DNA from: Balanoglossus misakiensis
Lineage: Eukaryota; Animalia; Hemichordata
Length of the DNA: 64,000 bases
Direction of reading: 5' to 3'
NCBI GenBank assembly: GCA_040954595.2
Contig: CM082579.2
Coordinates: 16,034,550 to 16,098,549 of the forward strand
The notes below the pieces were generated by a model, which saw only the letters and a list, made by a program, of their open reading frames with translations, did no database searches and was not told the DNA's origin. Both the position numbers and the translations under genes were made by a program. Numbering within the stretch: position 1 is the stretch's first letter; each line of letters opens with the position of its first letter. Shown one piece after another: positions 1 through 64,000 of this stretch.

Positions 1-3000
1 GATGAAGCCCCGGCACTCTAGAGCAGAAACAGGCGTACAGTGACCACGTTGATCAAGTCAGATTTCCTACGGCGTGACTCGGCTGGTGCACCGGCTCTAT
101 ATGACACAGACTGGCGTAAGTTATCAACGGTGATTACGTCGGATTTCCTACGGCCTGGTTTAGCTGAAGCCCCGGCACTTTAGAGCGGAAACACGCGTAC
201 ATTGACCACGATGATCAAGTCAGATCTCCTACGGCCTGGCTCGACTAAAACCCCGGCACACCATGACAGACACTAGCGTTCGTTAGCAACGGTGATCAAG
301 TCGGATTTCCTTCGGCCTGGCTCTGCAAAAGACCCGACACATTAGTACAAAGACGTTGGCTAAGTCGGGCAAACCGAAGAGGGAAAGTCACAGCGGGTCA
401 ACACTCGACATTTGGTCGGGTAGGACTGCATTATTGCCTGTCAATTTATAGAGAAAGCCCGAATTTAACCAGGGCGTTTCAAACACCGACGTTAGTTGGG
501 GGCACGGCCTGCAGTACTGCCGGGTAAGCTGACATCGGCGTACCGCATATAATGTAGGGGGGGGGGGACAGAACGGTTCATTACTACATTTATTAAATAT
601 CAGCTAATTTTGGACAATCATCTAAAATCTAAATCATTTTTTCATATTTGGATATCTGATGATGTATGAAATTTCCATTATATGTAAAAATGGTGCTGAT
701 TATAAAAAATGCACTCTGAATGAGCTGATTTAATACAAGATTGCGTTTTATTCGTTTTTGCACCAAAAAGGTCATTTTTAGGCAAAACATTCTTTATTTT
801 TTTAATTCGGTGACCTGATCATATATAAACAATTGCTTGTATGTTGAAAATTTTTATGACTTTTAAAAGCAGTGACACTGGCGGCATTCAACACGAAAAT
901 AACAATTTTAGCCACAATTTGGTCAAAATGGTAAATTTTTGAAAATTACAAAAAATACATGTTTTCTACATTTTCGGAAATCTGATGGAGTATAGAATGC
1001 TCTTCGTATGTATATATCGATACAAATTCCACAAAAGACCGTCTAATTTGGCTCACTGCAGACAAAATTGCGTTTTACCAAATTTTCCTTGAAAATGTCA
1101 TTTTTAGAAAAAAAATAAGAATAAATTCTTTTCTTAGTTTCAAACGGGTAGAGATACTTTCCACACGGGTTTTCTAACATTGAATTCCCGTTCATCAACT
1201 CAGATTTCCTACAGCATAAGTCGGCTAAAACCCTGAGACTTTAGAGCAGAAACAGTTGCACACTGGTAACGTTGAACAAGTCGATTTTTCTACGGCCTGG
1301 CTCGGCTAAATCTCCGTCACAATATGACAGACACTATCGTACGTTAGCAACGGTGATCAAGTCAGATTTTCTACGGCATGGCTTGGATAAAGCCCCGGCA
1401 CTCTAGAGCAGAAACACGCGTACAGAGACCACGTTGATCTACTCACATTTCCTTCGGCCTGGCACGGCTGATGCCCCGGCACTATATATAGGACACAGAC
1501 TGGCGTAAGTTAACAACGGTAATCACGTCGGGTTTCCTACGGCCTGGCTCAGCTGAAGCCCCGGCACTCTAGAGCAGAAACAGGCGTACATTGACCACGT
1601 TGATCAAGTCAGATTTCCTACGGCGTGACTCGGCTGGTGCACCGGCTCTATATGACACAGACTGGCGTAAGTTATCAACGGTGATTACGTCGGATTTCCT
1701 ACGGCCTGTTTTAGCTGAAGCCCCGGCACTTTAGAGCGGAAACACGCGTACATTGACCACGATGATCAAGTCAGATCTCCTACGGCCTGGCTCGACTAAA
1801 ACCCCGGCACACCATGACAGACACTAGCGTTCGTTAGCAACGGTGATCAAGTCGGATTTCCTTCGGCCTGGCTCTGCAAAAGACCCGACACTCTAGTACA
1901 AAGACGTTGGCTAAGTCGGGCAAACCGAAGAGGGAAAGTCACAGCGGGTCAACACTCGACATTTGGTCGGGTAGGACTGCATTATTGCCTGTCAATTTAT
2001 AGAGAAAGCCCGAATTTAACCAGGGCGTTCCAAACACCGACGTTAGTTGGGGGCACGGCATGCAGTACTGCCGGGTAAGCTGACATCGGCGTACCGCATA
2101 TAATGTAAGGGGGGGGGGGACAGAACGGTTCAATACTACATTTATTAGATATCAGTTAATTTTGGACAATCATCTAAAATCTAAATCATTTTTTCATATT
2201 TGGATATTTGATGATGTATGAAATTTCCATTATATGTAAAAATGGTGCTTATTATAAAACATGCACTCTGAATGAACTGATTTAATACAAGATTGCGTTT
2301 TATTCGTTTTTGCACCAAAAAGGTCATTTTTAGGCAAAACATTCTTTATTTTTTTTAATTCGGTGACCTGATCATATACAAACAATTGCTTGTATGTTAA
2401 AAGTTTTTATGACTTTTAAAAGCAGTGACACTGGCGGCATTCAACACGAAAATAACAATTTTAACCACAATTTGGTCAAAATGGTAAATTTTTGAAAATT
2501 ACAAAAAATACCTGTTTTCTACATTTTCGGAAATCTGATGGAGTATAGAATCCTCTTCGTATATATATATCGATACAAATTCCACAAAAAACGGCCAATT
2601 TGGCTCACCGCAGACAATTTTTTTTAATTCGGTGACCTGATCATATATAAACAATTGCTTGTATGTTAAAAGTTTTTATGACTTTTAAAAGCAGTGACAC
2701 TGGCGGCATTCAACACGAAAATAACAATTTTAGCCACAATTTGGTCAAAATGGTAAATTTTTGAAAATTACAAAAAATACCTGTTTTCTACATTTTCGGA
2801 AATCTGATGGAGTATAGAATGCTCTTCGTATGTATATATCGATACAAATTCCACAAAATACAGTCTAATTTGGCTCACTGCAGACAAAATTGCGTTTTAC
2901 CAAATTTTCCTTGAAAATGTCATTTTTAGAAAAAAATAAAAAACCTTTGTTCTTCGAATTTGGTGCCCTGATCATATATGACATGTTGATTGTATGTTAA

Positions 3001-6000
3001 AACTTTCGACCTCTCCAAAAATGCAGAGATATTGACGGAATTCAAGAAAAAATAGCCATTTTGGCCATATTTTGACAAAAATGGTAATTTTTTAAAAAAT
3101 CATAAAAAATTAACTCTTTTCTTCATTTTCGGAAATATTATGGAGCATGAAGTGTCGTTCTCTTGTAAAAAGTGTTGCAAATTCCAGAAAAGGTGGTATA
3201 ATTTGAATCACCCAAGACAAAATTACCATTTTCGACTTTTTTTCGAAAAATTGTCTTTTTTACAAAATAAATAAGAATAAATTCTTTTCTTAGTTTCAAA
3301 CGGGTAGAGATACTTTCCACACGGGTTTTATAACATTGAATTCCCGTTCATCAACTCAGATTTCCTACAGCATAAGTCGGCTAAAACCTAGACACTTTAG
3401 AGCGGAAACACGCGTACATTGACCACGATGATCAAGTCAGATCTCCTACGGCCTGGCTCGACTAAAACCCCGGCACACTATGACAGACACTAGCGTTCGT
3501 TAGCAACGTTGATCAAGTCAGATTTCCTACGGCATGGCTTGGCTAAAGCCCTGGCACTCTAGAGCAGAAACAAGCGTACAGAGACCACGTTGATCTACTC
3601 ACATTTCCTTTGGCCTGGCACGGCTGATGCCCCGGCACTATATATAGGACACAGACTGGCGTAAGTTAACAACGGTAATCACGTCGGGTTTCCTACGGCC
3701 TGGCTCAGCTGAAGCCCCGGCACTCTAGAGCAGAAACAGGCGTACATTGACCACGTTGATCAAGTCAGATTTCCTACGGCGTGACTCGGCTGGTGCACCG
3801 GCTCTATATGACACAGACAGGCGTAAGTTATCAACGGTGATTACGTCGGATTTCCTACGGCCTGGTTTTGCTGAAGCCCCGGCACTTTAGAGCGGAAACA
3901 CGCGTACATTGACCACGATGATCAAGTCAGATCTCCTACGGCCTGGCTCGACTAAAACCCCGGCACACCATGACAGACACTAGCGTTCGTTAGCAACGGT
4001 GATCAAGTCGGATTTCCTTCGGCCTGGCTCTGCAAAAGACCCGACACTCTAGTACAAAGACGTTGGCTAAGTCGGGCAAACCGAAGAGGGAAAGTCACAG
4101 CGGGTCAACACTCGACATTTGTTCGGGTAGGACTGCATTATTGCCTGTCAATTTATAGAGGAAGCCCGAATTTAACCAGGGCGTTTCCAACACCGATGTT
4201 AGTTGGGGGCACGGCCTGCAGTACTGCCGGGTAAGCTGACATCGGCGTACCGCATATAATGTAAGGGGGGGGGGGGGGAACGGAACGGTTCAATACTACA
4301 TTTATTAGATATCAGCTAATTTTGGACAATCATCTAAAATCTAAATCATTTTTTCATATTTGGATATCTGATGATGTAGGAAATTTCCATTATATGTAAA
4401 AATGGTGCTGATTATAAAAAATGCACTCTGAATGAGCTGATTTAATACAAAATTGCGTTTTTGCACCAAAAAGGTCATTTTTAGGCAAAACATTCTTTTT
4501 TTTTTTTAATTCGGTGACCTGATCATATATAAACAATTGCTTGTATGTTAAACGTTTTTATGACTTTTAAAAGCAGTGACACTGGCGGCATTCAACACGA
4601 AAATAACAATTTTAGCCACAATTTGGTCAAAATGGTAAATTTTTGAAAATTACAAAAAAGACCTGTTTTCTACATTTTCGGAAATCTGATGGAGTATAGA
4701 ATGCTCTTCGTATGTATATATCGATACAAATTCCACAAAAGACCGTCTAATTTGGCTCACTGCAGACAAAATTGCTTTTTACCAAATTTTCCTTGAAAAT
4801 GTCATTTTTAGAAAAAAAACTAAAAAAACCTTTGTTCTTCGAATTTGGTGCCCTGATCATATATGACATGTTGATTGTATGTTAAAACTTTCGACCACTC
4901 CAAAAATGCAGAGATATTGACGGAATTCAAGAAAAATAGCCATTTTGGCCATATTTTGACAAAAATGGTAAATTTTTAAAAAATCATAAAAAATTAACTC
5001 TTTTCTTCATTTTCGGAAATATTATGGAGCATGAAGTGTCGTTCTCTTGTAAAAAGTGCTGCAAATTCCAGAAAAGGCGGTATAATTTGAATCACCCAAG
5101 ACAAAATTACCATTTTCGACTTTTTTTCGAAAAATTGTCTTTTTTACAAAATAAATAAGAATAAATTCTTTTCTTAGTTTCAAACGGGTAGAGATACTTT
5201 CCACACGGGTTTCCTAACATTGACTTCCCGTTCATCAACTCAGATTTCCTACAGCATAAGTCGGCTAAAACCCTGACACTCTAGAGCAGAAACAGTTGCA
5301 CACTGGAAACGTTGAACAAGTCGATTTTTCTACGGCCTGGCTCGGCTAAATCTCCGTCACAATATGACAGACACTAGCGTACGTTAGCAACGGTGATCAA
5401 GTCAGATTTTCTACGGCATGGCTTGGATAAAGCCCCGGCACTCTAGAGCAGAAACACGCGTACAGAGACCACGTTGATCAAGTCTGATCTCCTACGGCTT
5501 GGCTCGACTAAAACCCCGGCACACTATGACAGACACTAGCGTTCGTTAGCAACGTTGATCAAGTCAGATTTCCTACGGAATGGCCTGGCTAAAGCCCTGG
5601 CACTCTAGAGCAGAAACACGCGTACAAAAACCACGTTGATCTACTCACATTTCCTTCGGCCTGGCACGGCTGATGCCCAGGCACTATATATAGGACACAG
5701 ACTGGCGTAAGTTAACAACGGTAATCACGTCGGGTTTCCTACGGCCTGGCTCAGCTGAAGCCCCGGCGCTCTAGAGCAGAAACAGGCGTACATTGACCAC
5801 GTTGATCAAGTCAGATTTCCTACGGCGTGACTCGGCTGGTGCACCGGCTCTATATGACACAGACTGGCGTAAGTTATCAACGGTGATTACGTCGGATTTC
5901 CTTCGACCTGGTTTAGCTGAAGCCCCGGCACTTTAGAGCGGAAACACGCGTACATTGACCACGATGATCAAGTCAGATCTCCTACGGCCTGGCTCGACTA

Positions 6001-7915
6001 AAACCCCGGCACACCATGACAGACACTAGCGTTCGTTAGCAACCGTGATCAAGTCGGATTTCCTTCGGCCTGGCTCTGCAAAAGACCCGACACTCTAGTA
6101 CAAAGACGTTGGCTAAGTCGGGCAAACCGAACAGGGAAAGTCACAGCGGGTCAACACTCGACATTTGTTCCGGTAGGACTGCATTATTGCCTGTCAATTT
6201 ATAGAGAAAGCCCGAATTTAACCAGGGCGTTTCAAACACCGACGTTAGTTGGGGGCACGGCCTGCAGTACTGCCGGGTAAGCTGACATCAGCGTACCGCA
6301 TATAATGTAGGGGGGGGGGGACAGAACGGTTAAATACTACATTTATCAGATATCAGCTAATTTTGGACAATCATCTAAAATGTAAATCATCTTTTCATAT
6401 TTGGATATCTGATGATGTATGACATTTCCATTATATGTAAAAATGGTGCTGATTATAAAAATGCACTCTGAATGAGCTGATTTAATGCAAAATTGCGTTT
6501 TATTCGTTTTTGCACCAAAAAGGTCATTTTTAGGCAAAACATTCTTTATTTTTTTAATTCGGTGACCTGATCATATATAAACAATTGCTTGTATGTTAAA
6601 AGTTTTTATGACTTTTAAAAGCAGTGACACTGGCGGCATTCAACACGAAAATAACAATTTTAGCCACAATTTGGTCAAAATGGTAAATTTTTGAAAATTA
6701 CAAAAAAATACCTGTTTTCTACATTTTCGGAAATCTGATGGAGTATAGAATGCTCTTCGTATGTATATATCGATACAAATTCCACAAAAGACCGTCTAAT
6801 TTGGCTCACTGCAGACAAAATTGCGTTTTACAAAATTTTCCTTGAAAATGTCATTTTTAGAAGAAAAAAAATAAAAAAACCTTTTATCTTCGAATTTGGT
6901 GCCCTGATCATATATGACATGTTGATTGTATGTTAAAACTTTCGACCACTCCAAAAATGCAGAGATATTGACGGAATTCAAGAAATAATAGCCATTTTGG
7001 CCATATTTTGACAAAAATGGTAAATTTTTAAAAAAATCATAAAAAATTAACTCTTTTCTTCATTTTCGGAAATATTATGGAGCATGAAGTGTCGTTCTCT
7101 TGTAAAAAGTGCTGCAAATTCCAGAAAAGGCGGTATAATATGAATCACCCAAGACAAAATTACCATTTTCGAATTTTTTTCGAAAAATTGTCTTTTTTAC
7201 AAAATAAATAAGAATAAATTCTTTTCTTAGTTTCAAACGGGTAGAGATACATTCCACAAGGGTTTTCTAACATTGAATTCCCGTGCATCAACTCAGATTT
7301 CCTACAGCATAAGTCGGCTAAAACCCTGAGACTTTAGAGCAGAAACAGTTGCACACTGGTAACGTTGAACAAGTCGATTTTTCTACGGCCTGGCTCGGCT
7401 AAATCTCCGTCACAATATGACAGACACTATCGTACGTTAGCAACGGTGATCAAGTCAGATTTTCTACGGCATGGCTTGGATAAAGCCCCGGCACTCTAGA
7501 GCAGAAACACGCGTACAGAGACCACGTTGATCTACTCACATTTCCTTCGGCCTGACACGGCTGATGCCCCGGCACTATATATAGGACACAGACTGGCGTA
7601 AGTTAACAACGGTAATCACGTCGGGTTTCCTACGGCCTGGCTCAGCTGAAGCCCCGGCGCTCTAGAGCAGAAACAGGCGTACATTGACCACGTTGATCAA
7701 GTCAGATTTCCTACGGCGTGACTCGGCTGGTGCACCGGCTCTATATGACACAGACTGGCGTAAGTTATCAACGATGATTACGTCGGATTTCCTACGGCCT
7801 GGTTTAGCTGAAGCCCCGGCACTTTAGAGCGGAAACACGCGTACATTGACCACGATGATCAAGTCAGATCTCCTACGGCCTGGCTCGACTAAAACCCCGG
7901 CACACCATGACAGAC
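1..7915. repeat. Composite macrosatellite array, left part (units ~1.55-2.15 kb)
   Basis: Poly-G landmark (ataatgta-Gn-acagaacgg) recurs at ~556, 2108, 4265 and 6310. The GC-rich block has an 81-bp period (cct[a/t]cgg at 1536, 1617, 1698, 1779, 1860). The AT-rich block has ~330-bp internal repeats (ggtg[a/c]cctgatcatat at 4513 and 4847). Confidence 0.97.
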
Positions 7916-8140
7916 TATGGAAAGCCGTTGGGGACCCCCGACAACTTCTCTCAATACATGGGTAAAGTCCATAGACAAATGATAGGAACGCATATGCTGA
8001 AAATATGACGCACATTGGGTGCCGACGCCGTAATCTAAAATGCCGGTAACAACCAAATTTTTGCCGACACCTTTACTCAATCTACCGGCGCCGACAAAAT
8101 CACAACCGGTGATTTGATGAGTTCTCGCATCGGCGTTTCT
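7916..8140 (+). repeat. Left TIR, duplicated copy (225 bp)
   Basis: Reverse complement of 41081-41305. Confidence 0.93.
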
Positions 8141-8476
8141 ACAGAGTTGTCGCATCGGCGTTTCAGCTAGAGTTTTCTCGCACCGGCATTCTACACATGC
8201 GCATTGGCGTTTCAGCTAAAGAGTTTTCTCGCATCGGCGTTTCTGGAGAGTTTTGTCGCACCGGCATTCTACACATGCGCATTGGCGTTTCAGCTAAAGA
8301 GTTTTCTCGCATCGGCGTTTCTGGAGAGTTTTGTCGCGCCGGCATTCTACACATGCGCATTGGCGTTTCAGCTAAAGAGTTTTCTCGCATCGGCGTTTCT
8401 GGAGAGTTTTGTCGCGCCGGCATTCTACACATGCGCATTGGCGTTTCAGCTAAAGAGTTTTCTCGCATCGGCGTTT
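8120..8476. repeat. Subterminal array (78-bp period built from ~26-bp modules), duplicated copy
   Basis: The unit gagttttctcgcatcggcgtttctggagagttttgtcgc[a/g]ccggcattctacacatgcgcattggcgtttcagctaaa is repeated about 4 times. Confidence 0.92.
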
Positions 8477-9852
8477 TCTCTGATTTTCTGAGCATGCGCA
8501 GTCACCACTGCAAACAGAACTTGTGGAGCGAAGTTGTAGTGAAGGTAAGAACAGTTATGTTCGTTTGCTAGTCTTTTCCGCTAGTTTCCTGCGAATCCAC
8601 TGTCTCGTCTGTGTTATCTTTTTTAATTTACTGTTTCCTAAACTCTTTTCGTGAACAAATTCTCTGGTTAGTTTACGTATTTCAGCCGATCATCCACAGA
8701 GAAAGTTCTCAACTTGAAATGATTGCTATTGATATGCTAATATGGCGCTCGCACGAAGTTAACTGAATGTCCATTTTGGGTGAGGGTCAGAGTTCGCTGG
8801 CTGGCTGTGTGGAAATCTAACTGGTACTCCTTGGAAAAGTGGCTGCAATTTGTAAACGGACAAGAAATTTTGTTCAGGAATTTAGTTTGGGAACAGAAAA
8901 TAGTCAGTTCAGGGAGGTATAGGTCATTTTTTACTGTTCAAATGTTAACCCAAGTTGGGTTCCTGTTGGGAGTCCATAGCTGTTTGTTTTATGAGCCTAC
9001 AGATAGTGAAACTGATAGTGACACAGCTGAAAAAACATGGGTTGATTACATTATTGGTTGGTTTCTATGGACACCTGCATTTCAATTAGATGTGGTGTTC
9101 TTGTTTTCATGTATAATGTTTGCACCTAAAGTGGTAAATTTAGGAACAAGTCTGCAGACCTTTTTCAGCAACAGTCAAAACGCAACTGTGTCATAATAAT
9201 GCACTGGAATATGTTGAAAAGCTGAAAAAAAGAGAGTTCAACATAATTTAGAAAAGAACAAAAAGAAATGTAACAGATGATATACACTGTCATGGAATCT
9301 CCATGAATTTGATTGAACTCTTTATTTGAACTTTGACTTTTCTTTCTAATGACATTCATGTAAATTTACATGATTTATTCCGATTTACCAACCAATTTAT
9401 AAACTGTAATTTTACATTTTTTCACTATAATGCCCCAATTTCGACTATGATATTTCACATTTGAATAAGGTATGATAAAATAAACAACTTTTGACAGTTA
9501 AGTTTACTACAGAAATTAAAAGAAACTTCATCAAGAAGTCGCCAGATTTCATAACCGTTCATAGATTTCTGTCTGGGACAAATATAACCCAATTTGTTTC
9601 CATGTTTATTTGTTTTTCTAGTTTTGATGCAATAAGCCTGTTGTATATGTAATACTTGTCTGTGCAATTTTTGAGAACAATTAGAATTTCCTACCAAAAT
9701 GGTAATAAACTGATAAAATGAACAATCTAACAATTCAGATATTTTCCAATATAATTAGGATACAGTTAGGCCCTGAGCTATTCAGTTTGTGTCGATATAC
9801 AACTAAACTGATACAATACTGGTGTTATACCTTTGTTACACTTGCAGACATC

Positions 9853-11139
9853 ATGTTACTGGCCCAAAAATTGCAAACTTCATATAGAAACCAAGACACT
9901 GTAGCAAATGATGTCATCCTTCGCTTCAGAGATGGTCAGACGAGAAGGGCCCATTCATTGGTGTTGTGTCTTTTTTCGGATGTGTTTGCCGCCCGTTTGC
10001 ATTCGGAATGGGCCAACGACAAAACCATTGATTGTTCTGACTTTGATCCCTTACTCATGCAAAATGTCATTGATGATTTTTATTTTGAAAAGTTAAATAT
10101 TACAAGTGAAAATGTTGAAGATTATGTGGAGATATGTAACTTTTACATGATAAATTCTTTAAAAGAGAAATGTGAATCATTTTTAATTTCCAACATTGTA
10201 ACTTCCCGCAGTATTAGAGACCTTGTATTTTGTCAGAAATACCAGTTAGATAGTACTTTTGAACACTGTCTGTCAATAATTGATCAGAATGGTGTTAAAC
10301 TGTTTAATTCTGAGCAAGTTTTGGAAGATTTTCTTCAACTTCCTGAAAGCATAGTTGTAAAAATAATTCAGCGTCAGACGCTTTCGGTAAAGGAAGACAC
10401 ACTTTTGAATGCATTGTTTTTATGGGTGGAAAGGAAACTTCAGGGTGTCAATGGCAATGATATGGATGCCCCCTTTTGTTTTGAGCCATTTCTTCCCCAC
10501 ATCCGTTTCTTGTCGTTAAGTGAAGAAAGTATTCATCGACTAATTTCTGAACAAATTTTGTGTTATGAAGATGTCTTCCAGATATTAAAAGCAGTTCGAC
10601 ATCCTGGATGCAATTTTCCTGTTCCTGGTTATGTGGATGTAATCACAAGAAATGTGGTTCTAAATAATGCCATTGTGGCGCGGCGTTTCATCAATGAAAA
10701 AAATCCAAACACATGGAAAGGAAACCAATTTGAGGGTGACAGGATTTCCTTTTCAATGGATGTTCCTGTCTCACTGCTAGGTGTTTATGTGTTTGGAAAT
10801 ACGGATGAAAGTGTCCATGCTCATGTCACAATATTAAATCATCAACAAGCTGTTGTGTACAATACAGAAGCCTCAAACACTTCCCCCCAGATTACCTTTC
10901 CTGTTGTCTTCAGTAAGCTGATTAAAATCCAACCCAATGTAGATTATTCAGTTGTCTGTCAAATCAGAGGAAATAAAGAAACATCATTCGGGTCATGTGG
11001 GATCTCTCGCCGAAGAATCACAACATTAAAAAGTACTGATTTCTGGGTGACATTTAAAAATTTCAGTATGCAAGGTCTGAGCAATGGCACAGATGTCAGT
11101 CAGGGGCAAATCTCATCACTAATATTCTTTGATATATAA
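9853..11139 (+). CDS. BTB/POZ-BACK-PHR domain protein (BTBD1/2/3/6-like), intronless CDS, copy 1
   Basis: BTB motif DVILRF...RAHSLVLCLFSDVF, BACK motif EDTLLNALFLW...LPHIRF, and PHR motif DRISFS...GVYVFG...NGTDVSQGQISSLIF. The likely start is ATG 9853, just after the acceptor ttgcag (9847), giving 428 aa. AATAAA overlaps the stop codon. Confidence 0.88.
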   Translation: MLLAQKLQTSYRNQDTVANDVILRFRDGQTRRAHSLVLCLFSDVFAARLHSEWANDKTIDCSDFDPLLMQNVIDDFYFEKLNITSENVEDYVEICNFYMINSLKEKCESFLISNIVTSRSIRDLVFCQKYQLDSTFEHCLSIIDQNGVKLFNSEQVLEDFLQLPESIVVKIIQRQTLSVKEDTLLNALFLWVERKLQGVNGNDMDAPFCFEPFLPHIRFLSLSEESIHRLISEQILCYEDVFQILKAVRHPGCNFPVPGYVDVITRNVVLNNAIVARRFINEKNPNTWKGNQFEGDRISFSMDVPVSLLGVYVFGNTDESVHAHVTILNHQQAVVYNTEASNTSPQITFPVVFSKLIKIQPNVDYSVVCQIRGNKETSFGSCGISRRRITTLKSTDFWVTFKNFSMQGLSNGTDVSQGQISSLIFFDI

Positions 11140-11250
11140 ATAAAGGTGTTGTTTGGCAGGACATGGTGTATTGGTTTCTGGCACCCATCTTGACTGAAAG
11201 AATTTTGATGAAATCAATTTGTAATTCTTGAGGGATGATATGTGTTTTAC

Positions 11251-11640
11251 CAGGTCCCATTTGGTATATGCATATATACCATTGGAACCTTATGGGATTG
11301 GTTGCGTCTGTAATAGTATTTATCAGAAATTTCATTTGAGGGTGTGCATCAGATGTAGTTTCCTTGATTTTGTTTTTCAAATCAAGGGGAAGAAATCAAT
11401 TGTATATTTTTGGGATGATTTAGGACATTCTTGGTCAACAAATATTTCTCAAAAGCCTCTACCCTGATTGCTTTGAAATTTGCAGACCCTTTAATGAAAG
11501 TGTAGATTTCGTATTCTTGTGGCTGTTTTTTCCATTTTTGGCACAAAAATCAATTTCTCTGAAACGGGTTGTCCATCCAATTGCTTTGCAATTTACTAAA
11601 TGTAGTTTCCTTTGGGGATTGTTATTATGATATATCAAAA
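11251..11640 (+). mobile_element. Degenerate HINE/DINE-1-like non-autonomous repeat (second copy from 18721); 3' end approximate
   Basis: Opens with the hairpin aggtccca..tggtatatgcatatatacca..tggaacct followed by tatgggat. It is homologous to the repeat starting at ~22249. Confidence 0.4.
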
Positions 11641-12651
11641 TTATAGTGAAAATGAAAATCTTGTATTTTTGTATTATGTTTTCTAGGTTTCCATGTATTA
11701 GTTGATATCAGAAAGTTTTCAATTGATTTCTGTAAAATTTGAGTTGTGAGTCAACGGGATGTGCTCCTTTATAATTATAATGGGATCAAATCAAAGTAAA
11801 ATTTGAATTGTTGTATTTTATGACATTTTGTCTTATACATTTACCACAATTTTTTTTATCTCAAGCAGAAAAATATCCTGAACATTGTTCTTTGCAAGTT
11901 AGATGAAATCCCCTAATGAGTTTTTTTACACAGAAAATGTCTACATGTTTATATAACTTAGCCCATCTGTCAAGAGACAGTTCTATTTGCTGTTCTATTT
12001 GGTGTGTGCACAGTACACATGCCATTGGCAGCTCACGAGTCAGTCAATGGCCAGTCAGTGTTTGCCTGTTGATCTGTGTGTGTGTATTCTGGTGAAAACC
12101 TTTCCTTCCGTAATCCTTAAACGGGACCACACTGTCCTTGACGGTATTTTTCTCTTTGATTTTGAAATTGTCATGATAATTCCAGGCCCTTACACTATAG
12201 GCACTTTGCAAATGTTAGCAGCTGAGTTATCGAACCCTATCAAAATACCTAAACTGTTTCTTTTGCTACTTACAACATATGTCTGTGACAAATACTGCTT
12301 CATCATTTTATTATATAAATGCTCAATTGCAACACTGATTTGAGAGAAATGTATCTTGGCTTATTTTATAGTTCTGTAAATAATTTCCAAGTACATGTAG
12401 TACTGTTGACAAAATTTGATTAACTACTGCTTTATACTGTCATGGGCACCAACTCCGTCAATTATATGTGATTGAACTGCCAGTATGAACTCTCATAAAC
12501 CGCCACATTTCCACTCCACTATGACCAATTGATCTGAGTGAAACGGCGTCGCAATGAAATTTGGACTGTCATAAGCCACATATCACATGTAAGCAATATG
12601 GATGATTTCAATGCTTCTTTATGCTTTGTATTGTGTAAAGCTCTGTTGTGT

Positions 12652-15385
12652 ACGGGTAGAGATACTTTCCACACGGGTTTCCTAACATTGACTTCCCGTT
12701 CATCAACTCAGATTTCCTACAGCATAAGTCGGCTAAAACCCTGACACTCTAGAGCAGAAACAGTTGCACACTGGAAACGTTGAACAAGTCGATTTTTCTA
12801 CGGCCTGGCTCGGCTAAATCTCCGTCACAATATGACAGACACTAGCGTACGTTAGCAACGGTGATCAAGTCAGATTTTCTACGGCATGGCTTGGATAAAG
12901 CCCCGGCACTCTAGAGCAGAAACACGCGTACAGAGACCACGTTGATCAAGTCTGATCTCCTACGGCTTGGCTCGACTAAAACCCCGGCACACTATGACAG
13001 ACACTAGCGTTCGTTAGCAACGTTGATCAAGTCAGATTTCCTACGGAATGGCCTGGCTAAAGCCCTGGCACTCTAGAGCAGAAACACGCGTACAAAAACC
13101 ACGTTGATCTACTCACATTTCCTTCGGCCTGGCACGGCTGATGCCCAGGCACTATATATAGGACACAGACTGGCGTAAGTTAACAACGGTAATCACGTCG
13201 GGTTTCCTACGGCCTGGCTCAGCTGAAGCCCCGGCGCTCTAGAGCAGAAACAGGCGTACATTGACCACGTTGATCAAGTCAGATTTCCTACGGCGTGACT
13301 CGGCTGGTGCACCGGCTCTATATGACACAGACTGGCGTAAGTTATCAACGGTGATTACGTCGGATTTCCTTCGACCTGGTTTAGCTGAAGCCCCGGCACT
13401 TTAGAGCGGAAACACGCGTACATTGACCACGATGATCAAGTCAGATCTCCTACGGCCTGGCTCGACTAAAACCCCGGCACACCATGACAGACACTAGCGT
13501 TCGTTAGCAACCGTGATCAAGTCGGATTTCCTTCGGCCTGGCTCTGCAAAAGACCCGACACTCTAGTACAAAGACGTTGGCTAAGTCGGGCAAACCGAAC
13601 AGGGAAAGTCACAGCGGGTCAACACTCGACATTTGTTCCGGTAGGACTGCATTATTGCCTGTCAATTTATAGAGAAAGCCCGAATTTAACCAGGGCGTTT
13701 CAAACACCGACGTTAGTTGGGGGCACGGCCTGCAGTACTGCCGGGTAAGCTGACATCAGCGTACCGCATATAATGTAGGGGGGGGGGGGGACAGAACGGT
13801 TAAATACTACATTTATCAGATATCAGCTAATTTTGGACAATCATCTAAAATGTAAATCATCTTTTCATATTTGGATATCTGATGATGTATGACATTTCCA
13901 TTATATGTAAAAATGGTGCTGATTATAAAAATGCACTCTGAATGAGCTGATTTAATGCAAAATTGCGTTTTATTCGTTTTTGCACCAAAAAGGTCATTTT
14001 TAGGCAAAACATTCTTTATTTTTTTAATTCGGTGACCTGATCATATATAAACAATTGCTTGTATGTTAAAAGTTTTTATGACTTTTAAAAGCAGTGACAC
14101 TGGCGGCATTCAACACGAAAATAACAATTTTAGCCACAATTTGGTCAAAATGGTAAATTTTTGAAAATTACAAAAAAATACCTGTTTTCTACATTTTCGG
14201 AAATCTGATGGAGTATAGAATGCTCTTCGTATGTATATATCGATACAAATTCCACAAAAGACCGTCTAATTTGGCTCACTGCAGACAAAATTGCGTTTTA
14301 CAAAATTTTCCTTGAAAATGTCATTTTTAGAAGAAAAAAAATAAAAAAACCTTTTATCTTCGAATTTGGTGCCCTGATCATATATGACATGTTGATTGTA
14401 TGTTAAAACTTTCGACCACTCCAAAAATGCAGAGATATTGACGGAATTCAAGAAATAATAGCCATTTTGGCCATATTTTGACAAAAATGGTAAATTTTTA
14501 AAAAAATCATAAAAAATTAACTCTTTTCTTCATTTTCGGAAATATTATGGAGCATGAAGTGTCGTTCTCTTGTAAAAAGTGCTGCAAATTCCAGAAAAGG
14601 CGGTATAATATGAATCACCCAAGACAAAATTACCATTTTCGAATTTTTTTCGAAAAATTGTCTTTTTTACAAAATAAATAAGAATAAATTCTTTTCTTAG
14701 TTTCAAACGGGTAGAGATACATTCCACAAGGGTTTTCTAACATTGAATTCCCGTGCATCAACTCAGATTTCCTACAGCATAAGTCGGCTAAAACCCTGAG
14801 ACTTTAGAGCAGAAACAGTTGCACACTGGTAACGTTGAACAAGTCGATTTTTCTACGGCCTGGCTCGGCTAAATCTCCGTCACAATATGACAGACACTAT
14901 CGTACGTTAGCAACGGTGATCAAGTCAGATTTTCTACGGCATGGCTTGGATAAAGCCCCGGCACTCTAGAGCAGAAACACGCGTACAGAGACCACGTTGA
15001 TCTACTCACATTTCCTTCGGCCTGACACGGCTGATGCCCCGGCACTATATATAGGACACAGACTGGCGTAAGTTAACAACGGTAATCACGTCGGGTTTCC
15101 TACGGCCTGGCTCAGCTGAAGCCCCGGCGCTCTAGAGCAGAAACAGGCGTACATTGACCACGTTGATCAAGTCAGATTTCCTACGGCGTGACTCGGCTGG
15201 TGCACCGGCTCTATATGACACAGACTGGCGTAAGTTATCAACGATGATTACGTCGGATTTCCTACGGCCTGGTTTAGCTGAAGCCCCGGCACTTTAGAGC
15301 GGAAACACGCGTACATTGACCACGATGATCAAGTCAGATCTCCTACGGCCTGGCTCGACTAAAACCCCGGCACACCATGACAGAC
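12652..15385. repeat. Macrosatellite segment between the two left transposon ends
   Basis: Copy of 5184-7915. Confidence 0.95.
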
Positions 15386-15610
15386 TATGGAAAGCCGTTG
15401 GGGACCCCCGACAACTTCTCTCAATACATGGGTAAAGTCCATAGACAAATGATAGGAACGCATATGCTGAAAATATGACGCACATTGGGTGCCGACGCCG
15501 TAATCTAAAATGCCGGTAACAACCAAATTTTTGCCGACACCTTTACTCAATCTACCGGCGCCGACAAAATCACAACCGGTGATTTGATGAGTTCTCGCAT
15601 CGGCGTTTCT
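15386..15610 (+). repeat. Left TIR (225 bp)
   Basis: Reverse complement of 41081-41305. Confidence 0.95.
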
Positions 15611-15946
15611 ACAGAGTTGTCGCATCGGCGTTTCAGCTAGAGTTTTCTCGCACCGGCATTCTACACATGCGCATTGGCGTTTCAGCTAAAGAGTTTTCTC
15701 GCATCGGCGTTTCTGGAGAGTTTTGTCGCACCGGCATTCTACACATGCGCATTGGCGTTTCAGCTAAAGAGTTTTCTCGCATCGGCGTTTCTGGAGAGTT
15801 TTGTCGCGCCGGCATTCTACACATGCGCATTGGCGTTTCAGCTAAAGAGTTTTCTCGCATCGGCGTTTCTGGAGAGTTTTGTCGCGCCGGCATTCTACAC
15901 ATGCGCATTGGCGTTTCAGCTAAAGAGTTTTCTCGCATCGGCGTTT
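15590..15946. repeat. Left subterminal array (78-bp period)
   Basis: About 4 copies. The same modules appear inverted at 40866-41100. Confidence 0.92.
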
Positions 15947-15954
15947 TCTCTGAT

Positions 15955-16020
15955 TTTCTGAGCATGCGCAGTCACCACTGCAAACAGAACTTGTGGAGCG
16001 AAGTTGTAGTGAAGGTAAGA
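15955..16020 (+). promoter_or_regulatory. Putative inward promoter and non-coding first exon (donor GAAG|GTAAGA at 16014/16015)
   Basis: An NRF1-like GCATGCGCA at 15962-15970 is followed by a consensus donor site. There is a copy at 8544. Confidence 0.45.
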
Positions 16021-17322
16021 ACAGTTATGTTCGTTTGCTAGTCTTTTCCGCTAGTTTCCTGCGAATCCACTGTCTCGTCTGTGTTATCTTTTTTAATTTA
16101 CTGTTTCCTAAACTCTTTTCGTGAACAAATTCTCTGGTTAGTTTACGTATTTCAGCCGATCATCCACAGAGAAAGTTCTCAACTTGAAATGATTGCTATT
16201 GATATGCTAATATGGCGCTCGCACGAAGTTAACTGAATGTCCATTTTGGGTGAGGGTCAGAGTTCGCTGGCTGGCTGTGTGGAAATCTAACTGGTACTCC
16301 TTGGAAAAGTGGCTGCAATTTGTAAACGGACAAGAAATTTTGTTCAGGAATTTAGTTTGGGAACAGAAAATAGTCAGTTCAGGGAGGTATAGGTCATTTT
16401 TTACTGTTCAAATGTTAACCCAAGTTGGGTTCCTGTTGGGAGTCCATAGCTGTTTGTTTTATGAGCCTACAGATAGTGAAACTGATAGTGACACAGCTGA
16501 AAAAACATGGGTTGATTACATTATTGGTTGGTTTCTATGGACACCTGCATTTCAATTAGATGTGGTGTTCTTGTTTTCATGTATAATGTTTGCACCTAAA
16601 GTGGTAAATTTAGGAACAAGTCTGCAGACCTTTTTCAGCAACAGTCAAAACGCAACTGTGTCATAATAATGCACTGGAATATGTTGAAAAGCTGAAAAAA
16701 AGAGAGTTCAACATAATTTAGAAAAGAACAAAAAGAAATGTAACAGATGATATACACTGTCATGGAATCTCCATGAATTTGATTGAACTCTTTATTTGAA
16801 CTTTGACTTTTCTTTCTAATGACATTCATGTAAATTTACATGATTTATTCCGATTTACCAACCAATTTATAAACTGTAATTTTACATTTTTTCACTATAA
16901 TGCCCCAATTTCGACTATGATATTTCACATTTGAATAAGGTATGATAAAATAAACAACTTTTGACAGTTAAGTTTACTACAGAAATTAAAAGAAACTTCA
17001 TCAAGAAGTCGCCAGATTTCATAACCGTTCATAGATTTCTGTCTGGGACAAATATAACCCAATTTGTTTCCATGTTTATTTGTTTTTCTAGTTTTGATGC
17101 AATAAGCCTGTTGTATATGTAATACTTGTCTGTGCAATTTTTGAGAACAATTAGAATTTCCTACCAAAATGGTAATAAACTGATAAAATGAACAATCTAA
17201 CAATTCAGATATTTTCCAATATAATTAGGATACAGTTAGGCCCTGAGCTATTCAGTTTGTGTCGATATACAACTAAACTGATACAATACTGGTGTTATAC
17301 CTTTGTTACACTTGCAGACATC

Positions 17323-18609
17323 ATGTTACTGGCCCAAAAATTGCAAACTTCATATAGAAACCAAGACACTGTAGCAAATGATGTCATCCTTCGCTTCAGA
17401 GATGGTCAGACGAGAAGGGCCCATTCATTGGTGTTGTGTCTTTTTTCGGATGTGTTTGCCGCCCGTTTGCATTCGGAATGGGCCAACGACAAAACCATTG
17501 ATTGTTCTGACTTTGATCCCTTACTCATGCAAAATGTCATTGATGATTTTTATTTTGAAAAGTTAAATATTACAAGTGAAAATGTTGAAGATTATGTGGA
17601 GATATGTAACTTTTACATGATAAATTCTTTAAAAGAGAAATGTGAATCATTTTTAATTTCCAACATTGTAACTTCCCGCAGTATTAGAGACCTTGTATTT
17701 TGTCAGAAATACCAGTTAGATAGTACTTTTGAACACTGTCTGTCAATAATTGATCAGAATGGTGTTAAACTGTTTAATTCTGAGCAAGTTTTGGAAGATT
17801 TTCTTCAACTTCCTGAAAGCATAGTTGTAAAAATAATTCAGCGTCAGACGCTTTCGGTAAAGGAAGACACACTTTTGAATGCATTGTTTTTATGGGTGGA
17901 AAGGAAACTTCAGGGTGTCAATGGCAATGATATGGATGCCCCCTTTTGTTTTGAGCCATTTCTTCCCCACATCCGTTTCTTGTCGTTAAGTGAAGAAAGT
18001 ATTCATCGACTAATTTCTGAACAAATTTTGTGTTATGAAGATGTCTTCCAGATATTAAAAGCAGTTCGACATCCTGGATGCAATTTTCCTGTTCCTGGTT
18101 ATGTGGATGTAATCACAAGAAATGTGGTTCTAAATAATGCCATTGTGGCGCGGCGTTTCATCAATGAAAAAAATCCAAACACATGGAAAGGAAACCAATT
18201 TGAGGGTGACAGGATTTCCTTTTCAATGGATGTTCCTGTCTCACTGCTAGGTGTTTATGTGTTTGGAAATACGGATGAAAGTGTCCATGCTCATGTCACA
18301 ATATTAAATCATCAACAAGCTGTTGTGTACAATACAGAAGCCTCAAACACTTCCCCCCAGATTACCTTTCCTGTTGTCTTCAGTAAGCTGATTAAAATCC
18401 AACCCAATGTAGATTATTCAGTTGTCTGTCAAATCAGAGGAAATAAAGAAACATCATTCGGGTCATGTGGGATCTCTCGCCGAAGAATCACAACATTAAA
18501 AAGTACTGATTTCTGGGTGACATTTAAAAATTTCAGTATGCAAGGTCTGAGCAATGGCACAGATGTCAGTCAGGGGCAAATCTCATCACTAATATTCTTT
18601 GATATATAA
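17323..18609 (+). CDS. BTB/POZ-BACK-PHR domain protein (BTBD1/2/3/6-like), intronless CDS, copy 2
   Basis: Same protein as copy 1. Acceptor ttgcag at 17317, ATG at 17323, and TAA overlapping AATAAA. Confidence 0.88.
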   Translation: MLLAQKLQTSYRNQDTVANDVILRFRDGQTRRAHSLVLCLFSDVFAARLHSEWANDKTIDCSDFDPLLMQNVIDDFYFEKLNITSENVEDYVEICNFYMINSLKEKCESFLISNIVTSRSIRDLVFCQKYQLDSTFEHCLSIIDQNGVKLFNSEQVLEDFLQLPESIVVKIIQRQTLSVKEDTLLNALFLWVERKLQGVNGNDMDAPFCFEPFLPHIRFLSLSEESIHRLISEQILCYEDVFQILKAVRHPGCNFPVPGYVDVITRNVVLNNAIVARRFINEKNPNTWKGNQFEGDRISFSMDVPVSLLGVYVFGNTDESVHAHVTILNHQQAVVYNTEASNTSPQITFPVVFSKLIKIQPNVDYSVVCQIRGNKETSFGSCGISRRRITTLKSTDFWVTFKNFSMQGLSNGTDVSQGQISSLIFFDI

Positions 18610-20426
18610 ATAAAGGTGTTGTTTGGCAGGACATGGTGTATTGGTTTCTGGCACCCATCTTGACTGAAAGAATTTTGATGAAATCAATTTGTAATTCTTG
18701 AGGGATGATATGTGTTTTACCAGGTCCCATTTGGTATATGCATATATACCATTGGAACCTTATGGGATTGGTTGCGTCTGTAATAGTATTTATCAGAAAT
18801 TTCATTTGAGGGTGTGCATCAGATGTAGTTTCCTTGATTTTGTTTTTCAAATCAAGGGGAAGAAATCAATTGTATATTTTTGGGATGATTTAGGACATTC
18901 TTGGTCAACAAATATTTCTCAAAAGCCTCTACCCTGATTGCTTTGAAATTTGCAGACCCTTTAATGAAAGTGTAGATTTCGTATTCTTGTGGCTGTTTTT
19001 TCCATTTTTGGCACAAAAATCAATTTCTCTGAAACGGGTTGTCCATCCAATTGCTTTGCAATTTACTAAATGTAGTTTCCTTTGGGGATTGTTATTATGA
19101 TATATCAAAATTATAGTGAAAATGAAAATCTTGTATTTTTGTATTATGTTTTCTAGGTTTCCATGTATTAGTTGATATCAGAAAGTTTTCAATTGATTTC
19201 TGTAAAATTTGAGTTGTGAGTCAACGGGATGTGCTCCTTTATAATTATAATGGGATCAAATCAAAGTAAAATTTGAATTGTTGTATTTTATGACATTTTG
19301 TCTTATACATTTACCACAATTTTTTTTATCTCAAGCAGAAAAATATCCTGAACATTGTTCTTTGCAAGTTAGATGAAATCCCCTAATGAGTTTTTTTACA
19401 CAGAAAATGTCTACATGTTTATATAACTTAGCCCATCTGTCAAGAGACAGTTCTATTTGCTGTTCTATTTGGTGTGTGCACAGTACACATGCCATTGGCA
19501 GCTCACGAGTCAGTCAATGGCCAGTCAGTGTTTGCCTGTTGATCTGTGTGTGTGTATTCTGGTGAAAACCTTTCCTTCCGTAATCCTTAAACGGGACCAC
19601 ACTGTCCTTGACGGTATTTTTCTCTTTGATTCTGAAATTGTCATGATAATTCCAGGCCCTTACACTATAGGCACTTTGCAAATGTTAGCAGCTGAGTTAT
19701 CGAACCCTATCAAAATACCTAAACTGTTTCTTTTGCTACTTACAACATATGTCTGTGACAAATACTGCTTCATCATTTTATTATATAAATGCTCAATTGC
19801 AACACTGATTTGAGAGAAATGTATCTTGGCTTATTTTATAGTTCTGTAAATAATTTCCAAGTACATGTAGTACTGTTGACAAAATTTGATTAACTACTGC
19901 TTTATACTGTCATGGGCACCAACTCCGTCAATTATATGTGATTGAACTGCCAGTATGAACTCTCATAAACCGCCACATTTCCACTCCACTATGACCAATT
20001 GATCTGAGTGAAACGGCGTCGCAATGAAATTTGGACTGTCATAAGCCACATATCACATGTAAGCAATATGGATGATTTCAATGCTTCTTTATGCTTTGTA
20101 TTGTGTAAAGCTCTGTTGTGTCAGCTAGTTTCTGGTTTGAGTCTAGTCATGGATTTCATTGTCAATACATGATGCGATTGCTGTTATCATAGAAAATAGA
20201 GTTCAAGTCAACAACAGCCTTTAAACATATGCATACTGTGTCTTCTAGCAGAATACTTGGTGTATAAAAGCACTTTTGACAACTTGTATGGCATTTATAT
20301 TCTACTGGGTGTATCAACTAATAGTTTGTTCTATTGGCGGCAGCATGTAGAAATGTTCAGTGTTGCCAGTAGGAGATGAGGTACAACAGATAGTTATTTT
20401 ATGTTATGCTTTTAATATCATTTCAG

Positions 20427-23400
20427 ATGTATAAGAGAAAAGAAGACCTGACCAAAGGTAAATGTGAAATGTACTGTAAATGTAGGAAGATACTTTTTCC
20501 CTTGGAAATTTTGCACTCGTCAATTTGGATAATTCACAAAAATTGTTTTCTAGAATTCGTATTTTTCAGCACAGTTGCTTTCTCACTTGATGCCTATGGA
20601 ATATCCAACTCATTGAAAAAAGTGCAAGTGTTCAAACAATTTAAGTAACACTTAATGTTTTTTATCCCTTGAAAGAGAGTCAAGAAGCATTGGGGCGACT
20701 AGCCGAACAGTTTCAGATGAAAGAGGCTGAAGTAAAATCAAAGAGACTGAAGCGATCTGTTCCAAAGCCACCAGAACAACAGGTAGGAATTGCAATCCAA
20801 ATGATACATACATGAAGAAAGATAAGAACTGCCTTTCTTGAAGTATTTTGGGAAGTTTTTAGTCCCCCCCCCCCACCACTAACCTTTTTGTATTTTGTCT
20901 ACACTTTTGTTTTCTTTCCATTCTACACCCAATAGCATGATGAATTGCCCAGTACATGTATTTAATTTCTCATCATCTAATTTACAGACAAGGTAAACAT
21001 TCTAGACACTGGTAATTTCATCATGCTTTAGGGAATAGAATAGAAGTGTAGAGTATACATACACAGGAAAGTATAGACCAAGGTTATGTACAGTTCAGCC
21101 TTTAAGCATTATACGTAATTGCTAGGAGTTATAACACATGTTTTCTTCATATCCATGCAATGTACAAGTCTTTTCCTTGTTAGTTATTTCCTGATTTTAT
21201 GAAAATTTAAGTTTATATTCATGCCATTTTACATACATTTATTAAAATTTTGATGTTTACCCTATTTTGTAACATTTTCATTCAGGTGTTTAATGTTACA
21301 CCACTGATAAAAGACAGTAAAGGAGTTCTAAAGAAAATGGGGGCAGTACTACCATCAGCTGTCGGCAGAAAAAGTCAGGTGGCCATTACCGTGGACAGTG
21401 GCTCAAATGCCATGCACTGGGCCCAGAGTGTATCGGCACACTTCATCGACGTGGATTTTGTACCTTATGAGATGAATGACATAGGAGTGTTCATAAGGAT
21501 GAAGGACCCAATGAATTTCCAATTAAAAGATCTGAAGGCAAAATACAAAAGTATGAAGGCGAAGACAGACAAGTTGCCAGTCTTCATGTTTGCAGTTGGG
21601 CAGAGTGAGTAAATCATGTCTATTTACATTGTCACAAGTTGTGTCAAGTATTTAACTGGATAAATTGAAAGGTTGTTTTTTTTCTTTGTGCCCGTTTCGT
21701 GTTGGATTATCCAGGTTAAAAAGTCATGGTAGTTTTTTATTATTCACTTGCTTCTTTTTAAACAAAAACAGACAAAAATAGAAGTGGCAGAACTTGTTTT
21801 GTTGGAAGAAAAGCGCCATTTCTGTCATTGTCACATGACTGGGCAGACCCCATTATCCAGTGGGTATCATTGGCATGGTGGACTTTATGGTTGGTATATT
21901 CATGCTATCATGCAATTATGCAAAGCCTGGCATGAACATAACAAATTCAACAAATGCCATTTTAGACATGTATTTGCAAAATTGCAGGATAGTGGTACCT
22001 GTCTGGTCATGTGACAATGGCCCAAGTATGGGCACTTTTATTCCAACAATGCTACCTCCAAGTTCCACCACTTTGATTGTGTAAGTGCACAGGTGCATTA
22101 TACTTGATTAACTTGATTATCTGACTCAAAGGTTGCACTAAAAAAGTTTCAGCCTTGTCTATCAGTGACCCCTTAAGGCAAAGTCTCTCTCTGCTTCTTG
22201 CTGCTTTTTTACATTAATTATGTTTGATACAAGATATTGTTTGTGTTATTAGGTCCCATTGGTATAGGCCTATATACCATGGGACCTTATGGGATGGGTT
22301 GTGTCTGTATGGATGTATGTATGTATGTCTGTATGTCCGTCCACATCAAAAACTTGAAAAACCGCTGCGCGTATCACCTTGATATTTGGTGTGCAGATGC
22401 AGGCAGGGCTGTAGATGGGAGTTTGTCCAAACGAAGTTGCCAGGCCCAAAAATATGCAAATTAGCCAGTAAAATGTGAAATTTATCAAAACTCTGAAAGT
22501 CAACAACTACTGCTCAGATTGCTTTAAAAATTGGTATGCATGTACCTTATGTCAACCTCACATCGACCTGTAAGTGTTAAGTTAATATCATGGATGTTTT
22601 ATTTTTTATGAATTTTTTAGTCTTTTTATTAAATTTATACCTTTACTTATACCTCTATGGTTAAGCTATGTCCACGTCTTATTGTGGAGTTCTGGTCTGT
22701 GCAATAGTCCTGTACAGTGACTGTCTATTGGTCAGTGAGCACAATGGGGCCAAAATAAAAGGCAAATTTTTGGGCTCACCTGTAACACCTGCTTAACACA
22801 TTAATTATGTGCATACCTAATTCCAGGCTAACCAATAAGGCTATAGGTTTGGTTTTTATTGAACATGGACCAGTATAAGGTCAAAATTTCTTGCCCAAAT
22901 TTTGCATGACCTCAGGTGACCTTTGACCTACTTTATCATATCTTGGCATCCAGAGCAGGTAGAGACTTCGCGTTTGGAGGGTTGGGACTAAAATTGAAAA
23001 GCCAAAATTGGGGGTCACCTGTGACACTTGCATATCTCATTAATTATGTGCATACCTAATTCCAGGCTAACCAATAGGGCTATAGGTTTGGTTTTTGTTG
23101 AACATGGACCAGTATAGGGTCAACATTTTATGCCCAAATTTTGCATGACCTCAGGTGACCTTTGACCTACTTTTCCATATCTTGGCATCCAGAGCAGATG
23201 TGCTTATTGCTATGTTGCTATGTTTTTACATGTAGACATACAGCGAATCAACATTCGACCACACACAACTTCCATTTCACTTGTATGATGATATGAGAAT
23301 AAAAACTCGCCCCAAATGAAAAAATGGTAGAGGAATATTATTCATTTTGGCGATGTTTTTTCACTCATGTCTTCAAGCCGAATGGAAGGTGTGTGTGGTT

Positions 23401-26400
23401 GAACGTTGATTCACTATATATCCACACATATAATAACATAAACGGTGTCTTGTATCAAACATAATTAATGGAAAAGGGGCAGCAAGAGAGAGACATTGTC
23501 CCTTTAATGACCTATTTTCCAGAGTAAATCTGTCCTTTTGTTATGTGTAGTCCCAGGTTAGAACTATGGTTTGTAGTTTCATTGCCAAAGGTTTAAGGAT
23601 CCTCCTACGAGAACATCTGGTCTTTGTATAGTCAACATTGAGAAATGATTTTAGTATGGACTAAAACTCAGTAGTAAATAATTAACAGTTTCTTTATGCA
23701 TATGTGAGCTATGCTGATGTGCTTATCAATTTTCAGGGCATTTCTGTATTGTGTATTTTTTTTTTGTATTCCACAGCAAAACATTCTTTGAAAGCATCCT
23801 TTGTTAAAAAGAAGCTGCAACTGCAAGACAAAGAGTTCGAGCAGCAAGAGGAACCTGAACAAGAACAAGAAATGGTCAAGGTATAATGGCATGAATATTT
23901 TAACATGTGAAATTTAGTCTGCCAGTGATGTCATGGTTTGTAATACAGTGTGGCATACAGTATCTACTGGCGATGAATTGAAATCTTGACATTTCAACAA
24001 AATTTATGGGGAACAAAAAATATAGTTTAAGCACAAAACAGCAACATTTTACAAAATCATAATTACAGCCAGATAGATATTTCATTTTTTTATTTTCTGT
24101 TATAGGGTACTGACAATGAAAAGTTAGTGTCCTGTGATCCTGTGTCCTGTGATCCTGTGTCCTGTGATGGTGTCAATGAAGATGTAGAAGTGATTGCGGT
24201 TGAAAATTCTGTTGACATAACAGTGGTGGAGGAGGTGGCAGCTTCATGTGAGGAATCCATGAAAGAATGTACTGCTGAACAGGCATTGAATTCAGAACAG
24301 GTTAGACATGATTAAGGTGGCACTGCATGAAACCGTCGAGACTTTTTCAGAGGCCTATTTCTCATCAAAGAAAAAGTTAAAACCCCCATAAACCATATAT
24401 ATTCTGGAAGCTGAGATTTTGAACTTTTGTTTGAGTTGCAAATATTATTGATCCCCGGAAATGGTGGCGATTTTGGGTGAAAAAAAACATTTTTTTGATA
24501 TTATGTCATGAAATTTAAAATAGGTAAAACAGTTGACCATGCATCATGCATCTTAATATGTCATTCAAAACTAGAGTACACGTGCAAAAAAACGCTAATT
24601 TTGTTTTGCGTTATCTGCTTCCATTGAGGAGTAACAGCGTTTAAAAGTTAGATTTTCAGAAAATTTGATCAAATTCACGGTGAGTTGTATTGAATCAGAG
24701 TTTATTCCCGCCAGGGACACTTTATCGACAAACAAAACTAGCGTTTTGTTGGATGGGTCATACACAATTCCCTGTCAAAATTTGAGCAAATTCGGCCAAC
24801 GCAGGGCGAAGCTATTTTAGTCCGAAGTTGTCAAGAGCAGCGAAAATGCAAACTGAGAAAAACGGCTATTTGCATTGTTGACACCTATTTGTTAAGCTGT
24901 GAACTCATTCAGAAAAGTGCTATTTTGGGGTGATTATGCACCATTTCCGCCAAGACGTATTAGTCAGGTTGTGGGTCAGTATTAGGCCTACCGATTTATG
25001 TAAAAAAGTAAAATTTGGCAAAAATCACAACTTTTCATGCAATGCCACCTTAATTAACTACTATAAATGATGGAGCAGGTTCTCCGAATAAATATTCGAA
25101 TGATCAGGCACTTCTAGTCAATACCAATTGTATTTATTGGCAAAATGTCTATTCTGCTACAGTAATACCTGTCGAAACTGAACACCAAAGTGACTGAAGA
25201 AATTATTCCATTTGCAAAGGTGTCTGGTTTATAGGGGTTCTTTTAACATGTGGTTCCATGTCAAAGGGACAGGAACATGTGTTCAATATAGATAGGTTTC
25301 AAGATTAGACAGGTTTTACTGCTGCATGAGGAAATATGGGGACAGTCAGAGCAGATATGATGGAAAATAACTCTGACTGGTATTTGCAAAGGTGTTGAAA
25401 GATTATGGAATGACTCTTAAACAAATGGGGCTTTCACATGTGATGTTTAGGCCGCCCCTGGGGGATATTGATTAGTCTAAGGTATTAAATGGTATCAATA
25501 TTAACGTTACAGGAAAGAGAGAAACAAGCTCAAAGGAAATTGCAGAGGAAAGATGTAAGTTTAGTCGAATTTTGATTCTGAGTCATACATTTGACTGGAT
25601 TGGTTATACTCCTACACCAAAGTGACAGTTTGGGCAATGATGTTAATACTGGATTGAAACGTGTTGATTGTCTTTGTAGTTTTTGATAAATTCTTCATTT
25701 TTACATTTATAGGATAGTTTTTGATAAATTGTTAATTTTTAGGTCCAATGTCTAAAAATTTAAAGCTCAGAGGTGCATTCTACTAAATGTTTGTTTTGTA
25801 CTTTCTCATCCACATACCTATTTCACGTTAGGCAAGGCAATCTCTTCCCTAGGAACCAGTTAGTCAGTGAATTGTCTGCTCAGGTTATGACACTCAATGT
25901 GTTTATTTCTTTACAGGCAGCACAGGCCAGAGCCGAAAATATAAGATTGCCCTTGATTAACGAAAGGAAAAGACAAATCTGCATCATGGTGAACGATGAG
26001 GTCCTGGAAAGGCCATTCAGAGACCTAGATACACTCAAAGTAAGTCAAGATATGGGCCATCAAGTGTAAATTGTGTGTTTCATGTTCACTGTTCAAATAC
26101 AGTCCGTTGCAGCCTTACAATGTAAGGCATTTCTGAGTGTAACTGCAGTCATACCAAAATAAAGAAACCAAGGTTTGGATTAATCATCATATTCTAGCAT
26201 TATAATTGTAAACATAAAAGAATCTATTTGCTTTGCAGGATGTCTTTGATTGGATTTGCGGTACAGTTGATTCAGAAGATCTTCCTTGCAGATTTTTTCT
26301 GCAATGTTTCGATCCTCCCAACTGTGTTGATTTTCAGTGTCAGCATGAATACCATGCCACAGCTGAGGCTGACTTCCTTTTAGTAGAATATCTACCAGAA

Positions 26401-26770
26401 ATGATGCTAGTGAAAGAGGTAATTTAATAATTTTAAATTTTTTTGATGATATTTGCATATTTCGGTGTTTGCCAATTTTGAGAGATTGATCAACTGTCTT
26501 TTTTAGCAGTTTTATACTGAAAATCGAGTTGTCCAAAAATGCACAACATTCTTCAGTCTCGTGAAACAGAATCCAAATGTTCACATAGTACAGCTATTCT
26601 GATTACCAAGTTTTATTTCGCATCACAAAATGTCAGTACATACACATGAATATGATAAACAATGTTTTTTAATGCATGAAATCACTTTTTTATTTGTTCA
26701 ACAGATTAGTGGTGACCTGGATGACACCCTAACAAACTATGATGATGTTCTTCTGTGTGGGCTGTTTTGA
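20427..26770 (+). CDS. Spliced cargo gene, 9 coding exons, 388 aa, with an acidic/coiled-coil middle and a putative C-terminal UBX/ubiquitin-like domain
   Basis: Exons 20427-20457, 20676-20782, 21286-21604, 23777-23880, 24106-24300, 25513-25554, 25917-26039, 26239-26418 and 26705-26770. All introns are GT-AG and phase-compatible, giving 1167 nt from ATG to TGA. The segment ICIMVNDEVLERPFRDLDTLKDVFDWIC resembles the UBX core; this domain call is tentative. Confidence 0.75.
22249..22640 (+). mobile_element. HINE/DINE-1-like non-autonomous element in an intron; 3' end approximate
   Basis: aggtccca-hairpin-tgggacct followed by a (GTAT/GTCY)n microsatellite at 22302-22342. Confidence 0.5.
22776..23197. 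repeat. Two ~183-bp direct repeats (period ~239 bp)
   Basis: tcacctgt...attaattatgtgcatacctaattccaggctaaccaata...cttggcatccagagcag at ~22776-22958 and ~23015-23197. Confidence 0.85.
23219..23440. mobile_element. Degenerate palindromic MITE
   Basis: gaatcaacattcgaccacacacaacttccatt pairs imperfectly with aatggaaggtgtgtgtggttgaacgttgattc. Confidence 0.7.
24316..25049. mobile_element. Non-autonomous TTAA-targeting DNA transposon (Kolobok-like, GG..CC termini), 734 bp
   Basis: TTAA|GGTGGCACTGCATGAAA ... TTTCATGCAATGCCACC|TTAA: a 17-bp TIR with 1 mismatch and a TTAA TSD. Confidence 0.8.
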
Positions 26771-26797
26771 ACTGTACTTGTGAACATTTTTTTTTAC

Positions 26798-26998
26798 TAG
26801 GGGACCATTCAGTTTTTACGGCGGGAGGTAGGTAGGGGGAGTCGGCAAAATCAAGGGGGTGTCACTTAAATTTGGAAATTCAAAAGGGGGGTCATCATTT
26901 TTTGGTCCCGTGTAAAGGGAATGGGGGGGGGGGTCTGCCTGTTTTTGAAAACAGATGACACAAACTTGCCCCAAGCCATGAAAACTGAACGGCTTCTA
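26798..26998. mobile_element. Small degenerate MITE between the convergent 3' ends
   Basis: The left end taggggaccattcagtttttacgg resembles the reverse complement of the right end, tagaagccgttcagttttcatgg. Confidence 0.5.
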
Positions 26999-27037
26999 AA
27001 GTATTAGCTGTTGTATTGTTCTCTTTAGTTGTGTAGT

Positions 27038-30000
27038 TTAGAAAAGTTCTTCAAGGCAAGGTGTCAAGTGCAAGTAGAGTTCTTTTGCTGCAAATGCTGT
27101 AGTGGGTTCATGATTCCATCCATTCATTTGGCATATGTTCCGTGCCACAACTGCGAAATCTTCATTGCAACCATTATTAAAGTTACACTGTGACTTGCAT
27201 AGCAAGAAAGTTTGAGAGCCAGCGTTGACTGAATGTATGTAGTTCCGACAATTAGGGCGGTCTGAAATAACAAAATATGTTTGTTCAAATAAGAATTTAT
27301 GTATGGGTTAAATACTATGAGGGTATTACGAAAATACTGCAAAGTATGCTCAAGGACATTAGCGCCACGTATCGCCTGATGCGTAGCGGAGGGCGATGCA
27401 CTATGCTAATGTCCAAATATATACTTTGTGGTATTTTCATAATAAAATTATTATTGTACATCTTACATCTCAGTTAGTTCTTGTGTTGCATATTATTTGG
27501 CTTTCAAAACGCTGGTACGATCAACCATAACCGATCAGCTGAAACACAGTACACAGTGAGCAGCCATCTTTCTTTTTTGTTTATATTGGAGTATCTATTG
27601 TTCTTGGTGCCAGATGTATATTAAGTTATTTTATTTTATTTACCTTAAGCAATGAAGTGATTGAAATGTTATTTTTCTATCATTCTCTGCAGATGTTATG
27701 TAATCTTGAGATTTTTGTTGAGGAAACTTTCCAATGTTCATGATTTATGCTTTAAACACTGCATGTCATTTACTTCATGGATAAGCCTTATGTTGACCTA
27801 ATGAGTGAAATACCCACATGACTTGTGATCTACATTCAGTCACAGGGTCCAGATTAGGTAGCATTTCTGCAATTTTAATGAATCTTTGTTGGTTTCTTTA
27901 TTTTGTTGCAATAAAAAAGTACCTAGTAACTCAGGACAGGTATAGAGAATTTCTGGAATGCCTGATACAGAATCTCCTTTATTTTGTCGCCTTATTCTGT
28001 GGTGGTTCCACCTCTCAACTACCTCATCCAGTTCCCTTTGCATGACAGAAAAATAACAAAACTGCATACTCATTCTGAAAGAAAAAATGCAAATTGATTT
28101 CAAGATGCTTGGGAATAATATGTGCATTTTATCATACTTAACAAATAGCATAATGTTACAAGTTTATGGAAATTCATCCAGTTAAAAATATGATTTCCAG
28201 CAGATCTACGGATTTCAAATGAACTGCAATATTTGATCTCCTGTCTATGTCTCTACCATCCTGTCTGTGTCTGTTTCTTCTCTGCTCTGTGCAAACATTG
28301 ACAGATTGAATAATGGAATTTCTTTCATTACTTGAAACAAAACATAAAGTGTATCAACTCACATGTTGACCGGGTCACCTAACTGCAAATGACCCATTGA
28401 TACCAAATCCTAGGGGATAAAAAATTGATAGTGGTGAATTTCCTGTAATGCTACAGTAAAATGTGTCAGTGAATGTGGTCTTGTACTTGTGTATAAACTG
28501 CCTGCAAGGCCATGGCCAGGAAAAAAAATGTTTGGAAAGCCTAGTCCTCATGTATAAAAACTCTGCAGGACAATTCAACATCATGATATGAACTGACTTG
28601 AGCTATACTGGTTATTTTTCTCATTCCTACACACAACTGCATCCACTAATGACATTGCATCTTGGGCTGTGGCACATTCTATGAGAATACAAATTTTGTC
28701 ACTTATACAACCATCTTTGTGTTTGAGTTGATTTTGTTTTGCAGAACACATTTGTACAAGCCAAATGATACTTTACCTTAAATGGTCAATCCACCAATCT
28801 GCACTTTTACTTCTTAACACACCCCACCATCGTTCAATACGCTGTAAGAAGAGATCACAATGAAAACAATGGTCTGACACAATTACTGTCACCACTCTGA
28901 ACAAACAAATGTGAAACACGATACCAAAAGTGTCTTTTTTGGATTATATTGTGAAACAAAAAACTGCACCAAATTTGAACAAAATTTGCTCAGGCATGCA
29001 GCAGCAATGGAATCGGTGACTGAAGTAGGGAAGATGGGGAGTCTATGAGGTTTGAGGATAGTCTCCTCAAGCATATAGTCATCTTAACAAGGTAGTGGAA
29101 AAATGGGTAGTATTAACAGTCTTTTTATCTCATGACACGGTACAGCGTAGGTATTCCTAAGAAAAATTGTGATGCCATTTGTCATATGTGGATAGAGGGC
29201 GCTGCGCATGCATGGTCGACAAGTTCAGCAACATCGTCTCTTGGTACGAGCCAAAAATCACTCCTTAGTTGGAACTTTTTTTCATCACCGGTCAATGTGT
29301 CGATTTTTGAAGGCGTGGACTATTAGCTGGCAACGGATTTTTGCGGAAGATTGCTGTAACTTTTTGTCAAAAGTGAGTTTTGATTTTTATCTATCAAGTC
29401 GAAGCCAGCACACAGAATCCTGCCGTTAGTTCCAGTCGATCTCATTATGCATGCAAAATAGTACTGGAATTCTGCTCCTTTGTTTAAAACCCACGTTGTG
29501 TAATCGAACACCTGTGCTCATTCACGATGCCGAGAAGAAAAGACCAAACACCATCTGGATCATCAGACTCTTGCCAATCAACACCTCCAGCTGGCACACC
29601 ACAATCAATAGAAAACCGGCTTGCTGAAATCTGTTCACATGTAAATCACATACCGGCACTATTGATCAGTATTGCTGAGCTCAAAGAAAGCCAAAGCACA
29701 ATACATTCGTCACTGGAGTTCTTCAACGGACTTGTAGAGGAAGTACGTGGACGAGTTTCTACTTTGGAGCTTGAAAATAAAGAAGTCAAAGAAACGAATG
29801 CACAGCTTTTCACTCGCATCACAGAGCTCGAGAAATCTATGGAAAGTATGAATCAATACAATAGACGTGAAAACATTGAACTTCATGGAATTCCTGAAAG
29901 TGCAGATGATGGAGAAAATACAGATGCAATCGTAACAAGAGTGCTAAAAAAGATCGATCCAGGTATCAGTGACCACGACATTGTGATTACCCACAGATTA

Positions 30001-33000
30001 GGTCAAAAGCATACAGGTGACAATGCTGCACCTACTTTCCCAAGACCAATCATTGTGCGATTCTTAAGCAGGAAGAAACGCGACTATATCCACCGGAACA
30101 AAAAGAAGCTAGCGACCATTACAACTGGAGATATTGGATATGCCAATCGGAACAAAATCTACGTAAATGAAAATCTAACTCCAAAAGCACGCAAACTTTT
30201 TAAGATGACGAACGTGAAGCGCAAATCAGCACGCTATAAGTATGCGTGGACGCGGAACGGTGAAGTTCTTGTGAAGAAAAGTGAGCAGTCACCTGTACTA
30301 GTGATAAGGAATGAGCTGGACCTTGCCAAGATTGTATAAACCATCTTGTAGACATTTTCTTGGTTTCCCATATATTGCTTCATGCCAAACTCAGTAAATG
30401 ACATAGATGATGACATTTTCACAGTTACAAATCATATACTGGAACCGTCAACATTTAATGATAAATTTAGCTCTAGATCCAGCCATTCTTTCTCAGTATC
30501 TCATATTAATGCAAGATCTCTCTGTAATAGTATAGACGATGTACGTCTCCTGTATAATGAATGTATCACCAGTCCTTTTCACATTATTGGTGTTTCAGAA
30601 ACCTGGCAAATCAATAATCAAACTTTTTTTAATTTGCCAAATTACTCTTTTGAGTTAAATAGCAGAAACATCGGTCGGGGTGGCGGGGTAGGGGCATATA
30701 TTCATTGTTCTCTTAAATACAAACTGTTAAACTTTAATGTGGTTCATTCTGAATCACTATGGTTTGAAATATGCGGGTTAAAGAATCGCATAGTTGTCGG
30801 TGTGTTATATCGCAAACCAGGAACTAGTGTCACAGAGTTTGAAGACAGTCTTTTTAATGTTCTTTGTTCTTTGAAACTGGATAAAAAACATTGTATTCTT
30901 ATGGGTGACTTTAATATTGATGTGTCAAGTCCAGATTCAAGTGCTCGGGATTTTATACCAAGGATGCAATGTCTTCATCTAGAACAGTTAATCTCCTCCC
31001 CAACTCGTATTACAAGTACTTCCAAGTCGACCATTGATCATATTTATTCCAATATTAGCTCTTGTCACATTGATGCTGGTACAATTATTGCTGATATTTC
31101 AGATCACTTACCTATTTTCTCTATTTTCAACAACTTCAATGTCCACACGCCATTTGTACGGTCAGTTTGTACAAGGAATTTCAGGCGCTATAACTCTGCT
31201 CGTTTTATTTCTGATTTAATTAATGTTAACTGGAACGTTGTTATGCATAACAATAGCTGTGTAAACACTGCTTTTGACACCTTCAGCAATTTGTTCAGCC
31301 AGGTGTGTGACCATCATGCCCCACTTGAGGTTAAAACTATTAAGGCCAAGTGTAACAAAAATCCCTGGATTACCAAAGCTATTAAGAAGTCAATTCGCAC
31401 CAAACGCAAACTATATGCTAAAGTTGTCACCACACAACATGAACCAAGTGCTGTTGCTCGCTACACAACCTACAGAAATATTCTTACAAGTGTTTTAAGA
31501 AAAGCCAAAAGGGTGTATTATGCTAATTTATTCACTGTAAACAACAATGGTAAAGTGTGGAATGTTGTAAATGAGTTGCTTGGTAAAAACACTACTTTAG
31601 ATAAAGCACCAGATCAGTTAAAGGTCAATGTAAATGGGATTGAAAGGTTGGTAGATAAGCCAGCTGATATGGCTAAGTGTTTTAATGACTTCTTTGTACA
31701 TGTGGGTCAAAATCTGGCAAAACACATTCCAAAAACCACAAAAGATTTTAAAAATTATATGAATGATCCTATGCCAAACTCTTTTTTTCTCCATCCTGTT
31801 ACGGTTGCTGAGATAAAAGAGATTTTGGTGCATCTTGACAGTAAAAAGGCCAGTGGGTGGGATAATATTCCTCCAAGACTCCTAATTGATGCAGCTGATG
31901 TTATTGCTCAACCTTTGACCCACATCATAAATATGTCTTTCTGTACCGGTGTCTTCCCTAATTCCTTAAAAGTCGCTAAGGTTAAACCTATCTTCAAGAA
32001 AGGAGAACAGAACATTGCTGGGAACTACAGACCCATCGCCATTTTATCAATGTTCAGTAAAGTGATAGAAAAAGTGGTAAACAAACAAGTGATTACTTAC
32101 CTTGATAAATATAATATATTATATAAGCACCAGTATGGCTTTAGAAAGAACCATAGCACCAAGCACACTTTGATTAACTTAGTTAACCACTTGTTAAAAG
32201 AAATTGATAAGGGGAATTCCACACTGGGGGTGTTTATTGACTTCAGCAAAGCTTTCGATACCATTCACCATGCCACTTTATTGTCCAAGCTTGAACATTA
32301 CGGGTTTAGGGGCCCCTGCCAGCATTGGTTTAACAGCTACCTCACAGACCGCTCACAGTATGTCACATTAACCAGTCATGTTTCAGAAAAGTCCTTGATC
32401 CACAATGGAGTCCCACAGGGATCAGTTTTGGGCCCAACCCTTTTCCTTATTTATATCAATGACCTTCCAAATTCTTCTACATTTTTTTATTTCCGTTTAT
32501 TTGCTGACGACTCCAATCTCTTCCATTCCTTCTCAGGTGCAGATAGTATTAACTTGACTCATATATCCTCTTATTTAAATGATGTTCAGCAATGGTGCAA
32601 TGCCAACAAACTAACAATTAATAGGGCCAAGACTCACTTTATTATTTTTAGGGGTCGGCAGAAAAAACTTAATGTTCTTGGGTCATTGCAAATCCAGAAT
32701 GAAGAAATCAAAGAGGTTGATGTGATACCATTTGTTGGGGTTTTATTGGATAAGCATCTGTCATGGTCACATCAAATTAACAAAATAAATAATCTCATTA
32801 GGAAGCACTGTGGAATTTTATACAAGATTAGAAATATTTTACCACTCCATATCAGAATTTTGTATTACAACGCCTTCATACTCCCCCATGTTACATATGG
32901 TCTTGAGGTTTGGGGCAATACTTACCCCACAAAGTTACGTTGTATCCAAGTTGCCCAAAAAACAATTGTACGTATAATGCTTTTCAAATCACACATGGAC

Positions 33001-36000
33001 CATTCTTCTCCTCTCTTTAATCAACTGAATATTTTGGATATTACCAAGCTTCACAGTTATTTACTAGGTTCCTTCATTTATTATTTATATCACCAGAAAT
33101 CTCCACATTCACTTTCAGATTATTTTAACACAACAAGTCATGAGCATAATACCAGAATTTGGTTACATCACTATCTACGCCCGTTCCATGCCAAAACAAA
33201 CTCAGGCCAGTTCTCGATATCACATACTGGAGCAAAAATCTGGAACGATATTCCTCCACAAATTAAGTCTTCAAATACTTTATGCCAATTTCGTAGGACA
33301 TTTAAACAACACCTCTTAAACCAGTACAAATGAATTTGTAATTTTCTTGATGTAGTATGATGCTGTTTTGTTTGTTTGTTTGTGATTGTTGTTCCTTTCT
33401 TTTTTCCATTACCATTTGCAATGGATAACTTTACACTGTTGTAGTGAGATCGTACTTGAATCACGCTTCAAGCGTTCCCTCAACATTATCTTTTTTTTTC
33501 TGTAACCAAGCAAGCTATATTGTAGGAGTACAGGCTAGACTAGCTGTGGCTATTTCCTGACTCCATATTTACCCACCATTTGTATTTTTACCTATCATAT
33601 GTACCCTTTAATTAATGGGTAAATAAAACATTATTATTATTATTATTATTATTATATAACTGACCTGGTTAGCAGTTGAAGGACCATACCAAAAGCTGTT
33701 GTCAGCAAAAGCATCATCACCATCTGTCCTCAACATGGCTTGAGCAGTCATTATCACTCCTGTTTCTGTGCCATGATCTGCTCGCAAGATCCTGGGGCAA
33801 CCTGCAAACAAATTAGGATTGACATTGGCAGCTCTTACAGTTAAAATGTTAACCCCCCCCCCCAAAAAAAAAAAAAAATTGTACACACTAGATTTAATTT
33901 TTAAGAAAGATTTTCATTCCAAATGCTTTACTGCCTACACGTAGTTTCAATGTTTTTCAACACAGCCTGGATATGTGAAGATCATTACAATGTTGCCACA
34001 GGAAATATTGGGTACAAGACTAATATGAGCATGCAATGGATAATTGTCATTGATTAGTGGTTGGCTAAATTTATCGCCTTTACCCAGTTCAGAAATGTCA
34101 ATAAAACAAATTTTGTCAAAATGATATGTTTAACAACCTTGAGTGAATGTGTCTATTACCTTTCAGCTTCTCAACTGTGTCTATGAAATAGGAAGCAACT
34201 TTGCTTGGATCATTGTTTGATGCACCAACTTTCAACCACAACACCCTTCGCGAAAATCTATAGAAAACAAAGTTATTATTAATTTTCAAATTAAAAAAGG
34301 AATAAGTAAATTTCATTGCATAAACATATTTCCACAGAATTGTTACTAAATGTGCTTCATTAATCTTAGCTTTCATCAATATTGTGATTCTCAAAAAACC
34401 AATGGTGTTACAATGGGTCTCCAGCATTCCTCAGAAAGGTTTGTATAGATGATAAGTTGATAGCACTTACCCATCGATGCAACCATGAATGGCAAATCCA
34501 TATGGAGATAGTTTATCATACCCATCTAAAAAAAAAAATCAAAACACAATGTCATACATGCCTAAATGTAGGGATAAACTGTTAATGCCATCTTGAAAAT
34601 TTGCAGTGCATTATGGGTCAATTGAGTTCCGGTTGGGGGGAGTAGCGTCTACAACCTATCCATTTCCAGCGGTTTAGTCAGATTTTCTTCATGTAACTAC
34701 TACTACTAACGTTACTTGAAGAAAATCTGACAAAACTGCTGGAAAATTGGATAGGTTGTAGACGCTACTCCCCCCCCCCCAACTGGGACTCAATTGACCG
34801 ATAATGCACTGCAAATTTTCAAGATGGCGTTAACACAGTTTATCCCTATATTTAGGCATGTATGACATATATATATATATATAATACGATTTGGGAGTTC
34901 GTTGCAAGTACTGCTGGCAGAGTGCTCGATGGTGTAAATCCAGAGCTTGATAGTAGAGTGTGCAAGGGAACTAAGGCTGTTTTGACATAGGCGGTGTATT
35001 ACTGTTCAGTTTCGTGTAAGCGGGGCCTACACTCGTCAGATACTGATGCCTGAATGATGGTGAAGGGTGTGGACAACAGGGAATTGGGTAGGGTGGATAT
35101 GCAAATGGGCCTACATTTGAATGGGAGTGTGTATTGATTGGGGCTGTGTGGAGGGGTGCTGATTGGCCAGATTCTTCAGGAGGAATTTGCTGGAGTGGCG
35201 GCATGTGCTGACGAGTTCGTTACGTTTGTTGAGTGTGGCTAGTTTTGGTTTGCATATGATGAAATATTTTTCCCAAAGACATAGGTTGCATCTGTTGCTG
35301 GTGGGGGTATAGGGGCTAGCTTGTTTTATTGTTTTCCATGTGATTTTGTGTTCTATGTGCTCGTCCTTTAGTTTCCAAGTTCTGTACTGTTCTTTTTGGC
35401 GGCGTTCCTGAATGAGTCCTTGTGGTTGTTGAAGCGGGTCTTGAAGGTGTTGGCAGTTAGTCCGACGTAGGTTTGGTCTGGCTTGCTATCCTGCGTAGTA
35501 ACGGTGGCTTGGTATACAATTGATTCGGTCAGGCAGTGTCCTGACATTGGGCAGTTTGCAGGTGACCGGCAGTTGCATTGTTTTTTAGTGCTGTTGTCGT
35601 TGTTGCTGGAAAGTACCGATTTGTTGTGATTCTGGATGGTTTGTGCTGTGTTGCTCATGGTGCTGTAGCTTATTTTTACTGTGTTCCGGTTGAATATCTT
35701 GTGGAGGGTGTGGCTTGGTGGGAATTCTTCGTTAATTATTTTGAGGAACTCTCTCCCTATATGTGTGGCGACGTTTTTACTGTACGGTGGGGTGTACCAT
35801 ATTATGTTCCTGCTGCGGTTTCTCTTGTGGGCTTGTGGTTGTTCTGTTGGCGGCGTGAATTTCAGTTCATGTTTGTATCCGCTTTTGTAGATGGCCTGTT
35901 GGTATAGTGGTGCGGCCGTGTTGAAGCATTCGTCGTCATATGAAATTTCTGAGAGTCGCTTGTTGATGGATTCTGGTATGTTTTTAGGATTCCTGGTGGG

Positions 36001-38320
36001 TGGTTTGATTTGCTGTGGACGTATTGCGGTATGTTGTTGGGTTTCGTGTAGGGCTGGTATTTTCCGGTGGTTAGGTTCAGGGTGGTGTCGAGAAAGTTCA
36101 CAATTTTTTTGTTGGCTTCGATTGTGATTTTCAGTCCATATTGGTTGAAGATGGCGCAGAGGTCTTTCTTTTTGCGTTCCACTTGTCGTGCTGACGCCTT
36201 GATTATACCGAGGCCGTCGTCCCTGTATAGGCCAAATTGGTTGCCGTGTTTTTTGGTGATCTCGTGGAGTATGAATGTGCCGACAAGCTCGCATGTTTCG
36301 GCGCCATCGTAGCTCCCCATGGTTACGTCAAATAGGTTGGATGATGATTTTTTCGTCCATTGTTCATTTTCGTTGAAGAGGCATGATCTCTTGGCATGGG
36401 TGATAATTTCTTTTTCGTCATTGGTGATATTATCATGGTTGGATGCAAATTCCAGCGCTGTGTTGAGCAGGTCGGCCGAGATGGATGGGTAAAAGTCTAC
36501 CACATCGAATGCAATGAATGAATATTGGTGCTTGTTGGGGATGCTATTAAACCATTTTAGGACTGCTTTGGTGCTCTTCCATTGGTTGAGACCTGTCTTT
36601 GTGATGACTTTCTTGTTGATTCTGTCTAGTATTTGTTTGCTGATTTTTCCGATTTCTGATTTTGCTGGGTTGATGAGACGGCATGTAGGCTTGTTTTTGA
36701 AGTTGGGCTTATGGTCTTTCAGGGTTATGAATGCTTCCCTTTTGGCTGTGGTGTTGATTCTGTCACCAAGGTCTAGTTTTGCTGCAATGTGGGCGGCGTC
36801 GGTTTCGATCATTTTGGTGGTTTCCGGGGGGACCTTCTTATATGACTTAGTAATGTTCTTGCTTAGTAAGGTATTGTAGGAAGGGGGGTCCATCTTGTAA
36901 AAGTTGTTGGATTTGTCTGCTGGTGCGAGGAGGTCCTGGGATTTCTTGATTTTGCTAACATCTGATGCTAGTTGTCTTTGGAAGCGGCAGTTAATATTTT
37001 GAAATTTTATGTTTTCGATCATGTTCAGCAGCCTGCCTTCAAAGCTTACCAATTCTTGAATTTGCGGTGGTGTCTTTTTTTAGTTGAATCCGTATGTTTC
37101 TTTGTTTATGGCACGTGTTTCTGGGTTTAGAAAGAAGTAGGCTTTCCATCTCATGCGTCTGCATAGGTGCTCGGTTTTTTCTATCAGTTTCCTGTTGTAC
37201 TCACGTTCTGATGGTAGTCCGATGTTCTTCGTTGAATAGTCAAAACTTCTGGGTTCCATGACAGTGGTATTTGCGAAGAGTGCTCGACACAAAGGAGCGT
37301 AGTAATACGATTTGGGAGTTCGTTGCACGACGAATGCTTCAACACGGCCGCACCACTATACCAACAGGCCATCTACAAAAGCGGATACAAACATGAACTG
37401 AAATTCACGCCGCCAACAGAACAACCACAAGCCCACAAGAGAAACCGCAGCAGGAACATAATATGGTACACCCCACCGTACAGTAAAAACGTCGCCACAC
37501 ATATAGGGAGAGAGTTCCTCAAAATAATTAACGAAGAATTCCCACCAAGCCACACCCTCCACAAGATATTCAACCGGAACACAGTAAAAATAAGCTACAG
37601 CACCATGAGCAACACAGCACAAACCATCCAGAATCACAACAAATCGGTACTTTCCAGCAACAACGACAACAGCACTAAAAAACAATGCAACTGCCGGTCA
37701 CCTGCAAACTGCCCAATGTCAGGACACTGCCTGACCGAATCAATTGTATACCAAGCCACCGTTACTACGCAGGATAGCAAGCCAGACCAAACCTACGTCG
37801 GACTAACTGCCAACACCTTCAAGACCCGCTTCAACAACCACAAGGACTCATTCAGGAACGCCGCCAAAAAGAACAGTACAGAACTCAGTAAATACATTTG
37901 GAAACTAAAGGACGAGCACATAGAACACAAAATCACATGGAAAACAATAAAACAAGCTAGCCCCTATACCCCCACCAGCAAGAGATGCAACCTATGTCTT
38001 TGGGAAAAATATTTCATCATATGCAAACCAAAACTAGCCACACTCAACAAACGTAACGAACTCGTCAGCACATGCCGCCACTCCAGCAAATTCCTCCTGA
38101 AGAATCTGGCCAATCAGCACCCCTCCACACAGCCCCAATCAATACACACTCCCATTCAAATGTAGGCCCATTTGCATATCCACCCTACCCAATTCCCTGT
38201 TGTCCACACCCTTCACCATCATTCAGGCATCAGTATCTGACGAGTGTAGGCCCCGCTTACACGAAACTGAACAGTAATACACCGCCTATGTCAAAACAGC
38301 CTTAGTTCCCTTGCACACTC

Positions 38321-38418
<98 letters not shown>

Positions 38419-40570
38419 TAGTGGACAACAAAGGGACCGAAGAACTGTTTTGTTTGCAAAGGTAATTAGTTCATAGAGTTTATTTTAACTTGTGGTTCTG
38501 TGTCAAAGGGACTGAAAAATTTGTTTGGTAAGGACAGGTGTCCATGTTCAGAAGGTCCGGTTTAGACAGGTTCAGACTGTACAATCAGTTAATTTGCTTA
38601 CCAATGTGCCATACATAATTTGGTCCTTTACATCTGTACTCACGCCGTATTAACCGGCGATGCAGGCGTCGTTGAACGTTTATTGGATCCAGGATCCTAA
38701 GAAGTTTTCGTACAGTCTCCCTACAAAAAAAGAAATCTATTTATTACATATTTTAATAAAATAAGAATAATCTGCAATTTAATTGAAATGAGATTTGTAA
38801 TAAATCTGGGCCAAAGTTTTTATTCAATGAGTGAAATAGATTTGACATCTGCACTTCAACTTTAGATTAGCAGGGAGAATTAGGAAACAAGTCCATCACC
38901 TGTTATTTTCTTGCCAAGGGAGCTTATTCAAATAGCATTTCCCTTACATCAATCAGCCATTTCAAATAAAAGACCCTTGTTGATGATATCAATGAACACT
39001 TATGTTTGCATTATTGTTTTTATCATTCCAGTATTACAAAAAAAATTTTTTTACCTTTTAACCATCAATTGGTGCTTAGTTCTCAGGATAGCTAGCATTT
39101 CATTGGCTCCAACAATGCAGCCAGACCCTGTATTCAGTTCTGTCTGTAAATGAATAAAGGAAAGGATGGTTGGATAGATTGATAGATGTGTGAACAAATG
39201 AATGAACACATTCAATATTAGAATAGCTGACATTCACAGTTGAAAAAATTAGTTAATAAAATGTGACATAAATCGAATACTTTTGAAATTGCTTCTAATC
39301 CATGCAAGTGGTAGAACACAAACAACTGACATAAATGAATTAATTTCCTAGCAACAATGTCCCTCGCATATCTGCCCAAATGACAAAAGGGTGACCAGGA
39401 AAATGGAGTTCTTCTGCAAGATGTTCAGAATTTGATTTTAATTTGTTATACTGAATGTGTGCAATTAAGTCAGACTTGGGAAGTGGTGTCACTAATTAAA
39501 TGTAGGTTAGGGTAAAGAGCTTAACATACAAGCACAGCAGAAACAATGTCATCAAAAGATGACTGTGCTCTTCTCCCTTTTCGATAGAGTCCAAGGTGAT
39601 GGAGGAATTTGCGCTTGAAGTATGAAAACCTACAGAGTCAAAATAAAGTGAGAGTGAGTTGTACACTAAAGGGATAACATAAAAGGAAGAGACTGGTCAT
39701 TACACAATTTCCAAGTAACAGATAATAAAATAATGTAAGTTTACCACTCAAAAGTAAAGTTATTATGTTTTTAATGCTGTTTACCTCAAACGGAATCCAT
39801 GTTGTTTTACCATTACATAATAAATTAATTTGTGTGTATAACCATACGAGAAATACTTCTTAATGAGTTCCCTTTGCTCTGTAAGAAAATAATATTCACA
39901 AGTGACTTGTGTAAAATTGGCAATCTAACATAAAAGGAAATTATCTATCTGTTTGCATTAAATGCAGTATTTTGGTTTCAGGTTTTAGGTGTACATGTAC
40001 CCCTATTCTACAGCTTTGAAGAGCCAACCCCATCAAGGAACCATTCTGTTTTTTATCTAAGCATTAAATAGTGGTTTCATATATCCATGTAAATGCTGTT
40101 GTTTCATAAGAATTGGCCAGTTATTGTGCTATTTCCCAATTCATTCTAATGCTAGTTTGCATAGCTAAGTGCCAGTAAACAGTTAATTTGCCAGACTTCA
40201 CCAACATAATAATAATTCATTGTAGCAATCTAACACTGAGTGGGAAATAAATGGGAATTCAATTTCAACAAAATTAATCTGATTATTGCTGAATTTTAAA
40301 AGCTGAGAATTTCATCATGTTTAAATGCTGAACAAGAAACTGAAATAAACTGAGAACATAATAGTTGCTAGCCTGGTCTCCATACCCAGTGTGTTTTATA
40401 GATAGACTCGCACACTAGGTATGGATACCAGGCTATAGTTGAAATCTTAAGACACAGTAAAGCTTCAAATCTGATCAATGCCTTTCCTTCTTTCAATGTT
40501 TAGAAAGAACATGTAAAGTAACGTCATAAAATTCATAATGAAACTTACCTAGAGTAGCCATAATTCTCAT
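27038..40570 (-). CDS. IS3EU-like DDE transposase (integrase-core type), 12 exons, ~400 aa, one apparent 1-nt frameshift
   Basis: Exons 40570-40549, 39878-39785, 39629-39530, 39143-39055, 38720-38602, 34525-34471, 34257-34160, 33801-33665, 28841-28777, 28409-28363, 28074-27923 and 27261-27038, all with GT-AG introns. The spliced protein contains GPNYVWHI[D]GYDKL...[15 protein letters not shown]...PRILRA[D]HGTE...STANQRI[E]RWW...WNHHRIR. Ten of 11 junctions are in phase; exon 9/10 is 1 nt short. Confidence 0.88.
29527..30339 (+). CDS. LINE ORF1 protein (coiled coil + RRM-like/C-terminal domain)
   Basis: 270-aa ORF with a heptad region and motifs [32 protein letters not shown] and YKYAWTRNG. 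Confidence 0.9.
   Translation: MPRRKDQTPSGSSDSCQSTPPAGTPQSIENRLAEICSHVNHIPALLISIAELKESQSTIHSSLEFFNGLVEEVRGRVSTLELENKEVKETNAQLFTRITELEKSMESMNQYNRRENIELHGIPESADDGENTDAIVTRVLKKIDPGISDHDIVITHRLGQKHTGDNAAPTFPRPIIVRFLSRKKRDYIHRNKKKLATITTGDIGYANRNKIYVNENLTPKARKLFKMTNVKRKSARYKYAWTRNGEVLVKKSEQSPVLVIRNELDLAKIV
30382..33333 (+). CDS. LINE ORF2: AP endonuclease + reverse transcriptase
   Basis: Uninterrupted 983-aa ORF. APE motifs HINARSL, SETW, MGDFN, TIDH and SDHLP; RT motifs [22 protein letters not shown] and LFADD. Confidence 0.97.
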   Translation: MPNSVNDIDDDIFTVTNHILEPSTFNDKFSSRSSHSFSVSHINARSLCNSIDDVRLLYNECITSPFHIIGVSETWQINNQTFFNLPNYSFELNSRNIGRGGGVGAYIHCSLKYKLLNFNVVHSESLWFEICGLKNRIVVGVLYRKPGTSVTEFEDSLFNVLCSLKLDKKHCILMGDFNIDVSSPDSSARDFIPRMQCLHLEQLISSPTRITSTSKSTIDHIYSNISSCHIDAGTIIADISDHLPIFSIFNNFNVHTPFVRSVCTRNFRRYNSARFISDLINVNWNVVMHNNSCVNTAFDTFSNLFSQVCDHHAPLEVKTIKAKCNKNPWITKAIKKSIRTKRKLYAKVVTTQHEPSAVARYTTYRNILTSVLRKAKRVYYANLFTVNNNGKVWNVVNELLGKNTTLDKAPDQLKVNVNGIERLVDKPADMAKCFNDFFVHVGQNLAKHIPKTTKDFKNYMNDPMPNSFFLHPVTVAEIKEILVHLDSKKASGWDNIPPRLLIDAADVIAQPLTHIINMSFCTGVFPNSLKVAKVKPIFKKGEQNIAGNYRPIAILSMFSKVIEKVVNKQVITYLDKYNILYKHQYGFRKNHSTKHTLINLVNHLLKEIDKGNSTLGVFIDFSKAFDTIHHATLLSKLEHYGFRGPCQHWFNSYLTDRSQYVTLTSHVSEKSLIHNGVPQGSVLGPTLFLIYINDLPNSSTFFYFRLFADDSNLFHSFSGADSINLTHISSYLNDVQQWCNANKLTINRAKTHFIIFRGRQKKLNVLGSLQIQNEEIKEVDVIPFVGVLLDKHLSWSHQINKINNLIRKHCGILYKIRNILPLHIRILYYNAFILPHVTYGLEVWGNTYPTKLRCIQVAQKTIVRIMLFKSHMDHSSPLFNQLNILDITKLHSYLLGSFIYYLYHQKSPHSLSDYFNTTSHEHNTRIWLHHYLRPFHAKTNSGQFSISHTGAKIWNDIPPQIKSSNTLCQFRRTFKQHLLNQYK
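34549..34868. mobile_element. Palindromic MITE (~320 bp hairpin)
   Basis: atgtcatacatgcctaaatgtagggataaactg... is matched by ...cagtttatccctatatttaggcatgtatgacat, with arms of ~150 bp. Confidence 0.85.
34989..35051 (-). ncRNA. Type I hammerhead ribozyme (minus copy)
   Basis: Reverse complement of 38225-38287. Confidence 0.85.
35111..37259 (-). pseudogene. Penelope-like RT-GIY-YIG ORF, disrupted
   Basis: RT motifs [14 protein letters not shown] and LYRDD; endonuclease motif IVYQATV...YVG. Lesions are an in-frame TAA at 37080-37082, a frameshift near 35985, and a 13-nt deletion near 35378 relative to the plus copy. Confidence 0.88.
37327..38165 (+). pseudogene. 5'-truncated inverted Penelope copy with an open GIY-YIG frame
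   Basis: 280-aa open frame (CNCR..CP...[19 protein letters not shown]) that lacks the RT and a true start codon. Confidence 0.8.
38225..38287 (+). ncRNA. Type I hammerhead ribozyme (plus copy)
   Basis: gtat-CTGACGA-gtgtaggc-ccc-gcttacac-GAA-actg-aa-cagt-A-atac: complete core, stems I-III, GUA cleavage triplet, and stem I extended by aggc/gcct. Confidence 0.87.
38324..38416. repeat. (TA)n microsatellite
   Basis: Pure TA tract of ~90 bp. A shorter partner tract lies at ~34868-34883. Confidence 0.98.
40369..40435. mobile_element. Mini hairpin element TAGCCTGG..CCAGGCTA
   Basis: tagcctggtctccatacccagtgtg pairs with cacactaggtatggataccaggcta. Confidence 0.7.
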
Positions 40571-40865
40571 CAGCAACAGTTGCCTTGGAGTAGCATGTTG
40601 ATCTTATGCGCATGCTCTGTACGAACATCGGTTGACCACATGATAACAAACGTAAAAATTATAATTTGCTAATAACAATAATTTATTTAAAATATCTAAG
40701 CCTATAACGTTGAAAGACTTTTAGCTCAGTGTTCTAACAAATGCATGGGAGACCTAGCAGCAGTTCAGCATCTCGAGATTTTGCCTTGTGATTTACTCTT
40801 TGACTACAAAACCTTAACTAAAGAGGAGACCGAGAAGAAAAGGCCGCTGTCCAAAATCGCCGACA

Positions 40866-41100
40866 ACTCTTTAGCTGAAACGCCAATGCGCATGTGTAGA
40901 ATGCCGGTGCGACAAAACTCTCCAGAAACGCCGATGCGAGAAAACTCTAGCTGAAACGCCGATGCGCATGTGTAGAAATGCCGGTGCGACAAAACTCTCC
41001 AGAAACGCGGATGCGACAAAACTCTCCAGAAACGCCGATGCGACAACTCTCTAGCTGAAACGCCGATGCGATAACTCTCCAGAAACGCCGATGCGAGAAC
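40866..41100. repeat. Right subterminal array
   Basis: Inverted ~26-bp modules (gaaacgccgatgcgacaaaactctcc) in a different order from the left array. Confidence 0.9.
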
Positions 41101-41305
41101 TCATCAAATCACCGGTTGTGATTTTGTCGGCGCCGGTAGATTGAGTAAAGGTGTCGGCAAAAATTTGGTTGTTACCGGCATTTTAGATTACGGCGTCGGC
41201 ACCCAATGTGCGTCATATTTTCAGCATATGCGTTCCTATCATTTGTCTATGGACTTTACCCATGTATTGAGAGAAGTTGTCGGGGGTCCCCAACGGCTTT
41301 CCATA
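41081..41305 (-). repeat. Right TIR (225 bp)
   Basis: Ends ...cggctttcCATA, followed by the TSD ACAGAC and resumed satellite. Confidence 0.95.
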
Positions 41306-44300
41306 ACAGACACTAGCGTTCGTTAGCAACGGTAATCAAGTCGGATTTCCTTCGGCCTGGCTCTGCAAAAGACCCGACACTCTAGTACAAAGAAGTTGGC
41401 TAAGTCGGGCAAACCGAACAGGGAAAGTCACAGCGGGTCAACACTCGACATTTGTTCCGGTAGGACTGCATTATTGCCTGTCAATTTATAGAGAAAGCCC
41501 GAATTTAACCAGGGCGTTTCAAACACCGACGTTAGTTGGGGCACGGCCTGCAGTACTGCCGGGTAAGCTGACATCAGCGTACCGCATATAATGTAGGGGG
41601 GGGGGGAACAGAACGGTTAAATACTACATTTATCAGATATCAGCTAATTTTGGACAATCATCTAAAATGTAAATCATCTTTTCATATTTGGATATCTGAT
41701 GATGTATGACATTTCCATTATATGTAAAAATGGTGCTGATTACAAAAATGCACTCTGAATGAGCTGATTTAACGCAAAATTGCGTTTTATTCGTTTTTGC
41801 ACCAAAAAGGTCATTTTTAGGCAAAACATTCTTTATTTTTTTAATTCGGTGACCTGATCATATATAAACAATTGCTTGTATGTTAAAAGTTTTTATGACT
41901 TTTAAAAGCAGTGACACTGGCGGCATTCAACACGAAAATAACAATTTTAGCCACAATTTGGTCAAAATGGTAAATTTTTGAAAATTACAAAAAATACCTG
42001 TTTTCTACATTTTCGGAAATCTGATGGAGTATAGAATGCTCTTCGTATGTATATATCGATACAAATTCCACAAAAGACCGTCTAATTTGGCTCACTGCAG
42101 ACAAAATTGCGTTTTACAAAATTTTCCTTGAAAATGTCATTTTTAGAAAAAAAAAATAAAAAAAACTTTTATCTTCGAATTTGGTGCCCTGATCATATAT
42201 GACATGTTGATTGTATGTTAAAACTTTCGACCACTCCAAAAATGCAGAGATATTAACGGAATTCAAGAAAAAATAGCCATTTTGGCCATATTTTGACAAA
42301 AATGGTAAATTTTTAAAAAATCATAAAAAATTAACTCTTCTTCATTTTCGGAAATATTATGGAGCATGAAGTGTCGTTCTCTTGTAAAAAGTGCTGCAAA
42401 TTCCAGAAAAGGCGGTATAATTTGAATCACCCAAGACAAAATTACCATTTTCGACTTTTTTTCGAAAAATTGTCTTTTTTACAAAATAAATAAGAATAAA
42501 TTCTTTTCTTAGTTTCAAACGGGTAGAGATACTTTCCACACGGGTTTTCTAACATTGAATTCCCGTTCATCAACTCAGATTTCCTACAGCATAAGTCGGC
42601 TAAAACCCTAAGACTTTAGAGCAGAAACAGTTGCACACTGGTAACGTTGAACAAGTCGATTTTTCTACGGCCTGGCTCGGCTAAATCTCCGTCACAATAT
42701 GACAGACACTAGCGTACGTTAGCAACGGTGATCAAGTCAGATTTTCTACGGCATGGCTTGGATAAAGCCCCGGCACTCTAGAGCAGAAACACGCGTACAG
42801 AGACCACGTTGATCTACTCACATTTCCTTCGGCCTGGCATGGCTGATGCCCCGGCACTATATATAGGACACAGACTGGCGTAAGTTAACAACGGTAATCA
42901 CGTCGGGTTTCCTACGGCCTGGCTCAGCTGAAGCCCCGGCACTCTAGAGCAGAAACAGGCGTACATTGACCACGTTGATCAAGTCAGATTTCCTACGGCG
43001 TGACTCGGCTGGTGCACCGGCTCTATATGACACAGACTGGCGTGAGTTATCAACGGTGATTACGCCGGATTTCCTACGGCATGGTTTAGCTGAAGCCCCG
43101 GCACTTTAGAGCGGAAACACGCGTACATTGACCACGATGATCAAGTCAGATCTCCTACGGCCTGGCTCGACTAAAACCCCGGCACACCATGACAGACACT
43201 AGCGTTCGTTAGCAACGGTGATCAAGTCGGATTTCCTTCGGCCTGGCTCTGCAAAAGACCCGACACATTAGTACAAAGACGTTGGCTAAGTCGGGCAAAC
43301 CGAAGAGGGAAAGTCACAGCGGGTCAACACTCGACATTTGTTCGGGTAGGACTGCATTATTGCCTGTCAATTTATAGAGAAAGCCCGAATTTAACCAGGG
43401 CGTTTCAAACACCGACGTTATTTGGGGGCACGGCCTGCAGTACTGCCGGGTAAGCTGACATCGGCGTACCGCATATAATGTAGGGGGGGGGGGACAGAAC
43501 GGTTCAATACTACATTTATTAGATATCAGCTAATTTTGGACAATCATCTAAAATCTAAATCATTTTTTTCATATTTGGATATCTGATGATGTATGAAATT
43601 TCCATTATATGTAAAAATGGTGCTGATTATAAAAAATGCACTCTGAATGAGCTGATTTAATACAAAATTGCGTTTTATTCGTTTTTGCACCAAAAAGGTC
43701 ATTTTTAGGCAAAACATTCTTTATTTTTTTAATTCGGTGACCTGATCATATATAAGCAATTGCTTGCATGTTAAAAGTTTTTATGACTTTTAAAAGCAGT
43801 GACACTGGCGGCATTCAACACGAAAATAACAATTTTAACCACAATTTGGTCAAAATGGTAAATTTTTGAAAATTACAAAAAATACCTGTTTTCTACATTT
43901 TCGGAAATCTGATGGAGTATAGAATGCTCTTCGTATATATATATCGATACAAATTCCACAAAAGACCGTCTAATTTGGCTCACTGCAGACAAAATTGCGT
44001 TTTACCAAATTTTCCTTGAAAATGTCATGTTTAGAAAAATAAAATAAAAAAACCTTCGTTCTTCGAATTTGGTGCCCTGATCATATATGACATGTTGATT
44101 GTATGTTAAAACTTTCGACCACTCCAAAAATGCAGAGATATTGACGGAATTCAAGAAAATATAGCCATTTTGGCCATATTTTGACAAAATGGTACATTTT
44201 TAAAAAATCATAAAAAATAAAACTCTTTTCTTCATTTTCGGAAATATTATGGAGCATGAAGTGTCGTTCTCTTGTAAAAAGTGCTGCAAATTCCAGAAAA

Positions 44301-46739
44301 TGTGGTATAATTTGAATCACCCAAGACAAAATTACCATTTTCGACTTGTTTTCGAAAAATTGTCTTTTTTACAAAATAAATAAGAATAAATTCTTTTCTT
44401 AGTTTCAAACGGGTAGAGATACTTTCCACACGGGTTTTCTAACATTGAATTCCCGTTCATCAACTCAGATTTCCTACAGCATAAGTCGGCTAAAACCCTG
44501 ACACTCTAGAGCAGAAACAGTTGCACACTGATAACGTTGAACAAGTCGATTTTTCTACGGCCTGGCTCGGCTAAATCTCGTCACAATATGACAGACACTA
44601 GCGTACGTTAGCAACGGTGATCAAGTCAGATTTTCAACGGCCTGGCTCGGCTAAATCTCCGTCACAATATGACAGACACTAGCGCACGTTAGCAACGGTG
44701 ATCAAGTCAGATTTCCTACGGCATGGCTTGGCTAAAGCCCTGGCACTCTAGAGCAGAAACACGCGTACAGAGACCACGTTGATCTACTCACATTTCCTTC
44801 GGCCTGGCACGGCTGATGCCCCGGCACTATATATAGGACACAAACTGGCGTAAGTTAACAACGGTAATCACGTCGGGTTTCCCACGGCCTGGCTCAGCTG
44901 AAGCCCCGGCACTCTAGAGCAGAAACAGGCGTACATTGACCACGTTGATCAAGTAAGATTTCCTACGGCGTGACTCGGCTGGTGCACCGGCTCTATATGA
45001 CACAGACTGGCGTAAGTTATCAACGGTAATCACGTCGGGTTTCCTACGGCCTGGATCAGCTGAAGCCCCGGCACTCTAGAGCAGAAACAGGCGTACATTG
45101 ACCACGTTGATCAAGTCAGATTTCCTACGGCCTGGTTCGACTAAAACCCCGGCACACCATGACAGACACTAGCGTTCGTTAGCAACGGTGATCAAGTCGG
45201 ATTTCCTTCGGCCTGGCTCGGCAAAAGACCCGACCCTCTAGTACAAAGACGTTGGCTAAGTCGGGCAAACCGAAGAGGGAAAGTCACAGCGGGTCAACAC
45301 TCGACATTTGTTCGGGTAGGACTGCATTATTGCCTGTTAATTTATAGAGAAAGCCCGAATTTAACCAGGGCGCTTCAAACACCGACGTTAGTTGGGGGCA
45401 CGGCCTGCAGTCCTGCCGGGTAAGGTGACATCGGCGTACCGCATATAATGTAGGGGGGGGGGGGGGAGAAACAGAACGGTTCAATACTACATTTATCAGA
45501 TATCAGCTAATTTTGGACAATCATCTAAAATCTAAATCATCTTTTCATATTTGGATATCTGATGATGTATGAAATTTCCATTATATGTAAAAATGGTGCT
45601 GATTATAAAAATGCACTCTGAATGAGCTGATTTAATACAAAATTGCGTTTTATTCGTTTTTGCACCAAAAAGGTCATTTTTAGGCAAAACATTCTTTATT
45701 TTTTTAATTCGGTGACCTGATCATATATAAACAATTGCTTGTATGTTAAAAGTTTTTATGACTTTTAAAAGCAGTGACACTGGCGGCATTCAACACGAAA
45801 ATAACAATTTTAGCCACAATTTGGTCAAAATGGTAAATTTTTGAAAATTACAAAAAATACCTGTTTTCTACATTTTTGGAAATCTGATGGAGTATAGAAT
45901 GCTCTTCGTATGTATATATCGATACAAATTCCACAAAAGACCGTCTAATTTGGCTCACTGCAGACAAAATTGCGTTTTACCAAATTTTCCTTGAAAATGT
46001 CATTTTTAGAAAAATAAAATAAAAAAACCTTTGTTCTTCAAATGTGGTGCCCTGATCATATATGACATGTTGATTGTATGTTAAAATTTTCGACCACTCC
46101 AAAAATGCAGAGATATTGACGGAATTCAAGAAAAAATAGCCATTTTGGCCATATTTTGACAAAAATGGTAAATTTTTAAAAAATCATAAAACATTAACTA
46201 TTTTCTTCATTTTCGGAAATATTATGGAGCATGAAGTGTCGTTCTCTTGTAAAAAGTGCTGCAAATTCCAGAAAAGGTGGTATAATTTGAATCACCCAAG
46301 ACAAAATTACCATTTTCGACTTTTTTTCGAAAAATTGTCTTTTTAACAAAATAAATAAGAATAAATTCTTTTCTTAGTTTCAAACGGGAAGAGATACTTT
46401 CCACACGGGTTTTCTAACATTGAATTCCCGTTCATCAACTCAGATTTCCTACAGCATAAGTCAGCTAAAACCCTGACACTCTAGAGCAGAAACAGTTGCT
46501 GGTAACGTTGAACAAGTCGATTTTTCTACGGCCTGGCTCGGCTAAATCTCCGTCACAATATGACAGACACTAGCGTACGTTAGCAACGGTGATCAAGTCA
46601 GATTTTCTACGGCATGGCTTGGATAAAGCCCCGGCACTCTAGAGCAGAAACACGCGTACAGAGACCACGTTGATGAAGTCTGATCTCCTACGGCTTGGCT
46701 CGACTAAAACCCCGGCACACTATGACAGACACTAGCGTT

Positions 46740-46929
46740 ATTATTATTATTATTATTATTAAGAATTGTTTAAAATGCGCTACACATACGTCTCAGCGCA
46801 TTGTGCACAGCTAAAACAGTAGATTAAAAAATACAAGGCTGGTAAAAATAGTTAAAAGGACACAATCGAACACGTTACACATAAAACCGAGTAAAAAGGT
46901 ATGTTTTCAAATTACGCTTAAAAATATTG
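46740..46929 (-). mobile_element. 5'-truncated L2-like LINE 3' end with AGCGTT TSD
   Basis: The minus strand reads NIFKRNLKTYLFTRFYV*, then a stem-loop aatgcgct..agcgcatt and a (TAA)n tail. AGCGTT lies at 46734-46739 and 46930-46935. Confidence 0.85.
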
Positions 46930-49900
46930 AGCGTTCGTTAGCAACGTTGATCAAGTCAGATTTTCTACGGCATGGCTTTGCTAAAGCCCTGACACTCTAG
47001 AGCAGAAACACGCGTACAGAGACCACGTTGATCGACTAACATTTCCTTCGGCCTGGCACGGCTGATGCCCCGGCACTATATATAGGACACAGACTGGCGT
47101 AAGTTAACAACGGTAATCACGTCGGGTTTCCTACGGCCTGGCTCAGCTGAAGCCCCGGCACTCTAGAGCAGAAACAGGCGTACATTGACCACGTTGATCA
47201 AGTCAGATTTCCTACGGCGTGACTCGGCTGGTGAACCGGCTCTATATGACACAGACTGGCGTAAGTTATCAACGGTGATTACGTCGGATTTCCTACGGCC
47301 TGGTTTAGCTGAAGCCCCGGCACTTTAGAGCGGAAACACGCGTACATTGACCACGATGATCAAGGCAGATCTCCTACGGCCTGGCTCGACTAAAACCCCG
47401 GCACACCATGACAGACACTAGCGTTCGTTAGCAACGGTGATCAAGTCGGATTTCCTTCGGCCTGGCTCTGCAAAAGACCCGACACTCTAGTACAAAGACG
47501 TTGGCTAAGTCGGGCAAACCGAAGAGGGAAAGTCACAGCGGGTCAACACTCGACATTTGTTCGGGTAGGACTGCATTATTGCCTGTCAATTTATAGAGAA
47601 AGCCCGAATTTAACCAGGGCGTTACAAACACCGACGTTAGTTGGGGGCACGGCCTGCAGTACTGCCGGGTAAGCTGACATCAGCGTACCGCATATAATAT
47701 AGGGGGGGGGGGGAAACAGAACGGTTCAATACTACATTTATTAGATATCAGCTAATTTTGGACAATCATCTAAAATCTAAATCATTTTTTCATATTTGGA
47801 TATCTGATGATGTATGAAATTTCCATTATATGTAAAAATGGTGCTGATTATAAAAAATGCACTCTGAATGAACTGATTTAATACAAAATTACGTTTTATT
47901 CGTTTTTGCACCTAAAAGGTCATTTTTAGGCAAAACATTCTTTAATTTTTTTAATTCGGTGACCTGATCATATATAAAGAAAGGCTTGTATGTTAAAAGT
48001 TTTTATGACTTTTAAAAGCAGTGACACTGGCGGCATACAACACGAAAATAACAATTTTAGCCACAATTTGGTCAAAATGGAAAATTTTTCAAAATTACAA
48101 AAAATACCCTTTTCTACATTTTCGGAAATCTGATGGAGTATAGAATGCTCTTCGTATGTATATATCGATACAAATTCCACAAAAGACCGTCTAATTTGGC
48201 TCACTGCAGACAAAATTGCGTTTTACCAAATTTTCCTTCAAAATGTCATTTTTAGAAAAAAAAATAAAAAAACCTTTGTTCTTCGAATTTGGTGCCCCGA
48301 TCATATATGACATGTTGATTGTATGTTAAAAGTTTCGACCACTCCAAAAATGCAGAGATATTGACGGAATTCAAGAAAAAATAGCCATTTTGGCCATATT
48401 TTGACAAAAATGGTAAAATTTTAAAAAATCATAAAAAAATAACTCTTTTCTTCATTTTCGGAAATATTATGGAGCATGAAGTGTCGTTCTCTTGTAAAAA
48501 GTGCTGCAAATTCCAGAAAAGGTGGTATAATTTGAATCACCCAAGACAAAATTACCATTTTCGCCTTTGTTTCGAAACATTGTCTTTTTTACAAAATAAA
48601 TAAGAATAAATTCTTTTCTTAGTTTCAAACGAGTAGAGATACTTTCCACACGGGTTTTCTAACATTGAATTCCCGTTCATCAACTCTGATTTCCTACAGC
48701 ATAAATCGGCTAAAACCCTGACACTCTAGAGCAGAAACAGTTGCACACTGGTAACGTTGAACAAGTCGATTTTTTACGGCCTGGCTCGGCTAAATCTCCG
48801 TCACAATATGACAGACACTAGCGTACGTTAGCAACGGTGATCAAGTCAGATTTTCTACGGCATGGCTTGGATAAAGCCCCGGCAGTCAAGAGCAGAAACA
48901 CGCGTACAGAGACCACGTTGATCAAGTCTGATCTCCTACGGCTTGGCTCGACTAAAACCCCGGCACACTATGACAGACACTAGCGTTCGCTAGCAACGTT
49001 GATCAAGTCAGATTTCCTACGGCATGGCTTTGCTAAAGCCCTGACACTCTAGAGCAGAAACACGCGTACAGAGACCACGTTGATCAAGTCAGATTTCCTA
49101 CGGCGTGACTCGGCTGGTGCACCGGCTCTATATATAGGACACAGACTGGCGTAAGTTAACAACTGTAATCACGTCGGGTTTCCTACGGCCTGGCTCAGCT
49201 GAAGCCCCGGCACTCTAGAGCAGAAACAGGCGTACATTGACCACGTTGATCAAGTCAGATTTCCTACGGCGTGACTCGGCTGGTGCACCGGCTCTATATG
49301 ACACAGACTGGCGTAAGTTATCAACGGTGATTACGTCGGATTTCCTACGGCCTGGTTTAGCTGAAGCCCCGGCACTTTAGAGCGGAAACACGCGTACATT
49401 GACCACGATGATCAAGTCAGATCTCCTACGGCCTGGCTCGACTAAAACCCCGGCACACCATGACAGACACTAGCGTTCGTTAGCAACGGTGATCAAGTCG
49501 GATTTCCTTCGGCCTGGCTCTGCAAAAGACCCGACACTCTAGTACAAAGACGTCGGCTAAGTCGGGCAAACCGAAGAGGGAAAGTCACAGCGTGTCAACA
49601 CTCGACATTTGGTCGGGTAGGACTGCATTATTGCCTGTCAATTTATAGAGAAAGCCCGAATTTAACCAGGGCGTTTCAAACACCGACGTTAGGTGGGGGC
49701 ACGGCCTGCAGTACTGCCGGGTAAGCTGACATCGGCGTACCGCATATAATGTAGGGGAGGGGGGGGGGAACAGAACGGTTCATTACTACATTTATTAAAT
49801 ATCAGCTAATTTTGGACAATCATCTAAAATCTAAATCATTTTTTCATATTTGGATATCTGATGATGTATGAAATTTCCATTATATGTAAAAATGGTGCTG

Positions 49901-52593
49901 ATTATAAAAAATGCACTCTGAATGAGCTGATTTAATACAAAATTGCGTTTTATTCGTTTTTGCACCAAAAAGGTCATTTTTAGGCAAAACATTCTTTATT
50001 TTTTTAATTCGGTGACCTGATCATATATAAACAATTGCTTGTATGTTGAAAATTTTTATGACTTTTAAAAGCAGTGACACTGGCGGCATTCAACACGAAA
50101 ATAACAATTTTAGCCACAATTTGGTCAAAATGGTAAATTTTTGAAAATTACAAAAAATACATGTTTTCTACATTTTCGGAAATCTGATGGAGTATAGAAT
50201 GCTCTTCGTATGTATATATCGATACAAATTCCACAAAAGACCGTCTAATTTGGCTCACTGCAGACAAAATTGCGTTTTACCAAATTTTCCTTGAAAATGT
50301 CATTTTTAGAAAAAAAATAAGAATAAATTCTTTTCTTAGTTTCAAACGGGTAGAGATACTTTCCACACGGGTTTTCTAACATTGAATTCCCGTTCATCAA
50401 CTCAGATTTCCTACAGCATAAGTCGGCTAAAACCCTGAGACTTTAGAGCAGAAACAGTTGCACACTGGTAACGTTGAACAAGTCGATTTTTCTACGGCCT
50501 GGCTCGGCTAAATCTCCGTCACAATATGACAGACACTATCGTACGTTAGCAACGGTGATCAAGTCAGATTTTCTACGGCATGGCTTGGATAAAGCCCCGG
50601 CACTCTAGAGCAGAAACACGCGTACAGAGACCACGTTGATCGACTAACATTTCCTTCGGCCTGGCACGGCTGATGCCCCGGCACTATATATAGGACACAG
50701 ACTGGCGTAAGTTAACAACGGTAATCACGTCGGGTTTCCTACGGCCTGGCTCAGCTGAAGCCCCGGCACTCTAGAGCAGAAACAGGCGTACATTGACCAA
50801 GTTGATCAAGTCAGATTTCCTACGGCGTGACTCGGCTGGTGCACCGGCTCTATATGACACAGACTGGCGTGAGTTATCAACGGTGATGACGCCGGATTTC
50901 CTACGGCATGGTTTAGCTGAAGCCCCGGCACTTTAGAGCGGAAACACGCGTACATTGACCACGATGATCAAGTCAGATCTCCTACGGCCTGGCTCGACTA
51001 AAACCCCGGCACACCATGACAGACACTAGCGTTCGTTAGCAACGGTGATCAAGTCGGATTTCCTTCGGCCTCGCTCTGCAAAAGACCCGACACATTAGTA
51101 CAAAGACGTTGGCTAAGTCGGGCAAACCGAAGAGGGAAAGTCACAGCGTGTCAACACTCGACATTTGGTCGGGTAGGACTGCATTATTGCCTGTCAATTT
51201 ATAGAGAAAGCCCGAATTTAACCAGGGCGTTTCAAACACCGACGTTATTTGGGGGCACGGCCTGCAGTACTGCCGGGTAAGCTGACATCGGCGTACCGCA
51301 TATAATGTAGGGGGGGGGGACAGAACGGTTCAATACTACATTTATTAGATATCAGCTAATTTTGGACAATCATCTAAAATCTAAAGCATTTTTTCATATT
51401 TGGATATCTGATGATGTATGAAATTTCCATTATATGTAAAAATGGTGCTGATTATAAAAAATGCACTCTGAATGAGCTGATTTAATACAAAATTGCGTTT
51501 TATTCGTTTTTGCACAAAAAAGGTCATTTTTAGGCAAAACATTCTTTATTTTTTTAATTCGGTGACCTGATCATATATAAGCAATTGCTTGCATGTTAAA
51601 AGTTTTTATGACTTTTAAAAGCAGTGACACTGGCGGCATTTAACACGAAAATAACAATTTTAACCACAATTTGGTCAAAATGGTAAATTTTTGAAAATTA
51701 CAAAAAATACCTGTTTTCTACATTTTCGGAAATCTGATGGAGTATAGAATGCTCTTCGTATATATATATCGATACCAATTCCACAAAAGACCGTCTAATT
51801 TGGCTCACTGCAGACAAAATTGCGTTTTACCAAATTTTCCTTGAAAATGTCATTTTTAGAAAAATAAAATAAAAAAACCTTCGTTCTTCGAATTTGGTGC
51901 CCTGATCATATATGACATGTTGATTGTATGTTAAAACTTTCGACCACTCCAAAAATGCAGAGATATTGACGGAATTCAAGAAAAAATAGCCATTTTGGCC
52001 ATATTTTGACAAAATGGTACGTTTTTAAATAATCATAAAAAATAAAACTCTTTTCTTCATTTTCGGAAATATTATGGAGCATGAAGTGTCGTTCTCTTGT
52101 AAAAAGTGCTGCAAATTCCAGAAAATGTGGTATAATTTGAATCACCCAAGACAAAATTACCATTTTCGACTTGTTTTCGAAAAATTGTCTTTTTTACAAA
52201 ATAAATAAGAATAAATTCTTTTCTTAGTTTCAAACGGGTAGAGATACTTTCCACACGGGTTTTCTAACATTGAATTCCCGTTCATCAACTCAGATTTCCT
52301 ACAGCATAAGTCGGCTAAAACCCAGACACTCTAGAGCAGAAACAGTTGCACACTGGTAACGTTGAACAAGTCGATTTTTCTACGGCCTGGCTCGGCTAAA
52401 TCTCCGTCACAATATGACAGACACTAGCGTACGTTAGCAACGGTGATCAAGTCAGATTTTCTACGGCATGGCTTGGATAAAGCCCCGGCACTCTAGAGCA
52501 GAAACACGCGTACAGAGACCACGTTGATGAAGTCTGATCTCCTACGGCTTGGCTCGACTAAAACCCCGGCACACTATGACAGACACTAGCGTT

Positions 52594-52780
52594 ATTATTA
52601 TTATTATTATTAAGAATTGTTTAAAATGCGCTACACATACGTCTCAGCGCATTGTGCACAGCTAAAACAGTAGATTAAAAAATACAAGGCTGGTAAAAAT
52701 AGTTAAAAGGCCACAATCGAACACGTTACACATAAAACCGAGTAAAAAGGTATGTTTTCAAATTACGCTTAAAAATATTG
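52594..52780 (-). mobile_element. Second copy of the same truncated L2-like insertion
   Basis: Same truncation point, site and TSD (52588-52593 and 52781-52786); the tail is one TTA shorter. Confidence 0.85.
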
Positions 52781-55700
52781 AGCGTTCGTTAGCAACGTTG
52801 ATCAAGTCAGATTTCCTACGGCATGGCTTTGCTAAAGCCCTGACACTCTAGAGCAGAAACACGCGTACAGAGACCACGTTGATCGACTAACATTTCCTTC
52901 GGCCTGGCACGGCTGATGCCCCGGCACTATATATAGGACACAGACTGGCGTAAGTTAACAACGGTAATCACGTCGGGTTTCCTACGGCCTGGCTCAGCTG
53001 AAGCCCCGGCACTCTAGGGCAGAAACAGGCGTACATTGACCACGTTGATCAAGTCAGATTTCCTACGGCGTGACTCGGCTGGTGAACCGGCTCTATATGA
53101 CACAGACTGGCGTAAGTTATCAACGGTGATTACGTCGGATTTCCTACGGCCTGGTTTAGCTGAAGCCCCGGCACTTTAGAGCGGAAACACGCGTACATTG
53201 ACCACGATGATCAAGGCAGGTCTCCTACGGCCTGGCTCGACTAAAACCCCGGCACACCATGACAGACACTAGCGTTCGTTAGCAACGGTGATCAAGTCGG
53301 ATTTCCTTCGGCCTGGCTCTGCAAAAGACCCGACACTCTAGTACAAAGACGTTGGCTAAGTCGGGCAAACCGAAGAGGGAAAGTCACAGCGGGTCAACAC
53401 TCGACATTTGTTCGGGTAGGACTGCATTATTGCCTGTCAATTTATAGAGAAAGCCCGAATTTAACCAGGGCGTTACAAACACCGACGTTAGTTGGGGGCA
53501 CGGCCTGCAGTACTGCCGGGTAAGCTGACATCGGCGTACCGCATATAATGTAGGGGGGGGGGGGGGCAGAACGGTTCAATACTACATTTATTAGATATCA
53601 GCTAATTTTGGACAATCATCTAAAATCTAAATCATTTTTTCATATTTGGATATCTGATGATGTATGAAATTTCCATTATATGTAAAAATGGTGCTGATTA
53701 TAAAAAATGCACTCTGAATAAACTGATTTAATACAAAATTACGTTTTATTCGTTTTTGCACCTAAAAGGTCATTTTTAGGCAAAACATTCTTTATTTTTT
53801 CAATTCGGTGACCTGATCATATATAAAGAATGGCTTGTATGTTAAAAGTTTTTATGACTTTTAAAAGCAGTGACACTGGCGGCATTCAACACGAAAATAA
53901 CAATTTTAGCCACAATTTGGTCAAAATGGAAAATTTTTCAAAATTACAAAAAATACCCTTTACTACATTTTCGGAAATCTGATGGAGTATAGAATGCTCT
54001 TCGTATGTATATATCGATACAAATTCCACAAAAGACCGTCTAATTTGGCTCACTGCAGACAAAATTGCGTTTTACCAAATTTTCCTTGAAAATGTCATTT
54101 TTAGAAAAAAAAATAAAAAAACCTTTGTTCTTCGAATTTGGTGCCCCGATCATATATGACATGTTGATTGTATGTTAAAAGTTTCGACCACTCCAAAAAT
54201 GCAGAGATATTGACGGAATTCAAGAAAAAATAGCCATTTTGGCCATATTTTGACAAAAATGGTAAAATTTTAAAAAATCATAAAAAATTAACTCTTTTCT
54301 TCATTTTCGGAAATATTATGGAGCATGAAGTGTCGTTCTCTTGTAAAAAGTGCTGCAAATTCCAGAAAAGGTGGTATAATTTGAATCACCCAAGACAAAA
54401 TTACCATTTTCGCCTTTGTTTCGAAAAATTGTCTTTTTTACAAAATAAATAAGAATAAATTCTTTTCTTAGTTTCAAACGAGTAGAGATACTTTCCACAC
54501 CGGTTTTCTAACATTGAATTCCCGTTCATCAACTCTGATTTCCTACAGCATAAATCGGCTAAAACCCTGACACTCTAGAGCAGAAACAGTTGCACACTGG
54601 TAACGTTGAACAAGTCGATTTTTTACGGCCTGGCTCGGCTAAATCTCCGTCACAATATGACAGACACTAGCGTACGTTAGCAACGGTGATCAAGTCAGAT
54701 TTTCTACGGCATGGCTTGGATAAAGCCCCGGCACTCAAGAGCAGAAACACGCGTACAGAGACCACGTTGATCAAGTCTGATCTCCTACGGCTTGGCTCGA
54801 CTAAAACCCCGGCACACTATGACAGACACTAGCGTTCGCTAGCAACGTTGATCAAGTCAGATTTCCTACGGCATGGCTTTGCTAAAGCCCTGACACTCTA
54901 GAGCAGAAACACGCGTACAGAGACCACGTTGATCTACTCACATTTCCTTCGGCCTGGCACGGCTGATGCCCCGGCACTATATATAGTACACAGACTGGCG
55001 TAAGTTAACAACTGTAATCACGTCGGGTTTCCTACGGCCTGGCTCAGCTGAAGCCCCGGCACTCTAGAGCAGAAACAGGCGTACATTGACCACGTTGATC
55101 AAGTCAGATTTCCTACGGCGTGACTCGGCTGGTGCACCGGCTCTATATGACACAGACTGGCGTAAGTTATCAACGGTGATTACGTCGGATTTCCTACGGC
55201 CTGGTTTAGCTGAAGCCCCGGCACTTTAGAGCGGAAACACGCGTACATTGACCACGATGATCAAGTCAGATCTCCTACGGCCTGGCTCGACTAAAACCCC
55301 GGCACACCATGACAGACACTAGCGTTCGTTAGCAACGGTGATCAAGTCGGATTTCCTTCGGCCTGGCTCTGCAAAAGACCCGACACTCTAGTACAAAGAC
55401 GTCGGCTAAGTCGGGCAAACCGAAGAGGGAAAGTCACAGCGTGTCAACACTCGACATTTGGTCGGGTAGGACTGCATTATTGCCTGTCAATTTATAGAGA
55501 AAGCCCGAATTTAACCAGGGCGTTTCAAACACCGACGTTAGGTGGGGGCACGGCCTGCAGTACTGCCGGGTAAGCTGACATCGGCGTACCGCATATAATG
55601 TAGGGGAGGGGGGGGGGAACAGAACGGTTCAATACTACATTTATTAGATATCAGCTAATTTTGGACAATCATCTAAAATCTAAATCATTTTTTCATATTT

Positions 55701-58700
55701 GGATATCTGGTGATGTATGAAATTTCCATTATATGTAAAAATGGTGCTGATTATTAAAAAATGCACTCTGAATGAGGTTATTTAATACAAAATTGCGTTT
55801 TATTCGTTTTTGCACCAAAAAGGTCATTTTTAGGCCAAACATTCTTTATTTTTTTTAATTCGGTGACCTGATCATATATAAACAATTGCTTGTATGTTAA
55901 AAGTTTTTATGACTTTTAAAAGCAGTGACACTGGCGGCATTCAACACGAAAATAACAATTTTAGCCATAATTTGGTCAAAATGGTAAATTTTTGAAAATT
56001 ACAAAAAATACCTGTTTTCTACATTTTCGGAAATCTGATGGAGTATAGAATGCTCTTCGTATGTATATATCGATACAAATTCCACAAAAGACAATCTAAT
56101 TTGGCTCACTGCAGACAAAATTGCGTTTTACCAAATGTTCCTTGAAAATGTCATTTTTAGAAAAAAAAAAAAAAAAAAACCTTTGTTCTTCGAATTTGGT
56201 GCCCTGATCATATATGACATGTTGATTGTATGTTAAAACTTTCGACCACTCCAAAAATGCAGAGATATTGACGGAATTCAAGAAAAAATAGCCATTTTGG
56301 CCATATTTTGACAAAAATGGTAATTTTTTAAAAAATCATAAAAAATTAACTCTTTTCTTCATTTTCGGAAATATTATGGAGCATAAAGTGTCGTTCTCTT
56401 GTAAAAAGTGCTGCAAATTCCAGAAAAGGCGGTATAATTTGAATGACCCAAGACAAAATTACCATTTTCGACTTTTTTTCGAAAAATTGTCTTGTTTTAC
56501 AAAATAAATAAGAATAAATTCTTTTCTTAGTTTCAAACGGGTAGAGATATTTTACACACGGGTTTTCTAACATTGAATTCCCGTTCATCAACTCAGATTT
56601 CCTACAGCACAAGTCGGCTAAAACCCTGACACTCTAGAGCAGAAACAGTTGCACACTGGTAACGTTGAAAAAGTCGATTTTTCTACGGCCTGGCTCGGCT
56701 AAATCTCCGTCACAATATGACAGACACTAGCGTAAGTTAGCAACGGTGATCAAGTCAGATTTTCTACGGCATAGCTCGGATAAAGCCCCGGCACTCTAGA
56801 GCAGAAACACGCGTACAGAGACCACGTTGATCAAGTCTGATCTCCTACGGCTTGGCTCGACTAAAACCCCGGCACACTATGACAGACACTAGCGTTAGTA
56901 AGCAACGTTGATCAAGTCAGATTTCCTACGGCATGGCTTGGCTAAAGCCCTGGCACTCTAGAGCAGAAACACGCGTACAGAGACCACGTTGATCTACTCA
57001 CATTTCCTTCGGCCTGGCACGGCTGATGCCCCGGCACTATATATAGGACACAGACTGGCGTAAGTTAACAACGGTAATCACGTCGGGTTTCCTACGGCGT
57101 GGCTCAGATGAAGCCCCGGCACTCTAGAGCAGAAACAGGCGTACAGTGACCACGTTGATCAAGTCAGATTTCCTACGGCGTGACTCGGCTGGTGCACCGG
57201 CTCTATATGACACAGACTGGCGTAAGTTATCAACGGTGATTACGTCGGATTTCCTACGGCCTGGTTTAGCTGAAGCCCCGGCACTTTAGAGCGGAAACAC
57301 GCGTACATTGACCACGATGATCAAGTCAGATCTCCTACGGCCTGGCTCGACTAAACCCCGGCACACCATGACAGACACTAGCGTTCGTTAGCAACGGTGA
57401 TCAAGTCGGATTTCCTTCGGCCTGGCTCTGCAAAAGACCCGACACATTAGTACAAAGACGTTGGCTAAGTCGGGCAAACCGAAGAGGGAAAGTCACAGCG
57501 GGTCAACACTCGACATTTGTTCGGGTAGGACTGCATTATTGCCTGTCAAATTATAGAGAAAGCCCGAATTTAACCAGGGCGTTTCAAACACCGACGTTAG
57601 TTGGGGGCACGGCCTGCAGTACTGCCGGGTAAGCTGACATCGGCGTACCGCATATAATGTAGGGGGGGGGACAGAACGGTTCATTACTACATTTATTAAA
57701 TATCAGCTAATTTTGGACAATCATCTAAAATCTAAATCATTTTTTCATATTTGGATATCTGGTGATGTATGAAATTTCCATTATATGTAAAAATGGTGCT
57801 GATTATTAAAAAATGCACTCTGAATGAGGTTATTTAATACAAAATTGCGTTTTATTCGTTTTTGCACCAAAAAGGTCATTTTTAGGCCAAACATTCTTTA
57901 TTTTTTTTAATTCGGTGACCTGATCATATATAAGCAATTGCTTGTATGTTAAAAGTTTTTATGACTTTTAAAAGCAGTGACACTGGCGGCATTCAACACG
58001 AAAATAACAATTTTAGCCATAATTTGGTCAAAATGGTAAATTTTTGAAAATTACAAAAAATACCTGTTTTCTACATTTTCGGAAATCTGATGGAGTATAG
58101 AATGCTCTTCGTATGTATATATCGATACAAATTCCACAAAAGACCGTCTAATTTGACTCACTACAGACAAAATTGCGTTTGACCAAATTTTCCTTGAAAA
58201 TTTCATTTTTAAAAAAAAAAATAAAAAAACCTTTATTCTTCGAATTTGGTGCCCTGATCATATATGACATGTTGATTGTATGTTAAAACTTTCGACCACT
58301 CCAAAAATGCAGAGATATTGACGGAATTCAAGAAAAAATAGCCATTTTGGCCATATTTTGACAAAAATGGTAATTTTTTAAAAAATCATAAAAAATTAAT
58401 TCTTTTCTTCATTTTCGGAAATATTATGGAGCATGAAGTGTCGTTCTCTTGTAAAAAGTGCTGCAAATTCCAGAAAAGGCGGTATAATTTGAATGACCCA
58501 AGACAAAATTACCATTTTCGACTTTTTTTCGAAAAATTGTCTTGTTTTACAAAATAAATAAGAATAAATTCTTTTCTTAGTTTCAAACGGGTAGAGATAC
58601 TTTCCACACGGGTTTTCTAACATTGAATTCCCGTTCATCAACTCAGATTTCCTACAGCATAAGTCGGCTAAAACCCTGAGACTTTAGAGCAGAAACAGTT

Positions 58701-61700
58701 GCACACTGGTAACGTTGAACAAGTCGATTTTTCTACGGCCTGGCTCGGCTAAATCTCCGTCACAATATGACAGACACTATCGTACGTTAGCAACGGTGAT
58801 CAAGTCAGATTTTCTACGGCATGGCTTGGATAAAGCCCCGGCACTCTAGAGCAGAAACACGCGTACAGAGACCACGTTGATCTACTCACATTTCCTTCGG
58901 CCTGGCACGGCTGATGCCCCGGCACTATATATAGGACACAGACTGGCGTAAGTTAACAACGGTAATCACGTCGGGTTTCCTACGGCCTGGCTCAGCTGAA
59001 GCCCCGGCACTCTAGAGCAGAAACAGGCGTACATTGACCACGTTGATCAAGTCAGATTTCCTACGGCGTGACTCGGCTGGTGCACCGGCTCTATATGACA
59101 CAGACTGGCGTAAGTTATCAACGGTGATTACGTCGGATTTCCTACGGCCTGTTTTAGCTGAAGCCCCGGCACTTTAGAGCGGAAACACGCGTACATTGAC
59201 CACGATGATCAAGTCAGATCTCCTACGGCCTGGCTCGACTAAAACCCCGGCACACCATGACAGACACTAGCGTTCGTTAGCAACGGTGATCAAGTCGGAT
59301 TTCCTTCGGCCTGGCTCTGCAAAAGACCCGACACTCTAGTACAAAGACGTTGGCTAAGTCGGGCAAACCGAAGAGGGAAAGTCACAGCGGGTCAACACTC
59401 GACATTTGGTCGGGTAGGACTGCATTATTGCCTGTCAATTTATAGAGAGAGCCCGAATTTAACCAGGGCGTTTCAAACACCGACGTTTGTTGGGGGCACG
59501 GCCTACAGTACTGCCGGGTAAGCTGACATCGGCGTACCGCATATAATGTAAGGGGGGGGGGGCAGAACGGTTCAATACTACATTTATTAGATATCAGCTA
59601 ATTTTGGACAATCATCTAAAATCTAAATCATTTTTTCATATTTGGATATCTGATGATGTATGAAATTTCCATTATATGTAAAATTGGTGCTTATTATAAA
59701 ACATGCACTCTGAATGAACTGATTTAATACAAGATTGCGTTTTATTCGTTTTTGCACCAAAAAGGTCATTTTTAGGCAAAACATTCTTTATTTTTTTAAT
59801 TCGGTGACCTGATCATATATAAACAATTGCTTGTATGTTAAAAGTTTTTATTACTTTTAAAAGCAGTGACACTGGCGGCATTCATCACGAAAATAACAAT
59901 TTTAGCCACAATTTAGTCAAAATGGTAAATTTTTGAAATTTACAAAAAATACCTGTTTTCTACATTTTCGGAAATCTGATGGAGTGTAAAATGCTCTTCG
60001 TATGTATATATCGATACAATTTCCACAAAAGACCGTCTAATTTGGCTCACTGCAGACAAAATTGCGTTTTACCAAATTTTCCTTGAAAATGTCATTTTTA
60101 TAAAAAAAAAAAAAAAAACCTTTGTTCTTCGAATTTGGTGCCCTGATCATATATGACATGTTGATTGTATGTTAAAACCCTCGACCACTCCAAAAATGCT
60201 GAGATATTGACGGAATTCAAGAAAAATAGCCATTTTGGCCATATTGTGACAAAAATGGTAAATTTTTGAAAAATCATAAAAAATTAACTCTTTTCTTCAT
60301 TTTCGGAAATATTATGGAGCATGAAGTGTCGTTCTCTTGTAAAAAGTGCTGCAAATTCCAGAAAAGGCGGTATAATTTGAATCACCCAAGACAAAATTGC
60401 AATTTTTCGACTTTTTTTTCGAAAAATTGTCTTTTTTACAAAATAAATAAGAATAAATTCTTTTCTTAGTTTCAAACGGGTAGAGATACTTTCCACACGG
60501 GTTTTCTAACATTGAATTCCCGTTCATCAACTCAGATTTCCTACAGCATAAGTCGGCTAAAACCCTGACACTCTAGAGCAGAAACAGTTGCACACTGGTA
60601 ACGTTGAACAAGTCGATTTTTCTACGGCCTGGCTCGGCTAAATCTCCGTCACACTATGACAGACACTAGCGTTCGTTAGGAACGTTGATCAAGTCAGATT
60701 TCCTACGGCATGGCTTGGCTAAAGCCCTGGCACTCTAGAGCAGAAACACGCGTACAGAGACCGCGTTGATCTACTCACATTTCCTTCGGCCTGGCACGGC
60801 TGATGCCCCGGCACTATATATAGGACACAAACTGGCGTAAGTTAACAACGGTAATCACGTCGGGTTTCCTACGGCCTGGCTCAGCTGAAGCCCCGGCACT
60901 CTAGAGCAGAAACAGGCGTACATTGACCACGTTGATCAAGTCAGATTTCCTACGGCGTGACTCGGCTGGTGCACCGGCTCTATATGACACAGACTGGCGT
61001 AAGTTATCAACGGTGATTACGTCGGATTTCCTACGGCCTGGTTTAGCTGAAGCCCCGGCACTTTAGAGCGGAAACACGCGTACATTGACCACGATGATCA
61101 AGTCAGATCTCCTACGGCCTGGCTCGACTAAAACCCCGGCACACCATGACAGACACTAGCGTTCGTTAGCAACGGTGATCAAGTCGGATTTCCTTCGGCC
61201 TGGCTCTGCAACAGACCCGACACTCTAGTACAAAGACGTTGGCTAAGTTGGGCAATCCGAAGAGGGAAAGTCGCAGCGGGTCAACACTCGACATTTGTTC
61301 CGGTAGGACTGCATTATTGCCTGTCGATTTATCGAGAGAGCCCGAATTTAACCAGGGCGTTTCAAACACCGACGTTTGTTGGGGGCACGGCCTACAGTAC
61401 TGCCGGGTAAGCTGACATCGGCGTACCGCATATAATGTAAGGGGGGGGGACAGAACGGTTCAATACTACATTTATTAGATATCAGCTAATTTTGGACAAT
61501 CATCTAAAATCTAAATCATTTTTTCATATTTGGATATCTGATGATGTATGAAATTTCCATTATATGTAAAAATGGTGCTTATTATAAAACATGCACTCTG
61601 AATGAACTGATTTAATACAAGATTGCGTTTTATTCGTTTTTGCACCAAAAAGGTCATTTTTAGGCAAAACATTCTTTATATTTTTAATTCGGTGACCTGA

Positions 61701-64000
61701 TCATATTTAAACAATTGCTTGTATGTTAAAAGTTTTTATGACTTTTAAAAGCAGTGACACTGGCGGCATTCATCACGAAAATAACAATTTTAGCCACAAT
61801 TTGGTCAAAATGATAAATTTTTGAAAATTACAAAAAAATACCTGTTTTCTACATTTTCGGAAATCTGATGGAGTATAGAATGCTCTTCGTATGTATATAT
61901 TGATACAAATTCCACAAAAGACCGTCTAATTTGGCTCACTGCAGACAAAATTGCGTTTTACCAAATTTTCCTTGAAAATATCATTTTTAGAAAAAAAAAT
62001 AAAAAAACCTTTGTTCTTCGAATTTGGTGCCCTGATCATATATGACATGTTGATTGTATGTTAAAACTCTCGACCACTCCAAAAATGCAGAGATATTGAC
62101 GGAATTCAAGAAAAATAGCCATTTTGGCCATATTTTGACAAAAATGGTAAATTTTTGAAAAATCATAAAAAATTAACTCTTTTCTTCATTTTCGGAAATA
62201 TTATGGAGCATGAAGTGTCGTTCTCTTGTAAAATGTGCTGCAAATTCCAGAAAAGGCGGTATAATTTGAATCACCCAAGACAAAATTGCAATTTTTCGAC
62301 TTTTTTTCGAAAAATTGTCTTTTTTACAAAATAAATAAGAATAAATTCTTTTCTTAGTTTCAAACGGGTAGAGATACTTTCCACACGGGTTTTCTAACAT
62401 TGAATTCCCGTTCATCAACTCAGATTTCCTACAGCATAAGTCGGCTAAAACCCTGACACTCTAGAGCAGAAACAGTTGCACACTGGTAACGTTGAACAAG
62501 TCGATTTTTCTACGGCCTGGCTCGGCTAAATCTCCGTCACAATATGACAGACACTAGCGTACGTTAGCAACGGTGATCAAGTCAGATTTTCTACGGCATG
62601 GCTTGGATAAAGCCCCGGCACTCTAGAGCAGAAACACGCGTACAGAGACCACGTTGATCAAGTCTGATCTCCTACGGCTTGGCTCGACTAAAACCCCGGC
62701 ACACTATGACAGACATTAGCGTTCGTTAGCAACGTTGATCAAGTCAGATTTCCTACGGCATGGCTTGGCTAAAGCCCTGGCACTCTAGAGCAGAAACACG
62801 CGTACAGAGACCACGTTGATCTACTCACATTTCCTTCGGCCTGGCACGGCTGATGCCCCGGCACTATATATAGGACACAAACTGGCGTAAGTTAACAACG
62901 GTAATCACGTCGGGTTTCCCACGGCCTGGCTCAGCTGAAGCCCCGGCACTCTAGAGCAGAAACAGGCGTACATTGACCACGTTGATCAAGTCAGATTTCA
63001 TACGGCGTGACTCGGCTGGTGCACCGGCTCTATATGACACAGACTGGCGTAAGTTATCAACGGTGATTACATCGGATTTCCTACGGCCTGGTTTAGCTGA
63101 AGCCCCGGCACTTTAGAGCGGAAACACGCGTACATTGACCACGATGATCAAGTCAGATCTCCTACGGCCTGGCTCGACTAAAACCCCGGCACACCATGAC
63201 AGACACTAGCGTTCGTTAGCAACGGTGATCAAGTCGGATTTCCTTCGGCCTGGCTCTGCAAAAGACCCGACACTCTAGTACAAAGACGTTGGCTAAGTCG
63301 GGCAAACCGAACAGGGAAAGTCACAGCGGGTCAACACTCGACATTTGTTCCGGTAGGACTGCATTATTGCCTGTCAATTTATAGAGAAAGCCCGAATTTA
63401 ACCAGGGCGTTTCAAACACCGACGTTAGTTGGGGGCACGGCCTGCAGTACTGCCGGGTAAGCTGACATCAGCGTACCGCATATAATGTAGGGGGGGGAAC
63501 AGAACGGTTCAATACTACATTTATCAGATATCAGCTAATTTTTGACAATCATCTAAAATGTAAATCATCTTTTCATATTTGGATGATGTATGAAATTTCC
63601 ATTATATGTAAAAATGGTGCTGATTATAAAAATGCACTCTGAATGAGCTGATTTAATACAAAATTGCGTTTTATTCGTTTTTGCACCAAAAAGGTCAACA
63701 CTCGACATATGTTCCGGTAGGACTGCATTATTGCCTGTCAATTTATAGAGAAAGCCCGAATTTAACGAGGGCGTTTCAAACACCGACGTTAGTTGGGGGC
63801 ACGGCCTGCAGTACTGCCGGGTAAGCTGACATCAGCGTACCGCATATAATGTAGGGGGGGGGGGACAGAACGGTTCAATACTACATTTATCAGATATCAG
63901 CTAATTTTTGACAATCATCTAAAATGTAAATCATCTTTTCATATTTGGATGATGTATGAAATTTCCATTATATGTAAAAATGGTGCTGATTATAAAAATG

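Follow-up and report, generated by a model that had tools for sequence, protein, structure and literature searches.

Relation to Described IS3EU and GingerRoot Elements

DNA transposons of the IS3EU superfamily are defined by TA..TA termini and a 6-bp target-site duplication (TSD), according to passages of PMC10045372 and PMC12730594. In the passages of PMC10045372 and PMC6839031 covered here, IS3EU and GingerRoot elements carry these termini, a 6-bp TSD, terminal inverted repeats (TIRs), and an integrase-like DDE transposase. The element analyzed in this study, which lies in a 64,000-nucleotide stretch of Balanoglossus misakiensis DNA (referred to below as the window), has all of these features and the same core motifs in its transposase. 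Compared to the GingerRoot elements of clubmosses, as described in part of PMC6839031, it is larger (18 kb net versus 3.9–12.9 kb) and has longer TIRs (225 bp versus 100–150 bp), and it contains whole intron-bearing extra genes whereas GingerRoot contains gene fragments only. The same part of PMC6839031 presents GingerRoot and Pack-MULEs as picking up gene fragments passively, and GingerRoot as having no sequence-specific target. UBX, HECT, and BTB genes go unmentioned in the IS3EU and GingerRoot passages searched in PMC10045372 and PMC6839031.

The TET-bearing IS3EU and Styx elements of fungi, in the passages available from PMC12730594 and PMC10853768, share several properties with the element in the window. 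First, they have the same TAYGG..CCRTA ends. Second, they carry a second gene opposite to the transposase and a third, optional gene. Third, an anti-silencing role has been proposed for them, as it is here. The fungal genes encode alpha-kinases and TET/JBP or DNA-binding proteins, whereas those in the window are ubiquitin-pathway genes and the host is an animal. For IS3EU elements of rust fungi, the passages of PMC12730594 name alpha-kinase and TET as second genes; for Styx, those of PMC10853768 give four frames.

A conference suggestion by Kapitonov, found in a passage of PMC3520738, holds that captured host proteins in DNA transposons regulate transposition. In Hydractinia, IS3EU-like repeats gather at putative centromeres (a passage of PMC11934779). 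The literature searched yielded no paper joining HECT with IS3EU, a pairing that Repbase or the Kojima 2019 review may already annotate, and none joining a transposon with BTB-BACK-PHR, subscription papers lying outside the scope of that search; the sole paper found for UBX, transposase, and TIRs was unrelated. The gene set is also undescribed in the portions covered of PMC6431247, PMC9587614, PMC4455052, and bioRxiv 10.1101/2021.09.26.461848. Membership in the IS3EU/GingerRoot superfamily is the known part of the element, and its gene content, a HECT-less gene B together with a BTB-BACK-PHR gene, is the new part.

Ends, Target Site, and Surroundings of the Element

The element belongs to the IS3EU/GingerRoot DNA transposons and sits within a satellite array. 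Its ends and surroundings are as follows.

5184..12651, plus strand: tandem duplicate, equal to 12652–20121 (99.96%, 1 mismatch, 2 gaps)
15380..15385, no strand: left TSD copy ACAGAC, abutting the left end of the element
15386..15660, plus strand: left TIR, starting TATGG (275 nt at 97%, 225 bp perfect)
15592..15946, plus strand: left subterminal 78-bp repeats with 27-bp sub-units, from repeat comparison
40862..41099, minus strand: right subterminal repeats, from repeat comparison
41031..41305, minus strand: right TIR, ending CCATA and pairing with the left TIR
41306..41311, no strand: right TSD copy ACAGAC, abutting the right end of the element
41312..64000, plus strand, also 1–7915 and 12652–15379: host macrosatellite in units of ~1.9–2.2 kb

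A first-pass annotation of this DNA had assigned the element to IS3EU, with 225-bp TIRs of the form TATGG..CCATA, an exact 6-bp TSD, a net size of about 18 kb, and a position within a macrosatellite, and the present analysis agrees with it on each of these points. The identity follows from the TA..TA termini (TAYGG..CCRTA), the 6-bp TSD, the TIRs, the PF24764-bearing homologues of the transposase, and its core motifs. When the two TIR arms were compared with each other, the first mismatch fell at position 226; with the 78-bp subterminal repeats included, the arms match over ~470 nt at 92%. The subterminal repeats likely form a transposase-binding array. The TSD reads ACAGAC on both sides and can be taken as real, because at 16 empty satellite sites within the window, in the same flanks as those of the insertion, ACAGAC is present once. 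On the left flank (15375–15385), the TSD is preceded by CCATG, which has four of five letters in common with the element end CCATA; the likeness may be either chance or a target preference. The full element measures 26 kb, of which 18,015 bp are left once a LINE and a Penelope-like element, with ends set by eye, are taken out.

Satellite DNA lies on both flanks, and the target position occurs once per unit. Each unit is composed of an 81/162-bp array and an AT-rich spacer. A motif in the spacer near 41548 resembles Helitron/Helentron ends, and the array may consist of tandem non-autonomous rolling-circle elements. The 7,470-bp tandem duplication, which is absent from the first-pass description, holds satellite, a second left TIR at 7916, and a second copy of the BTB gene at 9853–11139. 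One of its breaks falls within the element (20121) and the other within a satellite spacer, and the duplication may be either real and very recent or an artefact of assembly.

The Transposase Gene and Its Nested Elements

The transposase gene occupies the right part of the element and contains several insertions.

27038..40561, minus strand: IS3EU DDE transposase, 12 exons, ~397 aa, from homologue alignment and tblastn
28777..28790, minus strand: exon 9 lacks one base at its end, past the catalytic Glu, judged from the frames of the homologues
29190..33655 (5′ end approximate), plus strand: CR1/L2-like LINE, antisense in transposase intron 8
34549..34868, no strand: small palindromic insertion in transposase intron 5
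34885..38323, no strand: Penelope-like element, RT frame broken, arms inverted and 1 kb long, in transposase intron 5

The 12 exons and the DDE character of the transposase proposed earlier are borne out; the frameshift described below is absent from the first-pass annotation. Exon 8, used as a protein-search query, found two proteins, one in Ptychodera flava and one in Glandiceps talaboti, both acorn worms. Taken by themselves, these homologues would make the host likely to be an acorn worm or to have exchanged the element with one. The transposase model is 76% identical (247/326) to P0001 of P. flava and 64% identical (255/396) to P0003 of G. talaboti. When both homologues were used in tblastn, exons 2–12 were matched exon by exon and the 13-nt exon 1 was left unmatched. 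Both homologues carry PF24764 above the cut-off, and the catalytic D, D, and E are invariant in all seven aligned transposases. By eye, the core motifs agree with the Repbase IS3EU cores in the portion covered of the supplement of PMC10045372. The HHCC motif, whose absence is a trait of IS3EU, was not seen in the transposase model. The viral contigs searched held no relative of the transposase and none of the BTB protein.

In G. talaboti, one identical transposase (P0003) stands under three accessions on two contigs. This multiplicity points to a recent spread within G. talaboti and to a sister family that is likely active.

At the end of exon 9, where the homologues have H-F-K or N-H-F-K, the window copy lacks one base, and exons 10–12 are out of frame; the transposase frame of this copy is thus not intact. 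Public sequencing runs bear on this site. Runs X1 and X2 are two runs of one sample, which may be a different individual from that of the window. A run contig spanning the frameshift site has 597 letters over the 596 positions 28235–28830. The transposase may be intact in the main version of the runs, and the shortfall is possibly an assembly error.

The LINE looks intact, with an ORF1 of 283 aa that has a Baculo_FP_2nd Pfam match, an endonuclease-RT frame of ~990 aa, and an ATT tail, and it may occur mainly inside the transposon; a TSD was looked for at its ends and not found. The Penelope-like element, which is assigned to that family by its motifs, gave no Pfam RT match, and its stretch (34885–38416) adjoins a (TA)46 run.

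Two extra genes lie between the TIRs, as the first-pass annotation had stated. It had described them as convergent, and convergence on each other was rejected: both lie in tandem on the plus strand and converge on the transposase instead. The stop codons of the transposase and of the nearer of the two, gene B, are 268 bp apart, tail to tail.

Gene B, a Probable Old Partner of the Transposase

Gene B was delimited as follows.

20427..26770, plus strand: gene B, 9 exons, 388 aa, from 8 GT-AG introns and 388 open codons
24312..25049, no strand: 738-bp inverted-repeat insertion with TTAA flanks, in gene B intron 5

The protein comprises a conserved N-terminal domain of no known family, an acidic linker, a basic helix, and a UBX-like C-terminal domain. 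A HMMER search of 1.84 billion representatives with exon 3 gave three hits, one of them real: P0004 of P. flava (XP_070548833.1, 432 aa; E 1.6e-26). The other two, P0005 and P0006, are unrelated repeat proteins with repeat-driven matches and were discarded as homologues. P0004 is collinear with gene B from end to end. Identity is 51% over the N-terminal 170 residues and 48% over the C-terminal 136 residues, compared to 24% in the linker, and this difference argues for selection on the gene B protein.

The accession number of P0004 is two away from that of the closest transposase, P0001 (XP_070548835.1), with XP_070548834.1 between them, and XP_070548833.1 and XP_070548835.1 have the same longest contig, of 203,092 bp. 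Judged from the accession numbers and the shared contig, the two P. flava genes are most likely neighbours. The notion of a freshly captured UBX gene, or a stray host gene, was rejected on the ground that the sole real homologue most likely pairs with the transposase in P. flava. Gene B had been described at first as host-like cargo; the probable pairing and the collinearity of P0004 point instead to an old partner of the transposase.

It had also been credited with a UBX domain that recruits p97. A UBX-like domain scores below the threshold, and the loop expected to bind p97 is missing from gene B. Pfam found no UBX match in single exons of gene B, gave P0004 16.1 bits for UBX against a cut-off of 21, and scored L001, a metagenome locus described below, under the cut-off as well. 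According to passages of PMC5389986, the signature R...FPR defines p97 binding in UBX domains, with OTU1 (YPP) and NPL4 as exceptions. This signature is absent from gene B, P0004, and L001, which read FDPP, YDGE, and FSPE, respectively, at the p97 loop. Compared to FAF1/FAF2-type UBX cofactors of p97, as presented in the same passages of PMC5389986, gene B has the same helix followed by a UBX-like domain and the same ERxF...D.+..VFDW pattern, but it lacks R...FPR, UBA, and UAS, and its N-terminal domain is unrelated. Its C-terminal domain may, as a weak call from sequence, be assigned to a UBX-like fold of the FAF1 type without the FPR loop.

Other searches were made with gene B and its homologue. 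A word-index search with exon 3 gave no match and an Atlas feature search gave no usable one. In the Atlas structure search with P0004, the first-ranked cluster was 59% HECT and 7 of the best 10 rows were UBX-bearing clusters; all scored below 0.9, under the naming bar. An AlphaFold model of P0004 (pLDDT 38.6) was unusable. Searches of the PDB gave nothing for exon 7, for P0004 alone, or for a profile of P0004 with the exons, and a match of exon 8 to complement factor H (E 0.011) was rejected as chance. The N-terminal domain had no match in the 31 related loci considered in the next section.

In both runs, the main contig passes over the 738-bp insertion in intron 5, which is presumably Kolobok- or piggyBac-like. 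Intron 3 (22250–23500) holds several small repeats of very high depth, including a 239-bp tandem pair.

HECT Ligase Genes Facing Related Transposases

A scan of metagenome contigs gave 31 loci with related transposases, in 18 DNA clusters. Downstream of the transposase, 93 reverse-strand frames of at least 52 aa, from 18 of the 31 loci and 13 clusters, were searched for HECT; eight loci with fewer than 480 bases downstream and five near-copies were left out. Six of the 13 scanned clusters contain a HECT ubiquitin ligase that faces the transposase, and the ubiquitin-pathway theme noticed in the first-pass annotation is thus wider than this element. The convergent HECT genes, all on marine metagenome contigs, are as follows.

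L001:3997-5920: HECT, at or above the cut-off
L005: HECT, below the cut-off
L007: HECT, at or above the cut-off
L010:2624-3496: HECT, at or above the cut-off
L012:3942-4211: HECT, at or above the cut-off
L026:9555-12270: HECT, at or above the cut-off

The catalytic Cys is kept in all six. No HECT was seen in the other 7 of the 13 clusters, mostly with short downstream DNA, or in 2.4–3.3 kb at L011, L022, and L030, which belong to HECT-bearing clusters. A TIR pair was not found in the three of the 31 loci that were checked; the repeated adjacency suggests that the HECT genes lie inside their elements. At L006 (543–911), a Myb/SANT-like (PF13873) frame is located upstream of an IS3EU-like transposase fragment and is perhaps a nested Harbinger.

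At L001, a frame with a coiled coil and a UBX-like segment lies ahead of the HECT domain. This frame matches FAF1 in the PDB (E 2.7e-6), and its UBX-like segment aligns collinearly with gene B and P0004. With a profile of the C-terminal domains of gene B and P0004, it was the sole match among 2,083 frames (E 0.055). In pairwise shuffle tests, the real score was equalled or exceeded in 1 of 2,000 shuffles for gene B and 44 of 2,000 for P0004, and an hhalign comparison of gene B with the UBX-HECT genes was not significant (probability 0.8%, E 0.07). A model of the L001 segment (pLDDT 67) has a beta-beta-alpha-beta order; Foldseek gave no match for it, and the VIA rows were taken up by a long helix.

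The element in the window thus has in common with these animal IS3EU-like loci a tail-to-tail second gene, with a coiled coil and a UBX-like segment on their side that can be aligned to gene B. It differs in that gene B ends right after the UBX-like segment, without HECT, and in that a BTB-BACK-PHR gene lies upstream. A search of 1,137 frames from the element found no HECT (best E 0.72), and P0004 has none either. In a midpoint-rooted transposase tree of 13 rows, from which 21 loci were dropped as short or near-copies, HECT is found in both halves of the tree as divided by its deepest split, and the transposases of acorn worms form one branch (89/84). This placement fits a loss of HECT in the gene B lineage, and is no proof of it. 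We infer that gene B and the UBX-HECT genes share an ancestor; probably, gene B is a version without HECT of a ubiquitin gene, UBX-HECT, that occurs lineage-wide.

What such a gene might do for a transposon can be considered by analogy with phage Mu, whose transpososome is disassembled by ClpX. Gene B and the UBX-HECT genes might act on the transposase of their own element, either tagging or unfolding the spent transpososome for gap repair or limiting the level of transposase. Such a role would agree with their lasting tail-to-tail arrangement beside the transposase across animals, and with the suggestion that captured host proteins act as regulators (PMC3520738, in a passage). However, fungal IS3EU elements have unrelated second genes (PMC12730594 and PMC10853768, in part) and clubmoss GingerRoot has gene fragments only (PMC6839031, in part), so the step is not universal, and we consider this role unlikely. 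More generally, since different lineages of IS3EU carry different second genes in the passages covered of PMC12730594, PMC10853768, and PMC6839031, a counter-defense function is favored over a core step of transposition, which is unlikely.

The BTB-BACK-PHR Gene

The second extra gene lies upstream of gene B.

16591..16900, no strand: 310 bp that the main contig lacks in X1 and in X2, from run contigs
17323..18609, plus strand: BTB-BACK-PHR gene, single coding exon, 428 aa, from Pfam

The domains named in the first-pass annotation were all recovered: Pfam gives BTB (56.9 bits), BACK (30.7 bits), and PHR (71.6 bits) in this order, each above its cut-off, and the PHR part matches BTBD2. BTB-BACK-PHR proteins of the BTBD1/2/3/6 type, which have the same domain order, are Cullin-3 adaptors, and the product is predicted from its domains to be one as well. 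It differs from them in being highly diverged, in lying inside a transposon, and in being broken in the main version of the runs. A protein search at E 1e-10 returned 0 of 3,583 candidates, an exact look-up found the protein absent, and the 31 related transposase loci hold no relative of it; by sequence, the gene is very diverged. The probability that 428 codons stay open by chance is 5e-14 under random codons.

Both window copies of the gene read TCA at codon 10. In runs X1 and X2, the sole covering contig has G at 17351, which turns this codon into the stop TGA; after it, no in-frame Met occurs until codon 69, within the BTB domain. At least four coding differences were found among the rows listed (40 of 528): one stop, two residue changes, and one silent change. 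Rescue of the stop by a downstream splice acceptor is not supported, with a lone in-frame AG at 17410 and a middling tract. The gene was thus once under selection and is broken in the version that dominates runs X1 and X2. The stop at codon 10 in both runs argues that it is dispensable, and it is likely a later addition.

These data bear on a reading in which one ligase was exchanged for another: HECT would have been lost and replaced by a captured Cullin-3 adaptor, with the BTB-BACK-PHR protein ubiquitylating a target and gene B recruiting p97, as one module. Relatives have HECT while the 1,137 frames of the element have none, and the BTB gene is open over its 428 codons with all three domains, on the same strand as gene B and at the same flat X1 depth (683–737) as gene B and the transposase. 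However, the codon-10 stop in both runs with the next Met within the BTB domain, the missing FPR loop, and the failure to find a BTB relative in the 31 loci or a close one in the protein search make the exchange doubtful. We hold equally doubtful its widest form, in which animal IS3EU elements carry a ubiquitin-ligase module of their own and this lineage dropped HECT, kept the UBX-like adaptor, and captured BTB-BACK-PHR to hijack Cullin-3 as viruses do, destroying a silencing factor or the spent transpososome. The ubiquitylate-and-extract module of the first-pass annotation is not supported in the form given there, in view of the BTB stop in both runs, the missing FPR loop, and the frameshifted transposase. 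With the stop codon in the runs and the loop missing, a module working today is less likely.

At the other extreme, both extra genes might be passive passengers without benefit to the element. GingerRoot and Pack-MULEs take up gene fragments in this way (PMC6839031, in part), and the BTB gene is broken in the main version of the runs. Gene B, by contrast, is whole, conserved by domain, and paired with a transposase in a second species, and the catalytic Cys is retained in all six HECT partners. For the two genes together such a status is very improbable; for the BTB gene only, it may hold.

Copies of the Element in Sequencing Runs

Coverage in run X1 is flat, at a depth of 683–737, over the unique portions of all three genes (BTB, gene B, and transposase); the LINE 5′ region is at 605–692, a value close to that of the transposon. 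The right TIR is linked to the satellite flank and TSD known from the window in one contig of depth 745. A further two TIR-like ends, at depths 38 and 50 and with 8 and 3 differences, have other, non-satellite flanks; by hand comparison, the two-contig consensus behind the TIR in X2 consists of one of these other flanks and the left flank of the window itself. In runs X4 and X5, which carry another organism label (share 0.05), the satellite and small repeats are covered, and X4 has no TIR depth; run X3 gave no coverage. If a depth of 38–50 is that of a single copy, about 15–19 copies would have one junction, the LINE, and the BTB stop in common, contig depth being no copy number. The window copy has private features, namely the 738-bp and 310-bp stretches that are skipped in the runs.

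The first-pass annotation had raised the prospect of both extra genes in independent insertions. No such insertion was seen among the TIR junctions of the run contigs, which consist of one dominant junction and two low-depth ends with other flanks. Because one right junction has a depth of 745, compared to 38 and 50 for the others, the simplest reading is that the high-depth sister copies were likely multiplied together with the satellite and not by separate jumps.

The same pattern might instead reflect an active element that targets the satellite in a sequence-specific manner, without amplification of the array. The target occurs once per satellite unit, with 16 sites empty; the run contig is one letter longer at the frameshift stretch, and the main version may be intact; and IS3EU-like repeats pile up at putative Hydractinia centromeres (a passage of PMC11934779). 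Against targeting, the copies also have the LINE 5′ region (depth 605–692) and the BTB stop in common, and two other TIR-like ends lie in non-satellite flanks. In addition, the window itself holds a tandem duplication of part of the element, and GingerRoot has no sequence-specific target in the passages of PMC6839031. We regard targeting as quite improbable, and amplification along with the array as the preferred reading.

Proposed Role and Implications

Collectively, the results are best described by an IS3EU transposon within a satellite whose gene B is likely a HECT-less form of a UBX-HECT gene that travels with many animal IS3EU elements and would most likely remove a host silencing protein, the BTB gene being a probable later, dispensable addition. 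We consider this account as a whole to be somewhat more probable than its opposite. Its steps may be put as follows. First, the DDE transposase would act on the TIRs and the subterminal repeats, from which we infer cut-and-paste movement. Second, gene B would be an adaptor of the ubiquitin system descended from UBX-HECT genes. Third, it would serve in counter-defense, through ubiquitin-dependent removal of a host repressor. Fourth, the captured BTB protein could for a time have supplied ligase activity through the Cullin-3 of the host. The copy in the window is a damaged one, with its frameshift and nested elements.

IS3EU is a little-studied superfamily. If the account is true, a ubiquitin gene kept beside the transposase in distantly related animals would make this a rare case of a cut-and-paste transposon with a protein-turnover tool of its own, and it would offer a concrete test of how DNA transposons of animals evade silencing. 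A HECT-less form in two species, together with a captured gene for a predicted Cullin-3 adaptor, would provide a natural comparison of two types of ligase.

Follow-up and report, generated by a model that had tools for sequence, protein, structure and literature searches.

A whole BTB-BACK-PHR gene carried by an IS3EU/GingerRoot transposon of Balanoglossus misakiensis

Introduction

How does a gene with an uninterrupted coding region for a BTB-BACK-PHR (BBP) protein come to lie inside a transposon whose other genes are rich in introns, and what might it do for that transposon? The question is raised by a locus of the hemichordate Balanoglossus misakiensis, which we analysed within a stretch of 64,000 nucleotides, here called the window. 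An earlier note on this DNA had read the gene as an old, divergent host gene that was retro-captured and kept intact, and had connected it with topoisomerase I and with the expansions of such genes in invertebrates.

IS3EU/GingerRoot transposons are described as having TAYGG..CCRTA ends, a 6-bp TSD, an IS3-like DDE transposase and a second gene in the opposite orientation; in rust fungi, an alpha-kinase gene and a captured TET/JBP gene lie between these two genes (PMC10045372, PMC12730594, PMC6839031, PMC11934779). Beyond their ends and transposase, IS3EU elements have been little studied (PMC11934779).

Results

The gene lies within an IS3EU/GingerRoot element

The BTB gene lies 1.9 kb inside an element that spans positions 15386..41305 (25.9 kb with nested insertions), as delimited by ends, TIRs, TSD and gene models. 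The termini read TATGG..CCATA, which fits TAYGG..CCRTA; the left TIR with 27/78-bp subterminal repeats lies at 15386..15946 (+ strand) and the right TIR with its subterminal repeats at 40862..41305 (− strand). The TIRs are perfect over 225 bp and 97% identical over about 275 nt, and they enclose the BTB gene. A 6-bp TSD, ACAGAC, stands at 15380..15385 on the left and at 41306-41311 on the right (+ strand). The element interrupts one unit of a tandem array of ~2-kb repeats, and the other units of the array show the empty insertion site. With its TA..TA ends, 6-bp TSD and DDE transposase, the element belongs to IS3EU/GingerRoot, whose defining traits match those seen here (PMC10045372, PMC12730594, PMC6839031).

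The exon structures of the two other genes are our own models, drawn from the sequence. The DDE transposase gene (27038..40561, − strand) has 12 predicted exons encoding 397 aa and contains the D, D and E motifs. In the window, the reading frame slips by one base at the junction of exons 9 and 10 (28777/28409), and no better exon 10 was found. One transposase exon matches Pfam rva_4 at E 0.001-0.002, below the cut-off; the model is 44-47% identical to two rva_4 loci that pass it. The second gene (20427..26770, + strand) is convergent with the transposase gene and ends about 270 bp from its stop. It has about 10 predicted exons, of which the early ones are approximate in phase, and its first coding exon begins at an acceptor. 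Pfam, a word search, Atlas and PDB gave no family for this gene, and its single-sequence fold reached a pLDDT of 41. The middle of its product is acidic and coiled-coil-like, and the C-terminal part is what we take, by eye, to be UBX-like. These models, with the TIRs and TSD, bear out the earlier placement of the BTB gene in a transposon with intron-rich genes.

The element has itself received insertions. A LINE at about 29400-33400 (+ strand) lies antisense in transposase intron 8, with an open ORF1 (Baculo_FP_2nd match) and a 993-aa endonuclease-RT frame; no clear TSD was found for it. In intron 5, an insertion at 34950-38326 has 1-kb inverted terminal repeats of 98.6% identity and a broken RT frame, and ends at a (TA)46 run; it gave no Pfam match and is presumably a Penelope-like element. 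A 738-bp TTAA-flanked insertion with inverted ends (24312-25049), a younger non-autonomous element, is skipped in the contigs of sequencing runs X1 and X2.

The host array fills positions 1-7915, 12652-15385 and 41306-64000 of the window. Its units measure about 1.9-2.2 kb and contain an 81-bp subrepeat 7-11 times each, and the array was also seen in sequencing runs of a second organism code. Rfam and tRNA gene scans of the window found no match, which means that the array is no small-RNA cluster of a known kind. Positions 5184-12651 and 12652-20121 form a direct duplication of 7.47 kb (99.96% identical, with one substitution and a 2-base homopolymer difference) that contains an identical second BTB-BACK-PHR coding sequence at 9853..11139 (+ strand) and also copies the left TIR (7916). 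It joins element DNA (the equivalent of 20121) to array DNA without microhomology. The junction is not among the contigs listed, and the duplication may be real or a product of assembly.

A complete BTB-BACK-PHR coding exon with flanking signals

The earlier description of an uninterrupted coding sequence holds. A single open frame at 17323-18609 (+ strand) encodes 428 aa followed by a stop, and Pfam finds BTB at 18-114 (E 2.9e-15), BACK at 125-197 (E 3.5e-7) and PHR at 278-425 (E 1.3e-19), all over the cut-off. This BBP domain order is also that of an AlphaFold model built with a 93-row alignment (mean pLDDT 92). The BTB-BACK part of the model matches the folds of KBTBD2, KLHL11 and vaccinia A55, and the top fold matches are Cul3-bound adaptors. 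The PHR domain superposes on that of BTBD2 (3no8) with a TM of 0.86 of the target and an rmsd of 2.0. The best PDB sequence match is A55 (6i2m, E 1.1e-9).

The signals around the frame are also as had been noted. Upstream, the DNA reads CACTTGCAG, then ACATC, then ATG, which places the AG of a predicted splice acceptor (17298..17317, + strand) 5 nt before the start codon. A predicted polyadenylation signal, AATAAA (18609..18614, + strand), begins on the last base of the TAA stop and is the sole A[AT]TAAA within 18590-20400. Against an element background of 0.75 AATAAA and 2.6 acceptors of this kind per kb, each signal is modest alone; their joint placement by chance is unlikely. An acceptor so close to the ATG points to an intron in the 5′ UTR, which the gene probably has; the term intronless is right for the coding region and not for the whole gene.

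A candidate for the missing exon lies at the left end. CpG-rich DNA in the element is restricted to its two ends, and GAGCATGCGCA, which we take to be an NRF1-like motif, occurs at 15960 and 40607, at both ends 44-58 nt 5′ of a consensus donor. At one end, this pair is the transposase first exon. At the other, the left end, GAGCATGCGCA lies on the inner margin of the CpG-rich DNA and is followed by the donor AAG/GTAAGA, together forming a predicted non-coding first exon at 15960..16014 (+ strand). No strict-consensus donor lies between the BTB stop and the first coding exon of the second gene. The subterminal repeats carry ACATGCGCA words related to GAGCATGCGCA.

We also considered whether the gene is a nested insertion of its own, and rejected this. 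No TSD-like repeat flanks the coding sequence (the longest shared flank words are 10 nt and lie far from it), no run of six or more A follows the AATAAA, consistent with the earlier report that a poly-A remnant is lacking, and the gene has no boundaries of its own.

The protein belongs to a small divergent clade

A HMMER search over 1.84 billion representatives (E 0.001) gave 1405 matches, from which the best 150 were fetched. The closest relative is 34% identical to the window protein, which agrees with its being called old and divergent. Trees with 123, 52 and 27 rows all place the protein in a divergent clade of 410-440-aa proteins, with a Saccoglossus protein as its sister (support 83-92); a clade of 10 rows has support 100. 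AU tests on the 27-row tree, an LG+G4 quick tree with a simple model and long branches, rejected a grouping with BTBD1/2/3/6 (p 1.3e-6) and with two other expanded sets (p 2e-6 and 2e-7), one of which we label cnidarian as a guess from an Atlas result. The window protein shares the domain order and fold of human BTBD1/2/3/6 (PMC1257465, PMC3002306), as had been proposed, but it forms a separate clade, lacks their N-terminal extension and lacks the acid of the Cul3 motif. Identity to named BTBD2- and BTBD6-type proteins is 23-34% per domain, and that of the PHR domain to BTBD1/2/3/6 is 31-34%. We therefore rejected orthology to BTBD1/2 or BTBD3/6, from which the protein is separate in all trees. 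The suggested link to topoisomerase I falls with it, as this link concerns BTBD1/2 and depends on two TOP1 residues (PMC3002306, PMC1257465) and the protein lies outside that group; topoisomerase I is thus rejected as a partner.

Among 14 clade clusters examined, six bear names: Saccoglossus, Mytilus, Mactra, Saccostrea (two) and one bacterial MAG, the last on animal-like contig DNA. Records of clade relatives include XP_063420426, XP_063418098 and XP_063419651 from Mytilus trossulus, XP_061193793, XP_061192815, XP_061167708 and XP_061167522 from Saccostrea echinata, and CAC5415446, KAL4219198 and XP_006820798. Mytilus trossulus has three near-identical copies (99.8% and 92%) on scaffolds of 113, 104 and 0.7 Mb, and Saccostrea echinata has two pairs (98.5% and 94%) on different scaffolds, each pair with a shortened member. 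Such copies are expected of mobile genes, and they could also be haplotigs or segmental duplicates. One relative, L001, is a single exon whose ATG lies 14 nt after an acceptor. In the 6.6 kb available around L001, a stretch too short to decide on carriage, we found ordinary repeats but no transposase, no match to the second gene and no TIR partner. A near-identical partial copy of the BTB region of L001 lies at 2486-2747, 120 bp downstream of its stop.

Further searches added little to the clade. With the protein as query, a word-based search retained none of its 3583 candidates, and with alignment A1 it gave two matches; one of these, P0173, was among 15 rows first assigned to the clade and was removed when it fell outside in the tree. 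A JGI scan returned a single locus, L002, which lies on a contig of 2.3 kb and is a paralogue from outside the clade. Scans of viral contigs found no clade locus, and prokaryote genome sets of 380 and 401 held no further one.

Sequencing contigs suggest variant copies and decay

Of five sequencing runs, X1 and X2 are DNA of one sample and cover most of the stretch; X4 and X5 matched only the array and short repeats. In X1, a single unbroken contig with a depth of 683 covers 17123-20079 and joins the BTB gene to element DNA. Its depth resembles that of the transposase exons (692), the second-gene contigs (685-740) and the LINE (677 and 764). As contig depth is not copy number, we used it only to see whether depth is even across the element and whether minor forms occur. 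A contig joint of 17103 to 29479 that depends on 21 letters was left out.

On the BTB coding sequence, no second X1 contig was found at 90% identity or above, and at 80% the bin depth was 685. With no other X1 contig at 80-90%, no close host parent shows, and the lack of a parent at 80% or above means that the capture was not recent.

Minor forms occur in X1 at depths of 37-103, and some contigs contain a 310-bp segment (16591-16900) that others of similar depth lack, so that both forms coexist. Together with the skipped 738-bp insertion, these forms indicate that several copies of the element probably exist in the sample, although a pooled sample may also account for them. The BTB gene is thus not confined to one copy, as both the identical coding sequence at 9853-11139 and the contig variants show. 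Among the contigs listed, at least two in X1 and at least one in X2 run off the TIR. The one in X2 has the same array junction as the window, and the consensus of those in X1 suggests one other flank. The few flanks and the equal depth of the LINE hint that the array and most copies were amplified together. The copies now present in this species look for the most part like offspring of a single insertion that multiplied with the array, and they are decaying.

The claim that the gene was kept intact is weakened: the frame is open in the window, but the predominant contig version of runs X1 and X2 has a TGA stop at codon 10. This version differs from the window at four coding positions (one stop, two missense, one silent) and has a valine at codon 302, in agreement with relatives. 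That three of the four differences alter the protein is the expectation under neutral drift and speaks against retention of the BTB gene.

Discussion

Where the coding exon came from

In the earlier reading, an ancient reverse transcript of a host BTB-PHR gene with introns was inserted in intron 1 of the element, and an acceptor was acquired or recruited afterwards. This has some appeal: the coding region is intronless among intron-rich genes, AATAAA stands at the very end of its frame, and an intact LINE in the same element shows that reverse transcriptase was at hand in the lineage. However, neither a poly-A remnant nor a TSD surrounds the gene (age can erase both), the X1 contigs show no parent at 80% or above, and the trees do not derive the gene from BTBD1/2/3/6. 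Single-exon frames moreover seem not to be peculiar to this element. Five of ten non-clade BTB-PHR clusters examined are full-length single-frame calls from ENA/JGI assemblies, and two of the five stand on long contigs (37 kb to 1 Mb); P0017, a paralogue outside the clade, is single-frame and full-length on an 89-kb contig. If these calls are unspliced, as we infer, coding regions of one exon seem to be frequent in expanded BBP genes, and the absence of introns does not by itself point to retro-capture by the element. As the distant L001 shares the acceptor before the ATG, this anatomy predates the element or the clade split. The non-clade paralogues and L001 suggest that the introns had gone before capture, and we consider retro-capture improbable. 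Intron loss from the coding region would be ancient, dating from before its time in the element or from the first part of that time, and would not reflect a recent retro-capture.

A stronger contender, though still rather unlikely in our judgement, is that the element took up an already single-exon host paralogue of the clade at the DNA level, as a one-off passenger of no benefit that is open only because the insertion is young. GingerRoot elements do acquire pieces of host genes at the DNA level, though the captures published are fragments and not whole genes (PMC6839031). In favour of a passenger, full-length single-frame paralogues from outside the clade occur on long contigs, L001 has the same anatomy without signs of a transposon in 6.6 kb, and the main contig version has the stop at codon 10. 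Yet the X1 contigs hold no host parent at 80% or above while frame, acceptor and polyadenylation signal are whole in the window, and the gene faces away from the left end, its sole CpG promoter candidate.

A possible Cullin-3 adaptor in place of HECT

The reading that we prefer, with moderate confidence, is that a whole BTB-BACK-PHR gene from an old side branch of the family serves the element as cargo, likely as a Cul3 substrate adaptor that gives it the ubiquitin-ligase activity that related elements get from HECT. Transcription would start in the CpG-rich left end and run through the non-coding first exon (donor at 16014), which would be spliced to 17318. The BTB exon would lie in intron 1 of the second gene and act as an alternative last exon, so that the left-end exon could be joined either to it or onward to the second gene. 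The BTB-BACK part would bind Cul3 and the PHR domain would pick the substrate, most likely the transposase of the element itself or a host silencing factor. The BTB gene would thereby fill the role of the HECT gene, as a swap of ligase type.

The predicted Cul3-binding face appears partly kept. In an alignment with A55 (residues from PMC6484134), W53 stands at F54, a hydrophobic position, A47 at I48 and N96 at D99, where 10 of 13 clade relatives have D; helices at 117-129 and 133-145 of the model follow the BTB core. The acid of the phi-X-D/E motif is replaced by N55; E occupies this position in 46 of the 93 alignment rows and in none of the 13 clade relatives, so that it appears to be missing clade-wide. 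This loss would suit a decoy that blunts host control of the element, either by forming dimers with host BTB proteins or by occupying Cul3 or a substrate without ubiquitination, as would the recruitment by Btbd6 through BTB heterodimers (10.1101/575910). The top fold matches to Cul3-bound adaptors are those of the adaptor reading, and we regard a decoy as very improbable.

The swap also depends on what related elements carry. No HECT domain was found in 146 of the 176 frames of at least 40 aa in the element, nor by Pfam in four more frames, a search that shorter exons would escape. HECT as the usual partner of IS3EU is represented here by one locus, contig G001:C1180 at 16800-28836 (L007, L008), where an IS3EU-type transposase gene faces a convergent multi-exon HECT gene; the second gene of the window element does not match this HECT partner region. 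C1180 is animal-like DNA that contaminates a 9-Mb bacterial MAG, which has three rva_4 and five HECT matches.

Comparison with known systems

The window element resembles the IS3EU/GingerRoot elements described in its ends, 6-bp TSD, DDE transposase and opposite second gene, and differs from them in its cargo, a whole BTB-BACK-PHR gene by the left end, with no HECT or kinase found. It shares with Zisupton transposons, in which an F-box within a transposon protein isoform serves Cul1 (cited in PMC12062965), that a DNA transposon encodes a (predicted) cullin-ligase adaptor domain; unlike that F-box, the window protein is a free-standing predicted adaptor for Cul3 in another transposon superfamily. 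A parallel in protein type is the poxvirus BTB-BACK-Kelch protein A55 (PMC6484134), likewise a divergent BTB-BACK protein of a mobile element. The window protein, however, has PHR in place of Kelch, its carrier is a transposon, and its role as a Cul3 adaptor is a prediction.

Lineage-specific extra BBP genes are also known in deep-sea snails, where the BTBD6-like expansions are tandem clusters (PMC7736800). The set with a Gigantopelta member is nevertheless apart from the window protein (AU p 2e-7). The proposal that transposon carriage could help explain invertebrate expansions is not supported for the large ones, in view of the two AU rejections and the tandem arrangement in snails, and we reject the BTB cargo as the source of those BTBD6-like sets, which are other clades. 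Carriage could explain only the small divergent clade.

In the literature searched, including 10.1101/2021.09.26.461848 and PMC12062965, we found no report of a transposon with a BTB-PHR gene, and the main text of PMC6839031 makes no mention of BTB; Repbase or supplements may list such a gene. The locus is a real case of a transposon from a known superfamily with an entire gene as cargo, and we did not find cargo of this type in print.

Conclusions

It is possible, though we lean somewhat against it, that the entire divergent clade is a transposon gene family, carried on IS3EU across hemichordates, including Balanoglossus misakiensis, and molluscs for hundreds of millions of years, with a Cullin-3 adaptor replacing HECT. 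If so, some genes annotated as BTBD or kelch-like in bivalves and acorn worms would be transposon genes. A predicted Cul3 adaptor in an element with no detectable HECT offers a natural swap test of ubiquitin ligation as a working part of a transposon, and a small, foldable, single-exon protein is a handle for finding its substrate. If the clade does ride IS3EU, such transposons would need a ubiquitin ligase of any type, and would hijack host Cul3 as poxviruses do.

Follow-up and report, generated by a model that had tools for sequence, protein, structure and literature searches.

A 12-exon DDE transposase gene within an IS3EU/GingerRoot element in hemichordate satellite DNA, likely a recently disabled copy

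Is a gene that is scattered over a dozen short exons, and that stands a single base short of an open frame, a working transposon gene, a host gene or a decaying copy? The question is raised by a locus of Balanoglossus misakiensis (assembly GCA_040954595.2, contig CM082579.2), analysed here within a window, that is, the whole stretch of 64,000 nucleotides to which all coordinates refer. The reading that we prefer, with a probability of about 0.72, is that the gene is the 12-exon DDE gene of a 25.9-kb IS3EU/GingerRoot element in satellite, likely in a recently disabled copy, the dominant form of the family being in frame.

Exons and homology of the transposase gene

The initial annotation had described a 12-exon transposase of the IS3EU or rve type with a complete DDE triad, whose first catalytic Asp codon is divided (G|AT) by an intron of about 4 kb bearing a Penelope element. 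All 12 exons were recovered on the minus strand, and 11/11 introns are GT-AG. The exons total 1,202 nt (3n+2), and the splice encodes 400 aa when it is read through the break with an X:

40570-40549, minus strand: exon 1 (22 nt, 7 codons), the least supported exon; second in-frame ATG at 40561
39878-39785, minus strand: exon 2 (splice sites and protein alignment)
39629-39530, minus strand: exon 3 (splice sites and protein alignment)
39143-39055, minus strand: exon 4 (splice sites and protein alignment)
38720-38602, minus strand: exon 5, whose last base is the first base of the D142 codon
34525-34471, minus strand: exon 6, which completes D142
34257-34160, minus strand: exon 7 (splice sites and protein alignment)
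33801-33665, minus strand: exon 8, with the second catalytic Asp, D201
28841-28777, minus strand: exon 9, with the catalytic E241 and a 1-nt deletion near 28779
28409-28363, minus strand: exon 10 (splice sites and protein alignment)
28074-27923, minus strand: exon 11, with the WNHHRIR motif; both flanking intron positions are common to distant relatives
27261-27038, minus strand: exon 12 (224 nt), including the stop

The intron that divides D142 is intron 5 (4,076 nt), which does hold a Penelope-like element, and intron 8, which is longer (4,823 nt), holds a full-length LINE. Two introns have weak donors (splice scores -0.1 and 0.1). What found no support is the suggestion that 11 introns are exceptional: two of the positions recur in many distant relatives, other relatives being intronless, and the transposase Dada-U6_DR has 11 exons. 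The intron density is nevertheless high despite this precedent for the count, as the 12 exons encode just 400 aa, which gives 27.5 introns for every 1,000 codons versus about 7 in Dada-U6_DR.

A BLASTP alignment of query residues 75-400 with P0002 (Ptychodera flava XP_070548835.1, an acorn-worm protein whose gene model is without its first 74 residues) has 326 columns, no gaps and 76% identity, spans junctions 4-11 and reads WWIDHFKE across the exon 9/10 break, and a second alignment, with P0004, covers residues 10-400 at 42% identity; because both run across the junctions, the exon set is not due to chance. D142, D201 and E241 are all present and invariant in 46/46 aligned rows. The homologue set of 150 proteins was found with exon 11 as query and so favours relatives having that exon; in a quick tree of homologues only, with no Repbase sequences, P0002 and the window protein are sisters (SH-aLRT 99). 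By eye, the core motifs agree with those of Repbase IS3EU-1_DR1p, IS3EU-1_HM1p and IS3EU-4_CGi_2p (VWHIDGYDKL, GCIDGFSR, R.D.GTE, ST.NQRIE.WW), and D142 lies within 100-300 residues of the N terminus, as the IS3EU/GingerRoot definition requires. No HHCC motif was seen ahead of the DDE core on inspection of the window translation.

Pfam rva_4 is matched by P0002 at 114 bits and was found in 7/7 homologues scanned; among nine window exons scanned singly, one had a match (exon 11, rva_4, E 0.001, below cut-off). A PDB sequence-profile search (query A1) gave 0 matches at E 0.1. The transposase is predicted to have an RNase H-like integrase fold, as judged from P0002, which is 76% identical and was folded in place of the window protein: its model (pLDDT 78) has PFV integrase, IstA, TnsB and RSV integrase as best Foldseek matches (E 3e-4 to 1e-3). 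No relatives of the transposase were found in viral contigs.

The element, its partner genes and its inserts

The gene lies in a complete cut-and-paste IS3EU/GingerRoot transposon in a satellite array. The whole element (15386-41305) measures 25,920 bp, or about 16.9 kb after removal of four large inserts, and runs from TATGG (15386) to CCATA (41305):

15380-15385, plus strand: left target-site duplication (TSD) ACAGAC, 6 bp, a direct match to the right side
15386-15854, plus strand: left terminal inverted repeat (TIR; perfect over 225 bp), starting with TATGG, with subterminal repeats of 27/78 bp
40862-41305, minus strand: right subterminal repeats and TIR, with CCATA at the end on the plus strand
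41306-41311, plus strand: right TSD ACAGAC, 6 bp
5183-12651, plus strand: tandem 7,470-bp duplicate of satellite and the element's left 4.7 kb, 99.96% identical (1 mismatch, 1 gap)

The two ends are identical at 237/240 positions and 91% identical over 470 columns, and the array, an 81-bp satellite, contains 13 occurrences (1 mismatch) of a reconstructed 60-nt empty site, in which ACAGAC is present as a single copy. IS3EU/GingerRoot elements are defined by TA..TA termini and a 6-bp TSD (PMC10045372, PMC6839031), and the ends and TSD found here fit that definition; rust-fungus IS3EU end in TAYGG..CCRTA (PMC12730594). A preference of GingerRoot for gene-poor DNA has been reported (PMC10045372, PMC6839031). 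The tandem duplicate includes a second left end at 7916 and a second BTB ORF.

Two further genes accompany the transposase, and several insertions lie in its introns:

15964-16014, plus strand: probable first exon of a left-end transcript, whose ATG, if used, would give 17 codons in phase 0; strong donor at 16015 by crude splice score alone
17188-18609, plus strand: intronless BTB-BACK-PHR ORF, 473 aa, open in the window
20427-26770, plus strand, convergent with the transposase: gene 2, 9 exons, 388 aa, open frame, 8/8 introns GT-AG
20427-20457, 20676-20782, 21286-21604, 23777-23880, 24106-24300, plus strand: gene 2 exons 1-5
25513-25554, 25917-26039, 26239-26418, 26705-26770, plus strand: gene 2 exons 6-9
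29190-33655 (ends approximate), plus strand, antisense to the transposase: full-length non-LTR retrotransposon (LINE) in intron 8, with an (ATT)n tail
34549-34868, no strand assigned: palindromic MITE-like insert in intron 5, self-inverted at 87.6%, with high depth in the sequencing runs
34880-38416, minus strand: broken Penelope-like element in intron 5, ending in (TA)n

Gene 2 is likely the standing partner gene of the family, reduced to a putative helix-UBX p97 adaptor without the HECT domain of its relatives. Its C terminus comprises a predicted helix and a weakly UBX-like region that scores 12.3 bits on a UBX profile of the relatives, a value reached by 0/2,000 shuffles; single exons gave no Pfam UBX match, and hhalign probabilities were 0.1-2.7%. 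The N-terminal half matched none of the relatives' other domains, a word-index search with exons 3 and 8 (weak evidence) found no homologues, a PDB sequence search was empty for exons 3 and 7 and for exon 8 yielded complement factor H alone, at chance level, and exon 3 folded alone was unusable (pLDDT 41). No HECT profile, motif or tblastn match was found in the element; small divergent exons could be missed by these searches, and the stop codons of the two genes, being 268 bp apart, leave little room for them. An alpha-kinase partner, expected from fungal IS3EU, was not found either: the 7/9 gene 2 exons scanned singly had no Pfam kinase match, and no kinase motif was seen in the 388-aa splice.

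The relatives provide the context for this assignment. Of 519 relative loci, the 80 with the best E-values were used, and 36/80 of them carry a stop-free single ORF; this choice favours intronless and transcript-derived contigs, so that the fraction is not a prevalence and gives no estimate of how frequent intronless copies are. Where at least 2.5 kb lies downstream, an opposite-strand HECT-like ORF is present in 19/25 loci and a UBX-like ORF in 7/25; the HECT profile was seeded with 12 of the 19 positive loci, and 7 of the other 13 loci match it. In Pfam scans of 23 ORFs from relatives, HECT was above cut-off in 10/23 and UBX in 2/23, and the relatives' partner matches the helix-UBX part of FAF1 at E 5e-13. 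One locus, L071, holds a complete element of 5.1 kb that has TIR, 6-bp TSD, intronless transposase and HECT-like ORF; for the partner in another, L005, unnamed clusters alone were found in the Atlas, under 0.9.

The BTB-BACK-PHR gene is likely a passenger, a CUL3 adaptor captured by the element. Pfam BTB, BACK and PHR are all above cut-offs, in the order of BTBD1/2/3/6-type CUL3 adaptors, PDB matches are to KBTBD2, BTBD2 PHR and SPOP, and the protein, which presumably binds CUL3 as its family does, probably has 428 aa from the ATG at 17323, after an acceptor at 17318. No homologues were found by word-index search (weak evidence). The gene appears dispensable, as the runs' dominant contig has a stop codon in it at 17351.

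Both ORFs of the LINE are open (ORF1 29527-30339; ORF2 30382-33333, endonuclease and RT). The Penelope-like element, so named for its RT and GIY-YIG motifs, gave no relevant Pfam match, and contains a 1-kb inverted duplication (34950-35936 versus 37327-38326, 98.6%).

The missing base and the copies

As initially annotated, the gene has a single 1-nt lesion: the phases break once, where exon 9 meets exon 10, at codon 259, which lies 18 codons past E241, and the mRNA as assembled meets a stop after 269 aa, within exon 10. The site could be compared with three sequencing runs (X1, X2 and X3) of one sample, which may or may not be the source of the window. An inspection of the data at 28777-28783 had been proposed, and there an extra A behind 28779 is present in the X1 contig (depth 692/692) and the X2 contig (2,687/2,687); no deletion-bearing sequence is among these contigs, which drop rare variants, and X3 covers none of the transposase exons. 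The dominant family form is therefore in frame over the 3′ half, to which this statement is confined, as exons 1-5 lie outside the comparison and exon 8 falls between the listed contigs.

The initial annotation had left the choice between a homopolymer error in an autonomous element and a recent inactivating deletion, and it is the latter, private to the window copy, that is favoured. Had the base been lost from the consensus by an error at a short homopolymer, the same element would be an intact autonomous transposon in the window. Such an error would suit the exclusively in-frame allele of both informative runs, the T run at the site, the open frames of gene 2, of BTB and of both LINE ORFs, and the perfect TIR and TSD. 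It is nonetheless the less likely reading: the run is short (3 versus 4), and a comparison of the window with 16 long X1 contigs, 14,191 bp in all, shows 22 substitutions and 3 indel events (about 0.15%), while of 307 homopolymers at least 4 long just one has a 1-nt gap, which is unlike an indel-prone assembly. Moreover, variants of the left 4.7 kb, including a like T4-to-T3 change at 16037, are present in both tandem copies, as expected for a real diverged copy. Given this divergence from the dominant form, the deletion is likely real and private. That the frameshift might be a regulatory device, made good by recoding or by use of an alternative donor or a micro-exon, is hardly credible, even though a donor site is 2-5 nt away from the lesion and two introns have the weak donors given above, since the dominant form has the missing base in its DNA contigs, 44/46 aligned rows have F at the lesion codon and, by inspection, the next GT downstream sits past an in-frame stop. 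The feature first noticed, a hidden transposase rich in introns and lacking one base, amounts to the ordinary decay of a single copy.

How the copies arose is a separate matter. X1 depth, which is not copy number, is roughly level across transposase, gene 2, BTB and LINE (about 575-1,000), and since it is above that of contigs joining shared MITEs to other flanks (17-167), it suggests roughly ten or more element copies. It is conceivable, although we consider it the less probable course, that these arose passively, from a single insertion multiplied by unequal exchange within the satellite array, which would be compatible with the identity of the gene: the window itself holds the tandem duplicate, the LINE and BTB contigs have the same depth as the transposase exons, and no loose ends with varied flanks occur at 15386 among the matches listed. 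Against such passive growth, the window copy is about 0.15% from the dominant form versus 0.04% from its tandem duplicate, the dominant transposase frame is kept, and structural variants exist, with one X2 contig lacking the 24312-25053 insert and contigs of both runs skipping 16590-16901. A single-copy host gene domesticated from a transposase would account for the many introns and would suit the annotation of relatives as genes in bivalves and an acorn worm; perfect TIRs, TSD and empty sites already largely refute it, as do the high even depth, the intron positions common to distant relatives and the satellite location, and we give it next to no weight.

Mobility and comparison with known systems

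If the family behaves as other integrase-type DDE enzymes do, transposase from an intact copy would bind the 225-bp TIRs, excise the element and insert it with a 6-nt stagger. The mRNA of the window copy, whose reading would end at codon 270 with over 50 nt still to go to the last junction, would likely be cleared by nonsense-mediated decay, and the copy, having perfect ends, could still be moved in trans, as broken copies of Styx are (PMC10853768). The partner genes, judged by their predicted domains, point to ubiquitin/p97 control of transposition, for which no paper was found in literature searched at listing level. As a working guess, the gene 2 and BTB proteins might direct ubiquitin and p97 to dismantle the transposase-DNA complex or to clear host silencing factors. 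The ClpX protein disassembles the transpososome of phage Mu. A fuller version, which we consider a long shot, would be an active IS3EU lineage with a swapped ubiquitin toolkit, in which HECT was dropped, a FAF1-like helix-UBX kept for p97 and a CUL3 adaptor captured, homing to satellite and ferrying an intact LINE; if true, a eukaryotic transposon would carry its own machinery for transpososome disassembly or for destroying silencing factors.

The structure and function of IS3EU have been called largely unexplored (PMC11934779), and no biochemical test was found in the literature searched. The locus offers exact ends, a TSD with its empty sites, a complete gene model and evidence for an in-frame form of the family, and is a usable candidate for a first IS3EU mobility assay. 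It is also a warning for annotators, as intron-rich transposase genes resemble host genes.

A two-protein ancestor of IS3EU is stated in the literature, and with known IS3EU/GingerRoot elements (Repbase IS3EU-1_DR, IS3EU-1_HM, IS3EU-2_SK, IS3EU-4_CGi) the window element shares its ends, 6-bp TSD, TIRs, DDE motifs and an opposite-strand second gene; it differs in its 11 introns, in a UBX-like second gene without kinase or HECT and in a whole BTB-BACK-PHR passenger, although the Repbase entries may include introns and partner genes as well. It is also larger than GingerRoot of Selaginella (25.9 kb versus 3.9-12.9 kb, with a TIR of 225 bp versus 100-150 bp). The HECT-carrying animal IS3EU (L005, L012, L020, L045, L071) have transposases 36-47% identical and a convergent partner gene; they keep a HECT with the C-terminal cysteine motif, whereas the window element has none, and the transposase of L071 is intronless. 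Cargo-bearing fungal IS3EU (TET+ rusts, PMC12730594; Styx, PMC10853768; Intons, PMC3520738) likewise combine a convergent partner with an extra captured gene, but in rusts these are an alpha-kinase and a TET/JBP dioxygenase, whereas here both are likely ubiquitin-system adaptors. Among DDE transposases of other superfamilies, Dada-U6_DR has the exon count cited above (PMC3706591), Ginger1 has 0-4 introns (PMC2836005) and CACTA has 1-6 exons (PMC4158355).

A complete transposon and its transposase gene

The transposase gene lies inside a complete transposon with inverted repeats perfect over 225 bp, set in satellite DNA.

Features of the locus (window positions)
15386-41305: complete transposon, 25,920 bp, containing the transposase gene
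1-7915, 12652-15385 and 41306-64000: satellite
5183-20120: tandem duplication of 7,470 bp, 99.96% identical, of satellite and the transposon's left 4.7 kb
17188-18609: BTB-BACK-PHR ORF, intronless
20427-26770: gene 2, convergent to the transposase, 9 exons, open 388-aa protein
29190-33655: full-length LINE in intron 8, ORF1 (Pfam Baculo_FP_2nd) and ORF2 both open

The transposon ends in TATGG and CCATA, and its inverted repeats are perfect over 225 bp (237/240 overall). ACAGAC adjoins both ends, and 13 matches to the reconstructed empty site, at one mismatch, show that the target site duplication (TSD) is real. The flanking satellite is CpG-rich, with 81/162-bp units and a higher-order repeat of ~1.9-2.2 kb. 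Without its four large inserts the transposon would measure ~16.9 kb. The tandem duplication reflects either unequal exchange in the very recent past or a sequence doubled in assembly. Two (ATT)n runs, at 46722 and 52576, begin 8 nt past the same target hexamer and resemble the tail of the intron-8 LINE. A GCATGCGC motif, NRF-1-like, stands directly ahead of the likely first exon at either transposon end (15962 and 40608) and at the LINE 5′ end (29204).

Rebuilt from the sequence, the transposase gene occupies the minus strand from 40570 to 27038, in 12 exons of 22-224 nt separated by introns that are GT-AG in 11/11 cases. The exons sum to 1,202 nt, a 400-codon frame minus one base, and the exon 9/10 junction is the sole phase conflict. 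With exon 11 as query, 289 proteins matched at E 0.001 or better, and the best 150 of these were used. The best long match among those listed, P0002 (Ptychodera flava XP_070548835.1), aligns gap-free at 76% identity from residue 75 to 400 and has WWIDHFKE where the frame breaks; the alignment of P0004, another homologue, spans residues 10-400. Judged by the nearest protein, the host is probably a marine invertebrate. Catalytic D142, D201 and E241 are conserved in 46/46 alignment rows, and codon 259 is F in 44 of the 46. The codon of D142 is interrupted by intron 5 (4,076 nt), which contains a MITE alongside a broken Penelope-like element. Thus the 12-exon gene, the split first catalytic Asp, the complete DDE triad and the single lesion at the end of exon 9, all claimed by the initial annotation, are borne out.

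IS3EU/GingerRoot elements are marked by TA..TA ends and a 6-bp TSD (PMC10045372), and the IS3EU ends are given as TAYGG..CCRTA in PMC12730594. By eye, the transposase core agrees with the Repbase IS3EU rows in the supplement of the latter; Pfam rva_4 is passed by 7/7 homologues scanned, so the suggested IS3EU and rve-type affinity holds. An AlphaFold model of P0002 (pLDDT 78.4) has PFV integrase, IstA, TnsB and RSV integrase as its top Foldseek matches, which supports an RNase H-like integrase fold, and the Atlas neighbours are eukaryotic rva_4 clusters. Every feature tested agrees: the transposon is real, well explained, and belongs to IS3EU/GingerRoot.

The missing base and other differences among copies

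In the assembled transposase the frame is lost at codon 259 and a stop follows residue 269 in exon 10. As this stop lies 168 nt 5′ of the last junction, the 50-nt rule makes nonsense-mediated decay of the transcript likely. An 8-codon upstream ORF (40596-40570, minus strand), whose stop overlaps the transposase ATG, could possibly damp translation.

The initial annotation had left open a homopolymer error or a recent deletion. Three sequencing runs (X1, X2 and X3) of one sample, none recorded as RNA, bear on this; within the transposase their contigs were compared from exon 6 on, and X3 covers no exon. An extra A behind 28779 is present in the contigs of X1 (692/692 depth) and X2 (2,687/2,687), and the reading frame is therefore restored in them. 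This would suit an error in the window assembly, but over 16 long X1 pieces (14,191 bp, with 307 homopolymers at least four bases long) the window differs by 22 substitutions and by three indels (1, 4 and 5 nt), where an indel-prone assembly would give the opposite ratio. Moreover, the variants of the left 4.7 kb, T4-to-T3 at 16037 among them, are present in both halves of the tandem duplicate. On these two grounds a real deletion, private to the window copy, is favoured by about 3 to 1. Weighing against it, contigs lose rare alleles, and hence the deletion was seen in no read, and the runs may stem from another individual.

X1 depth is roughly even (575-1,000) across exons, gene 2, BTB gene and LINE, and lower, 17-167, in contigs where the shared MITEs adjoin different flanks. 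The contrast suggests that the transposon has on the order of ten copies or more, depth itself being no copy number; these may owe their number to transposition or to expansion of the satellite. The tail of the LINE, presumably of CR1/L2 type, lies ~10 nt away from the donor of exon 8; as the LINE's depth equals that of the exons and no joint among those listed bypasses it, most copies are likely to carry it. Copies also vary in structure: a TTAA-flanked MITE-like insert (24312-25053) is missing in one X2 contig, and contigs of both runs skip 310 bp (16590-16901).

The BTB ORF is open in both window copies, and in the dominant contig of either run a stop codon interrupts it at 17351 (9881 in the other window copy), which suggests that the gene is a dispensable passenger. 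The case mirrors that of the transposase, the BTB frame being open in the window and broken in the dominant contigs.

Introns and the convergent partner gene

Eleven introns in 400 codons were called high by the initial annotation. The gene is indeed dense, but its introns are neither without precedent nor private to this transposon: Dada-U6_DR has 11 exons (PMC3706591), Ginger1 0-4 introns (PMC2836005) and CACTA 1-6 exons (PMC4158355). With the full-length profile (best 150 of 289), matches end at 326-328, the exon 11/12 junction, in 35/79 cases with at least 8 unmatched trailing residues; they begin at 273-277, the exon 10/11 junction, in 38/65 with unmatched leading residues. At least two intron positions are therefore common to relatives of 40-55% identity, matches of a kind that the exon-11 query favours. 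The whole transposase is one stop-free ORF in 36/80 metagenome loci (best 80 of 519, skewed to intronless and transcript contigs). One such case is certainly genomic, the complete 5,112-bp element L071 (55-5166), with a 244-bp TIR, 6-bp TSD and a single 398-aa transposase ORF. Intron number in the superfamily thus spans 0 to 11. Locus L045:533-7148 is a near-complete IS3EU with unmatched TSD and intronless transposase, and a HECT-like gene lies within the TIRs of both. The splicing-level control raised by the initial annotation is hypothetical; two introns of the window gene have weak donor scores. In two further loci (L014:4741-5076, L055:4539-4874) part of the transposase 5′ region recurs downstream of the gene in inverted orientation, and could give hairpin RNA.

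Word-index searches with exons 3 and 8 of gene 2, which are weak evidence, found no homologues, and single-exon comparisons gave no significant match. Of the relatives' loci, 25 reach 2.5 kb or more past the transposase; an opposite-strand HECT-like ORF occupies the position of gene 2 in 19 of these (12 being profile seeds, with 7/13 others matched) and a UBX-like ORF occurs in 7. Pfam HECT passes in 10 and UBX in 2 of the 23 partner ORFs submitted, and the relatives' partner alignment matches FAF1 helix-UBX at E 5e-13. Against the UBX profile built from the relatives, residues 248-335 of gene 2 score 12.3 bits (2,000 shuffles peak at 7.5); the other partner domains, HECT included, have no match in gene 2. 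Partner ORFs of five loci (L005, L006, L012, L020, L060) carry two conserved N-terminal regions without Pfam match, labelled SAM-like and ubiquitin-like by eye only, then a FAF1-like helix-UBX. A strong donor at 16015, at the end of a probable first exon (15964-16014), could be joined to the BTB acceptor at 17318 or, in phase with the first exon of gene 2, to 20427, so that gene 2's first intron may contain the BTB gene.

Mode of action and known elements

The locus is a TIR-bounded insertion with a 6-bp stagger, and its enzyme is of the DDE/RNase H-fold kind. Transposase from intact copies would act by cut-and-paste, and the window copy would be non-autonomous and still movable in trans. Such mobilisation has been demonstrated for broken Styx copies (PMC10853768), to which the window copy may be likened. 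FAF1-type UBX proteins are reported to assist p97 in dismantling ubiquitylated complexes on DNA. Partner genes might, speculatively, bring ubiquitin and p97 into play, and a transposon-borne helix-UBX could then clear away the transposase once strand transfer is complete, or else remove silencing factors.

Cargo in this superfamily has published precedents: gene fragments in GingerRoot (PMC6839031), alpha-kinase and TET/JBP in IS3EU (PMC12730594), and Intons in the IS3EU superfamily (PMC3520738). For HECT, UBX or BTB genes in IS3EU/GingerRoot no paper was found, PMC5718144 included; Repbase Reports and the 2019 review may cover them. IS3EU-like repeats are placed at putative centromeres in Hydractinia (PMC11934779). 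What sets the window locus apart is a partner gene that is UBX-like and lacks HECT, a BTB passenger, two lesions that are reciprocal, and a site in satellite DNA.
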